Shown here piece by piece: positions 1-64,000 of a stretch of 64,000 nucleotides of DNA; within the stretch, counting starts at the first letter, position 1, and every line of letters begins with the position of its first letter. A program made the translations under genes and the position numbers. Source of the DNA: a virus; the IMG/VR virus record IMGVR_UViG_3300047170_000049, positions 95,289 through 159,288 of that record. One strand, given 5' to 3'. Below the pieces are notes generated by a model. That model worked only from the letters and a program-made list of their open reading frames with translations. It was not told the origin of the DNA and ran no database searches.

Positions 1-1
1 A

Positions 2-484
2 CCCCTTATAGGATGACTTAGTGAACACCTTGGCACGGTTAAGAGCAAGGTGGAGATACTTGTTGATGATTTCTTCACGGGCAACTTTAATCTTCTCGTA
101 TAGGGCATGGAGGCGCTTATGTGGCCTTGTAACGTTCTGCACGGCAAATAATACGAACTTGTAATTAATTGGAACAGCGTACATCAATTGAGGCTTACGT
201 TTAGAAATTGCTTCGCCAACAGTCGCCGTAAAGGTATCCTCACGGCCACGAAAGTAAGCGCGAGCCATCTTGATACCACCTTTAGTGTGGTTAATCTTCT
301 CTATGAACTTATCATAAACACGTTTACCATCGGCGGTGGTCTTAAGCTTCTTTGAGAACGCTATCTCCAATCCATTGAGCTTAACGAACATAGCTTCAGT
401 ATCCGTATCTGGAAGCTTCTTCAATTCTGCATTAAGCTCTTTTATGTAAATATGCACGACGTTGCTAGAGTCTTTGTCTTCCAT
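2..484 (-). CDS. sigma70-family RNA polymerase sigma factor (truncated by window edge)
   Basis: Own translation from ATG at 484 (TAATG overlap with helicase stop): MEDKDSSNVVHIYIKEL resembles region 1.2; AREEIINKYLHLALNRAKVFTKSSYKG resembles region 2.1; open to window edge. Confidence 0.65.
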   Translation of the reverse strand, partial: MEDKDSSNVVHIYIKELNAELKKLPDTDTEAMFVKLNGLEIAFSKKLKTTADGKRVYDKFIEKINHTKGGIKMARAYFRGREDTFTATVGEAISKRKPQLMYAVPINYKFVLFAVQNVTRPHKRLHALYEKIKVAREEIINKYLHLALNRAKVFTKSSYKG

Positions 485-1947
485 TACGATAGCCTTTGTT
501 GTTTCGTAGATGCGATTTCTAAAAATTGAACTTCGCCAACATCTTGGTAATACCCAATTCTAATATTGGCATGACGATAGAGTAGGGGCACATTGATAAT
601 ACGGAAATCTATAATCTTACAATCCTTCTTGCCTGATGCAGGGTCAAGACGGGTGGAACGGCCAATGGCACCTTGTTTGACCTTAGTGCCTGCCTTGTTA
701 GCCTTCCACGAAATCGTTAATTGCAGTGGTTTAAAATTAGTTCCAGTGGACACCGCTGAAGTCCCAACCACGCACATAATCTTACCTTCGTTAAAGTCCT
801 TAACTATTTGGTGGATTTCTTTATCCCCACCATGGGCGAAAGTGTAGGGCACTTTCATATGTGGGCCTAAGAGTCTTTCTTGCTCATATTCGTCAATCAG
901 TATTAACGTAGGCTTGCCATTGTTCACGGCTTGCGCTGCACACTGAGCCACCAAACGAATGACGGCGGGGTTCTTATAGAGATGCTCTTGGTTAGCTTTT
1001 AATACGTTAGTGCCAGTGTACTTACTGGGAGATTCAACGTCAAAAATTAAGGTCGAGAGTTTGGCTAGGTAGCCCTCTTTAATACCATCTTGAATTGTTT
1101 TTTCATAAACCTTCTTACCAATGATTCCTTCTAGTAGAAGGTCTGTGCCATCGTTACGCTCCTGGGTGGCAGAGAGAAACCAACGGTAAGGACAGTGACC
1201 AAGCAAGTCCAATGAGAACTTAGCGAAAAGGTCAGCGCCTAGGGTGTGGGATTCGTCCGAAATGAATACTTGGTACTTTTTAAATTCTTCTATTAGGTCT
1301 TTATGCTCAACATTTGCCAAAGACTTACCGATACAGATTAAGAAATGCTTGCCTACTTCTTTTTTGCCATCACCATATAAGCCAACGTATTTCTTGCCAA
1401 ACGCTTTGAGGGTATCGTCGTAGATTTGACGGGCAATGGAAGCTGATGGGGTTACAATTACCGTGGGTAAACCCACTCGTTTTAGTAGGAGGGTTACAAT
1501 GTAGCTCTTACCTAATCCCGTTGCCAGTTCAGCATGGGAATGAGGGTTGTTTACAAAGTGCTCTACAGTAACTTCTTGATAGTCATATGGGGTTAACGTG
1601 GGGGCAATGTTCCAAGGTAAATCTTTAAAATCAGGATATTCAACTTGGTTAGTGATTGATGTAGAAAATCTTTGACGTAAGTCATCAGCTACTCCAGATA
1701 GGGTGTAGAACCCTTTACCGTCCGTATGTAAAAGGGTTGACACCAATTGGTCTTCTAATTCTTTAATCTTCCTATTGACGTAATCCGTTCCATAGCGTTG
1801 CGCCAAATAGAAATTTTTCTTTAGGTTCTTAATTTGATAAGCAATACTGGAATTCTTGTAAGATAAATACTTCTGTAGGCCCTTAAGCTCTGACTCATTT
1901 GGGTCGATAATTCTTAACTTAGTAGGCGATTCCAGTATGAATTGCAT
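484..1947 (-). CDS. superfamily 2 DExH helicase (UvsW-like)
   Basis: Motifs ATGLGKS, TPS, DESH, SAT, QGAIGRSTR. Confidence 0.85.
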   Translation of the reverse strand: MQFILESPTKLRIIDPNESELKGLQKYLSYKNSSIAYQIKNLKKNFYLAQRYGTDYVNRKIKELEDQLVSTLLHTDGKGFYTLSGVADDLRQRFSTSITNQVEYPDFKDLPWNIAPTLTPYDYQEVTVEHFVNNPHSHAELATGLGKSYIVTLLLKRVGLPTVIVTPSASIARQIYDDTLKAFGKKYVGLYGDGKKEVGKHFLICIGKSLANVEHKDLIEEFKKYQVFISDESHTLGADLFAKFSLDLLGHCPYRWFLSATQERNDGTDLLLEGIIGKKVYEKTIQDGIKEGYLAKLSTLIFDVESPSKYTGTNVLKANQEHLYKNPAVIRLVAQCAAQAVNNGKPTLILIDEYEQERLLGPHMKVPYTFAHGGDKEIHQIVKDFNEGKIMCVVGTSAVSTGTNFKPLQLTISWKANKAGTKVKQGAIGRSTRLDPASGKKDCKIIDFRIINVPLLYRHANIRIGYYQDVGEVQFLEIASTKQQRLS

Positions 1948-2372
1948 TAGATAGTCTTCTCACGAACTTGACGGAGTTTAAGACGTAAGGGTGAGTTTTC
2001 ATCAACCACTTGTTCTAATACCGTTTTAAGCTGGTCATAGTTCTGGGCTGCACCAGGAATGATAACTGAGGGCTTGCCGTCAATTAAGATAATGGTGCGT
2101 GGAATTGAGTCGATACGAAACGCTGCCGTGAATGCAGGGTTCTTGTCGATGTCGAGCTTGTAGAATTTAATTTGAGTAAATTCTTTTTCAGCTTGCTCAA
2201 CTAAGGGTGAGAATGCCTTACAGGGTCCACACCATTCAGCGTAGGCATCAATAAAGATAATACCCTTTGAGCCAACCAACTTAGCTTTAACATCTGCTTC
2301 ATTAAGTTGTTCTACTGCAAAGGCATTGACGCCCAGAAGTAGCATTGTTGCTAATACGAGTTTCTTAAACAT
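1947..2372 (-). CDS. thioredoxin with N-terminal signal peptide
   Basis: WCGPC, IDSIP cis-Pro loop; leader MFKKLVLATMLLLGVNAFA. Confidence 0.85.
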   Translation of the reverse strand: MFKKLVLATMLLLGVNAFAVEQLNEADVKAKLVGSKGIIFIDAYAEWCGPCKAFSPLVEQAEKEFTQIKFYKLDIDKNPAFTAAFRIDSIPRTIILIDGKPSVIIPGAAQNYDQLKTVLEQVVDENSPLRLKLRQVREKTI

Positions 2373-2907
2373 TTTGTTCTCCTTTGGCTACTTGAGCCAT
2401 CAATTCCTGAGCTTTTTCTAAGGAAGCTCCAGTAAAAATAGTTCCTACAATTGGTTGACGATAAAATATTAATGTTTCCGTCTTTTCTTTGTCATTCACC
2501 ACACGCTTAATCCAGCTTGAATCTAATACGGCGAATTTTTTGTAGCCATTGTCATCGGATAGTTCCACGATGTGGGTAGGATTCATGAAATCCATTAATG
2601 CCTGAACAACAAGCTCTTCGATATATTCTTGAACCGTAGTGCCAAGTTTAGCTAGGTCAACATGCCGTGCATTGTACTCTACTTCTTTCTTATCTAAATG
2701 AATGGATTGTTGTCTCAAAATAGAACCTGCACGCTTGTAATACGAAATATCACTCAACTCATTATCAAACGATGCGGGGCTTGCGCTTATGTGCATATTA
2801 TAATCGACGAAAGCGTCACTAGTTGGCTTAATTTCAAACTCAGGTAGCTCCGATACCACATCGACAGGTACGGGAAAGGTCGTAGAATCAATTACTTTTG
2901 CGCTCAT
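2365..2907 (-). CDS. hypothetical protein
   Basis: ORF overlapping neighbours in operon. Confidence 0.6.
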   Translation of the reverse strand: MSAKVIDSTTFPVPVDVVSELPEFEIKPTSDAFVDYNMHISASPASFDNELSDISYYKRAGSILRQQSIHLDKKEVEYNARHVDLAKLGTTVQEYIEELVVQALMDFMNPTHIVELSDDNGYKKFAVLDSSWIKRVVNDKEKTETLIFYRQPIVGTIFTGASLEKAQELMAQVAKGEQNV

Positions 2908-3142
2908 TTGACATACTCACTTCTGTAGAAAAGGTTAAAGTTTTTAAAAAATAATCGGCTGCTTTATTACTCAATTCATGAATGTCTAAGTCAACAGCAC
3001 TGAGGGCACGTTTCACGTCTTCTGGGAATTTATCTTGGAAAGCCATTGCTATGTTAGCTTGCCAAACCATTCTATATTCTGGGTCTGATAACATTGCTTT
3101 AGAGATGGTATCAATTGCTTCTGCTATCTTACTATCGTTCAT
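2888..3142 (-). CDS. hypothetical phage protein
   Basis: Operonic ORF, WQANIAMAF motif. Confidence 0.6.
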   Translation of the reverse strand: MNDSKIAEAIDTISKAMLSDPEYRMVWQANIAMAFQDKFPEDVKRALSAVDLDIHELSNKAADYFLKTLTFSTEVSMSNERKSN

Positions 3143-3654
3143 TTAACTAATACCGCATGTTTTTTAAGAACAGTAATTGGAATGGCATAACCATCAGTCC
3201 AATAGCCTTCGTTAGGAATGGACTTGATTGGAGGGTTGTGCTTCTCAACATAAGCTTTAACCGTATTAATTAATACGGCATTTTCAAACATATAATAATT
3301 ACCCGTAATAGCCGACATGAAAACATAAAGGTCAGTCTTAACTGGGTAAGAGTCGGCTTTCCAAGGCCCACCCCAAGTCTTTGTACGATTATTGCTATAC
3401 ACTTCTACAAATAAATTTGGGGAAGTCTTATCTTCTTTGGAGTAAGACCCACCTTCGACGTATTTATAATCCTCACCTTTAACTTCAACAAGTTTTGTGC
3501 CGATACCAGGCAAAGTGATTTTAAAGTCGGGTCGTGAGTGCCAGTTTTCATCTAACTTATTTAAGTTAATCGCATTAGGGAATGCCGCCTGAAACATAGC
3601 TTCAGCGCGGTCACCAACTTTTTGCTGTGCTTTAAAACCGTAAGTATCTACCAT
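3139..3654 (-). CDS. PD-(D/E)xK nuclease-like protein
   Basis: G..AE, PDF, VEVK motifs. Confidence 0.55.
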   Translation of the reverse strand: MVDTYGFKAQQKVGDRAEAMFQAAFPNAINLNKLDENWHSRPDFKITLPGIGTKLVEVKGEDYKYVEGGSYSKEDKTSPNLFVEVYSNNRTKTWGGPWKADSYPVKTDLYVFMSAITGNYYMFENAVLINTVKAYVEKHNPPIKSIPNEGYWTDGYAIPITVLKKHAVLVK

Positions 3655-3896
3655 GAGAAAGATTTAACTCTGTTAAGAAGTTGTGTGACTTGCTTTAGAG
3701 ACCATGAATTAGTTGGAGTAGAGCCGCTATTTGCACACTCAGCTAAATTCTTAAAGTGGGCGATAACGAATTGACGGTATTTATACAAGTCATCACTGAT
3801 GACGTTTATAATATCTTGCTTCCCATCTACTTCACGTTTGAGCCAATACACTTGGCTACGCAATTCTTTAAGTTGTTGGTCTTTATTTTTTTTCAT
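3648..3896 (-). CDS. hypothetical protein
   Basis: ORF with AGGAG RBS and upstream GTGATATA motif. Confidence 0.6.
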   Translation of the reverse strand: MKKNKDQQLKELRSQVYWLKREVDGKQDIINVISDDLYKYRQFVIAHFKNLAECANSGSTPTNSWSLKQVTQLLNRVKSFSW

Positions 3897-3916
3897 GCCA
3901 ATACTCCTAATGTCTA

Positions 3917-3924
3917 TATATCAC
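3917..3924 (-). promoter_or_regulatory. GTGATATA promoter motif (class II)
   Basis: ATTTTAGGGAAATAAGTGATATA, close to the copy at 11841-11862. Confidence 0.55.
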
Positions 3925-3950
3925 TTATTTCCCTAAAATGCGTAATTTAA

Positions 3951-5030
3951 TTAAGCACTTGCAAGAACTTTATTTTTTACAAGGAATTCAACTACTTGCT
4001 CAGATGTCATTGGTTGGATAGGGATGGACTTGATATTGTCTGCAGACCAATGAATCATATCGCCCTTACTGACTAAAAATGCGACAGGACCTTTAGTACC
4101 TGACACATATTTAGACACGGGAATAAACCCATGAGTTATCGCAAAGCCAAATTGACCATCAATTACGCAGGGATGGGTGTCGCCCATATTGGTGCAATCA
4201 ATGGCGTGAACAGGTGGTGGAGATGAAGGTAGGTTAAATTGCTTAACAAATTCTTTGATGTTGATTTTATCATCAGGTTGTTCCATGAGGAAAGAACGTA
4301 ATAAGGCTACAGAGCGTTCTGATAATTCAATACCGTTATCGAACTTAGCGTACATATCTTTTACACGACGAGTATTCTCTTCAGATAGCTTCATAGTTAG
4401 TAGGAGTTTAAACACAGCCCTCAACTTCTCGGCCTCGGACTCTTTTGTATGTACGGATACTAGTTCCTGGTTTGCTGGTTTGCTAATTTTCTTATTTGTT
4501 GATTTGCTAGTTTGCTTATTAGCTGCGTCCGTCATACGGTCCGAGATAGGGTCCGCGATACGGTCCGAGCTTAAAAACTTATGGATTCTAGCTAGTTGCC
4601 CGTTCTTGTCAGAATCACCTAAAAGTTCGAGGATTGCGGCGTCTTTAACTTCCCAAACTATGACATTATGACCCTTCTTATTTTTGACAATTTCAAACTC
4701 TTGGAACAAACCCAATCGCACGCAATAACTTACAAACTCAGACCAGTCATCGTTCGCTAAACCAACACCTGGATTCCAATTCTTATCATCTTTAAGAGCT
4801 TGCCTGAATTGGTCACGGTGCAAAAGAAAGTAATGCGCACCTTGGTTTAGGATACAATTAGTAAGTGTGATAGCTCTTTTGACATTCAACGTGTCTTGGA
4901 TGTGGTCTTGGTAGCCAGTTCTTAAAAACAGTTCTTTTGGAAGCTTTGGTCTTTCAGGAAGTAATAACGGGGATTGCAGTATTAGTAATTCTTGACGGGC
5001 GTTTTGGATTCGTTCTGATAAAAATGACAT
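3951..5030 (-). CDS. putative replication initiator-like protein
   Basis: 359 aa ORF whose central linker is encoded by tandem DNA repeats, as in lambda O-type initiators; no family recognised. Confidence 0.4.
   Translation of the reverse strand: MSFLSERIQNARQELLILQSPLLLPERPKLPKELFLRTGYQDHIQDTLNVKRAITLTNCILNQGAHYFLLHRDQFRQALKDDKNWNPGVGLANDDWSEFVSYCVRLGLFQEFEIVKNKKGHNVIVWEVKDAAILELLGDSDKNGQLARIHKFLSSDRIADPISDRMTDAANKQTSKSTNKKISKPANQELVSVHTKESEAEKLRAVFKLLLTMKLSEENTRRVKDMYAKFDNGIELSERSVALLRSFLMEQPDDKINIKEFVKQFNLPSSPPPVHAIDCTNMGDTHPCVIDGQFGFAITHGFIPVSKYVSGTKGPVAFLVSKGDMIHWSADNIKSIPIQPMTSEQVVEFLVKNKVLASA
4469..4569. repeat. seven 8-bp AT-rich repeats plus three 12-bp repeats (candidate origin)
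   Basis: NNTTTGCT-like x7 at 4469-4524; ATACGGTCCGAG/ATAGGGTCCGCG/ATACGGTCCGAG at 4534-4569. Confidence 0.75.
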
Positions 5031-5063
5031 TCAACTAACTCCTTCTTGTGTATTACCAAATCC

Positions 5064-5071
5064 TATACCAC
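5064..5071 (-). promoter_or_regulatory. GTGGTATA promoter motif (class II variant)
   Basis: Divergent intergenic region upstream of 3951-5030. Confidence 0.45.
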
Positions 5072-5119
5072 AATTAAGTTAACTATTTTGATTATTTTTT
5101 TAAGTTTTGTAGATAAAAG

Positions 5120-5127
5120 GTGATATA
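5120..5127 (+). promoter_or_regulatory. GTGATATA promoter motif (class II)
   Basis: Intergenic, upstream of groEL. Confidence 0.55.
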
Positions 5128-5175
5128 ACAGAACTAGACGGTATCCCTTTTAAATTTACTTAGGAGTTATCTAGC

Positions 5176-6990
5176 ATGTATAAACAACACGTCAAGGCTA
5201 AAACAGCCGCAAAATCCATTACTTATGAAGGCTCACAACTCAAACACATCGTTCTAGACACTCTGCAAAGAGCTAGTAAGTTGGTTGGTTCAACACTTGG
5301 ACCAAATGGAAAACTCGTATTAATTGAAAGACAAGAAGACATGCCACCTTTCGTTACGAAAGATGGTATTACCGTTTTCAACTCCATGGCCTTCACTAAT
5401 TCGACGGCCCAGGCCGTATTAGAAGCGGCACGCGATAGTAGTAGTAAAACGAATGTAGAGGCAGGAGATGGAACCACTACAGCTACTATCCTTGCCGCTG
5501 GCCTGATAAAACATGGTTTTGACTTCCTAGGGCAGAATCCTAGGCTTTCAACCCAGAAAGTAATGCGTGAGCTTGAGCAAGCCTACGAAGAGCTTATAGT
5601 GCCCTTCGTGCGCGATAATGCACTTAAGATTACTAACGAGAACTCACAAGACCTTTTAAAGAAGGTAGCCCTTATCTCAACCAATAATGACGCTGATATG
5701 GCCAAGGCCGTGACCGATTGCTTCGCACAAGTAGGCCACAACGGTAACGTGACTATTGTTGAAGCTACTGGTTCTGGAGGCTTTGAAGTTGAGAAGATTG
5801 AAGGCTTACCTATCGCCCGTGGGTTTGAAGACTCATGCGGTCGTTTCGTAGAAGAATTCATTAATGACCGTGGGCATTATCGAACGATGTTGGATAAACC
5901 TAAGTTCATTCTTTACAATGGTCGCTTAAATGACATAACTCCTTTAATTCCCGTATTAGATAAGATTGGTCAAGCAGCTTACCCTGTAGATGAAACTGGT
6001 CGTATTATCGTGGACGCTCAACGCTTTAATGAAAATATCGTATTAGTTGCACATGACTTTAGCGAACGCGTATTAGCCGTATTAGCTCAAAACTTCCGTA
6101 ACCCTGGAACTATTAATGTAGTTCCTCTAAAGACTCCAATGTCAATGCAGACTAATTCTCAGTCCCACTTCCTACAAGACGTGGCGGCTTTCGTAGGGGC
6201 TAAAGTGTTTGACCCACTCTCTAACCCTTTAGAGAATGCACAACTTGCAGACCTTGGCTTAGAGACAATGCACTCATTTGAATTCAACCGTTATAAGTCA
6301 ACCATCTTAGGTGACCCCGATGAGCTTCTAATCATTGCCCGTAGCGAAGAGCTTCAAATCCAATCTCAAAACGCAGCTTCTTCTATGGACAAGGAACTCT
6401 TCAATGAGCGTCAAGCCCTACTTACAGGTGGTATTGCCCGACTTAAAGTCATGGGCTCATCTGAAGCTGAACTTAAAGAGAAGCGTCACCGTGTGGAAGA
6501 TGCAGTATGTGCAATCAAAGGTGCGCTTAAAGACGGTGTTCTCCCTGGATGTGCTAAGACCCTTATCTCTCTAAGACAACAAATCAAGGGTAGTGAATAT
6601 TCTCCAGCGGTTAAGTACATCATGCGTAACGCATTCATTGAACCCTTCTATAGAATCTTTGCTAATGCAGAAATTCCAACTGAAGAGGTCCATGAGATTT
6701 TTAATGACGTTATGAAAGACCAGCAATTCATGACCACCTACGATGCCCTCAATTCTAAAGTTGGAAATGCAATTGAACTAGGTATTATTGACTCAGCCTC
6801 AGCCGTATTATGCGCAATCAAAAATAGTCTATCGGTCGCTAAAATGTTAATGGGACTTAGCGGGATTGTGGTATTTAGTAGAGATATGGAAACTGAGATT
6901 GATAACGCCAAAACTCTCACCGCTGAAGAGCGTGCAATCCAAGAAGCAGTTGCTCAACGCGAAAAAGAAGATTACGAACCGAGGTCATAA
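5176..6990 (+). CDS. groEL: phage-encoded group I chaperonin (GroEL-like)
   Basis: TLGPNG, TKDGITV, AGDGTTTA, RVEDA, GVLPG, GIID motifs. Confidence 0.92.
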   Translation: MYKQHVKAKTAAKSITYEGSQLKHIVLDTLQRASKLVGSTLGPNGKLVLIERQEDMPPFVTKDGITVFNSMAFTNSTAQAVLEAARDSSSKTNVEAGDGTTTATILAAGLIKHGFDFLGQNPRLSTQKVMRELEQAYEELIVPFVRDNALKITNENSQDLLKKVALISTNNDADMAKAVTDCFAQVGHNGNVTIVEATGSGGFEVEKIEGLPIARGFEDSCGRFVEEFINDRGHYRTMLDKPKFILYNGRLNDITPLIPVLDKIGQAAYPVDETGRIIVDAQRFNENIVLVAHDFSERVLAVLAQNFRNPGTINVVPLKTPMSMQTNSQSHFLQDVAAFVGAKVFDPLSNPLENAQLADLGLETMHSFEFNRYKSTILGDPDELLIIARSEELQIQSQNAASSMDKELFNERQALLTGGIARLKVMGSSEAELKEKRHRVEDAVCAIKGALKDGVLPGCAKTLISLRQQIKGSEYSPAVKYIMRNAFIEPFYRIFANAEIPTEEVHEIFNDVMKDQQFMTTYDALNSKVGNAIELGIIDSASAVLCAIKNSLSVAKMLMGLSGIVVFSRDMETEIDNAKTLTAEERAIQEAVAQREKEDYEPRS

Positions 6991-7159
6991 TGGACGATAC
7001 GTTTTTATTCTATTTAACCTTAATAAATTTGCAAGTGTGGCTCACTTATAAACCACACCTATCATTTAATGTTAATGGTGATTTTCATTGGATATTGCTA
7101 TCCGTGGGTTGGTTTGGCTTTGCAATTAGAAAGCCTTCACCCCTTAGAAAGGATATTCA

Positions 7160-7447
7160 GTGTTAGTTCTCTATAAATGTAACTTGTGCGGTAATACGAC
7201 GAAGAAACTTTACAAGACTGGTCAACCACAGCCTGGTTTCTTAATTTGTCATTGCTCAGGCGTTCTCGAAAAAGCCCTGCCTAATGTTAATACGTCCAGT
7301 GTGGAAATCTACGATAACGGTCTTATGGCTAAGAAAGTCGAACTTCGTAAAGATGCCGCTGAACGTATGAAAGAACGTGGCGACATTCACATCAAAACTA
7401 TGGATGAAAGAGAAACGGTAATAAAAAAACATGATACTCAAGATTAA
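7160..7447 (+). CDS. Zn-ribbon protein (FmdB-like)
   Basis: YKCNLCG...CHCSG. Confidence 0.5.
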   Translation: MLVLYKCNLCGNTTKKLYKTGQPQPGFLICHCSGVLEKALPNVNTSSVEIYDNGLMAKKVELRKDAAERMKERGDIHIKTMDERETVIKKHDTQD

Positions 7448-9251
7448 ATCAGTAGGGATTTCTAGTTTCAGAGACATTGCTGATGACCAAAAAGTAACAT
7501 TCACTGACTCTGGTATTTACTCTATTACGGGTGAAAACTTAGATGACGGTGGGTCTAATGGTACAGGCAAGACTTCTTTTGTAATGGCAATCATTGCTGG
7601 CTTTCTTGGCTCTAAAGCCACGGGTGTTAGCGCAAAAGAACTAAAGAATCGCCATACAGATTCTAAACCAGTCATTGACCTTGAGTTTGAAGTTGACCAT
7701 CAACCCCACAGTATTAAACGAACCATTGGTGGTAAAGTAATACTGGATGGAGTGGAAGGTTCTGCCGATGATGTTCAAGACAAAATCAACAACCTATTAA
7801 AGCTTACCCCAGAACAATTCAAAGCCTTGTCCTTCAAAGAGCAAGGCGATGCTGGTGGCTTCCTACTCTTAAGCGATGGCGAAAAGAAAGAATTCCTAAG
7901 CTCATTCTTTAACCTGGATGAAATCAATGCAGCCAATGAAACTATCTCTAAAGAGTTTAATCTGGCAGAGCAAAAGCTTACGGGCTCAACCGTTAGCATT
8001 ACCAATCGTGAACACTTACTTGAATCATCTCGCGCAGAGGTTACGCGCACACAAGATAAGCTTAATTCAATTCACGACCTGGACCAACAAATCCTATCCA
8101 ACCGCATTGAGCGCGTAGAACTAATACGCAAAAATGAAGACTTAGCAAAGTTACTAGAGGGTGGGATTAGCCCTTCTATTGGAATCATCAATGCTGAACT
8201 AGTGAAAATAAAGCAAGCCGTAATCAATGCTGAAGCAGAGCTTGCTAAAAATGCAAAGATTGATTCTGAGTTGCATATCATCAATGAAAAAACCAAGAGT
8301 CTTAATAAGCAAATAGCTACCGTCCACGCACACCGTTGCACGACTTGCGACCAAGAAATTAATGCTGAAAAAACTGCTTCTCTAATGAAATCACTCCAAC
8401 TAGAACTGGGCAACAACATCACGGCTTTCCAAGCATTGAAGGCCAAGCGTATAGACGAGCAAAGCATTAAACAAAGCATATTGGCTTTAAAGGCTATACA
8501 AGAAAAACATAACAACAACTTAATGGAAGAGCGTCTCAAGAACGATAAGACCTGTGTCAAACAAGCTATTGCTACGAACGAAAAACTAATACAGAATTTA
8601 GATACTATGATTGCTTCAGCTAAACGCGAGCAAGAACATGCCAAGGCTGACTTTGACCGCGCCACCAAATCTTTAGAGCATAACCAAAATGAGCTTGCGC
8701 GATTAAAGGCTGAGAATGAAAAGATGCAATCGGACATTAAGGTATTAGAATCTCTCGACAAGGTTCTTTCTAAGAACGGCTTCGTGGGCTATATCTTTGA
8801 CACCGTATTAGAAGAACTCAATTACGAGACTAATGCAAACCTTTCCAATATACCCAATGCCTCTAAGTTCACTCTGCAATTCCACTCTGACAAGATTGCT
8901 AAGTCCACAGGTAACGTCACAAAGAACATTACTTTCAAGCTCTTCTCTAATGGCGATGAGGTTTCAATTGACTCCCTATCTGGTGGTGAGAAGCGTAGCT
9001 TAATCATAGCCGTAGATGAAGCCCTGGACTCCGTATTAAGTAAACGCACCGGTACGGTGTTGAATTGGAAGTTCCTGGACGAACCCTTTGACTCTATTGA
9101 TATTAATTCCAAAGAAGCCCTTCTAGAATTCTACAAGGGTAAGTCACACGATAGGCTCTATTTCATCATAGACCACACCTCTGAACTTAATGCGGGGCTC
9201 GATAACAGCATTAAACTAACAAAGAAAAACGGGATAGCACACATATCATGA
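7431..9251 (+). CDS. SbcC/Rad50 (T4 gp46-like) ABC ATPase
   Basis: GSNGTGKT, coiled coils with CTTC zinc hook, LSGGE, FLDEP, IIDH. Confidence 0.9.
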   Translation: MILKIKSVGISSFRDIADDQKVTFTDSGIYSITGENLDDGGSNGTGKTSFVMAIIAGFLGSKATGVSAKELKNRHTDSKPVIDLEFEVDHQPHSIKRTIGGKVILDGVEGSADDVQDKINNLLKLTPEQFKALSFKEQGDAGGFLLLSDGEKKEFLSSFFNLDEINAANETISKEFNLAEQKLTGSTVSITNREHLLESSRAEVTRTQDKLNSIHDLDQQILSNRIERVELIRKNEDLAKLLEGGISPSIGIINAELVKIKQAVINAEAELAKNAKIDSELHIINEKTKSLNKQIATVHAHRCTTCDQEINAEKTASLMKSLQLELGNNITAFQALKAKRIDEQSIKQSILALKAIQEKHNNNLMEERLKNDKTCVKQAIATNEKLIQNLDTMIASAKREQEHAKADFDRATKSLEHNQNELARLKAENEKMQSDIKVLESLDKVLSKNGFVGYIFDTVLEELNYETNANLSNIPNASKFTLQFHSDKIAKSTGNVTKNITFKLFSNGDEVSIDSLSGGEKRSLIIAVDEALDSVLSKRTGTVLNWKFLDEPFDSIDINSKEALLEFYKGKSHDRLYFIIDHTSELNAGLDNSIKLTKKNGIAHIS

Positions 9252-9610
9252 TAACAACAAACGAAGACGTATGGGACTCCCTAACAGATGAAACTGAAGT
9301 ATTCATTCCAATCCACAAGTCACAAGAAAACGGTGAGCCAAAGGTTGTGCTGTTGGTAGACAATACTAATACGCAAAACGTTGGCGAGGTACGTGTATTC
9401 TTAACGGATGAGGAAATGAAGAACTACTTAGCTCAAACAAATAAGAAAGAAGTGGCGTATGTGCGCTACTCAATTTTAAAACTTAATAAAAGTATGAACG
9501 TATTATTAAGTAAAAAGGCAGATTTGAGATTAAATGTGGTATTATACACATTGGATATTACTAAAAAGCTCTACCCCGTAGAGACTCTTTGGACATACTT
9601 AAGCATTTAA
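9248..9610 (+). CDS. hypothetical protein
   Basis: ATGA-coupled ORF. Confidence 0.6.
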   Translation: MITTNEDVWDSLTDETEVFIPIHKSQENGEPKVVLLVDNTNTQNVGEVRVFLTDEEMKNYLAQTNKKEVAYVRYSILKLNKSMNVLLSKKADLRLNVVLYTLDITKKLYPVETLWTYLSI

Positions 9611-9620
9611 GGAGAATAAA

Positions 9621-9899
9621 ATGGCTGGTAAAACAAAACGCGAAAAAATGGAATCTAAGTTTGACGATACGTTTATTAGCGAGACTCGTGGTAAAACGGA
9701 CTCCCAACTAAACGAAGCTCTTCTTAATTACATGAAGGCTATCAAAGAGAATGAAGATACCAAAAAGGCTGATGAAACCTTAGCCGCTCTTAAGGAACAG
9801 CTTGGTGACCTCAATGGTGGATACCGCGATGCAAAGAAAGCTATCACAGATAAGATGGACTACATCTTTGAACTGAAAAAAGAACGAGGCACGTTCTAA
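9621..9899 (+). CDS. hypothetical coiled-coil protein
   Basis: AAGGAG RBS. Confidence 0.65.
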   Translation: MAGKTKREKMESKFDDTFISETRGKTDSQLNEALLNYMKAIKENEDTKKADETLAALKEQLGDLNGGYRDAKKAITDKMDYIFELKKERGTF

Positions 9900-9900
9900 T

Positions 9901-10788
9901 ATGTTAAAAGCAATACGATTACTATTGCTTTCCTTGAGCCTCATCAGTGTTGCACATGGAAGTGATTTTGACTTTGCGAAGATTAAGCAATCTGTCTTTA
10001 ACGTGGCGGTACTTAGGAAGTCTGGGGTTTTTGTTAACCCTCGCACGCAAGAGTTTATACCAATGATGCGTGCTACGGCATTCTTTGTTAACACTCCTAC
10101 TGGCACAGTTGGGGTTACTAATAATCACGTTTGTCGTGACTTACACAAAGGTATTCCATCTATCATTCTTAATGAAGATGGGGTTGTAAAATCTTTGTCA
10201 GACCTCGATATAATCACCGATGTCTATATGGAACCTGGTAAAGACATTTGTATTTTTAAGACCAAGCTTCCCCACCCTGGACTTAACCTAGGGAAAGTAG
10301 ACCCCAAACGTTACGACCATGTTACCATCACTGGATTTGATGGTGAAATCCAGATGATGATTTCTGAAGGTTACATCTATGGGACGGCAGTTGAGCGTTA
10401 CTTCAATCACTTTGATAAGTGCGCTGAAAGCAAGTTTGCACCATTTAGTCCAAATTGGTTTATTTGCGAAGATTATACGGTCATTCCAATCTACACTGAA
10501 ACTAAGCAGTTAAAGTCAACCGCTAGAGTTTCACCAGGATGGTCTGGGTCGCCAGTGCTGAATGCCAATTCTGAAGTTGTGGCCATAGTAAACGCATACG
10601 ATATTCCAACGGAGCAAGACAATAAAGAAGAGTCTTACCTACACTCCGTATCTGAGATTCAACATGCTATCGCCAACGCTCAATTTATACCCTTCAATGA
10701 CAAGTCGATTCTACAAGAAGTTGAAGTTACGGAAGAGTATGAAGAAATCTTTGGCGACCTAGGAGTGCCTGCGCACTTTCTCCAATGA
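9901..10788 (+). CDS. exported trypsin-like serine protease
   Basis: Signal peptide; TNNHV, DICI, PGWSGSPV triad motifs. Confidence 0.85.
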   Translation: MLKAIRLLLLSLSLISVAHGSDFDFAKIKQSVFNVAVLRKSGVFVNPRTQEFIPMMRATAFFVNTPTGTVGVTNNHVCRDLHKGIPSIILNEDGVVKSLSDLDIITDVYMEPGKDICIFKTKLPHPGLNLGKVDPKRYDHVTITGFDGEIQMMISEGYIYGTAVERYFNHFDKCAESKFAPFSPNWFICEDYTVIPIYTETKQLKSTARVSPGWSGSPVLNANSEVVAIVNAYDIPTEQDNKEESYLHSVSEIQHAIANAQFIPFNDKSILQEVEVTEEYEEIFGDLGVPAHFLQ

Positions 10789-11369
10789 AAATACTTGCAT
10801 TAGACATTTCAAGTAAAACTGGATGGGCTATTTTCGACAATAATAAGTTAGTTGAATATGGCCTTATTCGCGTAACTCTAATAAATTTTAATGTTAACGA
10901 AGAGCCTAATAAACAACCCGAGTACCCATATAATCTTTTAAAAGCTGCAGATGAAATGGCAGCCCATTTAGGCAATTTAATTCACAAACATAACCCCGAT
11001 GCAATCGTCATTGAGAACACAGTGAAGGGTCGCAACAGGCACACACAGCGTCTACTAGAGTGGCTTCATAAGTCAACCATAGAGCAGCTTATTGCACATA
11101 AACGAACATTTACCTATCTGGACCCTAGCGAATGGCGTGGAATCCTTGAAATTCGCATGTCAAAAGAAGATAAGAAGAATAATGCTTTAGTGAATAAAGG
11201 CAAGAAACGTGGTAAGATTACTAAGAAGCACTTAAGCGTTCGATTTGCCAATACCACCTTTGGATTAAAACTTTTAATGAAAGACAATGATATTGCAGAT
11301 GCCATATCACTGGGTCTGGCATTCTACGAAAAAACACATATCATGGGGAAAGACAATGGACAATCTTAA
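10785..11369 (+). CDS. ruvC: RuvC-like Holliday junction resolvase
   Basis: ILALDISSKTGWA, VIE, P.EWR, DIADAI. Confidence 0.8.
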   Translation: MKILALDISSKTGWAIFDNNKLVEYGLIRVTLINFNVNEEPNKQPEYPYNLLKAADEMAAHLGNLIHKHNPDAIVIENTVKGRNRHTQRLLEWLHKSTIEQLIAHKRTFTYLDPSEWRGILEIRMSKEDKKNNALVNKGKKRGKITKKHLSVRFANTTFGLKLLMKDNDIADAISLGLAFYEKTHIMGKDNGQS

Positions 11370-11832
11370 AAATTTATTTCATTCACTAGAAATCAAGGTA
11401 AAGAAATTAGACCCCAAGGCTGTAATCCCTAAGTATGCGAAAGATGGTGATGCTGGCCTAGACCTAACCGCCATCTCCAAATCATTTGAGCGCCATAAAG
11501 ACGGTAGTAGAATTATAACCTACGGTACAGGGCTAGCCATTGAAATCCCCAAGGGTTACGTTGGGTTAATCTTCCCCCGTAGCTCCATTTCTAAGACCTG
11601 CCTTAATCTCACTAATTCCGTAGGGGTTATTGATTCAGGCTATCGTGGCGAAATCATGGCTAAATTTAGAATTGATAGTGCAGACCGTGCTACCGCTGGT
11701 AGTTCTTATAAGGAAGGTGAGCGCATCATGCAATTGATTGTAATGCCTTACCCACAGGTAACCTTAGTAGAAGCCGATGAACTTTCTGACACTGAACGTG
11801 GCGAAGGTGGATTCGGGTCTAGCGGAAAATAA
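11356..11832 (+). CDS. dut: trimeric dUTPase
   Basis: AGLDL, PRSS, GVIDSGYRGEI, IMQL, RGEGGFGSSG; likely start at MDNLK. Confidence 0.95.
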   Translation: MDNLKNLFHSLEIKVKKLDPKAVIPKYAKDGDAGLDLTAISKSFERHKDGSRIITYGTGLAIEIPKGYVGLIFPRSSISKTCLNLTNSVGVIDSGYRGEIMAKFRIDSADRATAGSSYKEGERIMQLIVMPYPQVTLVEADELSDTERGEGGFGSSGK

Positions 11833-11854
11833 TTTAGACGATTTTAGAAAATAA

Positions 11855-11862
11855 GTGATATA
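11855..11862 (+). promoter_or_regulatory. GTGATATA promoter motif (class II)
   Basis: Intergenic, before AAGGAG RBS. Confidence 0.55.
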
Positions 11863-11876
11863 GAGTCCTTAAGGAG

Positions 11877-12656
11877 TTGACTATGAGTTTTGATGAATCA
11901 GAATATGCAACAGATGAAGTCTTAAATGACTTGAACGAAGAAGAGGGTAGTTCCACGCAAGGTACTATTAACGAAGCCTTGAAGCGTGTTGAGGAAGCCA
12001 ATCTTCTAATGTTGCTTGTTAATAAAGATATTTTCAGTGAAGGCTCTGCCCGTGCAGAGATTCTTGAATCAGTTCAAAGTAGGCTTAAAGCATGGGCAAT
12101 CTCAGAGATTGAAACTTTGCTCAATCTTGCACAATCACAACCCAAAGCAGTAGCTGAAGTTTACAAGTCACCTTTTGACTCAGAAGAAACCACCGCTCTT
12201 AAGTTGTTGGCAAATCGCGTACTAAAACGTGACACTACAGCTATTACAGTGGCAGCAAAAGAACCTGAGATTAAACCTATTACAGTGCCCCAAGCTACAT
12301 TAAGAACTCCTTCAGTGTCCAAGGTTCAAGCTCCTAAAAAGGCTGCGCCTGCAGCACCTAAGAAGGTTGAATCAAAAGGTGTTCAAGCTAAGAAGGGCGT
12401 ACCTGCAGGTGGCCCTAAACCAATTCCAATGGCGACAGTAGCACAAGCCATGGATATTGCATCTAAGACTGCAGGTGCATCAGGTGCGCAAATCGGCGCA
12501 ATCATGACGGCAGTTCAACCCAATGAAAGCGTCGCAATGGCGACAAAAAAAAGTAATTTAATTGCTGCAGCTATCGCCCAGATGACGGGTGGAAATCAAG
12601 TTGCAGTTTTGGCAGATACCCCTTCAGATTCAGGAGATATAAATGAGCGATTCTAA
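11877..12656 (+). CDS. hypothetical protein, Ala/Pro/Lys-rich C-terminal half
   Basis: ORF with RBS. Confidence 0.65.
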   Translation: MTMSFDESEYATDEVLNDLNEEEGSSTQGTINEALKRVEEANLLMLLVNKDIFSEGSARAEILESVQSRLKAWAISEIETLLNLAQSQPKAVAEVYKSPFDSEETTALKLLANRVLKRDTTAITVAAKEPEIKPITVPQATLRTPSVSKVQAPKKAAPAAPKKVESKGVQAKKGVPAGGPKPIPMATVAQAMDIASKTAGASGAQIGAIMTAVQPNESVAMATKKSNLIAAAIAQMTGGNQVAVLADTPSDSGDINERF

Positions 12657-13260
12657 TGACACCCCAGTAGTACCTACCCCTGCACCAGTGGACCCAACTC
12701 CAGCGCCTGTGGCACCAGTTGCTCCACCAGCGCCAGCGCCTGCAAAGACGTATATGGAGCGTTTGCTTGAGATGGAGATGGCACTCAAACAACACGTTGT
12801 GCAAATTACTCAACAGAATGGACTTATAAAGTATTTGTCCAATCTCTCGGCTCAATTGGTAGAAGAAATTACCAACTTGAACGACCAACTAAATGCCCTG
12901 TATGACCTGCACGAAGCTAAACAAGAGATTAGCCGTACTGCAATCAATGCGAATCTCACCAAGAAGATTGAAGATTCTATGCGTAAGATTATCTCTGACC
13001 GCGTAGCAAATGGAGCACTCACAAAGATTGATGCAGTAGCTTCACTTGAAGACCTCTTCACCTACTCTAGCCCTGAAGTCCCTTACGCTTTCCGTTTGGT
13101 TCGCGTTCTAGAAGCTGACCAACAAAAAGATGTTGTTGGTAAAAAAGAAGGCGACTTAATTGGTAACATGAAGATTTTGGAAGTTTACAGACTGAATAAA
13201 AAAGATGCAGCACCTGTAGACCCCAAAGCGCCTAAGACGGACGCCCCTACTTCAAACTAA
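12643..13260 (+). CDS. hypothetical protein with Pro/Ala N-terminus and coiled coil
   Basis: AGGAG RBS. Confidence 0.65.
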   Translation: MSDSNDTPVVPTPAPVDPTPAPVAPVAPPAPAPAKTYMERLLEMEMALKQHVVQITQQNGLIKYLSNLSAQLVEEITNLNDQLNALYDLHEAKQEISRTAINANLTKKIEDSMRKIISDRVANGALTKIDAVASLEDLFTYSSPEVPYAFRLVRVLEADQQKDVVGKKEGDLIGNMKILEVYRLNKKDAAPVDPKAPKTDAPTSN

Positions 13261-13271
13261 AGGACTGATGA

Positions 13272-14543
13272 ATGTCTACTAAGAAGAAAAAAGCAAAACC
13301 AGTTATTAAGACTGATTTAATTGCTCAAGATATTTCTAACGTTGCAGAAGATTTAGGTTGTGAGCCTTGGGAATTAACTAAGGCTCAATACCGCAAAAAC
13401 GGCGGCACAGTCTCAGAGTGGGACTTGAAATCACATGGTGGCTTCTCTGGTATTCAAAAAGCTTACTTTGAGCACGATGAACCCAAAGACTATGCCTCCA
13501 TTGAAGACCTTAAAGATGTTCGTAAGAAGTATCTTAAGCTTCTTAAAGACTTTGGCTCAGAAGAACGCTTCTTGGCTAAACTCAAAGATGCTATTAGTGA
13601 AGTACCAAAGGTTGATGTTATACCTTACAAACCCAAGAAGAATAAGCCTGTTAAGCGTTTCCTAAACCTAGTGCTTTCAGACTTACACATTGGTGGTGAC
13701 ATTGACCCTAAAGAGACTGGCAACAGCTTCTCTAAGAACGATGAAGCCCGATGTCTAGCAGCCGTAGTTAAGAACGTAATTGAATACAAGCTTGACCACC
13801 GCGATGAGACTGAGCTTAACGTGATGATTCTAGGCGATGTCATTGAGAATGAAATGCACGAAAGAACTTCTGCAGACCTCATTCACATGCAAGTATGCCG
13901 TGCAATGTACCTATTAAACCAAGTGATTGCTCAGTTTTCGGCCAACTTTAAGAAGGTTCATGTTTGGTTCGCCGTAGGTAATCATGGTCGTGACTCAGGT
14001 ATTAACAAAGGCCGTGCAGTTGCTCTTAAGTACAACTCACTTGAGACTGACATTTACTATGCACTTCGTTTAGCTGGTCAGCACTTGGCTAACGTAGAAT
14101 TCCACCAACCTAAGACCCCATGGTGCGAAATCAATGTTTTTGGTCATAAGTTCTATGCCACTCACGGAGATACGCACTTTAATGTTGGTAACGTAGGCTC
14201 TAAACTAGATGTTAAGTCCATTGAGGTTCAAGTTGACCGAATCAACGCCTCGCTTAAAGACAAGAATGAGTACAGCGTATTCATCTGCGGTCACGTTCAC
14301 TCTGCAGTACATACCGCCCTAAACAATGGTGCGTACTTGATTGTTAACGGAGCACTTACCCCACCTAACGGTTTTGCAAATACCATTGGAATTATGGAGA
14401 ACCCTCAAATCCAAATGATGTGGGAATCTACAGAATCCAAAGCTGTGGGCGACGTGCGAATGATTACTGTCAATGGCGCTAACAAAAATCCAGAATTGGA
14501 AAAGATTATCAAACCTTTCGTGGATTTAGATACGGACCTTTAA
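13272..14543 (+). CDS. calcineurin-like metallophosphoesterase
   Basis: SDLH, LGD, GNHG, THGD, GHVH. Confidence 0.85.
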   Translation: MSTKKKKAKPVIKTDLIAQDISNVAEDLGCEPWELTKAQYRKNGGTVSEWDLKSHGGFSGIQKAYFEHDEPKDYASIEDLKDVRKKYLKLLKDFGSEERFLAKLKDAISEVPKVDVIPYKPKKNKPVKRFLNLVLSDLHIGGDIDPKETGNSFSKNDEARCLAAVVKNVIEYKLDHRDETELNVMILGDVIENEMHERTSADLIHMQVCRAMYLLNQVIAQFSANFKKVHVWFAVGNHGRDSGINKGRAVALKYNSLETDIYYALRLAGQHLANVEFHQPKTPWCEINVFGHKFYATHGDTHFNVGNVGSKLDVKSIEVQVDRINASLKDKNEYSVFICGHVHSAVHTALNNGAYLIVNGALTPPNGFANTIGIMENPQIQMMWESTESKAVGDVRMITVNGANKNPELEKIIKPFVDLDTDL

Positions 14544-14544
14544 A

Positions 14545-14874
14545 ATGAGCAAACATACCCAGCCTAGAAACAGGGGTGGGGATTCTTCCAATGAAGAAAA
14601 TCTCCGTGGGAAGTACAGAGAAGCTAAGAAAGAAATTAAACAGCTTCACGCTTACGTTAAGTATTTAGAGAAAAAGTTGCGTGCCCTGGAAGGCATCAAC
14701 CTGAATGAAGATACCAAGGATGATGTGGATAACACGGAAGAAATGGATAAGGCACGATGCCGTAAGTGTAAATCTACCAATGTAACCGTTTTAAGCATCC
14801 CTCGTAGGAGTGATACCTTAAACATAACCATATGTGAAGATTGTGGCGACAGAGACAGTGTTAAAGAGAAATAA
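14545..14874 (+). CDS. coiled-coil plus Zn-ribbon protein
   Basis: CRKC...CEDCG. Confidence 0.6.
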   Translation: MSKHTQPRNRGGDSSNEENLRGKYREAKKEIKQLHAYVKYLEKKLRALEGINLNEDTKDDVDNTEEMDKARCRKCKSTNVTVLSIPRRSDTLNITICEDCGDRDSVKEK

Positions 14875-15250
14875 TTTTATGAAAGCAGATGGCACTGAAT
14901 CTTCACTCAATCGGGCAAAAAGATTAATTAAAGAAATTGAACTTAAAATTAGTAAGATTTCCAAAGACCTTAGCGATGAGACTGACATACAAAACTTAAT
15001 CAATGAGAAAATAACTGAACTTAAAGAATGTGTAGATAACCTAAAGAGCGGTAAGACTGCAGTTTCATTCACTGAATTTCATATAATTAAAGAAGAGATT
15101 GTTTCATTTCAAGACTTAAATTCCAAAAAAACTGAAGCTATTAAGAACCTCAACATCTTGTTGACAACACAAAAAGAGGAATTAGCTAAACTACAAATGG
15201 AACTTAAGGCTCTTCAGAAGAGCGGTGTAGTAATAGCTTTTAAGAAATGA
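14834..15250 (+). CDS. coiled-coil hypothetical protein
   Basis: ORF; start may be ATG 14879. Confidence 0.55.
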   Translation: MKIVATETVLKRNNFMKADGTESSLNRAKRLIKEIELKISKISKDLSDETDIQNLINEKITELKECVDNLKSGKTAVSFTEFHIIKEEIVSFQDLNSKKTEAIKNLNILLTTQKEELAKLQMELKALQKSGVVIAFKK

Positions 15251-15312
15251 ACCACTATACAAACTTACAACCATTATGGCCAGCCGATAATAGAAAGAAG
15301 CATAATCATTAA
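15247..15312 (+). pseudogene. remnant of HNH endonuclease C-terminus
   Basis: MNHYTNLQPLWPADNRKKHNH matches the HYTNLQPLW..dN.kK end of phage HNH proteins. Confidence 0.45.
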
Positions 15313-15532
15313 GCATAATAAAGACATCAGTAAGCTCAAGGAGAGGATTTTCACTGAGCCTGATTTTATTAATTCAAAGAAATATGGGTATAGCCTGGAG
15401 AAGTTCCAGAAGCAACACCCTGACAGTATCCCTGATAATATTATTGCGGTACTGCTTTGTATTAGTGTCGAAGAAGTGCAAGGTCACTTCCAATCTTCAG
15501 TTGAAAAATTAAGAAAAGCTTTCAAGATTTAA
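15251..15532 (+). CDS. open frame lacking a plausible canonical start, possible HTH protein
   Basis: ...RIFTEPDFINSKKYGYSLEKFQKQHPDSIPDNIIAVLLCISVEEVQGHFQSSVEKLRKAFKI*, resembles a sigma region 4 HTH; fills an otherwise empty gap. Confidence 0.4.
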   Translation, partial: TTIQTYNHYGQPIIERSIIIKHNKDISKLKERIFTEPDFINSKKYGYSLEKFQKQHPDSIPDNIIAVLLCISVEEVQGHFQSSVEKLRKAFKI

Positions 15533-15539
15533 AAATTTA

Positions 15540-15547
15540 GTGATATA
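15540..15547 (+). promoter_or_regulatory. GTGATATA promoter motif (class II)
   Basis: Upstream of dnaE. Confidence 0.55.
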
Positions 15548-15604
15548 TAGAACATAAGCACTGCTTATTGTAGAGTCCGTTTTAGGCGTACTCGAAAGGA
15601 AAAT

Positions 15605-18600
15605 ATGAATTTCAAACCAATCGTACCCCCTCATACACACCCCCTTAGCCTTGATTCTGGCAACTCAGTTAAGCAATTTATCAAAGCCTCAGCTAAGACA
15701 TTTGGTCATAAGGCCATTGCTATTACTGACCACGGCACCATGGGTGCAATCATTGAGGCTTACGAATACTCTAAAGAACTTAAGAAGAAAGAAGGCTTGG
15801 ATATTACAATCATTCCAGGCATAGAACTCTACCTGAAGCCTGATGAGACAGACCCCACACGCGACCGTCGTAACGGTAAGCCCGTATCCTACTACCACGT
15901 CACATGCCATTTTAATAACTTCCAATCATACCTCAAGTGCTGTGAACTCACTAAGAAGGGGTATGAACGTGGTCTATGGAAAGGGTCCGAGTATAAGCCT
16001 CTCATCACATGGGACGAGCTTGAATCCCTATCGGGCCAAGTTACGCTCTTCTCGTCATGTCTAATTGGCGCGGTTCTCGGCCCCTGGATTAACGGCTCCA
16101 AAGAACAATCTGAACAGAACTTTGTTCGTTTAAAAAACATTGCTGGTCCCGAAAAATTTTTTGTAGAAATCTTCCCATACGAAGTATCCAAGGACTGGGA
16201 CAAAAAAGACATGGTATTCAAAACCAAGCCCTCGTCTTGCGATTGCCCTAATGGAATGATGCAAGTTGGTGCCAATGAATGGGTAATGCACCTAGCTGAG
16301 AAATACAACGTTCCAATGGTCGCGTCGGAAGATGCCCACTACGCCAACCCTGATGATAAAGCCATTCAAGATGCTCGACTCTCTAACGGTAAAGAACAAT
16401 GGAAAATGGCTGATGTTAACTGTCTGCACACTTCCGATTGGCTCTTCGCAGAGTTTAACCGCCTCCACATCGGAAAATTTTCAGAATCTCAATTTCAAGA
16501 AATTATTGAAAACTCTTATAAGTTTGCTGACCAATCTAAGGGGTTTAGTCCACATTTTAAACCGGCACTGCCGTTATACCCACTTGAGCTTGAAGCTGGA
16601 ATGAATGAAGATAATCAACAAGCCAAGCACGTTGTTAACTTAATTCAAAAGAAAGGCCGTGTTGACTTCTCTAATGATATTTACCGTAACCGTTTAAATA
16701 AAGAGCTTAAAGAACTAGCCTTTAATGGCAAAATCAATATCCTGCCCTACTTCTTAACACTTCATACCGTTATTGAGCACTGTGAAAAGAATAACATCTT
16801 GGTAGGCCCTGGACGGGGCTCTGCCGCTGGGTCTCTACTTGCATACGGTCTGGGCATTACTAACGTTGACCCTATTAAAGAAGACCTTAGTTTTGAGCGT
16901 TTCTTTGACGTTACTCGTGTTGAAGAGGGTCTAGCCGATATTGATACGGACTTTAGCGACCGCGATGCGGTCATTGAATTCGCTAAGAAGGAATGGGGTG
17001 ACCGTTTTGCCTACATTGGAGTCGCCCAGAAGTTCAAAACCAAGATGGCACTCAAAGACATTGATAGATTTTTGAATGGCGAAGTTTCTAAGCTCACGGA
17101 AGACGTGGCAAAATCAGTTGGTAACTCACCCCAAGGCGTTGACGAAGAGCGATTCTTGAACGGATATACTGACCAAGACGGCAATACTGTAGACGGCGAA
17201 CTCGACACCAACCCCAAACTACTTCGCTACCTACAAGAACACCCTAAAAATGCAGCGTTGCTATTCAAGATGATTGGTATTACCCGTCAAATGGGCCGTC
17301 ATGCGTGTGGGGTTATCATAGCAGACCGCCCTGTCCATGAGTTTATCCCCCTAATGAAGGTTAAAGGCGAGCTTATCACCCAGCTTACCCCCGAATGGGT
17401 CCAGAAGTGTGGTGGCGTTAAGTACGACTTCCTAGGTCTAAACACGCTTTTAGACGTGCAAAAGTGTGTACGTCTTATCAAGGAACGCACTGGGAAGGTG
17501 ATTGACCCATGGAAAATTGAAGACACTCCTGAAATCTGGGAAGCGGCAGCTAATAACCCTTCGACTATTTTCCAGTTACATACGCAAACGGTCCGTCATG
17601 GTTTACAGACTATGCGTCCTAAGAATGTTACTGAAGGCGCTATCCTTACATCAATCTTTCGACCAGGCGCTACAGATGCCGTTTCAGATGAAGACCCTAA
17701 TAAGACCATGGCAGATATATTCTTAGAGCGTTGGACTGGTCAGCGTGAGACTAAGTATATTCACCCAGACCTTATTCCTTACTTGTCTGTCACCAAGGGT
17801 GTTATCACTTGGCAAGAACAAATTATGAAAATAGTCCATGAACTCGGTGGGTTAACTATGGTTGAGACTCAAAAGGTTCGTAAGTCTATTTCTAAGAAAG
17901 TTTCAGATGACCTGATTAACTCACTGAACAAGGTTGAGAAACATTTGGTTGAGGTGCGGGGCTGGACTAAAGAACAGGCTAACTCCTTGACTTCACAGAT
18001 GAAAGCTTCAGGCCGTTACTCGTTCAATAAATCCCACGCTATTTCCTATATTTACATTGCGCGTGCGTGCGCATATTTGAAGTACCACTACCCATTGGAA
18101 TGGTGGACTGCCGTATTATCTAATGCTGATAAAGAAGACTTAAAAGGCTACTGGAAGCATGTGTCTAAGTTTGTTCGCTTCCCTGATGTCAATAAGTCCA
18201 ACGATTCCTTTGAGATTTCTAGCGAAGGTGGTGTAGAGTTTATTAGAGCGCCCTTGAGCCTACTGGAAGGCATTGGAGCGGCTGCCCTAGCTGAGATAAC
18301 GTCTAAGCGTCCGTTTGTGGATTTTAGAGACTTTATCACGCGAATTGACCGTAGGGTAATTAACAAGCGTGCCGTGGCTAACCTTATTTTCAGTAATTCT
18401 TTAGATTCGCTATTTACTACGGATAGGACCGACGAAGAAAAATATGCTGAATATTTGAATCTAAGGGCTGAGATTGCTGGCACTACCCGTGAAGCCTTCC
18501 CCCAGGAGTACATGAATTTAACCCCATTAAAACGCTATCTACTTAAGAAGACTATATTAACTGTATATAGTGACGACTTATTTGACATAGCCCTGCCAAA

Positions 18601-18991
18601 ATTAATTGCAGAAAAAATGGTCGAGATTGACCAAAATGGGATATATAAGTATTTGGATACGAGTGGAAAGTTTACGATTGCCAATAGCAATACGTTTAAA
18701 ATTTTCACCGATGCCAACAATCCAGCGGAGGCTAACTTTGCCGTGATTGGAATGATTCAAGATGAGAAGGAATTCATCTATCAAAAGACTAAGAAGGCAT
18801 TGAAGCTTTCAGTTGAGTTGGATGACTTGACGTTTGAGACGGTTAAGTGGCCTAAGTGGGGCTCAGACCATCACGATGAAGAAAAGGTTAAGAACACTAT
18901 TTGCGTTTTAATTCTGAACCGCAAAGGTGGAACTGGCAGAGATAAGGTTTTTGTTAAAAAGATTATTCCAATAGAAAGAGGAATCGAATGA
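15605..18991 (+). CDS. dnaE: DNA polymerase III alpha subunit (family C)
   Basis: PHP domain (HTH, ITDHG, GIE, DAHY), GPGRGSAAGSL, FERF, DIDTDF, HACG, KYDFLGL, QEQIM, YSFNKSHA. Confidence 0.96.
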   Translation: MNFKPIVPPHTHPLSLDSGNSVKQFIKASAKTFGHKAIAITDHGTMGAIIEAYEYSKELKKKEGLDITIIPGIELYLKPDETDPTRDRRNGKPVSYYHVTCHFNNFQSYLKCCELTKKGYERGLWKGSEYKPLITWDELESLSGQVTLFSSCLIGAVLGPWINGSKEQSEQNFVRLKNIAGPEKFFVEIFPYEVSKDWDKKDMVFKTKPSSCDCPNGMMQVGANEWVMHLAEKYNVPMVASEDAHYANPDDKAIQDARLSNGKEQWKMADVNCLHTSDWLFAEFNRLHIGKFSESQFQEIIENSYKFADQSKGFSPHFKPALPLYPLELEAGMNEDNQQAKHVVNLIQKKGRVDFSNDIYRNRLNKELKELAFNGKINILPYFLTLHTVIEHCEKNNILVGPGRGSAAGSLLAYGLGITNVDPIKEDLSFERFFDVTRVEEGLADIDTDFSDRDAVIEFAKKEWGDRFAYIGVAQKFKTKMALKDIDRFLNGEVSKLTEDVAKSVGNSPQGVDEERFLNGYTDQDGNTVDGELDTNPKLLRYLQEHPKNAALLFKMIGITRQMGRHACGVIIADRPVHEFIPLMKVKGELITQLTPEWVQKCGGVKYDFLGLNTLLDVQKCVRLIKERTGKVIDPWKIEDTPEIWEAAANNPSTIFQLHTQTVRHGLQTMRPKNVTEGAILTSIFRPGATDAVSDEDPNKTMADIFLERWTGQRETKYIHPDLIPYLSVTKGVITWQEQIMKIVHELGGLTMVETQKVRKSISKKVSDDLINSLNKVEKHLVEVRGWTKEQANSLTSQMKASGRYSFNKSHAISYIYIARACAYLKYHYPLEWWTAVLSNADKEDLKGYWKHVSKFVRFPDVNKSNDSFEISSEGGVEFIRAPLSLLEGIGAAALAEITSKRPFVDFRDFITRIDRRVINKRAVANLIFSNSLDSLFTTDRTDEEKYAEYLNLRAEIAGTTREAFPQEYMNLTPLKRYLLKKTILTVYSDDLFDIALPKLIAEKMVEIDQNGIYKYLDTSGKFTIANSNTFKIFTDANNPAEANFAVIGMIQDEKEFIYQKTKKALKLSVELDDLTFETVKWPKWGSDHHDEEKVKNTICVLILNRKGGTGRDKVFVKKIIPIERGIE

Positions 18992-19761
18992 CTAACACAG
19001 AATTAAGAAAGAAAATCCAAGATTTAAAGGTAATCATTGGTCGAAACCTGGAGAACTGGGATTCTCGCACCCGCTCAGGCATGGTTGGCCAACAAGAAAA
19101 AGCCAAACGTGACATTGAAGTTACGAAGCAAGAATTGTCTACCAACATCGTGCGTAGTGCAATGCTCATCGCAGGTCTAGAAGATGCCCCTGCCGCTACT
19201 TTAAAAGGTATCGCAGCTATGAACCCATCAGAGTCTGTATCAATTGACTTCTATGAATTAGAACACAGATTAATTGATAGTATTTATAAAGGTCGCGAAG
19301 TTGTTGGGTTCACCGTTAACAATGAATTCACCATCATGTTGAACCGCGTTCTATCTTTAGTAAGAGATGAGCTTGGTGCCATTTCAATGCCCACCGTTGC
19401 AATCCCTGCCACACGCTACGGCAAGTATGATAGTAAAGATGACGTTGCAAAATTCTTGCATGAAATTTTTAAAGCTCAGTTTGGAACAGAGTTAAAAGCA
19501 AAATATATGCACCTAAGACTCACCCAGCTTGGCAAAGAGCTTCTGGATGGTAACTTTGACACCTTAACGATTGTGGTTACAAACATTCCTAAAGACTTTA
19601 GACAAGTTGTCGGTGGAATCACAAAACACTTAGTTTTCGTAACTAAAGAAGAAGGTATCCCAGAAAGTGTGGTATCTTCAGAGGGTGATACTGAACAAGA
19701 TTTAATTTTAAAGATTGTTAATAAGATTCAAGAAAATAAACTTAAAGGAGAAAATAAATGA
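18988..19761 (+). CDS. hypothetical protein
   Basis: ATGA-coupled to dnaE. Confidence 0.65.
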   Translation: MTNTELRKKIQDLKVIIGRNLENWDSRTRSGMVGQQEKAKRDIEVTKQELSTNIVRSAMLIAGLEDAPAATLKGIAAMNPSESVSIDFYELEHRLIDSIYKGREVVGFTVNNEFTIMLNRVLSLVRDELGAISMPTVAIPATRYGKYDSKDDVAKFLHEIFKAQFGTELKAKYMHLRLTQLGKELLDGNFDTLTIVVTNIPKDFRQVVGGITKHLVFVTKEEGIPESVVSSEGDTEQDLILKIVNKIQENKLKGENK

Positions 19762-20789
19762 GTACAGGTATTTACGACCCAACCAAAACTGGTGGAGGCA
19801 ACTTCACTCGTCGAAATTACTTCGACGTAGAAAAAGACGGCGTTTCTAATGTGTATCGTCTTTTACCCCCGTTCGGTTCATTAGCAAACGACGGTAAAAT
19901 TGCTTACTACTGGGCAATCCACTTTGGATTTAAAAACTCAGAAGGTAAGATGAAGCCTATTGCTTGCATTCAACGTAAGAATAAAGAAGGCGTTGTCACT
20001 CAAGCATGTCCTTTGTGCATTAAACTTAACTCACTTAAGACTGCACACGAAGCAATGAAGCTTAAAGACCCAGAATCACCCATGACCAAAGAACTTGGCG
20101 AAAGACTCCGTTGGTTGAACCTTGATAAAGGGTACTCACTCAACGTTCTTGCTACGGATGGTAAGATTGGCGTTCTCAAGTTAAGATATAAGCCTTTTAA
20201 AGCTTTAGAGACTTTAATCACTAAGCTTCATAAAGAAGAAGGCGTTAATGCAGTTAACCCTGGTGAAGGCGTTTACTTTGATATTCGTCGTACTGGAACG
20301 GGTTTTCAAACTGAATACACCGTTGAAGCTGCCACCCTTACCTATAAGAATCAAGACACTGGTCGTATGGTTAAGGAATACAAAATGGCCGTGGTTGACG
20401 ATTCAATCATTGAGCGCATGGAAAAAGAAGCCGCTGACCTTCCTAAGCTCTATAAGATTTTTAGCGAAGAAGACTTAGCTTTAGTTGCTACAGGCGACCC
20501 CACCGTGTTGGACCGTTTGTTTGCTAAACCTGAGAAGAAAGAAGTTGGTGGTGGTTTTTCTGGTGGTGAAGACGGTGGTGCAGATGAAGATACTGAAGCT
20601 CAAGCCGCTTCTTCACAAGCAAATGCTGTTAAAGCAGCGTATGTTGCAGCCGCTCCAGTGGCAGCAAAAGCTGAACCTGAATTGACCGTGGCGTCTACAC
20701 CAGCGCCATCACCTGCAGCGGCAGCCGCCGTATTGCAGATGTCTAAAGACGAACAAGATTTAGTGGCTCAATTTCTTAACAGAGGATGA
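19758..20789 (+). CDS. single-stranded DNA-binding protein (gp32-like)
   Basis: YRLLPP, H...C...CPLC Zn site, G.G..TEY, acidic/Ala tail; replication context. Confidence 0.7.
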   Translation: MSTGIYDPTKTGGGNFTRRNYFDVEKDGVSNVYRLLPPFGSLANDGKIAYYWAIHFGFKNSEGKMKPIACIQRKNKEGVVTQACPLCIKLNSLKTAHEAMKLKDPESPMTKELGERLRWLNLDKGYSLNVLATDGKIGVLKLRYKPFKALETLITKLHKEEGVNAVNPGEGVYFDIRRTGTGFQTEYTVEAATLTYKNQDTGRMVKEYKMAVVDDSIIERMEKEAADLPKLYKIFSEEDLALVATGDPTVLDRLFAKPEKKEVGGGFSGGEDGGADEDTEAQAASSQANAVKAAYVAAAPVAAKAEPELTVASTPAPSPAAAAAVLQMSKDEQDLVAQFLNRG

Positions 20790-21331
20790 TTATGTCAAAC
20801 GTTACAGCATTAAGTGCTTCAGACCTACATGAAACTTCTGCGAATATCTCACTTCCCAGAGGTAATGGACTTAAGCCCTTAATTCTTGACATGACTAAAG
20901 TTTACGAAGTGGAATCAAGGATTGGAGAAATAGCACACTCCAATCCTATGACCTTCCCAGTTTTAGTCAGTGAGTTTAACTTAAGCTACATTCAAATCAG
21001 TAAGATGGTAGCAGCGGTTCAATTGGAAAAGGCACAAGTAGAGACCATGCTTAACCAAGCTAAGTCAGTAGCCTTACTTGATACCGTAGAACTAACTTTG
21101 GCCAATAAGAAAATTAAGTCAACTGCAGATACACGAGAAGCCGCCCTTCATTTAGACCCACAAGTACAAGAATTTACTCAGCGTCTTAACATGCTTGAGG
21201 CGGTTCACACTCTTCTCAAAGATAAGGCCAAGGGAATTGAAATGGCATATCACGCAGCTAAGAAAGTTGCAGAGTTAAATGCCCGTATTCCTGATGGTTC
21301 TATCAAGGGTGGTTTAAGTGCAGGCGAATAA
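20786..21331 (+). CDS. UvsY-like recombination mediator (putative)
   Basis: Helical protein between SSB and RecA. Confidence 0.4.
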   Translation: MIMSNVTALSASDLHETSANISLPRGNGLKPLILDMTKVYEVESRIGEIAHSNPMTFPVLVSEFNLSYIQISKMVAAVQLEKAQVETMLNQAKSVALLDTVELTLANKKIKSTADTREAALHLDPQVQEFTQRLNMLEAVHTLLKDKAKGIEMAYHAAKKVAELNARIPDGSIKGGLSAGE

Positions 21332-21344
21332 CTTAGGAGATACT

Positions 21345-22391
21345 ATGTCTAAAAAAGAAATTGTTCCAGCTAACAAATGGATGTCTAAATTACTTAAGCA
21401 CGAAGCTGCAGTTAAATACGAATTGCAAGAAGACGCTAAGTACATGAAGTCACCAAGCCCTGGTGTTAATTATTTGTTTGGTAAGAAAATGGGAATGAAG
21501 CCTGGTACGTCCATGCTTCTTTACGGTCCTGCTAAGTCAGGTAAAACCTTATTGTCACTAGCTTTTGCAGGTCAACTACATCGTGATGACCCAGAAGCAA
21601 TCATTCTCCACTTTGATACGGAAATGCGTGAAACCGTGCCTACATGGGCTAAAGTATTTGGCATTGATATGAGCCGAATCGTCACCTACAGCACCAATCG
21701 CCCTGAAGAAATCTTTGACTTCATCGCTACTGATGTTCAGGCGATGATTCAAGAAGGTGCTCCAATCAAGTGTATTATCATTGACTCACTTGCTGCACTT
21801 TCTTATCCCAAAGAAGCCAACGCTGAAAAGACTACTAACCATGTTATGGGTGATGCCGCTGCGTATCTCAACCGTGGTATGAAAGCAATTCTTCCAGTGA
21901 TTCGTCGTGGTGGCATTTACACATTCTTGTGTCAACACGTTCGAGATAATATGGACCCACAAACTGCCAAATATCAAAAGTATGTGATACCTGGTGGTCG
22001 TGGTCTTAAACACTTGTGCGAATACTTCGTCTTGTGTGAGAAAATTAATAATAAAGATTCCAAAACCTTTGATTCTGTTAAGACCGATGGTAGCGGTAAT
22101 CCTATTCAAACTGGTCACCACATTCGCGTAGCAATGGAAGAGAATTCTTGCGGTCCACAAAATCGTAAGATTGAAATTCAATTGTCATATGTGGATGGTA
22201 TTGTTAACCAACACGAAGAAATCGCAACTCTAGCAGTTAACATGGGAGTTATTCAACGCCCTAATAACATGACCTATGCTTACGGCGATAAGAAATGGGT
22301 TGGTTACGCTAACTTTGTTGAAGCCCTCAAAGCAGATTTTGATTTGCAAAGGGAATTACTTGACAAGGTGGTAGAGAACGACCTAACATAA
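21345..22391 (+). CDS. recA: RecA/UvsX recombinase
   Basis: YGPAKSGKT, DTE, IIIDSLAAL, PGGRGLKH; start after AGGAG. Confidence 0.9.
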   Translation: MSKKEIVPANKWMSKLLKHEAAVKYELQEDAKYMKSPSPGVNYLFGKKMGMKPGTSMLLYGPAKSGKTLLSLAFAGQLHRDDPEAIILHFDTEMRETVPTWAKVFGIDMSRIVTYSTNRPEEIFDFIATDVQAMIQEGAPIKCIIIDSLAALSYPKEANAEKTTNHVMGDAAAYLNRGMKAILPVIRRGGIYTFLCQHVRDNMDPQTAKYQKYVIPGGRGLKHLCEYFVLCEKINNKDSKTFDSVKTDGSGNPIQTGHHIRVAMEENSCGPQNRKIEIQLSYVDGIVNQHEEIATLAVNMGVIQRPNNMTYAYGDKKWVGYANFVEALKADFDLQRELLDKVVENDLT

Positions 22392-22405
22392 GGAAATAAA
22401 AGAAT

Positions 22406-22608
22406 TAAGGAATTGTGGCAGGGGAGAACGTCGGTACACGAGCATCAGTCCCCTGAAGCAAGCCGACCTAGGATTCCTTAGTAGTACAGTGGCGTGTATA
22501 GCGAACTCTTATGAGAAGTCAGTAGCTAGGGTGTGTCCTTATCGAACACGGGGCTTAGAAAGCCCTGGGGCATGAACTAAGTGTTATAGCTGCGCCACGG
22601 TACTTTTT
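22406..22608 (+). ncRNA. structured intergenic RNA of unknown class (pseudoknot domain plus multibranch domain)
   Basis: Multiple complementary segments (see findings), ends in T5; strand inferred from context. Confidence 0.6.
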
Positions 22609-22622
22609 ATTGAAAGAAATTA

Positions 22623-23591
22623 ATGGAAGAAAGATTACGTCAATTCTTTGCAGACCAGGGCATTTCTCCCTCCAGTGAGACTGGCCGCTCATTTATTTTT
22701 AACTGCCCAGCTTGTGGTGGCACCCAAAAGCTTTACATGCAGAAGTCGGACGGCTCATCTGTATGCTTTAAACAAGGCACCTCTACATGCCCTAAAAATC
22801 GAAGTAAGCCTCAATTCGTATTAGCTCAATTAACTTCCTTGCCAGTTAAAGAAATAGCCGATATAATTTATTTAAGAACGGCCAAACTAGAGCAAGACAC
22901 CTTAAAAATAGACTTTAGTGATAGGAAAATCACTAATAAAAATCAAGAGTTAGCCCTTGCCACACTAGAGATGCACTTCGTACCCCTATTAGATAATAGT
23001 GCTAAACCTGGTGTCGATTATTTAGCCAGTCGAGGAATTTCCTTTGAGATTGCACAGAAGTATGGGATTATGTACTCAGCGGTCTTTAAGAGAGTTATCT
23101 TCCCTGTCATCATGAAGAACACTCTATATGGGTGGCAAGCACGCGCTATCGAGAAGAACGTAGAGCTTAGGATGAAGAACATGCCTGGTTATTGGAAGAG
23201 CCAGTCATTAATGTTCTACGATAATATAATTAACAAAGATTTTGCTATCTTAGCAGAAGGACCCGTTGATGCACTGAAATTTGAAAAGGTCGGTGGGTTT
23301 GTAGCGTCAATGGGTAAGACCATCTCTACGGCTCAATTAAAGCTTCTTAAGGATGCAAAAATTAAGAGGCTCTATCTTGCATTGGATGATGATGCCGATG
23401 ATAAATTAGATGCTATTAAAAAGTATTTGGATGATGGAGTAACCAATCGAATGCAGTTTTTTAAACTCAAAGTGCCTTCACATAGAGAGGATTTTGGGGC
23501 CTGCACATACGAAGAATGTGAAGAGGCATTTAGGAATGCTAAATCCATGGAAGACTCAATGATTATCTTACCGCTGGGAGTATTTAGATGA
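22623..23591 (+). CDS. DNA primase (Zn finger plus TOPRIM)
   Basis: CPACG, YLASRGI, RVIFP, GWQAR, EGPVDA, LDDD. Confidence 0.88.
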   Translation: MEERLRQFFADQGISPSSETGRSFIFNCPACGGTQKLYMQKSDGSSVCFKQGTSTCPKNRSKPQFVLAQLTSLPVKEIADIIYLRTAKLEQDTLKIDFSDRKITNKNQELALATLEMHFVPLLDNSAKPGVDYLASRGISFEIAQKYGIMYSAVFKRVIFPVIMKNTLYGWQARAIEKNVELRMKNMPGYWKSQSLMFYDNIINKDFAILAEGPVDALKFEKVGGFVASMGKTISTAQLKLLKDAKIKRLYLALDDDADDKLDAIKKYLDDGVTNRMQFFKLKVPSHREDFGACTYEECEEAFRNAKSMEDSMIILPLGVFR

Positions 23592-24370
23592 AAACAAAAG
23601 GTTTTGTGTACCGTTCTGATTTTGAAGGCTTGTATCTGCGAAAGCACTCTTTTAAGTCTGGTCCTTTTGATGAAACAAAACTTAAAACTTACAATGCTTT
23701 AATTAAGAAGTTTGCTTGGAAGGCATACTCCTACAACGTTTCTTTATTTCATAAAGTTGGAATGGATTTAGTAGACTTAGAATCCATTGGAATGTCATAC
23801 CTTTACACATTTTTTTCAAATCCGTGTAGTATCAAGTTTGATAAGAAATTAGACGAGTACCGTATATTGCACCGACATTTACGTCAACGCTATGAACATC
23901 TTATAATTTTTACCAGGCGCAAGGTTAAGGGTATTGTTGACTCAACCAATTACACAGAAGAACACATGGATGGTAAGGCTTCTTGTGAGCACGTTTTTAT
24001 AATTGACCAAATTGCTTCAACCCAAGAAACGCCTGAGAAGCTGGCCTTAAGTAAAGAATTTTCCAATAAAGTAGATTCTTACCTTAAAGACGTATTAGAA
24101 GAAGTTTATCCTGTGAATGAAGGTACATTGAAGAAAATTAAAATCAATGATGCGGATTTTAAAAAAATCTGTTTATTTCACATAGTTAGTCACTACGAAA
24201 CGCCTAGTAGATTCTCTAATTCTGTTACATTGGATACATGGGTCAAACGTAAAATTACAAAAAAAATTAACGATTTTATGATTAATATTAATGAAAGTTA
24301 CGAAAAGAATGATATTAAGAATATAAGCAAGAAGGTCAACAAGATTTTAGAAATGGACTTTGACGCGTGA
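23588..24370 (+). CDS. hypothetical protein, possible divergent sigma-factor region 2
   Basis: YNALIKKFAWK...GMDLVDLESIGMSYL resembles sigma regions 2.1-2.2. Confidence 0.35.
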   Translation: MKTKGFVYRSDFEGLYLRKHSFKSGPFDETKLKTYNALIKKFAWKAYSYNVSLFHKVGMDLVDLESIGMSYLYTFFSNPCSIKFDKKLDEYRILHRHLRQRYEHLIIFTRRKVKGIVDSTNYTEEHMDGKASCEHVFIIDQIASTQETPEKLALSKEFSNKVDSYLKDVLEEVYPVNEGTLKKIKINDADFKKICLFHIVSHYETPSRFSNSVTLDTWVKRKITKKINDFMININESYEKNDIKNISKKVNKILEMDFDA

Positions 24371-25980
24371 AACCCAACCTCTACAATGCCGACGGATTTA
24401 TATGGTCAGAAGCGTGGCAAGAAGCCGTAATAGGTTATTGCTTCGCCGACACCCGTATGTACGTCAAATGTGTCACGCACCTTAAGCCTAATTGGTTTAC
24501 GGGCTCACCTATGCTTCAGCAAATGTTTACCTCAATGAAGGAGTGGTACGATAAGGCGACGCATTGCCCTGCTTCATACAAAGACATTCTTGAGATGCCT
24601 TTCTATGCTGAGAATGATGCCAAGACCAGGCTTGCATACGACACTAAGTTTGCACGATGCGAAGCCTCAATGAAGAATTTTGACTTGGAAGAACTCCAAG
24701 AGAAGCTTACGGGCTTTGCTAGGGCCTCCATGTTCAAAGAAACCATGCTTTTAGCTGGTGAAGAGTTTGGTACGCGTGCTTATGAGAAGGCATACGAGTG
24801 GACCAGCTTAAAAATCCAAGAATTGTTAAAGACCACCTTTGAAGAAGACCTTCTTGCTATGAATTTAAGTAGTCCAGGCGATTGGCTTGTGGAAGAAAAA
24901 TCACGAAGAGAGTTGGCTATTCCAACTGGATGCGGTGCTTTAGATACTGCGTTAGGCGGCGGGTTGTTTAAGCGTGAGACTACAGCAATAATGGCACCAA
25001 CTAATACTGGTAAAACGACCTTTATGATTACAATTCTACGTCATGCGCTTGCCACTGGACGTAGAGTGATGTTTTTTTCGCATGAAGGTAGGCCAGAAGC
25101 TATTCGATTGAGCATCCTTACGGCATTGACAGGCATTCCACGACATAAGCTTTACGATATGTACCAAACCGCTCCTGGAAAGGTAATGATTAACCACGCT
25201 TCTGCAATAATGGAGAAGGGGCTTACTTACATTCCATATGCTTTTACAGGTCAGATGTATGTTGAGAACGTCGTGGCTGAGGCAGTTAAGCGCCAAAAAG
25301 ATGCCATTAGCTTAAAACAACAGCCTTACGACATTATTATAGACGATTATCCTAAGAAATTAAAATCGAAGTATCGCTCAGGCGCTAAAGATATGGCTTA
25401 TCGAACTGAGTTAGCTGAAGTGTACGATGAATTTAACCATCTTTCACAAGAAATCAATGTGCATTGTTTGCTGGCAATCCAGACAAATCGTACTGGGGCT
25501 AAGAACAACAAAGACACCAAGGCTGGGAATTTACTAGACCTTGAAGAAATAGACGAATCTTATGGTGTTGCGCAAAACATGGGCAATATTATCGCCCTAA
25601 ACCGCTCACCTCGTGATGCTGAGTTGAATATCATTAATTATACTATTACCAAATCGAGAAATGCTGCGACCCACGTCACAGTAAGTACCAGAACTGCATA
25701 CGAGTGCTCACTTACGCATGGTGATGGTGCATTGTTTGAAACCGTTGGTCAATATTTTCTAGCAGAAACGTTTGGCAATAAACCCCGTGGTCTTGGAGCT
25801 TACATCACCGATGGTACTACAAAACGTGAAGCGCAAGATATTCATGCTTCTTTGTTGGGAATTGAGCGAAAAGAAAACCCGACAGTGCTCGATAATAACT
25901 TTAAACTTAAACAAGATTATAAACTTTTATCTGATAGCACGAAGCAGCCGAGTCTGCCCAGTGCAACTGAAACCAAATGA
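24367..25980 (+). CDS. dnaB: DnaB-like replicative helicase
   Basis: LDTALGGG, APTNTGKT, SHEG, IIDDY, QTNR, KSRN. Confidence 0.88.
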   Translation: MKPNLYNADGFIWSEAWQEAVIGYCFADTRMYVKCVTHLKPNWFTGSPMLQQMFTSMKEWYDKATHCPASYKDILEMPFYAENDAKTRLAYDTKFARCEASMKNFDLEELQEKLTGFARASMFKETMLLAGEEFGTRAYEKAYEWTSLKIQELLKTTFEEDLLAMNLSSPGDWLVEEKSRRELAIPTGCGALDTALGGGLFKRETTAIMAPTNTGKTTFMITILRHALATGRRVMFFSHEGRPEAIRLSILTALTGIPRHKLYDMYQTAPGKVMINHASAIMEKGLTYIPYAFTGQMYVENVVAEAVKRQKDAISLKQQPYDIIIDDYPKKLKSKYRSGAKDMAYRTELAEVYDEFNHLSQEINVHCLLAIQTNRTGAKNNKDTKAGNLLDLEEIDESYGVAQNMGNIIALNRSPRDAELNIINYTITKSRNAATHVTVSTRTAYECSLTHGDGALFETVGQYFLAETFGNKPRGLGAYITDGTTKREAQDIHASLLGIERKENPTVLDNNFKLKQDYKLLSDSTKQPSLPSATETK

Positions 25981-25999
25981 GCGATAGCGAGGATTATTT

Positions 26000-26515
26000 A
26001 TGCTTGATTTTCTTAGTAGTGTTAGTAGCGGTCTTGGCGCAACTCTTAATGGCACTAAAACCGTAACAATCCAATTACGATACCAGATTCTTCTGGTGGT
26101 AGTTGTATTAGCTGGCGGCTTTGGCCTGGGTAAGTACACCCAACCAACCAAGGTAGTAACAAAGACTGAAACGGTTGTGAAGACTGTTACGGTTGACCAT
26201 GTTAATACCGTTGTGGTGACCAAAGAGGTGGATAAGCCAGATGGAACAAAAGAAATTGATACCACCACGACCGATAAGAGTGTGACCGATACGACCACTC
26301 AGTCTGATGAAAAAACTGACAAGGTTGTCACTAACTCTAAGGCTCAATGGCGCGTTGACGGTTTATATGGAACGCAGATTGGAAGCACGACGGGGTTAGC
26401 CAACGGTCCCGTCTATGGGGTTGGAATTGAAAGACGCATCTTAGGTCCTATATGGGCAGGTGCTCAAGCGAATAGCGACAAACGAGTGGCTTTGACCGTA
26501 GGCTTTGAATTCTAA
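26000..26515 (+). CDS. membrane protein with Thr/Val/Lys-rich stalk and C-terminal beta-strands
   Basis: TM ILLVVVVLAGGFGLG; ends RVALTVGFEF. Confidence 0.55.
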   Translation: MLDFLSSVSSGLGATLNGTKTVTIQLRYQILLVVVVLAGGFGLGKYTQPTKVVTKTETVVKTVTVDHVNTVVVTKEVDKPDGTKEIDTTTTDKSVTDTTTQSDEKTDKVVTNSKAQWRVDGLYGTQIGSTTGLANGPVYGVGIERRILGPIWAGAQANSDKRVALTVGFEF

Positions 26516-26777
26516 CAAAGAGAACACCATGGACCTTAAGAAATATTTTAGTAAAGTGGATGTCCAAGAGATTGAAAGCATAGTTAACGAAATTAAGAAA
26601 GCCAATGGCAGAGACCTCAGAGAGACTGCCATTGGAATCTTAGTTGCTGGTGATGCCGATAATCACGACCATAAAGGCATTACGCGAGTAGATGGTGATA
26701 ATGTTGCTTCTAAAGCATGGATTATTGCCGTACTAACTCACTTAACTTATAAAGGCTACGAGATTAAAAAGAAATGA
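26505..26777 (+). CDS. hypothetical protein
   Basis: Operonic ORF. Confidence 0.55.
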   Translation: MNSNKENTMDLKKYFSKVDVQEIESIVNEIKKANGRDLRETAIGILVAGDADNHDHKGITRVDGDNVASKAWIIAVLTHLTYKGYEIKKK

Positions 26778-26974
26778 CGTTCTTTAAGTCCAAACCAAAA
26801 ATAAAGTTTAAAAGGTATCGAGTAAACAAGCTAGATAAGATGAAAAACTCGTTATCATTTTTGAATAGCAAGTATGGTGGCTTTAGCACCTACGTTAGCT
26901 TCCATGACCGATACACATTTGATTATTTTGAGAAGCTTATTAATAACTTTTTTAAACCAGAGGATGAAGGATGA
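26774..26974 (+). CDS. hypothetical protein
   Basis: ATGA-coupled ORF. Confidence 0.5.
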   Translation: MTFFKSKPKIKFKRYRVNKLDKMKNSLSFLNSKYGGFSTYVSFHDRYTFDYFEKLINNFFKPEDEG

Positions 26975-27978
26975 GCGACACGGAGCACGGTTTTAAGATT
27001 AAGAGGATTACAAAAATTGATGATTTGGCCGCAATGACTCCTGGAGATGCCATCGTGCTGCCAGAATCTGACCTTTGCATTCAACATGAAGATGTTTTGG
27101 TGCAAATGGACTTCGTAAGAAAGACTGGTAAGAAGCGTAACGTCAAAATCAAACCAGGGATTTACTCTATTATCAATTCACCCGCTGGAGTAGACATTGA
27201 AGCCACCACGCTCCAATCTAAACTTCTATTAGAGACCATTGACAATACTTCCAAAATTATGAACGAAGCCGACCTCTTCTTTGCAAACTTGGATGTGTAC
27301 AAAGAATTAGGTCAACCTGAGAAACGAGCCATTCTTTTGTACTCACCTCCTGGATGTGGTAAGTCTTCTGCTATCGCTAAGTCAGTTAAAGACCTTATCG
27401 CCAAAGACCCTGGTACAGTGGTAATGGTTTGGCCCACTTCAGAAGTAGAAGCTGATGACCTGAGTGACTTCCTTTCAATGCAAAGCGAATACACCCCTGA
27501 AGCTACGAAACTTATCTTAATTATTGAAGATATTGGCGGTGGCGAACGAGACGATGCTGGCGGCCAAGCTGGTGTGGATAGCGGCCTTTTAAACCTCCTA
27601 GACGGGGTTACCGTGACCTTTAAGAAGCCTACCTTTATCATCGCCACCACAAACTTCCCAGAGAAGCTTTTAAGCGTATTAGCAGACCGTCCTGGACGAT
27701 TTGATGAGACTGTAGAGCTTACCCCACCTTCTTTTGAAGAAAGGTGCAAATTAGTAGCCTTTATCGCTAAACGCGATTTAACTGAGTCTGAGCAAGACGC
27801 CCTATTCCAAAACGGGGCTGAGAAATTCTCCATTGCCCATTTAAATGAAGTTGTGGTCCGTTCCAGATTAAAAAAGCAAACTTTGGAAAAAACCATTAAA
27901 GATTTAATCAAACATACCGAGAAGTTTAATAAGGGATTTAAGAATAAAAGAAAATCCATGGGAATAGGTGAAGAGTGA
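26971..27978 (+). CDS. AAA+ ATPase
   Basis: SPPGCGKS, IIEDI, LLNLLDG, ATTN, DRPGRFD. Confidence 0.9.
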   Translation: MSDTEHGFKIKRITKIDDLAAMTPGDAIVLPESDLCIQHEDVLVQMDFVRKTGKKRNVKIKPGIYSIINSPAGVDIEATTLQSKLLLETIDNTSKIMNEADLFFANLDVYKELGQPEKRAILLYSPPGCGKSSAIAKSVKDLIAKDPGTVVMVWPTSEVEADDLSDFLSMQSEYTPEATKLILIIEDIGGGERDDAGGQAGVDSGLLNLLDGVTVTFKKPTFIIATTNFPEKLLSVLADRPGRFDETVELTPPSFEERCKLVAFIAKRDLTESEQDALFQNGAEKFSIAHLNEVVVRSRLKKQTLEKTIKDLIKHTEKFNKGFKNKRKSMGIGEE

Positions 27979-28205
27979 ACTTAGCAGTAACTTTTCACTA
28001 CTTGGACAAGAACCGCCAACCCCAGGAATTCATTAGGTTCTTTAGGAGTGCTGAAGAGGCAGTTGAAACATTACTAAAATTAAAACATAAGCTACCTAAG
28101 ATTGGTGGACTTTTTATAGACTACACGGTATTATCGAGAGATGAGTTTTATAAAAAGGAAGGTAGTGAGTATGAAAAACCAAGCCGACGTAAACGTTATT
28201 CCTGA
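27975..28205 (+). CDS. hypothetical protein
   Basis: Coupled ORF. Confidence 0.5.
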   Translation: MNLAVTFHYLDKNRQPQEFIRFFRSAEEAVETLLKLKHKLPKIGGLFIDYTVLSRDEFYKKEGSEYEKPSRRKRYS

Positions 28206-28386
28206 CTCTAACGAGGTCGCTATTCCTAGTGACCCGTTCTTTAATCAAATAAAACAAATTGGCGCGCTTAAAACTAGCGGTGGATTAGATTGCACCGTGT
28301 ATGTGGTGGATTTCTCCCAAAGCAAGGGTGAAAGAATGGTACTGGAAATTAGCCGTACCACCAACACATGGAAGAAATGCAGGTAA
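28141..28386 (+). CDS. hypothetical protein
   Basis: ORF; probable start ATG 28171. Confidence 0.5.
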   Translation: MSFIKRKVVSMKNQADVNVIPDSNEVAIPSDPFFNQIKQIGALKTSGGLDCTVYVVDFSQSKGERMVLEISRTTNTWKKCR

Positions 28387-28390
28387 GACC

Positions 28391-28990
28391 ATGGCTAGAG
28401 TGCCGACTGATGATTTAGAACGGCTGATGCACCACAATGTTCATGTGGCTACTAAGACTATTTACATGGGTAGCGAAGAAGTGGACATTGATGGTAATGA
28501 GTCTGGTACGGACGCTGCTATGGCTGCACGGATGATTAAAGCCCTGCATCATTTGGACTCTGCTACGGACCCTGAAAAACCCATCACCATTATCATGAAT
28601 AACTTAGGCGGCGACGTTCAACATGGTATGGCTATTTACGATGCCATCAAAGCTTGTAAGAGTGAAGTAATTATTAAAGTCTTTGGCCACGCAATGTCCA
28701 TGGGCTCAATCATTCTCCAGGCTGCCGATAAGCGGGTTATGTCACCTAATTCTAAAGTCATGATTCACTACGGCACTGATGGAGCTTATGGCCACCCAAA
28801 GATTGCTCAACGCTGGATGGATGAAGCCAAGAAGTACAACAAATGGATGCTAGAGCTTTACCTAGAAAAAATTAGAGAGAAGCACCCAGACTTTACCAAG
28901 AAGCAAATAGATAAGTTACTGGATTTTGACACTATTTACAGCGCCAATAAAGCTGTGGAAATGGGATTAGCCGATGAAGTTCTTGAGTAG
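28391..28990 (+). CDS. clpP: ClpP-like protease subunit
   Basis: NNLGGDV..GMAIYD, AMSMGS (Ser), MIH (His), D..SA..AVEMGLADEV. Confidence 0.85.
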   Translation: MARVPTDDLERLMHHNVHVATKTIYMGSEEVDIDGNESGTDAAMAARMIKALHHLDSATDPEKPITIIMNNLGGDVQHGMAIYDAIKACKSEVIIKVFGHAMSMGSIILQAADKRVMSPNSKVMIHYGTDGAYGHPKIAQRWMDEAKKYNKWMLELYLEKIREKHPDFTKKQIDKLLDFDTIYSANKAVEMGLADEVLE

Positions 28991-29201
28991 TATTCTTTTT
29001 ATTTTGCTTATTTCCGTAGTTCTTGTGGTATTAAGTGGATGTAGTAATGCAGGTTCGCACCGCTTCCAGTTGTCCAATGGCAATATAGTAACTTGTGAAG
29101 GCTACATCTCAAGCAGTTGCGGAATGCACCTTTATAAGTGCGATAGTGGTAATGAATATATTTGTCAAGTTAACGTAAACATATTAGGAGAAAAGAAATG
29201 A
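28974..29201 (+). CDS. small Cys-rich lipoprotein
   Basis: Lipobox LSGC. Confidence 0.55.
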   Translation: MKFLSSILFILLISVVLVVLSGCSNAGSHRFQLSNGNIVTCEGYISSSCGMHLYKCDSGNEYICQVNVNILGEKK

Positions 29202-29788
29202 TTGCTACCATGCAAGAAACCGATGTGAATGGCGAAACCGTAACAACCCACGCTGAAGGTGGAATGGCTACAGGTTCACCATCAGATTCAACTGCCAGTC
29301 CAAATCTTAATACACCAGAAGCTCCTAAGCCTCCAACGAAGCGTATGCTTAAGATGGCTAAGAAGCAGGGCAAGCAATATAAGAAATTGTTTGCACGCTT
29401 TCAAAAGACCCAAGAAGCTAAGAAAGAAGCTTTGGCTGAAAGACTCTTTAAGCTGAAACAACAAATTGGGAAAGAAGAATTTAAGCTACTTAAGTCTTTA
29501 AGCACCGCTGAAATTCCTGAAGTAAAGAATGAAGCAGGCGAAGTGACCCGTCCTAAGAGCTTCCACGTCAACTACGATATGATGTTTGCTGAAGCGAAGA
29601 ACTTAACCGTTCTCATGCGCCAACGCCGTCTTGAGTCAGGCGAACGTAAGCGAACCACTGGCCGTTCTTCAAAACGTAAGGCACATAAGTCACGTTTGGC
29701 AGCGGTAGTTGCCCGTAACAAACGCTTAGAAGAAGCTGGTAATGCACTTGCAAATGCACAGGCCCCTAAGCAAGATGAAAAAGCTTAA
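29198..29788 (+). CDS. basic hypothetical protein
   Basis: AGGAG RBS; Lys/Arg-rich. Confidence 0.65.
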   Translation: MIATMQETDVNGETVTTHAEGGMATGSPSDSTASPNLNTPEAPKPPTKRMLKMAKKQGKQYKKLFARFQKTQEAKKEALAERLFKLKQQIGKEEFKLLKSLSTAEIPEVKNEAGEVTRPKSFHVNYDMMFAEAKNLTVLMRQRRLESGERKRTTGRSSKRKAHKSRLAAVVARNKRLEEAGNALANAQAPKQDEKA

Positions 29789-30347
29789 CTTTCTTAAAAT
29801 GCCCACATTGCATTCACTTATGACTGAAGAGTCATTTGGTAGAATCAAAGTGGACAAAATGACTGATTGGGAAAAAAGAGAATTTGGATGGTACTCCATT
29901 CCACGATACGGAGCGGAGTTTTCCATCAAAACCTCTGAGATGATTAAGGTGAATGGAGTGGATGTTTTCAACTTCACTCTCTTTGAGTATGTTCGTGAGC
30001 AAGTTAAGTATGCCACTAGCCTATCTTACCCAATTCAGCGTTTAAAGGACTTGATTGATAAGGTTGAGCCCATAACTGCACAATGCGTTTACTCTTCTGA
30101 CAATAGCCTATTTGTGGTCAACACGCTAGAGGGTTATGGACCAGCCGATTTCCCAGGTCTTATTAAAGACAATTTTACTAGGCTTTCAAGTCAATACCTA
30201 AATATTGATTTTAACCAACCCAGTACCAAGATTTCTGATGCTGAGGTGTGGAAGCGCGAAGGCAAGTGTCCAGAGTGTGGCTATACGGGTAAGTTCTTCC
30301 GTACAGCTTTAATTTGCCATAAACATGGCATTTACGCGGGATTTTAA
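29742..30347 (+). CDS. hypothetical protein with C-terminal Zn ribbon
   Basis: CPECG...CHKHG. Confidence 0.55.
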   Translation: MHLQMHRPLSKMKKLNFLKMPTLHSLMTEESFGRIKVDKMTDWEKREFGWYSIPRYGAEFSIKTSEMIKVNGVDVFNFTLFEYVREQVKYATSLSYPIQRLKDLIDKVEPITAQCVYSSDNSLFVVNTLEGYGPADFPGLIKDNFTRLSSQYLNIDFNQPSTKISDAEVWKREGKCPECGYTGKFFRTALICHKHGIYAGF

Positions 30348-30566
30348 ATGGATGAATTACTTTACTACGTTTTAATATTTGCCTTTTGGTGGTTCATTGG
30401 ATTGCCACTTGTAAGGTACTTAGCTTATAAGTCCGCCGTAAAGTTTTTTGGTAAAACTCCTAACCATCCGATTATACTAGAGAAATGCCCACCACACCGC
30501 TGGGTCTATAGCGAAGCAGGAAGTATGTACTGCAGCCGCTGTAAGAAAGTGCCAGGACAATCATGA
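30348..30566 (+). CDS. small membrane protein with Zn motif
   Basis: N-terminal TM; CPPHRW...CSRC. Confidence 0.55.
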   Translation: MDELLYYVLIFAFWWFIGLPLVRYLAYKSAVKFFGKTPNHPIILEKCPPHRWVYSEAGSMYCSRCKKVPGQS

Positions 30567-30901
30567 CGCCTGAAGAGAAGGAATTAGAGAAACAAGCTAA
30601 ATTATTTAAAGCCGTCTTATATAGACGAGTTAATGCCATACGCCCTGAAATAAATATTGACCTAAGTATGCAAAAACGTGGTATTAGATTTAATGACAAT
30701 CAATTTATCTTTGATAAGATAGTTGAGGCAGTTACGGACTTTAGATTGCAAAGTAATGCGGCATTTGACCCTACAAGCAATCCCACGGACTTTCTGCCCC
30801 AAACGGTCACCGCTGGCATATACGACCGCCTAATTATTGATACCTTGTTTGTGTGCTCTAAAGCTGATTTTATTTATGAACAGGATTTGAAGTACCACTA
30901 A
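30563..30901 (+). CDS. hypothetical protein
   Basis: Coupled ORF. Confidence 0.55.
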   Translation: MTPEEKELEKQAKLFKAVLYRRVNAIRPEINIDLSMQKRGIRFNDNQFIFDKIVEAVTDFRLQSNAAFDPTSNPTDFLPQTVTAGIYDRLIIDTLFVCSKADFIYEQDLKYH

Positions 30902-31143
30902 TGGACTTTAAAGTAGGCGATTACGTTGAAACTAGCGAATATGTGGGTAAGGTAATTCACTTAGATGGGAATGAAATCCACATAGACCCTATTTATTTCT
31001 TACGGGCCAGTGAGATGAACACTGACCAAGGAATGAGAATAGATGTTATTCACAAAGGGTCTTCATTTTGGAAGTACGAATTAAGATTATTGCAAGTTAA
31101 GTGGGCAGACTTCAAGCGCCTGCACGAGTTATTATATGCGTAG
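30901..31143 (+). CDS. small SH3/KOW-like protein, C-terminal helix family
   Basis: MDFKVGDYV...FKRLHELLYA. Confidence 0.55.
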   Translation: MDFKVGDYVETSEYVGKVIHLDGNEIHIDPIYFLRASEMNTDQGMRIDVIHKGSSFWKYELRLLQVKWADFKRLHELLYA

Positions 31144-31963
31144 TTGGATTTTTTCAATTTTGTTCTTATCGAGCACTGTCTGGGCAACACCCAGCATAAT
31201 CAAAGTCATGTCAATCGACACTGGCGTAGATGCCACCCAACCTTTAATTCAACAACATATTGACCCCAATGAAGTAGCTGCAGACCCTGCAAGCTATTCA
31301 GATGAACACGGTCATGGAACGCACATTGCTGGCATAATTCTTAAAGATGTTTGCCCACAAGTTAAGTTCTACTCATGTCGCTACTATTACAAAAACGTCC
31401 AAAACCCAATTCTTAAAACAAATGAGTGTTACGAAAAAGCCCTTAACCTTGGAATTAACATCATCAATTATTCGTCCGCTGGTACTGACCCAAATTTAGC
31501 AGAATATGACCTAATAAAAAAACTAATCGACAACCATGTGACTTTTGTAACCGCTGCAGGTAACAACGGGGCTAAAATTGTAAAGCTAAGTAAGGCGGCC
31601 ATAGCCTATTTAATCACATATCGAAATTGTGAATACACAGACTACGCCGCTTTACATTCAAAACAATGCTACGAAAACTCACTCGAAACAAAAAATAAGA
31701 TTTGGGACACAGAAGCTCTTATTGCAGATGAATTCCCTGCAGGTTACGACATACCTGGAATAGAAGCTATAGGCAATGTGTGCGATGAATTTCACGCATG
31801 GAATCAATCATGCTTCGTAAGTAACTCTGGGGCCGACTTAGTAAAAGAAGTCGGTGATGGCATTACTTCACTTCTCCCTAATGGAAGAAAAGGTAAGATG
31901 AGTGGAACTTCACAAGCCGCTGCCGTACACACAAACAAAATATTGAAGGCCCTATGTCAGTAA
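31136..31963 (+). CDS. exported subtilisin-like S8 peptidase
   Basis: Signal peptide; IDTG, HGTHIAG, AAGN, SGTSQAA. Confidence 0.88.
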   Translation: MRSWIFSILFLSSTVWATPSIIKVMSIDTGVDATQPLIQQHIDPNEVAADPASYSDEHGHGTHIAGIILKDVCPQVKFYSCRYYYKNVQNPILKTNECYEKALNLGINIINYSSAGTDPNLAEYDLIKKLIDNHVTFVTAAGNNGAKIVKLSKAAIAYLITYRNCEYTDYAALHSKQCYENSLETKNKIWDTEALIADEFPAGYDIPGIEAIGNVCDEFHAWNQSCFVSNSGADLVKEVGDGITSLLPNGRKGKMSGTSQAAAVHTNKILKALCQ

Positions 31964-32259
31964 AAAAATTCATCTGGAAGTACGGCCTTACCGCAATTGC
32001 AGCCTTCATGACCGCCTACAACAAGGTTTATGAAAAAGTTCGATGGATTGTTAAGTGGCATAAGTTCAAAGTGGGAGATTGGATTTTTGAGAAGCATTGC
32101 GTGGCTAAGGTTCTAGCTGTTGGTTGGAACACTTACCAACTTAAGATGATTACAAAAGAAGGGGTTTTTATTTTCGTGGCCCCGAAGAAGATGGCTGAAA
32201 AAGCCTACAAAAAAATAGATAAGAAGCACCTACAAGCCGTGCTGGTTATCTATGAGTAA
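31954..32259 (+). CDS. small SH3/KOW-like protein
   Basis: FKVGDWI...HLQAVLVIYE. Confidence 0.5.
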   Translation: MSVKKFIWKYGLTAIAAFMTAYNKVYEKVRWIVKWHKFKVGDWIFEKHCVAKVLAVGWNTYQLKMITKEGVFIFVAPKKMAEKAYKKIDKKHLQAVLVIYE

Positions 32260-32267
32260 GGAGTAAA

Positions 32268-32492
32268 ATGCGAGCTAACAAAAATGATTACGTTATTTGT
32301 GTGGATGATAATTCACCCATCGACCATGCAAACAAAAGTCCAGTGTTAAAATTGGGTGAACTATATCAAATTCTTGAAGTACAGCACTACCCAGGTTCTG
32401 GGACGTGCATTTATAAAGTTAAAAACACTAATACAGGTAAGAGTGATTGGTTTCATGCCGACCGCTTCACCTTTACGAAAAGAGAAACATGA
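32268..32492 (+). CDS. small SH3-like protein
   Basis: NDYVICV...LKLGELYQI...WFHADRF. Confidence 0.55.
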   Translation: MRANKNDYVICVDDNSPIDHANKSPVLKLGELYQILEVQHYPGSGTCIYKVKNTNTGKSDWFHADRFTFTKRET

Positions 32493-32686
32493 TGTTCCTA
32501 CTAGCTATTTCCTTAACCTTTCTTTGCTGTTTTTATTTTGGCACCATGCTTGGCTTATGGTTCAGTGATAAAATCACTCGTGACCGTATCAAAGGTCTGC
32601 GCGAGCTATACGAGAGTGAGCACAATTTCCTGGCCAAACAAATTGGGGAATTAAAAAATGAAATCGCCAAAATTAAAGGAAAATGA
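32447..32686 (+). CDS. small membrane-anchored coiled-coil protein
   Basis: TM then coiled coil; start probably ATG 32489. Confidence 0.5.
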   Translation: MVSCRPLHLYEKRNMMFLLAISLTFLCCFYFGTMLGLWFSDKITRDRIKGLRELYESEHNFLAKQIGELKNEIAKIKGK

Positions 32687-32942
32687 CGCAGTATTTTATC
32701 TAGAGCAAAAGAGGCTTTGGGTTGTGACTAGCGTCTTTCAAAATACCGTATCTGGTCCGTGGATGTATCGCATACGCGAGGAATACGTTCCAGGGTTTGC
32801 ACTAGTGAATCGTAAGCATGAATTTGTTAAACAAGCCTTAGAGCAAGATGAGTTTAATAAAACTTATAAGACTGCAATCTTAAAGAACGGCTCATACAAC
32901 GTCGCAGATGTTTTAAGTTTAGCAGACACACTTTTTGGGTGA
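32658..32942 (+). CDS. small protein, C-terminal helix family
   Basis: LKENDAV...VLSLADTLFG. Confidence 0.5.
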   Translation: MKSPKLKENDAVFYLEQKRLWVVTSVFQNTVSGPWMYRIREEYVPGFALVNRKHEFVKQALEQDEFNKTYKTAILKNGSYNVADVLSLADTLFG

Positions 32943-32945
32943 CAT

Positions 32946-33194
32946 ATGGCTTTAGGACCTTTTAGATGGAATCAAGCATACAATAATCAATCTGCATTCT
33001 ACGATGTCCTTAGTGCAAATTATCGCACTAGTTGGCAGACTGATAAGCAGATACTACAAAACCCCACTGGAGTAAATACTGCTCAGGCGCTAGAGGCTAT
33101 TTGCAGAACACTTGCAGAAATTACTGAGCTTATAGAAACAAATCAATTCAGTGAGGCTGAACTGCAACTGGCCCAACTTCTCTATAAAAAATGA
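32946..33194 (+). CDS. small protein, C-terminal helix family
   Basis: FSEAELQLAQLLYKK. Confidence 0.55.
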   Translation: MALGPFRWNQAYNNQSAFYDVLSANYRTSWQTDKQILQNPTGVNTAQALEAICRTLAEITELIETNQFSEAELQLAQLLYKK

Positions 33195-33421
33195 GAGATT
33201 TTAAAGAAGGCGACTTCGTGCAAACGAGCGCCACCAGTGACATCTTCTATAAGATTATCTCTGTTAAATACTACGAAGACCTGTTAGCTGAAAACGAAGT
33301 AGTCCTACTTCGTTTAGATAATTACATGACAATCAACATACCTCTATTCGCTTTTAACACCACGTCGTGGCGTCCTGTCACACAAGAACAAAAAGAATTT
33401 TTATCTTTACTATTTTCTTAA
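33191..33421 (+). CDS. small SH3/KOW-like protein, C-terminal helix family
   Basis: FKEGDFV...RPVTQEQKEFLSLLFS. Confidence 0.55.
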   Translation: MRDFKEGDFVQTSATSDIFYKIISVKYYEDLLAENEVVLLRLDNYMTINIPLFAFNTTSWRPVTQEQKEFLSLLFS

Positions 33422-33524
33422 ATCGGTTATTATTAGGTCATGCCTAGTTAATACGGTGCTGGGTTTGGCATAACTACTTGATTTGACTACACTTTAAAAA
33501 TCGAAAATAAAGTTACTTATTTCC

Positions 33525-33551
33525 TAAAGTTTTTAACGGTTATGCCGAAGA
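33525..33551 (+). promoter_or_regulatory. sigma28 (FliA)-type promoter
   Basis: TAAA-N15(GTTT...)-GCCGAAGA. Confidence 0.75.
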
Positions 33552-33591
33552 GATATTGAAAGTTGAAACTTAATCTTTAAAGGAGTAGTTA

Positions 33592-34758
33592 ATGAATATC
33601 AACACATTTAAGAAAGCCGTCCCGTTCCTGTTCAAAGCGGAAGTGGTGCCCTTTGTTTGGGGTCCTGCAGGCGTAGGTAAAACCACTGCGATGAGACAAG
33701 TGGCCGAGGAACTTGGCTACGGTCTTATTGTGTTCCATTTGGGTCAAATGGGCGACGTAGGTGATTTGATTGGTTTGCCTGACATTGTGTACGAAACTGA
33801 CCCAGAAAAGATTAAAGCTGGTAATGGCAAACGTAAGGGTTACACTACGTTCATGCCTCCAGAATGGGTGCCCACTGAAGGTAAGTGGATTATCTTCTTT
33901 GACGAATTGAACCGCGCACGCCGTGACTTGCTCCAAGCCGTGTTCCAACTTATCCTTGAGCGCCGCACACACTCCATTGAGTTACCTCCTGAAACACGCT
34001 TAGTGGCCGCTGGTAACCCTAACACGGATGAATTCACCGTCACGGACATTACCGACGGAGCTTTCATGGACCGTTTTTGCCACATTAAATTGACATCAGA
34101 AACTGGCGAATGGTTAGAGTTTGCTAAGAAGAGCGCATACGCTCCTGAAGTTATTGGGTTCATTCAACAGAACTATAATAGCCTTGGTAACGATATGCCA
34201 GCTTTTGACCTGGAACGTAAGCCTTCACCCCGCTCATGGGATGCAGTCTCACGCTTGGTCAAGACTGAAATTGACACTGACCTTCTCCTAGACCTTGCCA
34301 CTGGACTATTAGGCGTTGCCCCTGCCACCGCGTTCATTGAACACATTAAGAACGCTGAGAAGCCAGTTAAGGCCGAAGAAGTGCTAAACAATTTTAGCGT
34401 TGTTAAAGCCACCATAACCCGCTTTAGCGACCCTTTGAACCCAAGACAGGACTTGCTCAAGGTTACGATTGATGACCTCTTAAAGCTCCTTGAGACGCAA
34501 AAGAGCGTTAGTTCTGCCCAGGTCCATAACGTTGTTGACTTCTTCATGACCATTCCCCTTGAAATGGCCTTCTTTGCCTCCAAAACCTTGTTCACAATCC
34601 AGGATTGGATGAAGCACATGGTAGCCCGTAAAGACTTTATTGCTCACCTTGATGGAGTTAAACCCATGAAGGATAAGCTCAAAAAGCTTGAAGCAGAAAG
34701 AATTGCGCAAGAGGCTGAAAAGAATAAGCTTTCTGGTGGCACCGATTCTGGTATTTAA
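33592..34758 (+). CDS. MoxR-like AAA+ ATPase
   Basis: WGPAGVGKT, FFDELNRA, AAGNP, DRF, PSPRSW. Confidence 0.88.
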   Translation: MNINTFKKAVPFLFKAEVVPFVWGPAGVGKTTAMRQVAEELGYGLIVFHLGQMGDVGDLIGLPDIVYETDPEKIKAGNGKRKGYTTFMPPEWVPTEGKWIIFFDELNRARRDLLQAVFQLILERRTHSIELPPETRLVAAGNPNTDEFTVTDITDGAFMDRFCHIKLTSETGEWLEFAKKSAYAPEVIGFIQQNYNSLGNDMPAFDLERKPSPRSWDAVSRLVKTEIDTDLLLDLATGLLGVAPATAFIEHIKNAEKPVKAEEVLNNFSVVKATITRFSDPLNPRQDLLKVTIDDLLKLLETQKSVSSAQVHNVVDFFMTIPLEMAFFASKTLFTIQDWMKHMVARKDFIAHLDGVKPMKDKLKKLEAERIAQEAEKNKLSGGTDSGI

Positions 34759-34761
34759 TCC

Positions 34762-34788
34762 TAAAGTTTTATAGGGAAATACCGAATA
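34762..34788 (+). promoter_or_regulatory. sigma28 (FliA)-type promoter
   Basis: TAAA-N15(GTTT...)-ACCGAATA. Confidence 0.7.
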
Positions 34789-34808
34789 TTAGAATGCAAC
34801 TGACACTA

Positions 34809-34843
34809 GCTCTATGGATGGAGCGTACCCCAAGGATGGGGTA
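34809..34843 (+). promoter_or_regulatory. tandem CsrA/RsmA-type ANGGA hairpins in 5' leader
   Basis: GCTCT-ATGGAT-GGAGC and TACCCC-AAGGAT-GGGGTA. Confidence 0.65.
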
Positions 34844-34875
34844 AATCGAGACCGCCAAAACAATGAGGGGTTAAA

Positions 34876-36054
34876 ATGATAGACGAAGCAATCATGTACC
34901 TAATCCAAAACAAGCCGTTCTACGCTCACTTGGTTATGGGGATGCGCAAAGAGTTTACTGACCGCGTTCCTACCGCTGGCGTGAACATCACGGACAAGGT
35001 TAATTTGTTGATTAACCCTAACTTCTGGAAGTCAATGAATGCCATAGAGCAAGCTGCCATTCTTGAGCACGAATGCTTGCATGTGGTCATGAATCACTTC
35101 AAACGCCGTGAGCACCGCAAACCCCGTCTTTACAACATTGCAGCGGACATGGCCATTAACGAATATATTAAAGGTCTTCCCAAAGAAATTAAAATCTTGG
35201 ATAAAAAAGGCAATCCAGTTATTAACTCTAAGACTGGTGAACAGGTTACAGGCAAAACTGTATTCCCTGCCGACTACCAACTGCCTTCACGACAAACTTC
35301 TGAGTTTTACTATGAAGAGCTTCAAAAACAACAAAATGATAAACAAAAGAGCGAAGGTGAGCCAGAATATCAACCTGGCGGTGACACCATTGATGACCAT
35401 GATTGCTGGGATGAAAGCATTGATAATGACGAGGTTATTGAAGAGAAAATCAAGAACCTAGTTAAGCCTGCAATGGAAGAAGCGCGTAAAGCTGGTAATA
35501 TGCCTTCAGAAATTTCTAAGCTGATTGACCGCTTATTCCACAAACCTAAAGACTGGCGTAAAGACCTCCAGAAGTTTGCAGCTAAGACCACTGAAGTTAT
35601 TGGCGATACATCACGCAAAGTGCGTAACCGCCGATATGGAATCATCTTCCCTGGTTATGTTAAGAAAGAAAAACTCCGCTTGGTTGTGGCCGTAGACACT
35701 TCAGGTTCAGTGAGCCAAGAAGAGCAAACCCAGTTCATGGCCGAGATTCACAAAATTCACCAACAAGGCGCTACCGTGTTTATCATGGAAGCCGATGCAG
35801 CGGTTCACGCCGTATATGAATACGACCCTAAGAAGCCCATTAAGTTTAAGGGTGGTGGTGGAACTGCATTTGGTCCAGTATTTGAAAAAGCTACCGAGCT
35901 TAACCCAGATGGTCTTATTTACATGACCGACGGTGATGACTGGGGTCCAGAAGCCAAGAAGCCAGCTTATCCGGTTATGTGGGCTCTTCTCCGTGGACGC
36001 GATGTGCGCTACAAATGGGGTTCAAAAACTTTCATTGATGTGAAGAAAAAATGA
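34876..36054 (+). CDS. metallopeptidase plus vWA domain protein (DUF2201-like MoxR partner)
   Basis: EHECLH, NIAADMAIN, DTSGS MIDAS, GGGGT.F, TDG. Confidence 0.85.
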   Translation: MIDEAIMYLIQNKPFYAHLVMGMRKEFTDRVPTAGVNITDKVNLLINPNFWKSMNAIEQAAILEHECLHVVMNHFKRREHRKPRLYNIAADMAINEYIKGLPKEIKILDKKGNPVINSKTGEQVTGKTVFPADYQLPSRQTSEFYYEELQKQQNDKQKSEGEPEYQPGGDTIDDHDCWDESIDNDEVIEEKIKNLVKPAMEEARKAGNMPSEISKLIDRLFHKPKDWRKDLQKFAAKTTEVIGDTSRKVRNRRYGIIFPGYVKKEKLRLVVAVDTSGSVSQEEQTQFMAEIHKIHQQGATVFIMEADAAVHAVYEYDPKKPIKFKGGGGTAFGPVFEKATELNPDGLIYMTDGDDWGPEAKKPAYPVMWALLRGRDVRYKWGSKTFIDVKKK

Positions 36055-36389
36055 GCTACCGTACCTTCACTTTAGAAGATGTTATAGAGCAAAAAATTTT
36101 CATGAAAGACGGGGTGGCTTACAAAGCCATTGCGTTTTGCGAACACCCTACAATTATTCTTGAAAATATCAAGACGGGTGAGCAGGAGCATCATGTGGTT
36201 CATTGCTTGAATATTCAGGCTTTCAAGCCACTAGGCCCATGTAGAGATTGTGGCGGCACCGGCAAGACCCATTATTGGGGCAGACCTGATGATGAAATGC
36301 AATGCCAATTTTGTAAAGGCGTTGGTGAGATTTTAAATTCAGAAGATTTGCGAGATTACTTTAAACTTAGGAAGCTTCTCCGTGGATAA
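36051..36389 (+). CDS. DnaJ-type Zn-finger small protein
   Basis: CRDCGGTG...CQFCKGVG; tail DYFKLRKLL. Confidence 0.6.
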   Translation: MSYRTFTLEDVIEQKIFMKDGVAYKAIAFCEHPTIILENIKTGEQEHHVVHCLNIQAFKPLGPCRDCGGTGKTHYWGRPDDEMQCQFCKGVGEILNSEDLRDYFKLRKLLRG

Positions 36390-36552
36390 ATGTGGCGATT
36401 GTGGTGGGCAAGGCTGGTATGCAGTTCATCAAGGTTTTGACCCACCAGAGCAAGTACAATGTGAATTATGTGAAGGGTTTGGTGAAATCCTAACCCCCGA
36501 GGAAATGGGTCGTTACCTGCAACTGTGTGACATACTATATGGAAGTGTGTAA
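36382..36552 (+). CDS. DnaJ-type Zn-finger small protein (not in ORF track)
   Basis: GTG start; MDKCGDCGGQG...CELCEGFGEILTPEEMGRYLQLCDILYGSV. Confidence 0.65.
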   Translation: MDKCGDCGGQGWYAVHQGFDPPEQVQCELCEGFGEILTPEEMGRYLQLCDILYGSV

Positions 36553-36715
36553 AGCCTGTGATGGTCGTGGCATTATACAACGGGAAGTGTTTACTTATCA
36601 CCCACCCGCATGGGAAGAAGAACAGTGCGAACCTTGTTACGGCACCGGAATGGCCTTCTTAACTGAAGAAGAGTATGAGAATTACATCACACTTTGGAGA
36701 ATTTTGAATGAATAA
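36539..36715 (+). CDS. DnaJ-type Zn-finger small protein
   Basis: CKACDGRG...CEPCYGTG...LTEEEYENYITLWRILNE. Confidence 0.65.
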   Translation: MEVCKACDGRGIIQREVFTYHPPAWEEEQCEPCYGTGMAFLTEEEYENYITLWRILNE

Positions 36716-37259
36716 TTTAAAAGGCCAAAGATTTGGTCGATTAAAGGTCATTTCCAGGTCCACGAACGCATCTAGACGCGTCACCTGGTTATGTCAATGT
36801 GATTGCGGTAAGAACAAAATAATTAATGCGTCTAATTTAACTACAGGACGGTCCGCATCTTGTGGGTGCTTAAGAGTAGAAATATCGAAAAAGAAATTAA
36901 AAGCTGTTAAAAGAACCAAATTTGATAAAGGCGAATCTTCATTAAACGTGGTATTTTACAGATATAAGTACCAAGCGAAACGAAGAGGTATTGAGTTTAA
37001 TCTGACTAGAGACCAGTTTAAGGTTTTAACTAAAGAAGTGTGTCATTATTGTGGAGTATTGCCTGAAAAATCATTTAAAGGCCATCGTTCTAACGGCGAA
37101 TATGTATATAATGGAATTGACCGTATCAATTCTGATAAAGATTATACCCTGGATAATGTAGTCCCGTGCTGCGAAACATGCAATAAAGCTAAACTGCATC
37201 TATCCTATGATATTTTCTTAAATTGGGTGCGACGCATTGCACGGTATCAAGCGATATGA
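36708..37259 (+). CDS. HNH homing endonuclease-like protein
   Basis: GQRFGRLKV, WLCQCDCG, SCGC, CHYCG, GIDRINS..DY..DNVVPCC..CN..K. Confidence 0.8.
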   Translation: MNNLKGQRFGRLKVISRSTNASRRVTWLCQCDCGKNKIINASNLTTGRSASCGCLRVEISKKKLKAVKRTKFDKGESSLNVVFYRYKYQAKRRGIEFNLTRDQFKVLTKEVCHYCGVLPEKSFKGHRSNGEYVYNGIDRINSDKDYTLDNVVPCCETCNKAKLHLSYDIFLNWVRRIARYQAI

Positions 37260-37417
37260 GTAGTCCCTGCGATACTTGCGGTGGTTACGGCGAACACTAT
37301 GCCCCTGATGTATCAAAACCAGTATTGATAACCTGCTATGATTGCGACGGGACTGGATATGAGTTTACCCAGCAAGAAATGGAAGACTACTTAAAGCTGA
37401 AAAAAATCTTAGAATAA
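37256..37417 (+). CDS. DnaJ-type Zn-finger small protein
   Basis: CDTCGGYG...CYDCDGTG...FTQQEMEDYLKLKKILE. Confidence 0.65.
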   Translation: MSSPCDTCGGYGEHYAPDVSKPVLITCYDCDGTGYEFTQQEMEDYLKLKKILE

Positions 37418-37428
37418 CTTTAAAACTT

Positions 37429-37436
37429 ATGATATA
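37429..37436 (+). promoter_or_regulatory. ATGATATA promoter motif (class II variant)
   Basis: Intergenic, before AAGGAG. Confidence 0.45.
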
Positions 37437-37458
37437 TTAAAACTTAAGGAGCATAACG

Positions 37459-37686
37459 ATGAAATTTTTAACTTTGTTCATTTTGCTAGCCGCATTAATT
37501 TCCACTGCCTGTACCGAGCGCACACCATATGGCCCTTGCATTGGTGCTTTTGATGATAAAGACGCTAAGGTGATTTACAAGCCAAGTGTTAAGAATATTG
37601 TAATAGGAATTATCTTCTCAGAAACCATTGTGGTCCCTGCCGTAGTGCTTTTATCCGAGACCGTTTGTCCCATTGGAAACAAATAA
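37459..37686 (+). CDS. small lipoprotein
   Basis: Signal plus STAC lipobox; second hydrophobic segment. Confidence 0.55.
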   Translation: MKFLTLFILLAALISTACTERTPYGPCIGAFDDKDAKVIYKPSVKNIVIGIIFSETIVVPAVVLLSETVCPIGNK

Positions 37687-38017
37687 GGAGTTACTCATGA
37701 CACGACTTTTATATAAATCAAACGATACTGGCCTTTTGGCTGCAAAGCAAATCATCACCCTTAAAGATGGTCGCAAAACCACCGTCTTGATTGACTCCAA
37801 TGCCCTTGAATTTAATGTGGTTGATATTGCTGATGCTACCATTTTAGCAGGTGGAACGGCCAAGAGTCTCCGCGAAGTTAAGTATGCGGCGCGAAAGACC
37901 TTACTGGAGCTTGGTGCAGATATTGGCATTGAAGTAAAGTCTGCCGTTAAGAAGTTTAATAACCTTATGAAGTCCGAGGGTTCAGGTGATACAGCTAGTA
38001 ACGAATCTTCTAATTAA
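37673..38017 (+). CDS. hypothetical protein
   Basis: AAGGAG RBS before ATG 37697. Confidence 0.6.
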   Translation: METNKELLMTRLLYKSNDTGLLAAKQIITLKDGRKTTVLIDSNALEFNVVDIADATILAGGTAKSLREVKYAARKTLLELGADIGIEVKSAVKKFNNLMKSEGSGDTASNESSN

Positions 38018-38483
38018 GTTCTGCGAGAAGACTGGCCGCGTGTTCAACATCACGGGCACTGGTGCAGATACGGATGTGTACTTAATACGGTATTACGTCA
38101 TTAGAAGCAAGTATTTTAACTTTTTCATTCATAAGTTCTTGCGTAGTGACCGTGATGATTTGCATGACCACCCATGGAACTTTGGAACGTATGTGGTTAA
38201 GGGTGGTTACACTGAACAAAACCTTAACCCTTATACGGGTAAGGTTGACTTATTCCCTAAAGAACGTAGCGTAAATAAGAACCGATGGGCCACGCGCAAG
38301 GCTGAAGCAGTTCATCGCGTTGTTGTAGATAAAGAGCTTACGGTAGACCAACAAGACCAAGCTACGATTACCCTATGCTTAACTGGCCGTACACGCCGTG
38401 AATGGGGTTTTATCAAAAATGGACAATGGATTAACTGGAAGAAATATTTAGGTCTTCCCGATGACACTGGGAGTAGAGGATAA
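37986..38483 (+). CDS. cupin-fold phage protein
   Basis: YLIRY, HDHPW, GGYTE, HRV, R.WGF. Confidence 0.65.
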   Translation: MIQLVTNLLIKFCEKTGRVFNITGTGADTDVYLIRYYVIRSKYFNFFIHKFLRSDRDDLHDHPWNFGTYVVKGGYTEQNLNPYTGKVDLFPKERSVNKNRWATRKAEAVHRVVVDKELTVDQQDQATITLCLTGRTRREWGFIKNGQWINWKKYLGLPDDTGSRG

Positions 38484-38630
38484 TATGAAAGTTGACGACC
38501 AACATCAAAAAGTACAAATCACCCTAACATTTGCAGAAGCTGAAAAACTCTGGGTTATTCTTGTTGACTCAATGGATGATACAAGTTTTGCCAAAAAATT
38601 GACTGACAAGCTTAATGAGTATTTGAACAC

Positions 38631-39026
38631 ATGAAAACCGTATTAGTTGTAGGGCGAAACCCTTCACAATTAAATACCGACCCAAGGATTCCCTTCATTG
38701 GTGCAAAGTGCCGCAAGACCCTTGCCCTATGGATTGGCGAGTTGCATGTTCCCTACCAGTTCCTGTTCGTAAATGCGATTGACGAAGTGGATGCGGTTTT
38801 CAATAGCGATACGATTCACGATGCCGCTTGCAAGCTTATTTGTGAGAAGTACGACGCTCAAGCCGATAAGGTTATTGTTTTAGGTAATGATGCTGAGAAG
38901 GCGGCTAAGGCTGCCAAGACGGATTACTTTAAGCTTCCACACCCAAGCGGTCGTAACCGCAAGCTGAACGATAAAAGATTCATCTCACGCGAACTTAAAA
39001 AGTGCAGGGAGTATTTAGTAAAATAA
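38631..39026 (+). CDS. uracil-DNA glycosylase-like protein
   Basis: VGRNPS, VIVLG, LPHPSGRNR. Confidence 0.75.
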   Translation: MKTVLVVGRNPSQLNTDPRIPFIGAKCRKTLALWIGELHVPYQFLFVNAIDEVDAVFNSDTIHDAACKLICEKYDAQADKVIVLGNDAEKAAKAAKTDYFKLPHPSGRNRKLNDKRFISRELKKCREYLVK

Positions 39027-39505
39027 TGGAATTAGTTCTTTATCCAAACCCGATTTTGAGCACCCCAACAGAACCTGTCACGGAGTTCAATGAAGAGCTT
39101 CATAAGGCTTTGGATGAGATGGTGCCCATAATGGACAAGCACGATGGTATTGGACTAAGCGCAAACCAAGTGGGCATCAGCAAAAGTTTTTTCATCATGC
39201 GCGACCTTAAAGGCAAGCTTTGGGAAATTATTAACCCCAAGATTGTCCGTGTAGATGGGGTCCAGTGCTCACTTAAGGAAGGATGCTTAAGCCTCCCTGG
39301 TGTTAAAGCTGAAATTCCTAGACCCGAACAGCTTACAATAGAGTTTCAAGACCGTAATGGATACGAGATGAAGATTGGTGCATGGGGCATTGAAGCCGTG
39401 TGCATCTCCCACGAGATAGACCATCTTTTAGGTATCTTCTTTATGGAAAAATTAAGCCGCCAAGCTAGAAGAGCGGCGTTAAGAGAGGCAGGAAAGAATG
39501 AGTAA
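39026..39505 (+). CDS. def: peptide deformylase
   Basis: GIGLSANQVG, EGCLS, HEIDHL.G; TAATG overlap start. Confidence 0.93.
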   Translation: MELVLYPNPILSTPTEPVTEFNEELHKALDEMVPIMDKHDGIGLSANQVGISKSFFIMRDLKGKLWEIINPKIVRVDGVQCSLKEGCLSLPGVKAEIPRPEQLTIEFQDRNGYEMKIGAWGIEAVCISHEIDHLLGIFFMEKLSRQARRAALREAGKNE

Positions 39506-39824
39506 AGACGCACATTATCACCCACACATTATTGGTGCTTTCAAGTCCACTGGTATGGAATACAACCAATGGGCCAAAGACTTCCACGCTTGGTTCATCA
39601 AAGACTTCATTCAAACTCACCCAAATATTGCCTTGGACTTTGATATGCAAGCTCACATGGCCGACATTGATGGAACGCAGCTTGAAGTGCTGGACGTGGT
39701 TGAGTTTAGCGAAGTTTTCACTTTGCACGTTTTAATTGAGCTTTACTACTCCACCAAGGGCTTAAGCACGGACACACCTCCAGATGAACCTAAAACCAAA
39801 AAGAACTTGAGGTTAATGCAATGA
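39498..39824 (+). CDS. hypothetical protein
   Basis: Coupled ORF. Confidence 0.55.
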   Translation: MSKDAHYHPHIIGAFKSTGMEYNQWAKDFHAWFIKDFIQTHPNIALDFDMQAHMADIDGTQLEVLDVVEFSEVFTLHVLIELYYSTKGLSTDTPPDEPKTKKNLRLMQ

Positions 39825-39878
39825 CAAAACCTAGCACTCCTACAAAAATATTGGTATTTAGCTACTTAGCCATTTTAA

Positions 39879-40205
39879 TTGGGTTTGCGTTTTATCTTTC
39901 ACATACGCAGCCTACCCAAGCAGAGGTTACAAGTGAGCATACTAAGTAAAACCGTAGTTGAAGCCATGAAAGCTGGCACGGACCTGGGCCTTATTCGCTC
40001 ACACGAGACCTTGCGTGCTGAAGTTGAGCGACTTACGGAGCTTAATGAGAAATTAGTGGCAGCGGCTAAATTGGGTTATGATGCGGCAGAAGGTCATATC
40101 CATGCGTTTGTTGAGACCCCAGAAGATAAGGCTGACTGCTTAGAAGAGATTGAGCCCATTAAACAAGTATTAAATGAGGTAAAACCAGATGGCGAAGAAT
40201 TATAA
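39879..40205 (+). CDS. hypothetical protein
   Basis: ORF, start uncertain. Confidence 0.45.
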   Translation: MGLRFIFHIRSLPKQRLQVSILSKTVVEAMKAGTDLGLIRSHETLRAEVERLTELNEKLVAAAKLGYDAAEGHIHAFVETPEDKADCLEEIEPIKQVLNEVKPDGEEL

Positions 40206-40512
40206 GCTTTACAACTTCTTAGTAAACACCTACGGCCTTTCCAAAGAGAAGGTCATGGAACACTTTGAAGCCCGTATTGAAGCTATCATTGAGAAATCTA
40301 TCCGTTCTAAAATTGATTCAGGCTATGTGCAAGATGCCATTCTCAATAAGATTGCTGCCATTTTTAAAGAAGGTGGGGATTCTAACCGCTCACCTTGGTA
40401 TCACAAGAAGACGTTTGATGACTTCCTTAAGCACACCGTGGAAGACGTAATTAAGAAGCACATTGAAGAAAAATATGAGTTTGCGGTTAAAACCAAGAAG
40501 GATAATGTATGA
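40189..40512 (+). CDS. hypothetical protein
   Basis: GAGG RBS. Confidence 0.6.
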   Translation: MAKNYKLYNFLVNTYGLSKEKVMEHFEARIEAIIEKSIRSKIDSGYVQDAILNKIAAIFKEGGDSNRSPWYHKKTFDDFLKHTVEDVIKKHIEEKYEFAVKTKKDNV

Positions 40513-40916
40513 AAAATAAAGCCAATCCAGGTACCAATCCATTTTTCTCTTTCATCTTAACACTGATGTTCTTTTCTAATATATTTTTACTCATAGGATA
40601 TCTGCAATTATCTTCAGAGGTTAAGCATTTGGAATTCGTTCAAGTGTCCATGTCGTCGTCTAAAGACGACAAGTCAGAACCACCGCAATCACCCGTACCA
40701 TTGTTTAAGACCTACCGTTTTAAATTTGGTCAAAAAGTACAAGTGGTTGGCTCTGGAAGTATTTTTGAGGCGTGCAAAGGGCGCATCACGGGTGTTCTTA
40801 ATTACTACGATACGGATGCACCAATATATCAACTTGACTTATACTCTTGTCCAAATGCCCCTAAAACCCTCCATGGTATTAGGTCAGGTGAAGAGTTCTT
40901 ACTTGAGGTTAATTGA
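40509..40916 (+). CDS. membrane-anchored SH3/KOW-like protein
   Basis: TM; FKFGQKV...C.G.I...YQL...C. Confidence 0.5.
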   Translation: MKNKANPGTNPFFSFILTLMFFSNIFLLIGYLQLSSEVKHLEFVQVSMSSSKDDKSEPPQSPVPLFKTYRFKFGQKVQVVGSGSIFEACKGRITGVLNYYDTDAPIYQLDLYSCPNAPKTLHGIRSGEEFLLEVN

Positions 40917-41194
40917 TGAAAAAGCTTTATGACAAAAAAGATAGAGAAATAAAAGAGTTTGATTTGATAAAGGTCTACCATTTTACTGACCGTCGTAACC
41001 GCAAGCGTTATATGTATAAATGGGTCAAAAGGGCCACGGCGGGTAAGTTAGAGGGCTGGGCTGCGTTTCATTTGAGCCACGACAATGGATTCTTTTGGCT
41101 AGCGGCTATTGCAGAAAACAATGGGGTCTTGCCTGATGTTGAAATTATTCAGCGCGGATGCAAAGACCAAACAGAAGATGACAGAAATATTTAA
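40913..41194 (+). CDS. hypothetical protein (YopX-like start)
   Basis: DKKDREIKEFDLI. Confidence 0.5.
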   Translation: MMKKLYDKKDREIKEFDLIKVYHFTDRRNRKRYMYKWVKRATAGKLEGWAAFHLSHDNGFFWLAAIAENNGVLPDVEIIQRGCKDQTEDDRNI

Positions 41195-41210
41195 GAATTT
41201 ACTCAACTTT

Positions 41211-41218
41211 GTGATATA
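41211..41218 (+). promoter_or_regulatory. GTGATATA promoter motif (class II)
   Basis: Intergenic. Confidence 0.5.
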
Positions 41219-41226
41219 GAGGTCTT

Positions 41227-41433
41227 ATGAATACTATCAAAATAGTCATTTTTACCTTAGCTCTAATTGGAACGCTTTTCACCATGAAAACGCTTCACCA
41301 AAGGGCTGAGAGGGCTAAAGTTTTGAACGAGGCAAAGGCTTGCGTAGAAATCCAAATCCAGTTTTGTAAGATGCTGGAAGAACCTAGATGGTGTGACTTT
41401 GATAACATCATCAGCATGTGTAGCCAACAATGA
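41227..41433 (+). CDS. small membrane protein with four Cys
   Basis: N-terminal TM. Confidence 0.55.
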   Translation: MNTIKIVIFTLALIGTLFTMKTLHQRAERAKVLNEAKACVEIQIQFCKMLEEPRWCDFDNIISMCSQQ

Positions 41434-41705
41434 AGATAGACTTTCTTTACGCATTTGTCGCGGGTTGTTTTTGTACAGCATTCTTGGGATGCTTGAGCTT
41501 CTCAAGTGCGTTGCCTCAGTTTCATTACGGTGACCGCGTGAGCTTCACCCACCGTGACCCATTTTACGTTAAATGTACGGGTGTGATTTACAGTCACAAC
41601 CATTCCGACACTTACCAACTTACAGATGTTCAATGCAATGGCAAGTCAGTAGATGGAAGTTACTTCATTGATTCTGCCAAAGCTTTAAAGAAGGTAATGC
41701 AATGA
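41430..41705 (+). CDS. membrane-anchored or exported SH3/KOW-like protein
   Basis: Hydrophobic N-terminus; FHYGDRV...C.G.I...YQL...C, paralogue of 40509. Confidence 0.5.
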   Translation: MKIDFLYAFVAGCFCTAFLGCLSFSSALPQFHYGDRVSFTHRDPFYVKCTGVIYSHNHSDTYQLTDVQCNGKSVDGSYFIDSAKALKKVMQ

Positions 41706-41917
41706 CCTACGCCCTTTACGACACTGAAACAGAAGCCTATTTAAAACGGTTCAACGTGTATAGCGATGCGCTTCTCTATATGGCTGAAAACAAAGATGAA
41801 ATTCTTAAGTTTGAATCTAACGAAGCGGCCACTGAACACCTAGCCTTATTAAAGGCTTTTCATAAGAAGCACGATAAATCATGGATGGTGGATACTTTTG
41901 AGGTTCGCGAGGTCTAA
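41702..41917 (+). CDS. hypothetical protein
   Basis: ATGA-coupled ORF. Confidence 0.55.
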   Translation: MTYALYDTETEAYLKRFNVYSDALLYMAENKDEILKFESNEAATEHLALLKAFHKKHDKSWMVDTFEVREV

Positions 41918-42241
41918 ATGATTAACGTAACCGAGGATGCAATACGACAAATTGAATACTTGATGCGTTCAGAAGGGAAGACTGATTGGTCCCTTAGAGT
42001 AGCGTGTCAGGCAGGCGGCTGCAGTGGATATATGTACAAGCTTTCTTTTGCAGAGCTTCCCAATGAAGATGACCACATATTTATTAACGAAGGTGGTCTT
42101 AGCATCTTTGTAGATAAGAAGAGCCTTAAGCTTTTAGAGGGCGTTGTCCTTGACTATACCGATGGTCTCGATGGCGCTGGCTTTGAGTTTCAAAACCCAA
42201 ATGCAACCCAAAGCTGTGGTTGCGGAAAGAGTTTCAGATGA
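41918..42241 (+). CDS. iscA: A-type Fe-S carrier (IscA/ErpA/HesB)
   Basis: GGCSG, LDY, F.NPNA..SCGCGKSF. Confidence 0.92.
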   Translation: MINVTEDAIRQIEYLMRSEGKTDWSLRVACQAGGCSGYMYKLSFAELPNEDDHIFINEGGLSIFVDKKSLKLLEGVVLDYTDGLDGAGFEFQNPNATQSCGCGKSFR

Positions 42242-42627
42242 CACGTCAAACAAGCATTGATGCCTATAATTTAATAGTGGCAAGCGGTTCAATTACTGGT
42301 CGTAGATTAGAGGTTTATAACATTATTTATAACGGCGGTTCTCTTACTGCCGCTGAAATTGGCAAAGCCATGGGTTCTTATACCACGGCATTACATACAG
42401 CAATTAGAAACATACACGCTAGATTAACCGAATTGCGAGATATGGGTGCAATTTACGAAAAATCATTGAGAGTTTGTACCGTAACTGGAAAGACAGTAAT
42501 TGAATGGGCCATAACTGGCGATATGCCACAAAAGCTTCCTAAAAGAAAAACTAAAACTCAAATAATAAATGAACTTACTGCGAAAGTATTGGCGTTAGAA
42601 ACTAAGTTAAATAGCCTAGGTGCTTAA
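42220..42627 (+). CDS. winged-helix DNA-binding protein
   Basis: TSIDAY, LTAAEI, ARLTELRDMG; start likely ATG 42238. Confidence 0.55.
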   Translation: MRKEFQMTRQTSIDAYNLIVASGSITGRRLEVYNIIYNGGSLTAAEIGKAMGSYTTALHTAIRNIHARLTELRDMGAIYEKSLRVCTVTGKTVIEWAITGDMPQKLPKRKTKTQIINELTAKVLALETKLNSLGA

Positions 42628-43166
42628 TGGGCAAAATTAAAGATTTAACGGTGGACTCTCATGACGTTGCAGACGCAATTCGTGATGCCTTCAACTTTGG
42701 CAATAGATACTCACGCTCTGACCGTTCTGGTCCTGGGCCTTACACATTAAAACCTGGTGAAGAAAAACTTAAATACGACGAAGGCGCTATTCTCTGTATT
42801 AAACACTATGACGAAGAACAGTTTGTTCAAATCGGCAATGAGTATATGTACAGCGGTAGCCACAAGACAATTCAATACCGCGCATGGTCTTTTAAAACCC
42901 AATGCTGGGAATGGATTTGCTTGAATGATGAAGATATTGTTTCAAGTACAGATGTGAGACTTGCCACGCCCGATGAAGCTAACTTAGTTAAGAATTTATT
43001 TGAGCCAAGGCCAGAAGCTAAAGGCGTAATTACCTTAAACGATAGCTCAGGTTTTATGGATGGAATGGAAGTGACGGTTACTGGCCTCAATGGAGTAATT
43101 GAAGCTACGGTAAAGCTTGAAGGCAGTTCTGTTGAATTTATTCCGATTGATATTAAGATTACTTAA
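42627..43166 (+). CDS. hypothetical protein
   Basis: Internal RLATPDEANLVKNLFE, like the family tail. Confidence 0.55.
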   Translation: MGKIKDLTVDSHDVADAIRDAFNFGNRYSRSDRSGPGPYTLKPGEEKLKYDEGAILCIKHYDEEQFVQIGNEYMYSGSHKTIQYRAWSFKTQCWEWICLNDEDIVSSTDVRLATPDEANLVKNLFEPRPEAKGVITLNDSSGFMDGMEVTVTGLNGVIEATVKLEGSSVEFIPIDIKIT

Positions 43167-43329
43167 CTAGCTTAAGATGTCTTCGACGGTGCAATTTCTT
43201 TGCACGCTTGACGTGTTGTCTAGACCACATACCCATCATCAAACCGATACCAACTAAAGTACCGACAATGATTGTACCATAGATAATGGCCAGAACCGTG
43301 TATGCGAATGAATTAGGTATCGTAGGCAT
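43159..43329 (-). CDS. small single-TM protein (holin/antiholin-like candidate)
   Basis: TM plus basic tail, overlapping the peptidase gene end. Confidence 0.4.
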   Translation of the reverse strand: MPTIPNSFAYTVLAIIYGTIIVGTLVGIGLMMGMWSRQHVKRAKKLHRRRHLKLVK

Positions 43330-43759
43330 GGTCGTATTGTCCGTCCCAGTTTGAAGGTGCAGGTGCAGGGGAAGAGTTAGGCACGAAGATGCGATGACCT
43401 GACTTAGGCCCACCTAACTGAAAGTGTACCCATGTTGGAGTCCAGCGCCTATCTTCGCAGTAAATATTTAGGGATTGTAAAAGTTCAAGATTATTAATAA
43501 CCCAAGTCCACAAATCCCCGCTGGTATCGGATATGTCACAAGCAAGCCCTTCCATGTGTTTAGAGCCTGGTGCGCCACCAGCGGCAGCATTGACTGCAGG
43601 TGGACGCCAACCGCTGTTCACGGTCATGGGGTTACCCCACGCGGTTCTTATTTGGTTTAAAGGCACAAGTAGGCTATCGAGATTATCACTAATCTCTTGC
43701 GTATAATCGCTAGCGTAACTTTGGTCTCTTCCCATTAAGAGTTCGGCTTTGGAAATCAT
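43313..43759 (-). CDS. peptidase M15A family (probable endolysin)
   Basis: NSGWR, SKH..G.ACD, WVH. Confidence 0.8.
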   Translation of the reverse strand: MISKAELLMGRDQSYASDYTQEISDNLDSLLVPLNQIRTAWGNPMTVNSGWRPPAVNAAAGGAPGSKHMEGLACDISDTSGDLWTWVINNLELLQSLNIYCEDRRWTPTWVHFQLGGPKSGHRIFVPNSSPAPAPSNWDGQYDHAYDT

Positions 43760-44190
43760 TAGTTAATACGAATAAAGAAGTTAATGACAGTTGACTTAGC
43801 GTTTGTTTCACCAGCACCAGCATAGTCAGTAGTGTTATAACCAGGTGATGTGTTAACACCTGCAGAACTACCACCAGCGCCACCAGCTACGTCACGAAAT
43901 TGAGTTGTGAACAATGGGTGATAATGGCTTGCGAATTGGTCGGCTTCATATGTACCGAGTGGCATATCACCATAAGAGTCTTTACCAGCGGCGTTGTCTT
44001 TCATACGAGAGACTGTTGCACGCATATCAGGCAATGTGGTTGAACCAAATAAAATAGCGAAAGCAGAGCCTGTGACATCACGTCCGTCGGCCAGTACCCA
44101 ATTCGTGCCATAAATAGCTTGGAATTGAGCTTCAGTTAAGAATGCCTCTTTCTTTTCGCCAATAATAGAACCGTAACTTGTTTGTGCCAT
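43759..44190 (-). CDS. tail collar domain protein
   Basis: WVLADGR, LPDMR, QFASHYH, ET.......FFIRIN. Confidence 0.75.
   Translation of the reverse strand: MAQTSYGSIIGEKKEAFLTEAQFQAIYGTNWVLADGRDVTGSAFAILFGSTTLPDMRATVSRMKDNAAGKDSYGDMPLGTYEADQFASHYHPLFTTQFRDVAGGAGGSSAGVNTSPGYNTTDYAGAGETNAKSTVINFFIRIN
43772..43810. repeat. 39-bp near-identical repeat, second copy at 44669-44707
   Basis: ATAAAGAAGTT(A/C)ATGACAGTTGACTTAGCGTTTGTTTCA, 38 of 39 identical, at the 3' ends of two collar genes. Confidence 0.85.
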
Positions 44191-44192
44191 AA

Positions 44193-44654
44193 TTACCTCT
44201 TAACCGCGTACAATCTTACATACGAATATTCATTGTTATTTGTAGAAGAGTTGTTATTTTGCACGGCTGTAGTGTAGACATGCGTGCCAGCGGTTGGTGT
44301 ATCAATAAATCTAAATGAATTAAGTGGTGGTGCCATCTGTCTAGCCGAACCACTGATATCAACCATCGACCACGGTTGTGTGGATATTGCAACACCGTCA
44401 CGATAGAATATAACCGAACTGTTTAAAGCGTTCGTATTACTTCTACCATCAGAGTTGACAAGACCGCCTGGATTATTTTGGTCATCTGATAATCCAATTT
44501 CTACTGGGCTACCATCACAAATCACACTAACTTGGATTGGATTTACTCCACCAGAGTCTAGCATTATGGATGTGCCAGGAGGTACTTGGATTCCCAAGCC
44601 CGTGGTTAATGAGAATATTGTTTTTTCCTTATGTACGCCTGCTATTGATGCCAT
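44193..44654 (-). CDS. tail-associated beta-sandwich protein
   Basis: D.P..GTH.Y module also present in 48031-50640. Confidence 0.6.
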   Translation of the reverse strand: MASIAGVHKEKTIFSLTTGLGIQVPPGTSIMLDSGGVNPIQVSVICDGSPVEIGLSDDQNNPGGLVNSDGRSNTNALNSSVIFYRDGVAISTQPWSMVDISGSARQMAPPLNSFRFIDTPTAGTHVYTTAVQNNNSSTNNNEYSYVRLYAVKR

Positions 44655-44655
44655 A

Positions 44656-45426
44656 TTAGTTAATCCTGATAAAGAAGTTCATGACAGTTGACTTAGCGTT
44701 TGTTTCAGTACCGCCTGCATAGTCTGACTGAATCGTGCCAATTCGACCACTAGCGAAAGCCGCTGATGTTCCAGGGTTTGTATTGTTAACGTTTGGAACG
44801 CCGTGGTTGTGGCTTGCGAATTGGTCAGGTTGATACGTCCCTAAAGCTTGGTCACCATGAGGGTCTAAGCCCTTTCCATTGTCTTTCATACGAGGAACTG
44901 TACCGCGCATATCAGGCAATAGATTAGAACCAAATAGAGTTGCGAACGCAGACCCAGTAACATCTCTACCGTCACATAATACCCAGTTTAATCCAGCTTG
45001 TGCTTGGAATTGAGATTCAGTTAAGAATGCAGATTTTGTTTCACCTATAATAGTGTTTTGATTAATCTGCGCTTGGAGGTTAGAAAGGTTAGGGCTAATC
45101 TCCGTGGCCACGCCAAGGTTTAAAGCCAAGATGGGCATTACGGCTGCAGGGGTTAAGGTTAGTGTGATAGTTGAAGAAGACCCGTAACCGTTTATGTTCG
45201 TAAATTCATAATCATCTGGCTCATTCAAAAGAATGCCGTTGATGTATAAAAAGAAGTTAGTCTTGTTTGATTGGTCTACACTGAATGGTAACATGATATT
45301 GACGTTGCCAATACCAGTCTCACCAGGGAATCGGTTGGTTACGATTTGACGTAAAGGCAAACGAATGTCAGAATTCGTGGGCTGTTTTACGTTTGCGTAG
45401 TCATTTAACTGATTTAATTTTGCCAT
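44656..45426 (-). CDS. tail fibre protein with collar domain
   Basis: YINGILL.E..DY module; WVLCDGR, LPDMRG, QFASHNH. Confidence 0.75.
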   Translation of the reverse strand: MAKLNQLNDYANVKQPTNSDIRLPLRQIVTNRFPGETGIGNVNIMLPFSVDQSNKTNFFLYINGILLNEPDDYEFTNINGYGSSSTITLTLTPAAVMPILALNLGVATEISPNLSNLQAQINQNTIIGETKSAFLTESQFQAQAGLNWVLCDGRDVTGSAFATLFGSNLLPDMRGTVPRMKDNGKGLDPHGDQALGTYQPDQFASHNHGVPNVNNTNPGTSAAFASGRIGTIQSDYAGGTETNAKSTVMNFFIRIN

Positions 45427-45435
45427 ATTTGCCTC

Positions 45436-48018
45436 TTAAAAATCTGACTCTGCAGTCCATTGGAATTCTATAGCTTCACTTGCGTTTGCACTTGGAACGT
45501 CACAACGGTTAAAACCGCTCTTACTGAAAAACCCGATAGTAGCGGCTCCGCTACCACCGTTATTTTGATTGTAGGCTTGGTTGATTGTGCCAGTGATGGA
45601 ATTATAAGGCGTCATAACTGGAGTGTTAGCCTTATATTGCTTAAAGGGCACTATTCCTAAACCAACTAGAGTAGTTGAAGACCTAATTCTGAATTCGGCA
45701 GCGCCGTTCTCGGTTATAGACCCAGGAATGGTATCTAATTCATAGCTCTTTTCATAATATCTTAAGCATCGAGCAATATGTTCGTCGCTTGACTGTCTAC
45801 GATAAGGTAGGAGTGATGCGCCGAAGTTTGCTTGCATTCCAGTTAACTCAAGTAAGTTACCAGGTGCTTGTGATGCGGTTGAGTGAACGAAGAACACTAA
45901 GTTCTGGCAGCCTTCGCCTACAATCGCAGTTACTTCACCGTAACTGAATGTAGAATTTAAAGTCATCGTGGCGGTGCCGTAAACCGTGTAGTTGGTAGCG
46001 AATGTGGGACTTGAAGCCCATGAGCTTACTAAGTTTGTAGTAGGAGCATCAGCGGTTCCTTCCCAACCTAATACCGTAATACGAATTTGATTTACGGTAG
46101 AATTGGAAGATTTAGCACTAACACCAAAAGTTATTAATTGCCCTTGTAGAGCAACGCTTTCACTAGCTTCTTTAAATTGAGCGTGTCCAAAGAAACCAGC
46201 CGAGGTAGCAACGTTACTTTGCATAGCCGTGTAAAAACCTGGAGCATTAGCTGCAACACGCTTAACAGTAACACCTGCAGAAGAGCATTGAAGCTTCCAG
46301 CGGTCTGCACCGTACACATTATTAGTTACGATTGTCCCGTTAACTGGGTCAATACGTTGCATGAGATACCCTTCTGGGTTATCCACTAAGTTAAGATTAG
46401 CGTTGGCTTGGATTTGAGCAATGTTTGTAGTGTTCTGGTCGCTTGAATCAATAACACCAACGCGTTGTAGAATCTTTAGGGACTTATTAAGACCAGAGTA
46501 GTCTGAGTCCAATAAGATTCTGTGAGCATCTACTTCTTGATATGAAGCGAATGGGGTAGTGGTAGCGTCTACGAAACGGTCGATAATTTGACCATCAATA
46601 TAAACGTCCAATTGACCTTGAGCTAATCCAGGATTAAGTCCAACACTGTAGACGAACCCGTTTGTTAGAGTGACTAAGGTTTTTCCACCTAACACTGAAA
46701 GGGTACAATTTTGTTGCGTACCGCTTGAGTTTAAGTTGGCATAAGCTTGATTAAGGAGTTCGCCTTGTTCTTCGCCAGCTTCTTTATGGAAGTAGGCTTT
46801 GTAATTTAATACGTTACAAAAGCCACTACCTGAAGTTGCGTTAGAGAAGAAGCGAATATACATATTCGTGCCTGATGTAGGCAGAATGGTCGAAAAGAGT
46901 TCGTCGGTTAGATTTTGTGGACGCTCTTGAACGATTGAATAATTCGTTCCATCACTTGAGGCAGTGAATGCCACGTTAGGTATAACACCTAAAGACTGTT
47001 CGGCGTTATTTAAAACGTTGTTATCAGTGTAAGCCACTAATACTTCAGAAATAGTTCCAGGTAAAGCCGCTGAAATGGCAAGTTCACCAGTTGGAGCGAA
47101 GTTATTAATGTCTCGTGTGTAAAGAACTTGAGATACGGTACAAGGTGAAGCCGAAGGGTCTACGCTAAATGCAGACTCTAAGGTGTATGATGTTTGTGAG
47201 TTTAAGGTAGAAATCCTACGAGCTTCTGAGCCTACGCGAACGATGTCACCTAATGAAACCGTGTACGAAGGTGCGGCACTCAAGGTGACGTTAATGCCAG
47301 TACCAGTTAAGGTCTTGCTTGCGTCATATGTGAGCTTCCATAAACGGTGAACGACCGAGTAATTGCTTGGTTGAGTGAACCCAGAGTTAGTATTAACTGG
47401 ATTATTAGTTCCAGGAAGGTTAAAGAAACCATCTTGAAAGTCAGCTAAGAATGTAAGGTCAGTTAAATCATCGCCTGTGAGTGATGTTTCTGGAGCACCA
47501 GTTGCACCTAAGCGAACCGTTTGACCAGCGTTAACGGCAGAACCGTCTAAGAAATATAAGCGTGAAGTACCGTCGGTCGCATCTCTACGTTTAGCTATTA
47601 AGAATACTTCGTAGTTAGGAGCTACAACGGCAGGAAGTGTAGTTTGATTATCTAATACTACTGCAGTTGCTGCAGTGCGATTGATAATGGCATAAATCAT
47701 GTCGCCATCAGCATTAACATTGAAGGGACCAGGACCTAAGTCGATAAGGGTAGGTGCTCCACCAGCAATCTTGGAGTTGATTTCGATTTTTAAATCTTCG
47801 GTCATCGTAAGCTGTGAGCCGTCGTATGTTAAGAGACCACCTTGAGTAAGGAATAAGTTCCTATCCTCATAACGTTTAGCTATCAAAGCATCAGCATCGG
47901 TGAGAGTAGACTGTAAAGACTCTCTTACGTCATTACCTATAAATGGTAATACGCTTTCGACCGCAACTTCACTTGCTTGTGGATTACCTAAATTGTTTGA
48001 AATATCTGTTGGTGCCAT
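45436..48018 (-). CDS. tail fibre / virion structural protein
   Basis: YGADRW...E..RCLRYYEKSY module typical of fibre proteins. Confidence 0.7.
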   Translation of the reverse strand: MAPTDISNNLGNPQASEVAVESVLPFIGNDVRESLQSTLTDADALIAKRYEDRNLFLTQGGLLTYDGSQLTMTEDLKIEINSKIAGGAPTLIDLGPGPFNVNADGDMIYAIINRTAATAVVLDNQTTLPAVVAPNYEVFLIAKRRDATDGTSRLYFLDGSAVNAGQTVRLGATGAPETSLTGDDLTDLTFLADFQDGFFNLPGTNNPVNTNSGFTQPSNYSVVHRLWKLTYDASKTLTGTGINVTLSAAPSYTVSLGDIVRVGSEARRISTLNSQTSYTLESAFSVDPSASPCTVSQVLYTRDINNFAPTGELAISAALPGTISEVLVAYTDNNVLNNAEQSLGVIPNVAFTASSDGTNYSIVQERPQNLTDELFSTILPTSGTNMYIRFFSNATSGSGFCNVLNYKAYFHKEAGEEQGELLNQAYANLNSSGTQQNCTLSVLGGKTLVTLTNGFVYSVGLNPGLAQGQLDVYIDGQIIDRFVDATTTPFASYQEVDAHRILLDSDYSGLNKSLKILQRVGVIDSSDQNTTNIAQIQANANLNLVDNPEGYLMQRIDPVNGTIVTNNVYGADRWKLQCSSAGVTVKRVAANAPGFYTAMQSNVATSAGFFGHAQFKEASESVALQGQLITFGVSAKSSNSTVNQIRITVLGWEGTADAPTTNLVSSWASSPTFATNYTVYGTATMTLNSTFSYGEVTAIVGEGCQNLVFFVHSTASQAPGNLLELTGMQANFGASLLPYRRQSSDEHIARCLRYYEKSYELDTIPGSITENGAAEFRIRSSTTLVGLGIVPFKQYKANTPVMTPYNSITGTINQAYNQNNGGSGAATIGFFSKSGFNRCDVPSANASEAIEFQWTAESDF

Positions 48019-48030
48019 TTATGCCTCTTT

Positions 48031-50640
48031 TTAATCACTTACTCGTTCGATACAAACATAACCAATATACGTTGGTGCTGCCCCACCTGCGTAGGTGTTA
48101 GTTCCTGCATCAAGAACTATTGATATGTAATCAGTATTAGACGTTAATCTAACAGTGGCTGAACCACTCTTGACTCCGTTTTCATTGGTAAATAAATAAG
48201 TATCTGGTGCGCCGTTAACCCATACGGTGTTCGTTCCTTGGGGAGTTCCAGAAGCATCCGAAGCCATTGTTACTCGGTAGATTCCAGGACGGCCTGGTGT
48301 ATATCTCCAGGGGTTTGCTCCAGCTACGGTCACTGCATTATTATCGTCATAAATCTTAGTATCAAAGTTGATTGTATTACCACCACTTACCGTTTGAGTA
48401 GACCCTATGACATATTTAACAGCCACATTATTTGTTGACGTATTACTATTGGTTACGCGAACAATCTTGAATGTGGTGCCTTGATTTGTGGAATAGTCAC
48501 TGTAGGTGGTAGCACCAGAAACTAGTACGCGAATTACATCGCCTACATCAAAATAATCTGTAACGGTCATCTTAACCGTTGAGAAGTTACCACCAGCTAA
48601 TACAACGTTAAACACGTCGAGAACGTTGGGGTCACTTGCCCCTGTACCACCAAGAACCGTTGTGTTCTTAGTTAGGTTAAATTGTTGCAAACTTTCAGCT
48701 ATTAAAGTCGCATCAGTCGTATGGAATTCTACAGCGTACATTCCTGGTGTTTGGATTGTGAATGAATCACCTAAAGCCGCATCTTGAGCTAGGGTTACAT
48801 CTGAACCAATGCTTTCAACTACGCTAGCAAAGCGCATAACAGTCGTATTTGTCGAGCCGATGCCATTGGTACCAGCTAAATTAATCTTCGATTGAGTTGT
48901 TGCGTATGCGCCTGCATACACGGCACCGTTAAAACTTGAACCACCAGTCATTTGATTGGAAGTGTCCATCCAAATAGAAACCTGGTCGCCTTTATTAAGC
49001 TGCATTACTCTGCCGCCACCACATTGTGCAGATGATATGCCTTGAGCAATTACTTTGCTTGAAGCGCCATTATTCGTGACGATAAAAACATCAACATTGC
49101 TAGCGGTCATACTTCCAGTAAAATTAAACTGGAAGGTGCAATCGTAAGGTGCGGTAAAAAACCCAGTCGATGGGTTATAAACGTTTTGACCATTAAATTC
49201 CACTGAATCAAAGAGCACGTTGGTGTTAGCACCAAATGAAGTTCCAGTTGATAGGTATGCTGAAAAAGCTAATGGCTTACGTTGAGTAATTGGATTAACT
49301 GCACCGTTGTTACTTGGTTTAGCCACTTCACGAGCAACTAATACGGCGTTACTCACTATAAGGCTAGCACCACCGCCATTAACCACTTGCATAGTGTACA
49401 CGTTAGTACCTAATGGTGGATTGAGGTCAGTGAAACGAATTGAACTAGATGGTAACAATAAGTATGAACCAGATGGAGCCGTTCCTAATTCAGATTGCTC
49501 TATCCCAATTACAGTTCCATTTCTAAGAAATTGGAATTGTGACGAAGCGAAACTACCTGAAGCGGCTTGTAAACCAACAGTAGCAGTGCCATTACCCAAA
49601 CCATCATACTGAAGCCATAAATCTACGGGTAATCCAGTTGATGTGATGGTAGCTTGAAGATTTGTTACTGGTGTAGGACTTCCAGAAGCCGTAGTAAATC
49701 CACCACTAGAGCCTGATACCATTTGAGTAGGAGCACCTGAACCAATGACGGTTGATACAAGCTCTGCGTACATATAAAAGCTAGCACTACCACCGCGAAG
49801 GTACATAGTACCTCCAGTGTTGTAGCCTTGAATGTCAAAGACGTATGTAACGCCACCGTCTAAACGATAAGTGGACTGAATTAATACTGAAGCAATGTCG
49901 CCTGAATCACTAGCGGCGTAAATTTCGCCTTGAGATTCTGATAAAAGCGTAGCGTTGGCACTTGTGTTCCAGATTCTAGCCACGGCTTCATTAGAAGCTC
50001 CGACCTGATAAATAGAAGCATTGGAGTAGACCTTGTAAATCCCGCTATATGTAGGAGTGAAGGTCAAAGCAGGACTAGTGCTGAAAGTTTGAAACGCACC
50101 GCTAATACCTGCACTTTGCGTACTAACAATACTTGACGTGTAGAAGTTAGGAGCGGTTAATACGCCGCCAACACCTGTAGCTTCCATTGCAAATGGACTT
50201 TGTAAGCCCTGTAAATAAATCGAGCTTGAATTTACACTTCCTTGAATGTCAAAAACATAAGTAGTGCCAGCAACTAATTCATAAATAGAGAAGCAGTAAA
50301 TGCTTGCGCCTCTATCACCAGTATTACCATAAATAGCCGCTTGTGACTCTTTTATAAGAGTTGCGCCACCACTAGTATTAAAGATGCGAATGTTACCATA
50401 ACCACCAGCACTGGCAGAATAAAGAAATGGTGCCGCTTCTACCTTGTACGTTCCACTTACGGAAGGAGTAAAGGTAAACGCAGGACTATTATCGAAAGTC
50501 TCGAACGTTCCTGAAGTAATTGGCGTAGTGGTATCAATAGTAACTAGATTAGAAGTAAAATTGGCAAACGCAGGGGCAAACGCCACATCGAGCGGCGTGT
50601 TAGTTGGTAGCCCCTGGTTTAATGTTAGAAAACTTTTCAC
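48031..50640 (-). CDS. multi-domain receptor-binding protein (C1q/TNF-like domains)
   Basis: AFSAY...FDSVEFN...YNPSTGFFTAP; repeated beta-sandwich modules. Confidence 0.65.
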   Translation of the reverse strand: MKSFLTLNQGLPTNTPLDVAFAPAFANFTSNLVTIDTTTPITSGTFETFDNSPAFTFTPSVSGTYKVEAAPFLYSASAGGYGNIRIFNTSGGATLIKESQAAIYGNTGDRGASIYCFSIYELVAGTTYVFDIQGSVNSSSIYLQGLQSPFAMEATGVGGVLTAPNFYTSSIVSTQSAGISGAFQTFSTSPALTFTPTYSGIYKVYSNASIYQVGASNEAVARIWNTSANATLLSESQGEIYAASDSGDIASVLIQSTYRLDGGVTYVFDIQGYNTGGTMYLRGGSASFYMYAELVSTVIGSGAPTQMVSGSSGGFTTASGSPTPVTNLQATITSTGLPVDLWLQYDGLGNGTATVGLQAASGSFASSQFQFLRNGTVIGIEQSELGTAPSGSYLLLPSSSIRFTDLNPPLGTNVYTMQVVNGGGASLIVSNAVLVAREVAKPSNNGAVNPITQRKPLAFSAYLSTGTSFGANTNVLFDSVEFNGQNVYNPSTGFFTAPYDCTFQFNFTGSMTASNVDVFIVTNNGASSKVIAQGISSAQCGGGRVMQLNKGDQVSIWMDTSNQMTGGSSFNGAVYAGAYATTQSKINLAGTNGIGSTNTTVMRFASVVESIGSDVTLAQDAALGDSFTIQTPGMYAVEFHTTDATLIAESLQQFNLTKNTTVLGGTGASDPNVLDVFNVVLAGGNFSTVKMTVTDYFDVGDVIRVLVSGATTYSDYSTNQGTTFKIVRVTNSNTSTNNVAVKYVIGSTQTVSGGNTINFDTKIYDDNNAVTVAGANPWRYTPGRPGIYRVTMASDASGTPQGTNTVWVNGAPDTYLFTNENGVKSGSATVRLTSNTDYISIVLDAGTNTYAGGAAPTYIGYVCIERVSD

Positions 50641-50649
50641 TTAATTACC

Positions 50650-50657
50650 TATATCAC
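50650..50657 (-). promoter_or_regulatory. GTGATATA promoter motif (class II)
   Basis: Just upstream of 48031-50640. Confidence 0.45.
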
Positions 50658-50684
50658 AATCTGAGGCAAAACTAGGGAAATAAC

Positions 50685-53600
50685 TTAGTTAATTCCTAAT
50701 AATTGTTTGCCATCGACGAGGATTTGACTTTGAGATAATACGATACCAATTTTGTAGACGGCGCTGCCAGATGCTGAAGGTGCAGTGGTTGAGAAACCGC
50801 CTCCATCGACAACATACACTGCGTGACCAATGTCTGCAGTGCTGAAGAGCGAATCCCCAGATTGGAGTGCATAAATACCTTGCATGGTGGTCGCAACGTT
50901 AGTTCCACTAGTACCAGCACCTGAAGCTGCTAATCCAATTGCCCAGAAGGTTAAATTAGAAGCTGCGTTAGAAGCTTGTGCTCTATACAATTCAGCGGCA
51001 GTTTGACCTAAAGCATTAATACCAAAGATTACTGCGTAGGTCGTATTAGCGGTCACTGTTTCGCCAAGTGGATAGTTAGCAGATACCGTTCCAGCACCAG
51101 CAACGGACAATTGATTGCTGCCGTTGAGTACGATGGTCGTATTATCAATTTGTACGGCCAAACCAGCGCTTGTAGTTGTAAGTGCGCTTGTTGGGTCGTT
51201 TTGAACAACTAAGCTTCCAGGTGTAGCTAGTAATGAAGCATCCCCAGGAGTTACGTCAACGTTCTGACCAGTTTGGGTTAGACCGTTTCTGAAGATTAAA
51301 GGCATTACAGAGCTAAACTTGCTCCATAAGATATTGCTTGTACCAATTGTGATTGGTGCGATGGTTGTTTGAACAAATGCTGTTCCAGCATACGCCGTAC
51401 CTTCATCAACAAATACTGCCGCGGCTACTAATTCGGTGCCAGTGCTTGCATCTAATGCGCGAGTCCATGTGCTTGCATTAACAATGTATATGCCGTTATC
51501 AGTTTGTGCAGTTTGACCTGAAACTAATACGCGGTCGCCAGCAATTAATGAAACTCCATCAATAGTTTGTGGACCACTTAGCGTTATGTTGGAGTCTGCA
51601 TTAGCCCGTACTGGATTTTTCCATGCAATACCTTGTGCGATACTATCAACATAATTCTTGGTAGCTGCATCTTGCGCTGAAGTTGGGTCAGCAAGGTTAT
51701 TAATTTGGTTTGAGTTCATGTTAACAGCGCCAGAGAATGAACCCGTTGTAGCTGTTAAAGCGGCTACGGCGATATTACCTGAACTATCTCGTTCAACTAA
51801 TGTTGAAGGAGTAGCGGCAGCGGTAGCTGAATCGACTTCAGTCACTGCATTAGCTACGTCGGCGGCAGTTTTACCACCTACGAAAGCGACCGTGGTAACG
51901 GCTGTTCCTGCAGTGGCAGGAGAAGTAACGTCACCAGCTAATCCACTAATACCAGTTGAGACTGGAAGAGCAAGTTGTGAATCGTAAACGACCACGAACA
52001 TTGCATTGGTATTCTTAGGACGGGTTTCGCTTGATTCGCCATAAGCTTGAGTGGAGTTATATCCAGGGGCACTGTTACCACCACCGCCTGAACCACCACC
52101 TACAGGAGCATCTGTGTATTGGGTCGTGTACAAGTTGTGAGCATGGCTTTCAACTGCGAAAGCTTGAGTCGAACCAACGTTGTCGCCTGCAGAACCGCCA
52201 TTAGTAGCGGTACGGCTTGCAGCATCAGGGTCGTTACCTGCACCATGGTCCCAACCTCGGATAAACATACCGCGATAGTCAGGGAGGTTAAAGGTAGTGC
52301 TACCATCGCCGACACCGTAATTGGTGCCTATAGCTGCGAATAGTAAGCTGTATGTGGTACGAGAAACGGCAGAACCGTCACACTCTAATGTTCCAGGAGG
52401 CACTGCACCCATACCGACTTGAAGTATTTGACCAACAATCGCTACAGGAGTGGTGTTGTTATTATAAAGAAGACTAATCCAAGCGCCGCCTTCGTAGATT
52501 CGAGCGTAACCGAGAGTAGTATCGTAATAACACCAACCGTTTTGTGGACTGGAAGGAGCACTTGCAAGTTGTGCAAGGTTCAATGAGCCAGTCATTGTGG
52601 TTGAGCCGTCTAGAGCTAAGTCTGCAGTAGCATGACCACCGAGATGACCTGAACCGTCGTAAGCAACTAAGCTTCCAGGAGTAGGGGTTGTTGCAGCGGC
52701 AGCAACTTCATCGACCGTACTAGCGATAGTAGAAGCAGATTTACCACCGACTGTTAATACGGTTGTGGTAGCAACGCCTGATGTTTCAGTTGAAGTGACA
52801 TCGCCAGTAATACCAGTGATACCAGTCGCAATGGGTAGAGCCATTTGACTGTCGTAGATAATACCGAACATTGCACTTAAGTTCTTAGGACGTGTTTCGT
52901 TACCGCCATAAAAACCAGTTGGGGGATTACCTAAGAAAGCTCCAGTAGCTCCAAATAAAGTGCTTCCGCTAGTTCCACCACTACCGTTGTATAAAGGTGG
53001 CAATGAATGGTCGTGGCTTATAACTTGGTCAGCTTGATAAGAACCGACGTTATCGCCTGAAGCACCACCGTTTACGGAAGTACGAGAAGCTGCATCGGGG
53101 TCATGACCAGCACCATGGTCCCAACCTCTGATGAAGTAACCTCTGAAGTCAGGTAAGTTAAATGTGGTTGAACCATCACCGACACCGTATGAAGTGCCAA
53201 TGGCCATGAATAATTGTTGATAAGTAGTACGACTGACTGCAGAGCCATCACACTCTAATACGCCTGAAGGTACAGCGCCGAAGCCTAATTGAACGATTTG
53301 ACCTACGATAGCGACTGGTGTCGTATTGTTATTATAAAGTAAGCTAATCCAAGCTCCACCTTCATAAATACGAGCATAACCTAATGTGGTGTCGTAATAC
53401 GCTTGACCGTTGAATGGTGAAGAAGGTGCAGAGGCAAGTTGAGCTAGTGCAATTGCACCAGTCATTGGACGGCTACCATCTAGGGGAAGGTCTAATGAAG
53501 CATCCCCAGTGATAGAAGCGGTAATTATGTTGGCAGAGAAATTACCTGAGCTATCTCTTTCAACTAATGTTGAAGGAGTATCTGCATCGGTAGCTGTTGA

Positions 53601-55175
53601 TACGGCTACTGCAGCGGCAGCAACGGCAGCGGCTAATTGTCCACCGACCTGAACGACGGTAGCTGTAGCAGCACCTGGGCCACTTGCAGTAACATCGCCA
53701 TTTAATGATGTGATAGCTGAACCTGATACGCCTGCTAATGCAGTGTCGATACCAGTCAATGCACCCTTAACGGTAGGCGCTGAAGGTGTGAAGTTCGTAT
53801 AAGAATCATCATCACCAATTAAAGTAGAACCTGCCGTTGGAGAAGTTTCGCTAGCGAGAGTTGCTAGGGTAGCCGCTTCGGTAGCAGCGTCTTGAGTATC
53901 AACATAATTCTTTGTAGCAGCATCTTGAGCGTTAGTAGGATTTTGAACGTTTACGATTGGAGTAGAGTTCATATCCAATTCGAGGGCTTGAACTAATACT
54001 TTACCTCTAGTGCCAGTACCAGTAGGAGCGGCAGTTGTTAAACTAATGCTACCTGAATTAGAGTTGGCAGTTGAAGGAGGTGTGGTTTGGATTGTAACAC
54101 CAAGACTTGCGCCTGATGCGTCCGTACCAGCCAACAATAGTAATTGGCCCATTTCAGAGGTTAATGAACCAATGTCATTACCTGCACCGTCATTGACGAA
54201 GAAGTTAGCAGCGTCAACGCTGATGAAAGGTAGTGCGGTAGAACCAATTGCGCGTGTGCCGATTGCACCAGGGAGTAGGTCTTGGTTCAATGCTGTAGGT
54301 GAAGTTAAGTTGCTTAAGCTTTGATTAGCTGCATCTGAGCTAACACCAGCTAAAGCCAAATCAATCGCAGTTAAAGCACCTTTGACGGTAGCTGTAAGTG
54401 GAGTGAAGTGTGTATATGAGTTGTCATCACCAATTAAAGTAGAACCTGCATTAGGTGCAGTGGACGAAGCGAGTTCGGCCATTGAGTCATAATTGGTTTG
54501 TAAGTAGTTGAGAGTAACAGCGTCTTGAGCGGCTGCAGGGTCAGCAAGGTTATTAATTTGGTTAGCGCCCATGTTAATAGCGCCAGACATTGTACCGCCT
54601 GCCAAAGCTAAGTCTTCAGTAGCATGTCCACCTAATTCTCCTGAACCATTATATGCAGCGAGAACATTAGGAGTGCCGCCAGCGGAATGCGAATTGGCAA
54701 CGGCGGCAGTTGCGGAAGCGACGTTGGCTGCACTTTGACCACCAACCGAGTTGACAGTAGCAACGGAAGAGCCAGGACCCATTGCTGATACATCACCAGT
54801 CAATGCGCTGATACCACCACCAACTACTGAAGCTAGGGCAGCGTCGATTGCGGTAAGGGCACCTTTAACCGTGGTCGTTAATGGAGTAAAGTTTGTATAA
54901 GAATTATCATCGCCTACGAGCATTGAGCCTGAAGAGCCCGATACTGCATTAGCTAGGTCAGCTACACGAGTATAAATGCCATCATGTAAGTGGTAAGACG
55001 AATCGAGGTTCGTACCATTTTGAACATTAAGTAATCTTAGGGCAATAGCTGATGTTAACTGCGTCCCAGAGAGACCACCAACGTATATTGAATTCGTCAC
55101 CAAGTCGTTTGCGGTCAAATCGACGTTGGCAATCAAGCCATTCAATACCTGTGCTAATTTAGTTATTTGTGCCAT
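50685..55175 (-). CDS. large tail fibre with two collar domains and internal repeats
   Basis: 2x LECDGSAVSRTTY..LF.AIGT.YG.GDGSTTFNLPD.RG; DAATKNYVD repeats; GDRVLV..QT....NGIY. Confidence 0.85.
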   Translation of the reverse strand: MAQITKLAQVLNGLIANVDLTANDLVTNSIYVGGLSGTQLTSAIALRLLNVQNGTNLDSSYHLHDGIYTRVADLANAVSGSSGSMLVGDDNSYTNFTPLTTTVKGALTAIDAALASVVGGGISALTGDVSAMGPGSSVATVNSVGGQSAANVASATAAVANSHSAGGTPNVLAAYNGSGELGGHATEDLALAGGTMSGAINMGANQINNLADPAAAQDAVTLNYLQTNYDSMAELASSTAPNAGSTLIGDDNSYTHFTPLTATVKGALTAIDLALAGVSSDAANQSLSNLTSPTALNQDLLPGAIGTRAIGSTALPFISVDAANFFVNDGAGNDIGSLTSEMGQLLLLAGTDASGASLGVTIQTTPPSTANSNSGSISLTTAAPTGTGTRGKVLVQALELDMNSTPIVNVQNPTNAQDAATKNYVDTQDAATEAATLATLASETSPTAGSTLIGDDDSYTNFTPSAPTVKGALTGIDTALAGVSGSAITSLNGDVTASGPGAATATVVQVGGQLAAAVAAAAVAVSTATDADTPSTLVERDSSGNFSANIITASITGDASLDLPLDGSRPMTGAIALAQLASAPSSPFNGQAYYDTTLGYARIYEGGAWISLLYNNNTTPVAIVGQIVQLGFGAVPSGVLECDGSAVSRTTYQQLFMAIGTSYGVGDGSTTFNLPDFRGYFIRGWDHGAGHDPDAASRTSVNGGASGDNVGSYQADQVISHDHSLPPLYNGSGGTSGSTLFGATGAFLGNPPTGFYGGNETRPKNLSAMFGIIYDSQMALPIATGITGITGDVTSTETSGVATTTVLTVGGKSASTIASTVDEVAAAATTPTPGSLVAYDGSGHLGGHATADLALDGSTTMTGSLNLAQLASAPSSPQNGWCYYDTTLGYARIYEGGAWISLLYNNNTTPVAIVGQILQVGMGAVPPGTLECDGSAVSRTTYSLLFAAIGTNYGVGDGSTTFNLPDYRGMFIRGWDHGAGNDPDAASRTATNGGSAGDNVGSTQAFAVESHAHNLYTTQYTDAPVGGGSGGGGNSAPGYNSTQAYGESSETRPKNTNAMFVVVYDSQLALPVSTGISGLAGDVTSPATAGTAVTTVAFVGGKTAADVANAVTEVDSATAAATPSTLVERDSSGNIAVAALTATTGSFSGAVNMNSNQINNLADPTSAQDAATKNYVDSIAQGIAWKNPVRANADSNITLSGPQTIDGVSLIAGDRVLVSGQTAQTDNGIYIVNASTWTRALDASTGTELVAAAVFVDEGTAYAGTAFVQTTIAPITIGTSNILWSKFSSVMPLIFRNGLTQTGQNVDVTPGDASLLATPGSLVVQNDPTSALTTTSAGLAVQIDNTTIVLNGSNQLSVAGAGTVSANYPLGETVTANTTYAVIFGINALGQTAAELYRAQASNAASNLTFWAIGLAASGAGTSGTNVATTMQGIYALQSGDSLFSTADIGHAVYVVDGGGFSTTAPSASGSAVYKIGIVLSQSQILVDGKQLLGIN

Positions 55176-55214
55176 TTTTAATACCTATCCTTAAAGTTGC
55201 AATGATACTTAAAT

Positions 55215-55224
55215 CATTAAGATT
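55215..55224 (-). promoter_or_regulatory. AATCTTAATG candidate late promoter (class III)
   Basis: Identical 10-mer at 58471-58480, both about 40-46 nt upstream of minus-strand genes. Confidence 0.45.
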
Positions 55225-55259
55225 ATTGCCTAAGTTGTTCATTTCACTGATAAAAAATC

Positions 55260-58136
55260 TTATAACTGACCCACAAAATGAGGTTGGAAATAAAGGTTGT
55301 TGCCATCGACCACACCGACAATAACCACATTAAATCCAGTAGGATAGGTGGGTGTTGAGGGTGGAGTAGAGGTCATAACGCCTGGGGTTTGACTCAAATA
55401 GAGGTATGCTCCGTGCGTAAATCCACTAAGGATTGCAGGGATATAGCCGCTATAGGCCACTAAGCCTGATGCGCTGTTAGCGATTGAGTTAACGGTTACT
55501 CCAATGACTCGACTTTGGTTGGCCACTGAGCCCGTAGCGGGTGCAATGTTACCAGGTGAAGGCGAGTAGACTGGAGTGCCTGCAGGGATAGTTGAGCCTG
55601 AAGTATTAACACAAGTCTTGCTGAGGTAGTTTTGGCCTGAACCTGCCACCAAAGCGTTAAGCGTTGCGGTAATGTCCGTATCAATGCTATTTCCTACAAA
55701 GTGTAAGTCATGGCTGTTATCGACATAGAGACCGTCTTGGCCAGAAGCTAATGGGGAAGAGCTTACTGGAGTGAGTTGAAGTCCAGTGGGGTCGATTACG
55801 CCTGTTACTTCAATGTCACCATTGAATATTGCGGCCTTCTCTGAGCCTGAAGCTGTGATGGTTACTGGTTGTCCAGGTACGTTCGCGATGGTATTTCCAC
55901 CGTTGTAGGCATTTTGGAGTGAACCGCCACCTGCCGTAGAGTTAATCGTAACTCCGTTAGCACCAGGGGTTAGAGTAATGTTCGAGCCTGCTACTAAAGA
56001 TTTGAACTGAGCATCGGTGCCAGACACGCCTGCAGCAATTCCAACACCCGTACCAAGGTTAGAGATGGTAGCAATGCCACCGCCTCCACCACCACCGCTT
56101 GAATTATTGCCGCCGATGGTAGCAATACGGAAGTGAACGCGTGAATCATTAGGTAATGCGTAGTTAAATGAGATGTGCTGGTTATCAATTGCAATCCAGT
56201 CGGCACTTCCACCTTGGGTCTTATAAAGTTGGTTGAGGTAAACTTGTAAGAAACCCGCTGAAGGCGAGAAGAACTGAGGATTATTACTGTCACGCGTATT
56301 ATTTGGAAGCGTGATGCTGGTATTAGCTGCTAATCCAGTGGGGTAATAAATCTCTTCGTCATAAACTGGAGTTGAAATCGTCTGGTCAATCTTACCTATG
56401 GCTTGTGTGAGGTTTTGACCATCGGTAACGACTGTTAATGGACGAGTGGAGTATTGAGAATAAATAGGAGTTGAGTCAGTTTCACTCGTCGAACCAATGT
56501 ATTGTAGGGTTTGACTTGAAACGTGGTCATCAATGTTGATGCTTTCGCCTTGGTTTAGAGCGCCAAAGTTACGGATATAGATTTTAGCTGTATCGGCAAC
56601 TGTACCACCTGAGCTTGAACCATCTGCATCACCAGTTTGAATGTAAGTGAATGATGTGGTTGTGGGCACGGTAGCAACGTTGAATTGACCGTCGTATGTG
56701 GTATCGGCCACACCAGCAATCTCTACGGTTTGTCCCACGGGAATGTTATGTGGGGCAGCGGTGACAACGGTGGTAATACCGCTTGCACGACTAATACTGG
56801 AAATCGTCGCCGTATTAAATGCGAAGTCATCACGTTTGAAGAACCAATAAGTATTAGCTGATGCAGGAACATTAACTGGGTCTGCAACGGCCATGGTGTA
56901 ATTCTGGATTGACTTTGTAGCTTGGTCGAATGTGGTTACGCCTGTGTAACCCTTATCGAGAGTAATCACTGCACCAGTAATGTCAGTGATTTTACGCCAT
57001 ACTGAGATGTCGCCACCCTTTGGTTTAATCCAATCGCCTACGGAAATATTCAATACGGTTCCTAAACCTTGTACGGTCACTGAACCATTGGTGAATGTGA
57101 ATTCATTGGAGGGTTGGAAGTCAATATCACGTTGGAGTGAGATGTAACCGACTTGTTGGTCTAAGAGGTTAAGTGAACCTGGAGCGATTTGATAAATCAA
57201 ATCACCCGTAATGGACTTAACGAATAAGTCTGAAGTCCATGAGATTTGCCCTGGAGTAACGTTTGAGTGGACAAATACGCCTGCACCGTCGATTAACGAG
57301 TCATTGGAGTCTTGCCAGTCAGTGAATACGCTGATGCCTGTAGCTTGCGTAGAACCGTTTGTGTACCAGTAAGCGCCGCCGTTCAATTGCTTGAGCACGG
57401 TCATTACTGCGTCCATCCATTGCTTGAAATTGGTCAAGTCCCAATCACCGCCTACGAATGGGTCAGCGGCTGAACTACCAGAAATGGTCAATGGATTTTC
57501 TAATGCAGGATTGAATACGAAGGTGTTGTTTGGATTAGGTGTAGCGCCACCAGTTCCAAGACGAAATAAGCTTTGTTTACAATTAGTGATTTCTAAGATT
57601 TGGTTTGACGCATTAGTTTGTACGATAGCGATAGGCGCATTAGTTCCAAAGCCAGTCGTATTAATAACGAATTGGTAGTTTAATACGATACCAGTTGGAA
57701 CGGTACGAGTGAATTCGACTTTAGCGTCAACGTCCCAAAATGAAAGCAAGTCATCTGTGCTCGAATCAGTTGCTTTAGAGAACTGAACGGCAATGTAGTT
57801 AGTGGAGTTAGCAGTGAAAGAGCCTGTTACTTTCGTATTAGCTGAGTTGAGTTGTTCAGGATTAGTTCCAGGTGCGACGCGAAGAAATGAACCATTGGGG
57901 TCGGTGGGTATCGTTACGATTGCACCGTCAACACTGACCTGTAGGGAAGCTGCAGGAGCATTGATTGCCGTGGGTGTGTTGATTAAGGTGAAGCCCGACA
58001 AGATGTAAGGCGTGTCATTCTGGAAGATTTCCCAAAGGGTTTTAAAGTCATAGATGACGCCATCTTCGATTTCTCGAATCATGGGCACATCGACTCTAAG
58101 CTGTGATAACCAATTGATAGACTGTTTGACTGCCAT
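55260..58136 (-). CDS. virion structural protein (baseplate/fibre-like)
   Basis: 958 aa Gly/Thr/Asn-rich; T.APH...GQTV.I.GV module; structural block. Confidence 0.65.
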   Translation of the reverse strand: MAVKQSINWLSQLRVDVPMIREIEDGVIYDFKTLWEIFQNDTPYILSGFTLINTPTAINAPAASLQVSVDGAIVTIPTDPNGSFLRVAPGTNPEQLNSANTKVTGSFTANSTNYIAVQFSKATDSSTDDLLSFWDVDAKVEFTRTVPTGIVLNYQFVINTTGFGTNAPIAIVQTNASNQILEITNCKQSLFRLGTGGATPNPNNTFVFNPALENPLTISGSSAADPFVGGDWDLTNFKQWMDAVMTVLKQLNGGAYWYTNGSTQATGISVFTDWQDSNDSLIDGAGVFVHSNVTPGQISWTSDLFVKSITGDLIYQIAPGSLNLLDQQVGYISLQRDIDFQPSNEFTFTNGSVTVQGLGTVLNISVGDWIKPKGGDISVWRKITDITGAVITLDKGYTGVTTFDQATKSIQNYTMAVADPVNVPASANTYWFFKRDDFAFNTATISSISRASGITTVVTAAPHNIPVGQTVEIAGVADTTYDGQFNVATVPTTTSFTYIQTGDADGSSSGGTVADTAKIYIRNFGALNQGESINIDDHVSSQTLQYIGSTSETDSTPIYSQYSTRPLTVVTDGQNLTQAIGKIDQTISTPVYDEEIYYPTGLAANTSITLPNNTRDSNNPQFFSPSAGFLQVYLNQLYKTQGGSADWIAIDNQHISFNYALPNDSRVHFRIATIGGNNSSGGGGGGGIATISNLGTGVGIAAGVSGTDAQFKSLVAGSNITLTPGANGVTINSTAGGGSLQNAYNGGNTIANVPGQPVTITASGSEKAAIFNGDIEVTGVIDPTGLQLTPVSSSPLASGQDGLYVDNSHDLHFVGNSIDTDITATLNALVAGSGQNYLSKTCVNTSGSTIPAGTPVYSPSPGNIAPATGSVANQSRVIGVTVNSIANSASGLVAYSGYIPAILSGFTHGAYLYLSQTPGVMTSTPPSTPTYPTGFNVVIVGVVDGNNLYFQPHFVGQL

Positions 58137-58146
58137 AATTAAATCC

Positions 58147-58425
58147 TTAAACCGTTAAATCGCAAGTAATGACAAGTGGGTTGTAAGCGGGTTGGCCGCA
58201 TTTCATGCAAGAAGGTGGGACGGTCCCACCCCACATGCCTGGTGGGTATTGATGCTGACACGGGCCATAAATAGGCTGAAGCTGCACTGGGTGAATATGA
58301 TTATGAAAAGGCTGCGCTTGTCTAAGTACCTGAATTAATTGGTCTTTTGCTTCAATGACTTGCTGCAGAGTCTTGATTTGTTCTTGCAATAGCGCAACGG
58401 TGTCTAGATTTTCTTTAGAGTCCAT
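58147..58425 (-). CDS. small coiled-coil plus Cys/His protein
   Basis: CQHQY...CMKCG. Confidence 0.55.
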   Translation of the reverse strand: MDSKENLDTVALLQEQIKTLQQVIEAKDQLIQVLRQAQPFHNHIHPVQLQPIYGPCQHQYPPGMWGGTVPPSCMKCGQPAYNPLVITCDLTV

Positions 58426-58470
58426 AATTTACCTTAAATATAGAGAAGCAGAGATGGTGGGAAATAACTA

Positions 58471-58480
58471 CATTAAGATT
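58471..58480 (-). promoter_or_regulatory. AATCTTAATG candidate late promoter (class III)
   Basis: Head of minus-strand structural block. Confidence 0.45.
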
Positions 58481-58521
58481 TTAAGCTAACTACTTAATAT
58501 CATTATGTTTTAATTTTCTTC

Positions 58522-58548
58522 TAAAGTTTCTTTTGAACTTACCGATAG
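58522..58548 (+). promoter_or_regulatory. sigma28 (FliA)-type promoter
   Basis: TAAA-N15(GTTT...)-ACCGATAG. Confidence 0.8.
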
Positions 58549-58589
58549 GATATATGTAGGGCATAACAACAAACATTAAAAGGTGGGAT

Positions 58590-59057
58590 ATGAAGACCGA
58601 AGTTAATAAGAACGTAAGGCGAGTAAGAGAGTCGATAGTAGCCAAGCGGGAGTATCAAGTAATCGAGCGCAATCTTCAACGTAATACAATAAAAGTAATC
58701 GACGTTGAAACGGGCGACTCGTTCCACACCCATGTTCCAATACTTGGGGCAGCATCATACTTCAGCATTGGCACCATTATTGTGATTCCCCAGCTTTATA
58801 AGAAAAGTGCCGCATCAAACCTTGGCAATCGACGTGATGCCAAGCCTGTAGCTGAACCTGCACAACTCGTGACCAATTATTCGATGGAACGTAGTCGCGC
58901 ATTAACTGCAATATACAAGCAAATGGCTCGCCTCAGTAAGCAATGGAATGAAGAGTTCAGGGCTAATGGCTCAGAGAATAAAGATATATTAGAGAAATTG
59001 AAGTATGAAATCAATAAGTTAAAGGCTTCATACGAAACCTTGAAACATTCCCCATAA
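58590..59057 (+). CDS. hypothetical early protein
   Basis: First gene after sigma28 promoter. Confidence 0.6.
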   Translation: MKTEVNKNVRRVRESIVAKREYQVIERNLQRNTIKVIDVETGDSFHTHVPILGAASYFSIGTIIVIPQLYKKSAASNLGNRRDAKPVAEPAQLVTNYSMERSRALTAIYKQMARLSKQWNEEFRANGSENKDILEKLKYEINKLKASYETLKHSP

Positions 59058-59080
59058 GTTTTATGGAAATAGGCCGATTA
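59054..59080 (+). promoter_or_regulatory. sigma28 (FliA)-type promoter
   Basis: ATAA-N15(GTTT...)-GCCGATTA. Confidence 0.7.
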
Positions 59081-59103
59081 ATAATTGTAAGGAGATAAAA
59101 GTT

Positions 59104-59466
59104 ATGAAAAAAGTATTAGTAATCGACGATGACTCAATGTTGCTCCAGTGCATGAAGCTGGTGCTAGAAAGCGAGCACTACGAGGTAGTGACGGCTAGCA
59201 ACGGACTGGAAGGCTTAGAAGCTCTGTCGGATGATATTGACCTTATCGTGCTGGACTTGTCAATGCCTGTAATGTCTGGGTCAGAATTTCATGACAAGCT
59301 GCGCGAGCAAGCCGACCTGGACCACATTCCAGTTGTCATCTTAAGCGGTCTTGAACGCCCTGACCCAATTGAATGCGTGGAGATTGTTAAAAAACCCATT
59401 AACGTTATGGATTTACTAGGGATTATTGGCATCTACACTTCAGATGAAAAAGGAGCGGCGGCTTAA
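59104..59466 (+). CDS. stand-alone response-regulator receiver (CheY-like)
   Basis: VLVIDDD, DLIVLDLSMP.MSG, ILSG, KKP. Confidence 0.9.
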   Translation: MKKVLVIDDDSMLLQCMKLVLESEHYEVVTASNGLEGLEALSDDIDLIVLDLSMPVMSGSEFHDKLREQADLDHIPVVILSGLERPDPIECVEIVKKPINVMDLLGIIGIYTSDEKGAAA

Positions 59467-59490
59467 CTTCACTATTTTTTAATAATGTGC

Positions 59491-59517
59491 TAAAGTTCTT
59501 TATGGTCTAGCCGATAG
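59491..59517 (+). promoter_or_regulatory. sigma28 (FliA)-type promoter
   Basis: TAAA-N15(GTTC...)-GCCGATAG. Confidence 0.82.
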
Positions 59518-59535
59518 GATAGATGTAACAAGGAG

Positions 59536-60243
59536 ATGGATATGTTAATCAAATTAACAGAGCAAGACCCTAAGTACATCGTAGACCTCACGGAGCATTT
59601 AATCAATCTTGGCGCTAAGTCCACTAACCAGCCTAACGTGTTAGAAGTGGAAGAGGCTTTCGACGTAGACCAATTCCATGGTGTTGAGAAACTTAGCAAT
59701 CTCCCTATTACTGATTACAAGGAAGAAATCAAATGGCTTCATGCTTACCATGGCAACTTTGAATTCTACCTCAGCTTGAAAACTCAATACGCCACCAAAG
59801 GCCGATTGAGCGATAAACAATGGGCTTCAGTAACCAAAGCAATTCAACGTGACCAGGCTCAAGCCGCACAAAAGGTTAACCAAAAGTTCTCAATAGAAGG
59901 TGGCACCGTAATTGTTCTCAAGAAATACTTCGCCCATGAGCTTGCTCAACAAGCTGGATGCGTAAGACCTCATTATGCGTTTGAAGTGGTCAAGGTTCAA
60001 GCTGAAACTGAGAAGGCGTATAGACTGACCTTGAAACTCACCGCACAGCGCACGACGCATTGCTCCGTATGTGGAATCAAATTGACGAACAAATCATCAG
60101 TCTCAACGGGCATTGGACCAATTTGCGCAGAAAAGTGGGGAATTCCTCAAACTTTAAAAGATTTGGCCGATAAGTTACAGACAACGGTGGAGGTCACTAG
60201 TTGGTTACCTAAAACTGCAATAAAGGAGCGATTTGGAAAATAA
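59536..60243 (+). CDS. DUF6011-like Zn-ribbon phage protein
   Basis: GRLSDKQ; CSVCG..LT...S...GIGPICA. Confidence 0.6.
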   Translation: MDMLIKLTEQDPKYIVDLTEHLINLGAKSTNQPNVLEVEEAFDVDQFHGVEKLSNLPITDYKEEIKWLHAYHGNFEFYLSLKTQYATKGRLSDKQWASVTKAIQRDQAQAAQKVNQKFSIEGGTVIVLKKYFAHELAQQAGCVRPHYAFEVVKVQAETEKAYRLTLKLTAQRTTHCSVCGIKLTNKSSVSTGIGPICAEKWGIPQTLKDLADKLQTTVEVTSWLPKTAIKERFGK

Positions 60244-60245
60244 CA

Positions 60246-60399
60246 TTCGATGATTTGGACCTGCCATCTACCTCTTCATAAGGTGAAGTCTTCGTGCCTG
60301 GGTACTAGGGTAGATGTGATTTGACCAATTTTTATTGTACCCAACCTGCGTGTGTCGGACCCGTGCATTCGTACTGTAACGAAGATAACGGGCATCGAG
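60246..60399 (+). ncRNA. pseudoknotted structured intergenic RNA of unknown class
   Basis: Six stems including a 7-bp pseudoknot (see findings); strand inferred from context. Confidence 0.65.
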
Positions 60400-60423
60400 A
60401 AAATTTAACAAAAGGAGTATTGT

Positions 60424-60723
60424 ATGCAAGGTACAGAAGGATTTATGGACAATCAGTGTGAACACTGTAAAAAACAATTTAGTGATTTAGAGCCTTATGG
60501 GATGGCTGGGAATATACCAGGCGATAGGAATGAAATTTACAGATTTCACATACTTAATGGCGGCATAGCAAATTCATGTTTTGTTAAAGCTTTTGCAAAA
60601 TTTAAAGTACCAAAAGGTTTTGGCCTTGCACTTCCTTTGGACGAAAGTACCATTTCTAAAAAAGCGAAAGAAGAGGCAATATCAAAACTAAAGCGTTTTA
60701 TTGATAAAGTTTACAAGGAATAG
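60424..60723 (+). CDS. hypothetical protein
   Basis: AAGGAG RBS. Confidence 0.6.
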   Translation: MQGTEGFMDNQCEHCKKQFSDLEPYGMAGNIPGDRNEIYRFHILNGGIANSCFVKAFAKFKVPKGFGLALPLDESTISKKAKEEAISKLKRFIDKVYKE

Positions 60724-60765
60724 AAAGCACATAAAGTTTGAAGTGGAACGAGTTGGAGATATTCA

Positions 60766-61131
60766 ATGAAAATTGCGATTGATGTTAAAGGCACACTAGA
60801 AGGTCCCAAGGGCGAAATCATTGCTGAAGCCGCTGCCGTATTAAAAGAACGCGGCCATGAGATTACGGTCTGGTCTAGCCTTCTCTCTTATGCCTACGAA
60901 TGGGTCAAGGGTGCAGGTGAATTCTACGAAATCAGTGGCAAGAAATGGCGACGTGACGTTGAGCCTGAAGAGTTCTATGATGTGGCCATTGAAGACGATG
61001 AGAACCTGGGTGAGATTTTGGCCGCCAACAAAGTCATATATGTTCACGAGTTCAACAGTGTCAATGAATTACTGGGCTTAATTACTGGGGAGAACAATGA
61101 AAACAATATTGACGTTAAGTCTGCTATTTAA
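60766..61131 (+). CDS. HAD-fold-like small protein
   Basis: IAIDVKGTL, VWSS, IEDD. Confidence 0.55.
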   Translation: MKIAIDVKGTLEGPKGEIIAEAAAVLKERGHEITVWSSLLSYAYEWVKGAGEFYEISGKKWRRDVEPEEFYDVAIEDDENLGEILAANKVIYVHEFNSVNELLGLITGENNENNIDVKSAI

Positions 61132-61266
61132 TGTGGTTGGGTACATCTACATAACGGCCTACAAGAAAGATGTGGCTTTTGAGCGAAGCATGGCCAACGC
61201 GCACATTGATATGCTTCACCACGCTTTGAATAGTGACGTTGCCTTTAAAAGGAGCTTGGCTAGTAA

Positions 61267-61596
61267 ATGAAAACGTTCCAACGCGGTGATTGGGTAACTC
61301 TTGTTCCATTTGAAGAATGGATTGGGTACTTGAGAGGCACTAGCGCCGACGGCAATCTTATTGGTGGTCTAGGGCCTGAATCCTTCCGTGAAGATTACAA
61401 CACAATCTTGAGTCGTAGGTCTGCCGTACAAATACTAAACACGCAAATGCACAACATCAAAGGCGTGGAATCTCAAACGGTGGCTATTGACCCGTTTAGG
61501 CCATTCCCTGAATACAGTGCAGAGATATTCCGTTTGCTTACACCAGAAGAGTTGGCCTTGGCAAAGCTTTTGTTTGATGACAAAAGGATAGCTTAA
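61267..61596 (+). CDS. SH3/KOW-like protein, C-terminal helix family
   Basis: FQRGDWV...RLLTPEELALAKLLF. Confidence 0.6.
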   Translation: MKTFQRGDWVTLVPFEEWIGYLRGTSADGNLIGGLGPESFREDYNTILSRRSAVQILNTQMHNIKGVESQTVAIDPFRPFPEYSAEIFRLLTPEELALAKLLFDDKRIA

Positions 61597-61874
61597 TGAC
61601 TTTAAAACGTAAATGGCAATTAGGGGACATCGTTAAAGCGAAGCACGATATGTTTTTGCACCCAGAATACACAACTGACATAACCAAAGCCATTATTATC
61701 CCTGCAGGTACCTTCCTTGAAATCCTAGAACGCTTTTCATTCCTAGGCAACGTTAGCAATATTTTGGTTGGTAAGACCATCCACGGTGCAATGTACGCAT
61801 ACATGGTTAGTCCCAGTGCCGTTGTGCCATTGACTCGTAAGGAGAATGAGATTGCAAGACTCTTATACTCTTAA
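61596..61874 (+). CDS. SH3/KOW-like protein, C-terminal helix family
   Basis: WQLGDIV...PLTRKENEIARLLYS. Confidence 0.6.
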   Translation: MTLKRKWQLGDIVKAKHDMFLHPEYTTDITKAIIIPAGTFLEILERFSFLGNVSNILVGKTIHGAMYAYMVSPSAVVPLTRKENEIARLLYS

Positions 61875-62100
61875 GTTCAAGCAAGGCGATTGGGTGATGT
61901 TTCGTGAAGGCGACGCATGGTGTGTGTGCAGGATAAAGCGTGCTGAAAAGATGCGTGGTGATTATAAGGTGCAATGGCTCTATGATAGCATCAACGCTAT
62001 CAGACAGCGTTATACGCTTATGAGCATTGACGAGACCGATGAAATGGGTCACAAGATGACCGACATGGAAATTAAACTCTTTAAGGTGTTATATGCCTAA
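61846..62100 (+). CDS. SH3/KOW-like protein, C-terminal helix family
   Basis: FKQGDWV...KMTDMEIKLFKVLYA. Confidence 0.6.
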   Translation: MRLQDSYTLKFKQGDWVMFREGDAWCVCRIKRAEKMRGDYKVQWLYDSINAIRQRYTLMSIDETDEMGHKMTDMEIKLFKVLYA

Positions 62101-62347
62101 GTTTAAGAAGGGTGACATCCTTTATATGGAAGAAGAATATTACGGTGCTATGAGTCGCCAACTGATTCAGGTTCTAGGCGTCGAGCCTTACCGTGATGGT
62201 TGGTACGATTATAAAGTGCAAATGATTGTAGACACTTCAGGCCAATACACTGGTAACCCAGATTATTTGCTGCAGGAGATTGTAGACCGTGATGCCATCA
62301 AACTCAATAGAACGCAGGTAAAACTGTTTAAATTGCTCTATACTTAA
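62093..62347 (+). CDS. SH3/KOW-like protein, C-terminal helix family
   Basis: FKKGDIL...KLNRTQVKLFKLLYT. Confidence 0.6.
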   Translation: MPKFKKGDILYMEEEYYGAMSRQLIQVLGVEPYRDGWYDYKVQMIVDTSGQYTGNPDYLLQEIVDRDAIKLNRTQVKLFKLLYT

Positions 62348-62360
62348 TTGCATTATTTCC

Positions 62361-62387
62361 TAAAGTTCTCCGTATTACTTCCGATAG
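62361..62387 (+). promoter_or_regulatory. sigma28 (FliA)-type promoter
   Basis: TAAA-N15(GTTC...)-TCCGATAG. Confidence 0.78.
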
Positions 62388-62404
62388 ATATATCAGGAGG
62401 TGTT

Positions 62405-63121
62405 ATGAACGTATTAATCACAATCGTTTTAACTTCGAGTTTATGGCTTATAGGCTGCGCTGGGAAGCCACCAGATTATTGCCAAATAGTTACGCCTGGG
62501 TCGCCTGTGTTCGTGCATAGCTTTGGCGATTCAATCACGGTAGGTGCAGGAGCGGACCATTTCTGTAATGGTTATCAAGCTTTATTCACTACGACGATTG
62601 GTGCGAACGGTGACGATGAGGGCATTAGCGGTTCTATGTTCGTAACCTCCACCTACAATATTATGTCTTGGTTTGTGCAAGTGCCTGAAAGTCAAGTGGT
62701 GGCCACGAACAATTACAAGACCCACGACTACGACATTAATACGGTATTGCCAGCATATAATGACGTTACGAACTTTGGCGCTGACCCAACACATTTAGCG
62801 CAATTTCAAGCTGATTTACTGGCAGCTTTGAGTTACACTGGTACTTTAGGAAAGATGACTTTAGTGGGTACAACGCTTTACGCATCGGATGTAATGCAGC
62901 CTGGAATACCGCTCCACACCAATGCTAACGTGGACCAATACGTTGCGGTGATTAAGTCAGTTGTTGCACAAGTTGCCGCCACTGGATTGCCTGTCTACTT
63001 AGTAGACACCAATGCGATTTACGACCCTAACACAATGTCATCAAATAACATTCACCCTGATAATTACGGGCACGCAGTAATTGCTCAGGCATTCATTGAA
63101 GCTTACGAGGCACACAAGTAA
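62405..63121 (+). CDS. SGNH/GDSL hydrolase lipoprotein
   Basis: AGGAGG then ATG 62405; lipobox LIGC; GDSIT, GISG, YND, NIHP...GH. Confidence 0.8.
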   Translation: MNVLITIVLTSSLWLIGCAGKPPDYCQIVTPGSPVFVHSFGDSITVGAGADHFCNGYQALFTTTIGANGDDEGISGSMFVTSTYNIMSWFVQVPESQVVATNNYKTHDYDINTVLPAYNDVTNFGADPTHLAQFQADLLAALSYTGTLGKMTLVGTTLYASDVMQPGIPLHTNANVDQYVAVIKSVVAQVAATGLPVYLVDTNAIYDPNTMSSNNIHPDNYGHAVIAQAFIEAYEAHK

Positions 63122-63122
63122 G

Positions 63123-63422
63123 ATGCGTAAAGACGATAAGTTCTTTGTTGAGACCGATGGTAGGCCCTTTGGGAGGCACGAACCTTATATCCTTGAGAAG
63201 CCTAAGTACGTTAAACTTAAAACGAATATGCAAGGCCGTAGCGAATGGTTATCACCAGATACCGTCTACCGCGTGACAGAAGCCATAATTGTTAATACCA
63301 GTAAAGGCGACCAAGAAACCTACGTCATTGATGGATTCCCAGGCATGAGCTTTGGCTACAGCTTGTTTGAGCATTTGGATTTAACCGACGAGGAAATAGC
63401 TTTGTGGCAAACATTGCAGTAG
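63123..63422 (+). CDS. small protein, C-terminal helix family
   Basis: LDLTDEEIALWQTLQ. Confidence 0.55.
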   Translation: MRKDDKFFVETDGRPFGRHEPYILEKPKYVKLKTNMQGRSEWLSPDTVYRVTEAIIVNTSKGDQETYVIDGFPGMSFGYSLFEHLDLTDEEIALWQTLQ

Positions 63423-63622
63423 GAGACATAATTGTCCACGATACCAAAGGTGTAGTGGCAAGTGTGGATAGCTGGAGTAGCGGCACCAAAGGTTGGGGTT
63501 TTCATTGCAATATGCTTTCTAAAAATCAATATCCACCACAATTCTATCTAGGCCCCGAGCCTAAGAACTGGCGCAAGATTAGTAATGAAGAGTATGCGCT
63601 TTGGAAGATATTGAATGAGTAA
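63404..63622 (+). CDS. SH3/KOW-like protein, C-terminal helix family
   Basis: IAVGDII...KISNEEYALWKILNE. Confidence 0.55.
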   Translation: MANIAVGDIIVHDTKGVVASVDSWSSGTKGWGFHCNMLSKNQYPPQFYLGPEPKNWRKISNEEYALWKILNE

Positions 63623-63869
63623 AATAGAATTAGACATGTTGATGCAATTCAGTTCTGAGAAGGCCCCTGAAGTGCTTTTTATGCGAGTTAAGGCTATAGA
63701 CCATTTAAAGCAAGAAGTCCTAATGAGCATCGTGTACACTAGCATAAGTAATGTTGGTCAAAGAGAATATTCTTTCACCATGGAATCTATTTTTAAAGAA
63801 TTGCAAGATGGTAGTTGCCGAGTTTGCAATGATGAAGAGGCTGATTTGCTAGAGACTCTATATGGGTGA
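63615..63869 (+). CDS. small protein, C-terminal helix family
   Basis: RVCNDEEADLLETLYG. Confidence 0.55.
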   Translation: MSKIELDMLMQFSSEKAPEVLFMRVKAIDHLKQEVLMSIVYTSISNVGQREYSFTMESIFKELQDGSCRVCNDEEADLLETLYG

Positions 63870-63999
63870 GCGAGTTAAGCGTGGTGATTGGGTGATGGTA
63901 GTAAACTCCTCTCTTCGTAACTTTGGCCCTTTGAAATTAGGCAAGTGTTACCAAGTAATTGCACTTATGCACAAGAAAGATAGTGATGGATTCCCAATG
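63862..63999 (+). CDS. SH3-like small protein (truncated by window edge)
   Basis: MGERVKRGDWV...LKLGKCYQVI, similar to 32268-32492. Confidence 0.5.
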   Translation, partial: MGERVKRGDWVMVVNSSLRNFGPLKLGKCYQVIALMHKKDSDGFPM

Positions 64000-64000
64000 G

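Follow-up and report, generated by a model that had tools for sequence, protein, structure and literature searches.

The window, a 64,000-nt stretch of the 159-kb genome of an uncultured phage (IMGVR_UViG_3300047170_000049, hereafter G000), encodes a MoxR-type AAA+ ATPase and a VWA protein flanked on both sides by arrays of small genes that are translationally coupled through 4- to 8-nt overlaps (Table 1), as the initial annotation had reported. The gene that follows the VWA gene overlaps its stop codon by 4 nt. The Walker A and B motifs of the MoxR protein are invariant with respect to G001, and the HExxH and MIDAS (D-x-S-x-S, T and D) residues of the VWA protein are invariant and intact. Homologs of the subtilase located inside the upstream array lie near the MoxR/VWA pair in G001, G007, L161, L166 and L170, where G001-G015 denote the other phage genomes compared and L-numbers (L058-L170) denote related loci.

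Table 1. Features of the window discussed in the text (bits, score of the tail profile).
Feature	Position	Strand	Evidence
Tailed mini-protein, 80 aa, F-K-V-G-D start, ..LHELLYA	30901..31143	+	Profile, 11.0 bits
Subtilase (Peptidase_S8) with signal peptide, inside upstream array, untailed	31136..31963	+	Pfam PF00082, E 1.5e-16
Weak tail member, 101 aa, ..AVLVIYE	31954..32259	+	Profile, 5.8 bits
Tailed mini-protein, 94 aa, ..LADTLFG	32658..32942	+	Profile, 6.2 bits
Tailed mini-protein, 82 aa, body without F-x-x-G-D start, ..LAQLLYKK	32946..33194	+	13.6 bits
Tailed mini-protein, 76 aa, ..FLSLLFS, last before MoxR	33191..33421	+	Profile, 11.4 bits
MoxR-type AAA+ ATPase, candidate reader	33592..34758	+	Pfam AAA_5; PHROG 1297, E 6e-63
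VWA protein with N-terminal zincin-like domain (DUF2201_N + DUF2201), candidate reader	34876..36054	+	Pfam, E 7e-24 and 2e-21; PHROG 1314
Zn-ribbon (2 x CxxCxGxG) mini-protein, 112 aa, long-form tail ..FKLRKLLRG	36051..36389	+	Translation; Zn-ribbon alignment
Zn-ribbon mini-protein, 56 aa, ..LCDILYGSV	36382..36552	+	11.1 bits; Zn-ribbon alignment
Zn-ribbon mini-protein, 62 aa, ..LWRILNE	36527..36715	+	Zn-ribbon alignment
HNH endonuclease inserted in Zn-ribbon array, non-member	36708..37259	+	PHROG 374, E 6e-20
Zn-ribbon mini-protein, 64 aa, ..LKKILE	37223..37417	+	4.9 bits; Zn-ribbon alignment
179-aa protein, doubtful internal tail-like stretch at residues ~110-125	42627..43166	+	3.3 bits only
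Tailed mini-protein, 109 aa, 6 more residues after tail	61267..61596	+	Profile, 18.0 bits
Tailed mini-protein, 92 aa	61596..61874	+	Profile, 13.9 bits
Tailed mini-protein, 84 aa	61846..62100	+	Profile, 15.6 bits
Tailed mini-protein, 84 aa; modelled, and partner in complex prediction	62093..62347	+	10.2 bits
Variant tail ..ALWQTLQ	63081..63422	+	Profile, 1.5 bits
Variant tail ..ALWKILNE, 72 aa	63404..63622	+	Profile, 5.5 bits
Tailed mini-protein, 84 aa, ..LLETLYG	63615..63869	+	Profile, 14.6 bits
5' part of further member, ..ARLLYG, ending at genome bases 1-~95	63862..64000	+	ORF across contig junction

The tail shared by these small proteins is real and sits at the C-terminus. Its consensus, [ST]-x-E-E-x-x-L-A-x-L-L-[YF]-x, is found on about 53 to 55 small genes among the 247 of the whole genome. 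With a cutoff of 4 bits and the match lying in the final 30 residues, a profile made from the tails of G000 itself picks up 53 of the 247 called genes. Raised to 8 bits, the cutoff leaves no match in ten shuffled proteomes and none in the reversed proteome. Related proteomes yielded no tailed proteins either. Hits of a generic regular expression are 13-fold more frequent in the last 10 residues than at internal positions (51 in 2,470 versus 75 in 47,485), and small-protein C-termini contain the 3-mer LLY 16 times versus 0.25 expected (p = 4e-24).

The approximately 17 small proteins of the window that had been credited with a common C-terminal helix resolve into 13 clear members (those at or above 4.9 bits in Table 1) and four to five weaker ones, and the tails reported for individual genes are all present in the translations. 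Three genes, starting at 36051 (..LLRG), 36527 (..ILNE) and 63081 (..TLQ), fall below this threshold or have an altered ending. Of the four Zn-finger genes described as tailed, 36382 and 37223 are thus members, whereas 36051 and 36527 carry weaker variants, and the proposed internal copy in 42627-43166 is doubtful given its score. The orthologue of 31954 in L161 retains ..ATIYDS, and that of 63081 in L160 ends in ..ALWHLLK. A further member, missed by the initial annotation, starts at 63862 and crosses the contig end into genome base 1, so that the array at the end of the window goes on into 19 more tailed genes at genome positions 91-4761; in the relative L160 the array across this junction is uninterrupted. 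About one fifth of all G000 genes encode tiny, fast-evolving proteins of this tailed kind.

The tail outlasts the turnover of the genes that carry it. The syntenic array of L160 comprises about 37 genes, nearly all tailed, and about half of them have no detectable orthologue in G000. Across 16 orthologue pairs between G000 and L160, identity is 56% in the tail versus 42% in the body (p = 4e-4); the L160 orthologue of 61267 has 11 of 13 tail residues identical, and P0032, an orthologue of 61846, matches 12 of 13 versus 46% in the body. Furthermore, lineages change the tail as a whole set: a ..L-[YF]-G version is found in G001, G007, G011 and G015 (together, subclade A) as well as in L163 and L166, T-P-L-G-K-L-L-Y in L167, L-D-R-L-V-L-G-L in L169 and Y-M-K-[RK] in G012. 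The cultured Vibrio phage pVa5, in which a MoxR/VWA pair and a tail library coexist, uses ..L-K-L-x-x-L-L-E-[ED] (15 strict hits versus 0.38 expected; p = 6e-20).

These tail libraries cluster with the MoxR/VWA subfamily encoded in the window. The pair (PHROG 1297 and 1314) occurs in 391 cultured phage records, and loci picked only by the presence of a related VWA-zincin gene mostly have tail libraries alongside, in lineage-specific versions and on many unrelated backbones. Among about 22 genomes or loci reached through the MoxR or VWA-zincin gene, 12 to 14 have a tail library within 10 kb, although most tail-bearing genomes were found through the pair itself. The gene directly downstream of the VWA gene, overlapping or abutting it, is tailed in G000, L163, L164, L165, L166 and G011. 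Neither tails nor the pair were found in G002-G005, the core relatives of G000 as defined by structural and replication genes, and only three G000 genes are present in subclade A and in none of these relatives, namely those encoding MoxR, VWA and a dUTPase. The VWA and dUTPase genes have matches in each of the four subclade A phages, the MoxR gene in three, because it falls off the contig end in G011. The G000 VWA protein is 40% identical to those of subclade A, compared to 31-34% for G013 and 25% for G014, which belong to the same clade as subclade A but have a different tail or none.

The co-occurrence is nevertheless incomplete. No tail library is visible beside the pair in coliphage N4 (gp24/gp25), Thermus phage phiFa, G014 or loci L058-L060, so the pair must have another or broader job, and in G012, whose contig (94% complete) is interrupted within the accessory region, a tail library occurs with no VWA hit. 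Most tailed G000 genes are far from the pair, the main array being 25 kb off. The dUTPase and a CYTH-like gene have presence profiles similar to that of the pair, and the same pattern could arise, with no physical link, if accessory genes were transferred together.

Complex prediction, one of the approaches initially proposed, gives weak support to an association of a tailed partner with VWA and MoxR. The prediction for VWA, MoxR and the 84-aa member starting at 62093 scored 0.52 (runs of 0.52, 0.50 and 0.66), with at least 75% of contacts agreeing among runs and a partner pLDDT of at least 76. The best of three controls, in which VWA was replaced, scored 0.19, and the two controls in which the partner was replaced scored 0.00. 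Of 80 solved complexes 58 passed the score mark, as did 2 of 110 mismatched pairs; in the range up to 0.60, however, the passing cases were just 7 of the 80 and both mismatches, counts that hold only roughly here because our own alignments and three chains were used. According to the prediction tool, a score of 0.52 lies in a band where errors outnumber correct calls unless the complex was likely beforehand, and since the score specifies no interface, the predicted association may involve surfaces other than the tail.

Variable binding domains combined with a constant docking element are familiar from F-box proteins, poxvirus ankyrin/PRANC adaptors and the XB tail with which SspB docks on ClpX. 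The tail described here, a single helix of 12-13 residues, has no sequence or fold relation to these elements, the F-box being a three-helix domain of about 45 residues; the design principle is that of the modular adaptor library docking on one hub put forward in the initial annotation, and the adaptor role is a candidate by analogy. We know of no multi-client tag for MoxR/VWA chaperones. Part of that proposal stands, in that a tail constant at the protein level is carried by unrelated bodies. Among the hubs suggested, GroEL can be set aside as a common one, since the other tail-bearing phages compared in full lack it. All tail-bearing genomes compared in full have ClpP-like genes, but so do the tail-less G002-G005. 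MoxR/VWA gains support because libraries lie beside VWA-zincin genes, core relatives of G000 lacking the pair are tail-less and one complex prediction lends weak support; with tail sets around the pair in many otherwise unrelated phages, it is the best candidate reader.

We therefore tentatively favor, as the leading explanation, a library of about 55 small, fast-turning-over proteins, each with its own small domain and all with one capped amphipathic helix that would serve as a common handle for the phage's own MoxR ATPase and VWA protein with its zincin-like HExxH domain. We infer that the tail binds a partner, that this partner is the MoxR/VWA pair, and that the tail would deliver the mini-protein to this remodelling and peptidase machine as a client, a cleavage substrate or a target-carrying adaptor. 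An acidic tail residue might complete the MIDAS site, or the C-terminal helix might enter the MoxR ring. Both options have parallels in the work on NorQD (cryo-EM; PMC13036017): VWA MIDAS sites are liganded by a residue that the bound peptide or target supplies, and NorD docks through its C-terminus on pore loops of NorQ, the MoxR component; there, however, the docking C-terminus is the VWA partner's own, and a single dedicated client is served.

The window genes belong to the phage pair (N4 gp24/gp25) of MoxR AAA+ and VWA proteins with an N-terminal metallopeptidase domain for which roles in virion assembly and structural-protein processing have been proposed (Iyer et al. 2021, PMC7824862), a study that does not mention a library of tailed small proteins. 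Bacterial vWA-MoxR ternary systems with linked peptide-processing modules of the FxSxx-COOH, RxD and acidic types (Kaur et al. 2020, PMC7159879) likewise combine a zincin-like peptidase, a vWA-MoxR pair and small, fast-diverging proteins with a conserved C-terminal peptide. Those systems have one or a few precursors each, free an unstructured peptide by cleavage, often include a radical-SAM enzyme and act in bacterial conflict, whereas G000 is a phage with about 55 folded mini-proteins, a predicted helical tail and a zincin fused to VWA.

A doubtful alternative is that the tail docks on another partner, such as a host hub (beta clamp, RNA polymerase, chaperone or AAA+ protease) or a phage protein such as ClpP with an unfoldase, while MoxR/VWA merely co-travels in the accessory region. 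The libraries lacking beside some pairs, the tailed G012 and the distribution of ClpP fit this reading, as does the resemblance to the sliding-clamp-binding C-termini of T4 gp43, gp55 and gp33, short hydrophobic-acidic peptides interchangeable among unrelated proteins that address one hub (PMC2988020). In T4, however, three proteins carry the motif, among them the polymerase and sigma-like factors, whereas in G000 about fifty do, none of them a polymerase, sigma-like factor or other core protein, and Pfam searches found no clamp gene. Moreover, tail-bearing phages have differing replisomes (a family A polymerase in G001, a DnaE-type one in G000), and sharp, whole-set differences between tails of related phages would not be expected for a conserved host hub; the ClpP-like genes of tail-less relatives and the missing GroEL also argue against it.

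That the N-terminal parts differ, as initially described, bears on a second alternative. After tail removal neither BLAST nor jackhmmer detected similarity among the bodies, save for the F-x-x-G-D start and the four Zn-ribbon paralogues, and fold searches did not establish the "SH3/KOW-like" label. The bodies include beta-rich F-x-x-G-D proteins, CxxCxGxG Zn ribbons and helical proteins, and in L164 the tail is borne by an ankyrin-repeat protein. The AlphaFold2 model of the 62093 member (pLDDT 85, pTM 0.72) is compact and places its tail helix (residues 73-83) confidently (pLDDT 84-91), consistent with a helix that packs against its own domain, while that of the 36527 protein is confident only in the tail helix (residues 47-61). 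The tail could thus be an integral capping helix of one old, hyper-divergent paralogue family without any common partner, kept by folding constraints, with translational coupling keeping its last residues. A first strand and tail common to many members, tandem arrays as duplication predicts, the overlapping start and Shine-Dalgarno site that account for part of the ending, and tails only moderately better conserved than bodies in orthologue pairs would all agree with this. We nevertheless consider it unlikely: the same tail ends all these body types, Gly or Pro precedes the motif in G001 and L167, making a long helix impossible there, G000 shares the tail core but no orthologous bodies with G001 and G007, and 6-26 extra residues can follow the tail. 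Genome-wide switches of tail type would also need concerted change, more easily explained by one co-evolving reader.

Such concerted change would equally follow from self-recognition, in which homotypic contacts between tail helices would join the mini-proteins, translated together, in mixed oligomers or a condensate. The broad hydrophobic face of the amphipathic helix and the near-equal dosage that coupling provides would suit such an assembly, which is improbable given that 12 residues make a rather short helix for stable zipper formation and that the short, Pro/Gly-flanked versions of G001 and L167 are unlike coiled-coil elements.

Finally, the ends of the tails overlap the signals for translating the next gene. 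In coupled members the Tyr codon plus G contains the ATG of the next gene (TAT-G-nn-TRA, in 14-17 members) and the -3 codon doubles as a Shine-Dalgarno site, being GAG, AAG or AGG in 12 of 17 coupled versus 2 of 12 uncoupled members. Where the next start lies inside the aromatic codon, Tyr outnumbers Phe 14 to 3, compared to 2 to 10 in uncoupled members (Fisher p = 7e-4). These codons are what a purely nucleic-acid signal (the ribosome-binding site and start of the following gene, or a joint at which cassettes recombine) would explain, but as an account of the whole motif this is highly improbable and for the core largely refuted, since the L-L-aromatic ending is kept in the 12 members without a gene within 15 nt downstream, conservation covers about 13 codons before the stop codon, among which synonymous choices vary freely, and the same amino-acid core recurs across phages of 28-48% G+C. 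The Leu codons of the tail vary freely. The retention of the core in uncoupled genes indicates that it is selected at the protein level, with only the last two or three residues also shaped, in part, by the initiation signals of the next gene, its start codon and ribosome-binding site.

Translation of the plus-strand small ORFs between window positions 30,900 and 64,000 reproduced every tail quoted in the initial annotation, which had described about 17 small proteins sharing a C-terminal helix, here formulated as [ST]-x-E-E-x-x-L-A-x-L-L-[YF]. The window, which is the final 64 kb of a single 159,288-bp phage contig, contains thirteen clear members and four weaker variants, and a reported internal copy is doubtful. 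The presence of the tail on many small proteins was confirmed and extended far beyond what is visible in the window: among the 247 genes of a crude genome-wide call, the tail profile scores 53, all encoding fewer than 200 aa and matching directly at the C-terminal end or close to it, compared to nothing at 8 bits or more in ten shuffled proteomes or in the reversed proteome. Genome-wide, a generic hydrophobic pattern shows 13-fold enrichment within the final ten residues, and LLY, LYG and LLF are each enriched approximately 60- to 70-fold at the ends of small proteins (p 1e-22 to 1e-24). One further member is an ORF that opens near the end of the window, crosses the contig junction and ends in a tail; as this ORF runs across both contig ends, the record is a circular permutation. 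The array at the end of the window and 19 tailed genes at the start of the record together make up a single array with about 28 tailed members, and the corresponding array is unbroken in the contig of a close relative of this phage (L160).

Ten members compared with Pfam and PHROGs gave no match above noise, and a profile search of a 5.8-billion-protein collection returned only the phage's own proteins. An exhaustive HMMER search returned four orthologues from close relatives, along with long multi-repeat proteins. Outside the window, a 122-aa protein carries a tail of 18.5 bits followed by 26 more residues, indicating that the tail need not sit at the extreme C-terminus. At its C-terminus, the gp32-like SSB has an acidic-hydrophobic segment resembling the tail (..S-K-D-E-Q-D-L-V-A-Q-F-L-N-R-G), to which the tail profile gives no score.

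Coordinates of the features discussed in this phage and in the phages and loci compared with it
Feature	Coordinates	Genome or locus	Remark
GroEL	5176-6990	window	
gp32-like SSB	19758-20789	window	
AAA ATPase and ClpP-family protease	26971-28990	window	ATPase 335 aa
MoxR AAA+ ATPase	33592-34758	window	
VWA-zincin protein	34876-36054	window	
Zn-ribbon genes	36051-37417	window	four genes
HNH endonuclease	36708-37259	window	
Cysteine-dioxygenase-like protein	37986-38483	window	
Peptide deformylase	39002-39505	window	
IscA/HesB-like protein	41918-42241	window	
Response-regulator receiver domain	59104-59466	window	stand-alone
84-aa tailed member	62093-62347	window	
Tailed ORF joining both contig ends	63862-64000 and genome bases 1-~95	window and genome	
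Further tailed genes of the same array	91-4761	genome	19 genes
122-aa tailed protein	47109-47477	genome	L063:109-477
VWA-zincin with intein	62894-65290	G007	L068:2894-5290, minus strand
VWA frame with split match	11545-13962	G014	861 aa
Tailed ankyrin-repeat protein	9590-9925	L164	111 aa
MoxR, VWA-zincin and dCTP deaminase/dUTPase	9938-12819	N4 (L174)	gp24-gp26
MoxR, VWA-zincin and dCTP deaminase/dUTPase	7814-11458	L163	
pVa5 regions	42776-63918; 63919-78145	pVa5 (L171; L173)	KX889068.2

As a description, the view of the tail as a handle shared by exchangeable domains has good support. All-against-all BLAST and jackhmmer comparisons of the tail-less bodies found almost no similarity, with a short F-x-x-G-D first strand common to about half of the members. 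The one true paralogue group consists of the four CxxCxGxG Zn-ribbon genes adjoining the VWA gene (35-40% identity), whose tails are one turn longer than the others. Their assignment to the DnaJ-type zinc fingers holds as a motif only, each gene encoding two CxxCxGxG copies and none of the four a J domain. The AF2 model obtained for a Zn-ribbon member is of low quality (pLDDT 49) except in the tail helix and uninformative on packing. The model of the 84-aa member, in turn, is compact and confident (pLDDT 85, pTM 0.72) and contains three strands and a helix in addition to the tail helix (residues 73-83). The hydrophobic face of the tail may be buried in this domain, which would be the chief objection to a docking role. 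The model has no significant fold match in the PDB by Foldseek (best E 0.08; chromodomains E 0.1-0.7) or VIA-align (best Z 4.6), or in the Atlas (TM at most 0.5). On the question of an SH3-like or chromo-like small beta-barrel in the bodies with the F-x-x-G-D start, a profile search gave multi-stretch matches in long proteins. An HNH endonuclease gene interrupts the Zn-ribbon array, and the relative L161 has an HNH-like gene directly after the VWA gene instead. On an 89.6-kb NCBI metagenome contig (L164), an ankyrin-repeat protein (Pfam Ank_2) encoded just upstream of the VWA gene ends in the tail of its lineage (..K-L-A-E-L-L-Y-F-K).

The tailed genes are frequently coupled in translation, the Tyr codon and the G that follows it providing the ATG of the next gene, and part of the conservation could reside in the nucleic acid. 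Where the next start lies inside the aromatic codon this residue is Tyr in 14 genes and Phe in 3, compared to Tyr in 2 and Phe in 10 where no gene follows within 15 nt (Fisher p 7e-4). Likewise, an SD-like triplet (GAG, AAG or AGG) forms the third codon upstream in 12 of 17 coupled genes versus 2 of 12 uncoupled ones. Since both biases follow coupling, a nucleic-acid signal is superimposed on the last two or three residues. The tail core, in which an N-cap Ser or Thr is accompanied by acidic residues, by Leu at +7, +10 and +11 and by an aromatic residue at +12, is kept without coupling. Every Leu codon is employed in it, and it reappears in phages of between 28 and 48% G+C. The core is under selection as protein.

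In L160, whose VWA protein is 89% identical to that of this phage (G000), about 37 genes form a syntenic array in which nearly all are tailed, and half of them have no detectable orthologue in G000; in 16 orthologue pairs, the tails are 56% identical and the bodies 42% (p 4e-4). No mini-protein body is shared with the 105-115-kb phages G001 and G007, in which 20-25 small proteins end in ..L-L-Y-[GDEK], tails that the G000 profile does not score and that k-mer enrichment shows instead. Their subclade relatives carry ..[VI]-L-[YF]-G on about 30 proteins (G011) and on 13 (G015). In the same wider clade, 11 proteins of G012 (L131-L136) end in ..L-[ED]-T-[LI]-x-Y-M-K-[RK]-x-K (9 exact matches versus 0.11 expected) and about 10 of G013 (L137-L142) in ..L-[DE]-x-I-x-x-L-K-[RDN]-L-K-x-x-K; in G014, no tail is obvious. 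The N4-like Vibrio phage pVa5, which is in culture, presents a tail library around its MoxR and VWA-metallopeptidase genes, which is not mentioned in its genome paper. Some 15-35 of its early and middle small proteins end in ..L-K-L-x-x-L-L-E-[ED] (strict count 15 versus 0.38 expected, p 6e-20), with Thr, Glu and the three Leu spaced as in G000 and a difference only at position 12, which is Y/F, E/D or L according to the lineage. A crude reduced-alphabet metric, unsuited to small loci and to tails whose distance from the end varies, gives a C-terminal excess in G000, G011, G001, G015, pVa5, L160, L165, L167 and L169; the calls for L161-L164, L166, L168, L170 and G013 were made by reading the sequences. 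A tail library is thus a trait of the lineage, and all its members change their tail sequence together, which points to one co-evolving reader or to self-recognition. Docking of the tail on a single hub, as originally proposed, is likely.

The comparative data also bear on the identity of this hub. The structural and replication genes of G000 are 25-55% identical to those of four large phages (G002-G005) that show neither tail enrichment nor MoxR/VWA genes. Only three G000 genes are found in the ..L-[YF]-G subclade (G001, G007, G011 and G015) yet in none of these four: those encoding MoxR, the VWA-zincin and a dUTPase. The VWA and dUTPase genes have matches in all four subclade phages and MoxR in three, the gene falling off the contig end in G011. 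Moreover, the G000 VWA protein is 40% identical to those of the subclade, compared to 31-34% for G013 and 25% for G014 from the same phage clade, so that G000 has both a particular MoxR/VWA type and a particular tail type in common with the subclade. In loci sampled solely for encoding a related MoxR or VWA protein, tail libraries were found beside the pair in L161, L163, L164, L165, L166, L167 and L169; they accompany it likewise in G001, G007, G011, G015 and pVa5. In G000, L163, L164, L165, L166 and G011, the gene overlapping or abutting the VWA stop codon is itself tailed. The pair occurs with no visible tail library in N4 (gp24/gp25), phiFa, G014 and L058-L060, and evidence for a library is weak in L162, L168 and L170. 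Conversely, G012 has tails and no VWA match in an incomplete contig that lacks 6% and ends in the accessory region.

MoxR matches PF07728 (AAA_5; E 5.6e-8, above cut-off) and PHROG 1297 (E 5.8e-63), and its Walker A (G-x-x-G-x-G-K-T) and Walker B (D-E) motifs are invariant with respect to G001. The VWA protein matches DUF2201_N and DUF2201, both above the Pfam cut-off (85.3 and 76.9 bits), as well as PHROG 1314, and its invariant residues comprise the HExxH motif (H65, E66 and H69), the MIDAS residues D274, S276 and S278, T330 and D352. The two genes adjoin with a 117-nt gap, in an order kept in G001, G007, L161, L162, L165-L170 and N4; a blastn search of the region against cultured phages gave no match. 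A MoxR/VWA-metallopeptidase pair has been described in jumbo phages, with a suggested part in the assembly of virions (PMC7824862). Peptides are bound by the MIDAS sites of VWA proteins, and a link has been drawn between bacterial vWA-MoxR systems, a zincin and a small protein that diverges fast and has a conserved peptide at its C-terminus (PMC7159879). The tailed proteins resemble that small protein in these respects and in their genomic setting, but the peptide there is an FxSxx, RxD or poly-acidic motif. In NorQD, the MoxR pore loops receive the C-terminus of the VWA partner, and the target supplies a ligand to the MIDAS (PMC13036017).

Structural prediction of a complex of the VWA protein, MoxR and the 84-aa member gave a score of 0.52 (runs 0.52, 0.50 and 0.66), with at least 75% of contacts agreeing among runs, a partner pLDDT of at least 76 and no contact residues given. 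The best control, with VWA replaced, scored 0.19, and two with the partner replaced scored 0.00. Of 80 solved complexes, 58 reach the mark used, as do 2 of 110 mismatched pairs; at 0.60 or below, only 7 of the 80 reach it, together with both passing mismatches, and these counts are rough for a prediction with its own alignments and three chains. The prediction weakly supports the three-protein complex, and its score does not indicate contact through the tail itself. On the basis of comparative genomics and this prediction, the MoxR/VWA-zincin pair is the best single candidate for the hub, an assignment that we consider tentative and somewhat short of even odds.

Among other candidate hubs, ClpP is common to the tail-bearing phages, yet it is also encoded by the tail-less relatives G002-G005. 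The core genes of G000 further include a DnaE-type polymerase, the gp32-like SSB, a UvsX-like recombinase, an SbcCD-like nuclease, a DnaB-like helicase, GroEL and peptide deformylase. A classical AAA ATPase is encoded two genes upstream of a ClpP-family protease, in the same order in the relative L161, and the two may constitute an unfoldase-protease pair of the phage's own.

A sliding clamp, to which T4-type C-terminal tails bind (PMC2988020), offers another precedent. The T4 motif lies on DNA polymerase and late-transcription factors, whereas no protein of at least 150 aa with a core function (polymerase, helicase and sigma-like proteins included) ends in the tail in G000, G001 or G007. Searched with Pfam DNA_PPF and DNA_pol3_beta_3 up to E 1, the G000 genome gave no match, although the reader could be a divergent clamp or that of the host; G001 encodes a family A polymerase rather than a DnaE-type enzyme. 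With no clamp recognised by Pfam, different polymerases and no tailed core proteins, T4 clamp-binding ends provide an analogy and probably not the mechanism. A 257-aa gene after the polymerase was considered as a clamp and set aside, having no family match and an N-terminal part that is helix-rich by eye. GroEL was rejected as hub, since the other tail-bearing phages that were compared in full lack it. A conserved 208-aa neighbour was dropped as hub for its ExExK start, which we read as typical of CYTH enzymes; it has no Pfam match. Lastly, three readings of the tail itself were dropped: a LuxR or sigma region 4 first helix, which gave no Pfam signal at E up to 1; the beta-clamp motif Q-L-x-L-F, whose pattern does not fit and whose Gln is missing; and a membrane-targeting helix, given the acidity of the tail.

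That the mini-proteins serve as adaptors for further targets is speculation, and improbable on present data. In its full form, which we regard as unlikely, the variable domains would grip host or rival targets and the helix would plug into the MoxR/VWA-zincin machine, which would remodel or cut the target, with tail and reader co-evolving as a private code in each lineage. Such an adaptor library would be the phage counterpart of F-box and ankyrin-PRANC proteins, a likeness in design only: the F-box is a three-helix domain of about 45 residues that binds Skp1, and the tail amounts to one helix, 11-15 residues long. The literature search turned up no account of such tail libraries on mini-proteins of phages. 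A shared role for the tail would give a fifth of the G000 genes, and comparable proportions in many other phages (a cultured Vibrio phage among them), a common functional frame in place of "hypothetical protein", and the widespread, functionally unexplained MoxR/VWA-metallopeptidase pair would gain candidate clients. Were the tail an address label, it would constitute a portable tag, and the variable domains a naturally occurring collection of small binders for host proteins. Phage pVa5 and Vibrio splendidus provide a cultured system in which the question is directly testable.

Several additional features of the pair were observed. The MoxR, VWA-zincin and dCTP deaminase/dUTPase genes are neighbours in both N4 and L163, and the phyletic pattern of the dUTPase is that of the pair in the genomes compared. 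In G007, an intein with a homing-endonuclease-like insert lies exactly inside the HExxH motif of the VWA-zincin (798 aa versus 392), which may be read as a sign that this site matters. The VWA frame of G014 has a split match and probably contains an intein, as in G007.

Follow-up and report, generated by a model that had tools for sequence, protein, structure and literature searches.

Which sigma factor reads the accessory genes of a large phage whose genome carries sites that look like flagellar promoters? The phage in question is uncultured, comes from moss and has a whole genome of 159,288 bp, of which the window covers 64,000 nt. A sequence-only reading of this window had noted six sites resembling promoters of the flagellar sigma-28 (FliA) and had named the genes behind them. 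All six sites are present exactly as written, each in a gap upstream of a plus-strand gene (Table 1), and they make up the complete set of strong sites of this kind in the window. Each consists of a TAAAGTT-type -35 box (ATAAGTT at 59054) and a 15-nt stretch starting with GTT, followed by (G/A/T)CCGA(T/A)nn. The named target genes are correct as well: Pfam gives an AAA_5/MoxR-like ATPase, a DUF2201 metallopeptidase with a VWA-like part, a stand-alone receiver, an SGNH/GDSL lipase and runs of small proteins. In the CheY-like receiver, the acidic pocket, Asp51, Ser81 and Lys97 are all present.

Table 1. Promoters, target genes and other features of the window (coordinates are window positions unless marked genome).
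Feature	Position	Strand	Details
N-terminal 161 codons of the sole sigma-like gene	2..484	-	whole gene genome 94783-95772, 329 aa
Class A promoter 1	33522..33560	+	-35 TAAAGTTT 33525-33532; -10 GCCGAAGA 33544-33551; predicted +1 ~33559; PWM 31.6 bits; 33-nt leader to ATG at 33592
AAA_5/MoxR-like ATPase, 388 aa (promoter 1 target)	33592..34758	+	Pfam AAA_5 E 5.6e-8; phrog_1297 ATPase E 5.8e-63
Class A promoter 2	34759..34797	+	-35 TAAAGTTT 34762-34769; -10 ACCGAATA 34781-34788; predicted +1 ~34796; PWM 30.6 bits; 80-nt leader
Leader of promoter 2	34796..34875	+	80 nt, two hairpins
DUF2201 metallopeptidase + VWA-like protein (392 aa), then 112-aa protein (promoter 2 targets)	34876..36389	+	Pfam DUF2201_N E 6.9e-24, DUF2201 E 1.8e-21
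Class B (late-type) promoter core	58472..58479	-	ATCTTAAT; back to back with class A promoter 3, 45 nt between
Class A promoter 3	58519..58557	+	-35 TAAAGTTT 58522-58529; -10 ACCGATAG 58541-58548; predicted +1 58556
155-aa protein without family match (promoter 3 target)	58590..59057	+	
Class A promoter 4	59051..59089	+	-35 ATAAGTTT 59054-59061; -10 GCCGATTA 59073-59080; predicted +1 ~59087; PWM 27.2 bits
Stand-alone CheY-like receiver, 120 aa (promoter 4 target)	59104..59466	+	Pfam Response_reg E 7.4e-18; PDB receivers and CheY down to E 1e-14
Class A promoter 5	59488..59526	+	-35 TAAAGTTC 59491-59498; -10 GCCGATAG 59510-59517; predicted +1 59525; PWM 32.5 bits; 11-nt leader
DUF6011 zinc-ribbon protein (235 aa) + seven small proteins (promoter 5 block)	59536..62347	+	Pfam DUF6011 E 3.5e-11
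Class A promoter 6	62358..62396	+	-35 TAAAGTTC 62361-62368; -10 TCCGATAG 62380-62387; predicted +1 ~62394; PWM 26.9 bits; 10-nt leader starting at SD AGGAGG
SGNH/GDSL lipase, lipoprotein-type N-terminus (238 aa), + three small proteins (promoter 6 block)	62405..63869	+	Pfam Lipase_GDSL_2 E 1.5e-9

Across the whole genome, the motif, denoted class A here, takes the form cT(A/T)AAGTTt-N11-gCCGA(T/A)AG and is found in 12 strong, near-perfect copies, six of them outside the window (genome positions 13070, 47709, 48530, 64865 and 71830 on the plus strand and 71803 on the minus strand). The 11 plus-strand copies each lie just upstream of a plus-strand gene block. Enrichment over shuffled controls is observed genome-wide, with 15 PWM matches versus 0-2 in 20 shuffles, and every one of the 12 sites scores at least 16.8 bits when left out of the PWM. 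Within the window, TAAAGTT-N13-CCGA with at most one mismatch yields 9 matches versus 1.44 expected, a count reached in 0 of 100 shuffles; genome-wide, AAGTT-N13-CCGA occurs 14 times in the forward and never in the reverse orientation, the backwards-read control giving 1 and 2. When dyads were counted without bias in the complete set of 80 upstream regions, AAGT-N14-CCGA, found in 9 regions, was among the top three, with a maximum of 7 for any dyad in shuffled upstream regions.

The E. coli sigma-28 consensus is TAAAGTTT-n11-GCCGATAA (PMC2859248). Measured against this consensus, the 12 sites match at 6-8 of 8 positions in the -35 box (mean 7.2) and at 5-7 of 8 in the -10 box (mean 6.2). The CCGA core and the 11-nt spacer between the two octamers (N15 in the AAG-to-CCGA-style count) are found in 12/12, and it is in the two sigma-28 boxes that the information content peaks. 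Judged by these features, class A appears to be a genuine promoter class, strand-specific and close to genes, whose two boxes and their spacing agree with the sigma-28 consensus. The likeness to the class 3 flagellar promoters of E. coli and Salmonella extends to the two boxes, the spacer of 11 nt and the distance at which a start is expected, but the sites differ from those promoters in being located on a lytic-looking phage, before non-flagellar accessory genes. They further differ in having a preceding conserved C together with a conserved ttATTTcC block upstream of the -35 box, a -10 box ending in G (GCCGATAG) and a following conserved tATGtAAg block at the predicted start. Both blocks lie beyond the textbook sigma-28 promoter and could mark an extra factor, an observation that speaks against reading by host FliA.

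A second point of reference is the attack phase of Bdellovibrio bacteriovorus HD100, in which TTAAG-N16-CCGATA is present in 92 of 140 mapped promoters (PMC3627812). Of 12 TSS-mapped FliA promoters of this bacterium, 11 have their +1 at 13-14 nt past the first C of CCGA; in the twelfth, for which support is weak, the distance is 17 (counted by eye in Table S2 of PMC3627812). By the same distance, the predicted +1 of class A falls on a conserved G or A of the third ('tATG') block, that is, at the position where the TSS-mapped Bdellovibrio promoters start. For 10 plus-strand sites, the predicted leaders are 10-34 nt long (one of 80 nt) and end at the SD; at the remaining plus-strand site, genome 13070, the predicted +1 coincides with the ATG, so the mRNA may be leaderless. 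The only long leader, that of promoter 2, has a predicted fold of -23.4 kcal/mol (z -2.16), in which the loops of the two hairpins present UGGA and AGGA; a search of this leader against Rfam returned no family.

The phage sites have in common with those of B. bacteriovorus the use of sigma-28 as a putative broad programme driver, the TTAAG variant, the start at CCGA+13/14 and, in some promoters, GGATAG/GATATG-like bases after the -10 box. The spacing differs, however, being mostly N16 in B. bacteriovorus (15-17, about 18 promoters counted) compared to N15 in 12/12 phage sites, and nothing found connects the phage with this bacterium; the earlier proposal of a predatory Bdellovibrionota host is accordingly not supported. 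The same applies to the suggestion of a flagellotropic phage: the flagellotropic phages Chi and 7-7-1 lack such an array, and none was found in T5, KVP40 or Mx1 either. The TTAAG variant replaces TAAAG in 5 of the 12 class A sites, which stands against host FliA when set beside the sensitivity of the -35 box in E. coli aer, where single changes at other -35 positions lower the activity about ninefold (PMC2859248).

Class A heads only about 30-35 of the approximately 236 genes of the phage, and GroEL, DNA polymerase and other replication genes are located behind a different, extended -10 class, tGTGATATAtAG. On this count, the description of the class A genes as the early programme in the sequence-only reading is not supported. 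The sole sigma-like protein of the phage contains regions 2 and 3 but lacks region 4.2, ending, as do four orthologs, at the start of region 4; searches of the phage genome with Pfam Sigma70_r2, r4, r4_2 and GerE gave nothing above the cut-offs. The phage has a single tRNA, tRNA-Met.

The distribution of class A among other phages does not follow this gene. A complete relative (G009) with about 35 proteins in common with the phage has 6 class A sites, one of them before rIIA, and no homolog of the sigma-like protein at E up to 10; the sigma-like gene is present in four other relatives (G002-G005), where the motif counts are only at background, and both the gene and the motif are present in G016:C11. 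Five further phages (G006, G007, G008, G012 and G013) have 2-9 sites of the same format each, versus 0-2 in controls, although they have at most 3 proteins in common with one another or with the phage. BLASTP at E 1e-3 among the unrelated array-bearing phages detected no common protein that could be a shared factor, and what these phages would most plainly have in common is a widely conserved bacterial sigma. A sigma-like match in G013 was rejected as a FliA: this protein, 212 aa, consists of two region-4-like helix-turn-helix units and lacks region 2.

Taken as a phage sigma with FliA-like specificity, the alternative offered by the earlier reading, the sole sigma-like protein is disfavored, given that it lacks region 4.2 and does not track the motif across relatives; it is probably not the reader of class A. 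Because the phage is without a sigma able to read class A, it probably borrows the motility sigma of its host. We infer that class A sites are, with better than even probability, working promoters of the sigma-28 (FliA/SigD/WhiG) class, used by host RNA polymerase with its own flagellar-type sigma. In this reading, cT(A/T)AAGTTt would be contacted by region 4 of the sigma, and gCCGA(T/A)AG, located eleven bases downstream of it, by regions 2-3; transcription would begin 13-14 nt past the first C of CCGA and yield very short leaders that run into the ribosome-binding site. Class A would then serve about a dozen compact accessory units, encoding the MoxR-like ATPase, VWA peptidase, CheY-like receiver, SGNH lipase and many mini-proteins; most of the accessory units are plus-strand islands that lie back to back with late promoters. 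The replication genes would be expressed from the sigma-70-like extended -10 class and the structural genes from a third class, whose probable reader is the region-4-less sigma of the phage. In most bacteria, FliA is scarce and is held by the anti-sigma factor FlgM, which makes it an odd choice as a sole driver.

The conserved blocks outside the sigma-28 consensus could also be taken to indicate a phage-directed reader, either a divergent phage sigma or a factor that re-aims the host polymerase in the manner of T4 MotA/AsiA; class A would then be a middle class, timed by the phage and similar to sigma-28 promoters in appearance only. At least one promoter class, class B, looks phage-specific, and the many small proteins without an assigned function provide candidates. 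We nevertheless consider such a reader unlikely, considering that no region-4-type domain was detected anywhere in the genome, that the sigma-like gene and the motif do not vary together across relatives, that the unrelated array-bearing phages have no protein in common at the above threshold, and that class A resembles sigma-28 promoters in each of the two boxes as well as in spacing and start distance. Phage sigmas or appropriator proteins that have diverged strongly, such as T4 gp55 and gp33, can escape sequence searches, and this counts against reading by host FliA. The third block, TAnnAT-like and located 8 nt after CCGA, is often TAATAT, TAGTAT or TAGAAT and might itself be the real -10 of a sigma-70 promoter, with TAAAGTT...CCGA being the protein-binding site of an upstream activator, or else sigma-70 and sigma-28 promoters might be interleaved. 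Dual promoters do exist, G011 and G013 having a true TTGACA inside the spacer and TAGAAT or TATAGT 16-17 nt downstream. In the phage, however, the sequence at the spacing where a matching -35 should lie is only TTTTAA-like (3/6), the A at hexamer position 2 is found in about 5 of 12 sites (read by eye), and canonical sigma-70 matches are not enriched (12 versus 16.9 and 24 versus 26.3 in shuffles). With the information peaking in the two sigma-28 boxes, and a two-box signal with a free spacer being the signature of a sigma factor rather than a dimeric regulator, a sigma-70 reading of class A seems unlikely.

A natural variant bears on whether class A is a promoter at all. In a contig that is about 89% identical to the phage, the 13-nt spacer of the site at 58522 contains 6 substitutions, with none in either box among the differences listed; one substitution in this contig changes ACCGATAG to GCCGATAG. 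The variant phage also lacks exactly 969 nt between two class A copies (58520 joined to 59490), so the copies do act as recombination points. Such behavior favors reading class A as a dispersed repeat with a role in recombination or another function at the DNA level, and not as a promoter. That class A is nothing but such a repeat is nonetheless highly improbable, in view of the strict orientation with the downstream gene, the fixed distance of 10-34 nt that separates the predicted start from SD and ATG, the free spacer between two conserved boxes and the presence of the same format in unrelated phages.

Clues to the host are scattered. Among cultured phages, Myxococcus phage Mx1 comes closest, with 33% identity in DnaE; megablast against cultured phages gave no match. 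SD-like sequences precede 51% of the phage genes versus 11% at random, a frequency that speaks against a host of the Bacteroidota type. The phage GroEL had no match in bacterial genomes, and neither did the DUF6011 protein in metagenome contigs. The ESM Atlas neighbors, which are leads only, tend toward Myxococcota for the receiver and toward mixed phyla for the lipase; the receiver homologs come from three short ENA contigs. Queries with the 958-aa protein and DnaE recovered relatives only at about 30-39% identity, and a query with MoxR for close relatives recovered a single one, at 42%, without the motif at its MoxR locus. The MAG contigs that encode the phage-type sigma come from bins labeled Flavobacteriaceae, Saprospiraceae, Kaiserbacteria and bog 'Deltaproteobacteria', and the MAGs carrying this gene show no enrichment of the motif.

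Phage-borne genes under a host flagellar sigma are not without precedent: flxA of the Qin prophage and ykfB of the CP4-6 prophage are members of the E. coli FliA regulon, and flxA expression is down 28-fold in a fliA deletion (PMC1935009). The phage described here resembles these cases in the apparent tie, seen from sequence alone, between phage genes and the flagellar sigma of the host. Unlike flxA and ykfB, which are single genes of defective prophages, it appears virulent and has about a dozen promoters organizing gene blocks, in arrays that recur in other phages. Textbook phage programmes use the host primary sigma first and then switch to phage-made factors. T4 has three classes, sigma-70 early, MotA/AsiA middle and gp55/gp33 late, and is not known to use a host alternative sigma. 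The phage is similar to T4 in having three distinct promoter classes on one genome, with the region-4-less phage sigma as the likely reader of the single-block late promoter, but its extra class copies the host flagellar promoter rather than a phage-specific box. In a literature search covering few subscription journals, we found no paper joining phage promoters with a flagellar sigma factor or GCCGATAA with phage biology; a search of the same limited coverage found no paper on the Mx1 genome.

Use of the host motility sigma would explain the accessory genes as self-contained promoter-plus-gene cassettes, one of which has been acquired or lost in the variant with promoter copies as its exact end points. 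The boxes are nearly identical to the E. coli consensus, so the prediction can be tested with standard FliA reagents. That one class A promoter precedes a CheY-like receiver gene is a hint of additional interference by the phage with this motility circuit. We see an even chance that several unrelated lineages of uncultured tailed phages have each wired accessory or early-type genes to the host flagellar sigma, with this part of the programme then being gated by host motility or remaining active after a shutdown of sigma-70; this would represent a general phage transcription strategy that we have not found described in the literature. Class A arrays would then offer a clue to host physiology, readable from the genomes of uncultured phages. 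If the host sigma is indeed the reader, a lytic-type phage would hand a class of its genes to the motility sigma of the host, which would tie their expression to swimming, planktonic life or attack phase.

The six sites that the sequence-only reading had assigned to sigma-28 (FliA)-type promoters in the window all read as given there, and the motif, hereafter class A, recurs throughout the phage genome. In the window, TAAAGTT-N13-CCGA with at most one mismatch yields 9 matches compared to 1.44 expected; genome-wide, there are 14 copies of AAGTT-N13-CCGA, none of them on the minus strand, compared to 1 and 2 in the backwards-read controls. When all 4-mer dyads in the 80 upstream regions were tallied without bias, AAGT-N14-CCGA came within the top three, the remaining top dyads being part of a second motif. 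Genome-wide, 12 sites are strong, and 11 of these are located on the plus strand, directly upstream of plus-strand genes; the single minus-strand site adjoins a late-type promoter. With a leave-one-out position weight matrix (PWM), each of the 12 sites scores at least 16.8 bits, and the genome scan gives 15 matches versus 0 to 2 in shuffled controls. There are also two weak extra matches; the one at window 60149 combines a perfect GCCGATAAG -10 box with a poor -35 box and falls within the DUF6011 gene, at its 3' end, with the next gene starting 250 nt downstream.

Sigma-28 promoters are textbook material, and the class A consensus, ttATTTcC-T(A/T)AAGTTt-N11-gCCGA(T/A)AG followed by tATGtAAg, retains the canonical 11-nt spacer in 12 of 12 sites. 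Compared to the E. coli consensus, TAAAGTTT-n11-GCCGATAA (PMC2859248), the sites match on average at 7.2 and 6.2 of the 8 positions, respectively. Karunker et al. list the -50 to +1 sequences of 140 mapped Bdellovibrio attack-phase promoters (PMC3627812, Table S2); in 11 of the 12 promoters counted, the +1 follows the first C of CCGA by 13-14 nt, the outlier at 17 nt being supported by only 7 reads. The matching phage position is a conserved G/A in the third block, and the predicted leaders, which start just before the ribosome-binding site, are short (10-34 nt, and one of 80 nt); thus, tATGtAAg is best read as the putative start region rather than a separate -10 hexamer. The 80-nt leader, located ahead of the VWA-peptidase gene, is predicted to form two hairpins with UGGA and AGGA loops (z-score -2.16), which looks like a CsrA/RsmA-type binding layout; it has no Rfam match. 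A leaderless mRNA may arise at another site, where the predicted +1 (CCGA+13) coincides with the first base of the ATG that opens an 81-aa gene.

Coordinates of promoter classes and associated features (window or whole-genome numbering)
Feature	Position	Strand	Description
Class A site	genome 71803	-	adjoins late-type promoter
Class A site	genome 13070-13103		ahead of 81-aa gene, outside window
Weak class A matches	window 60149; window 27899		15.5 bits; 16.5 bits
80-nt class A leader	window 34796-34875		two hairpins
Receiver gene	window 59104-59466		stand-alone receiver
Class B, TTAGGnnAAAATCTTAAT	window 58472-58479 (-); genome 13025, 35980, 53752, 64811, 150511, 153767	core AATCTTAAT 19 times on - versus 2 times on +	examples; ahead of large minus-strand structural genes
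Class C, tGTGATATAtAG	window 5120, 11855, 15540, 41211, 50657 (-); others elsewhere in genome		extended -10 type; ahead of GroEL, polymerase and many small plus-strand genes
Sigma-like gene	genome 94783-95772; first 161 codons, window 2-484	-	329 aa

Two further classes were detected in the upstream regions: class B, likely a late promoter class, and class C, which is probably read by the host primary sigma factor. Four class A sites are paired back-to-back with class B sites, 45-63 nt apart. Class A heads about 30-35 genes, the identifiable ones encoding an AAA_5/MoxR-like ATPase, a DUF2201 metallopeptidase-VWA protein, a DUF6011 zinc-ribbon protein, a stand-alone receiver and an SGNH lipase with a lipoprotein-type N-terminus, and the rest mini-proteins without an assigned function. 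The description of these targets as accessory genes fits, whereas their description as the early programme is not borne out, GroEL and the polymerase being located behind class C. The receiver keeps all catalytic residues (the D8, D9 acidic pocket, the phospho-acceptor Asp51, Ser81 and Lys97-Pro) and has only three homologs in a collection of 5.8 billion proteins, all on short metagenome contigs, the best with 61% identity.

The virus record, from DNA runs of moss metagenomes, comprises 159,288 bp (GC about 42%), of which the window covers bases 95289-159288; it is rated complete by CheckV, and among its gene products are GroEL, a DnaE-type polymerase, DnaB, SbcCD and tail proteins. Among cultured phages, the closest relative is Myxococcus phage Mx1, whose DnaE is only 33% identical. 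Shine-Dalgarno-like sequences precede 51% of the genes (11% at random), a frequency that speaks against a Bacteroidota-type host.

If class A were read by a phage-encoded sigma factor with FliA-like specificity, the alternative raised in the sequence-only reading, a suitable gene would be expected in this genome. In the six frames, Pfam Sigma70_r2, r4, r4_2 and GerE gave nothing above the cut-offs, and TIGR02937 and the FliA_WhiG model matched one gene. Its product consists of an N-terminal stretch of 130 aa of no known type followed by regions 2 and 3; it aligns with SigA structures over these two regions and terminates with the opening residues of region 4, as do the orthologs from four related phages (...LKG(V/I)xL), so that this protein should be incapable of recognising a -35 box by the usual mechanism. 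The adjacent ORF is not region 4; a GroES-like 94-aa ORF comes next after the sigma-like gene. Furthermore, gene and motif are uncoupled, given that four related phages (G002-G005) encode the sigma-like protein and show only background motif counts, that the complete 118-kb genome G009, with which this phage has about 35 proteins in common, carries six class A-type sites (81.4-92.4 kb) and no homolog of the gene in a profile search with E up to 10, and that G016:C11, a 129-kb phage contig binned in a Saprospiraceae MAG, has both, with four sites near the contig end. One of the G009 sites directly precedes rIIA, a classical early gene in T4. These observations speak against the phage-encoded reader; the sigma-like protein likely pairs with class B, which consists of a single block.

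We consider host FliA rather likely to be the reader of class A, mainly because a conserved bacterial sigma factor is what otherwise unrelated array-bearing phages most plainly have in common. The strict consensus matches at least 120 IMG/VR contigs; by a rough estimate, single matches are probably near chance and same-strand arrays are not. One contig (G006) contains 9 copies in 5 kb, and six others (G007, G008, G010-G013) contain 2-7 copies, compared to 0-2 in controls. Among the five compared at the protein level (G006, G007, G008, G012 and G013; GC 32 to 47%), no more than three proteins are shared by any two, or by any of them and this phage. In all of these contigs, the C upstream of TAAAG is retained, as are the N15 spacing (TAAAG to CCGA) and a start block at equal distance. 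In Chi, 7-7-1, T5, KVP40 and Mx1, the motif is found at background only. In G011 and G013, a perfect TTGACA within the sigma-28-type spacer is followed by a -10 hexamer (TAGAAT or TATAGT) 16-17 nt downstream, indicating that predicted interleaved sigma-70/sigma-28 dual promoters exist in these phages.

A Bdellovibrio host, where FliA drives two thirds of the mapped attack-phase promoters (PMC3627812), has some appeal: the -35 box TTAAG of Bdellovibrio is also found in 5 of the 12 phage sites. However, most Bdellovibrio promoters, by count, have N16 spacing, whereas the phage sites have N15 without exception.

Comparison with contigs from other moss samples provides a natural footprint. In an approximately 89% identical variant, the window 58522 site differs at six of its thirteen spacer positions; among the differences listed, none falls in TAAAGTT or CCGATAGGATA, and one improves ACCGATAG to GCCGATAG. 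Resting on the differences listed, this pattern is suggestive rather than exhaustive. In a second variant from another moss sample, window 58520 is joined to 59490, with 969 nt skipped and 8 letters common at the joint. The missing stretch, which contains a 155-aa gene and the CheY-like receiver gene, is exactly that between two class A copies; judging from this junction, promoter-plus-gene units behave as cassettes that are gained and lost through recombination between promoter copies.

The E. coli FliA regulon includes single prophage genes, namely flxA (Qin) and ykfB (CP4-6) (PMC1935009). In the literature searched, which takes in a minority of subscription journals, we found no description of sigma-28 promoter arrays organising the genes of large tailed phages. 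Thus, sigma-28 promoters and single FliA-dependent prophage genes are known, and what appears to be new is the arrays of such predicted promoters that organise genes of a large tailed phage.
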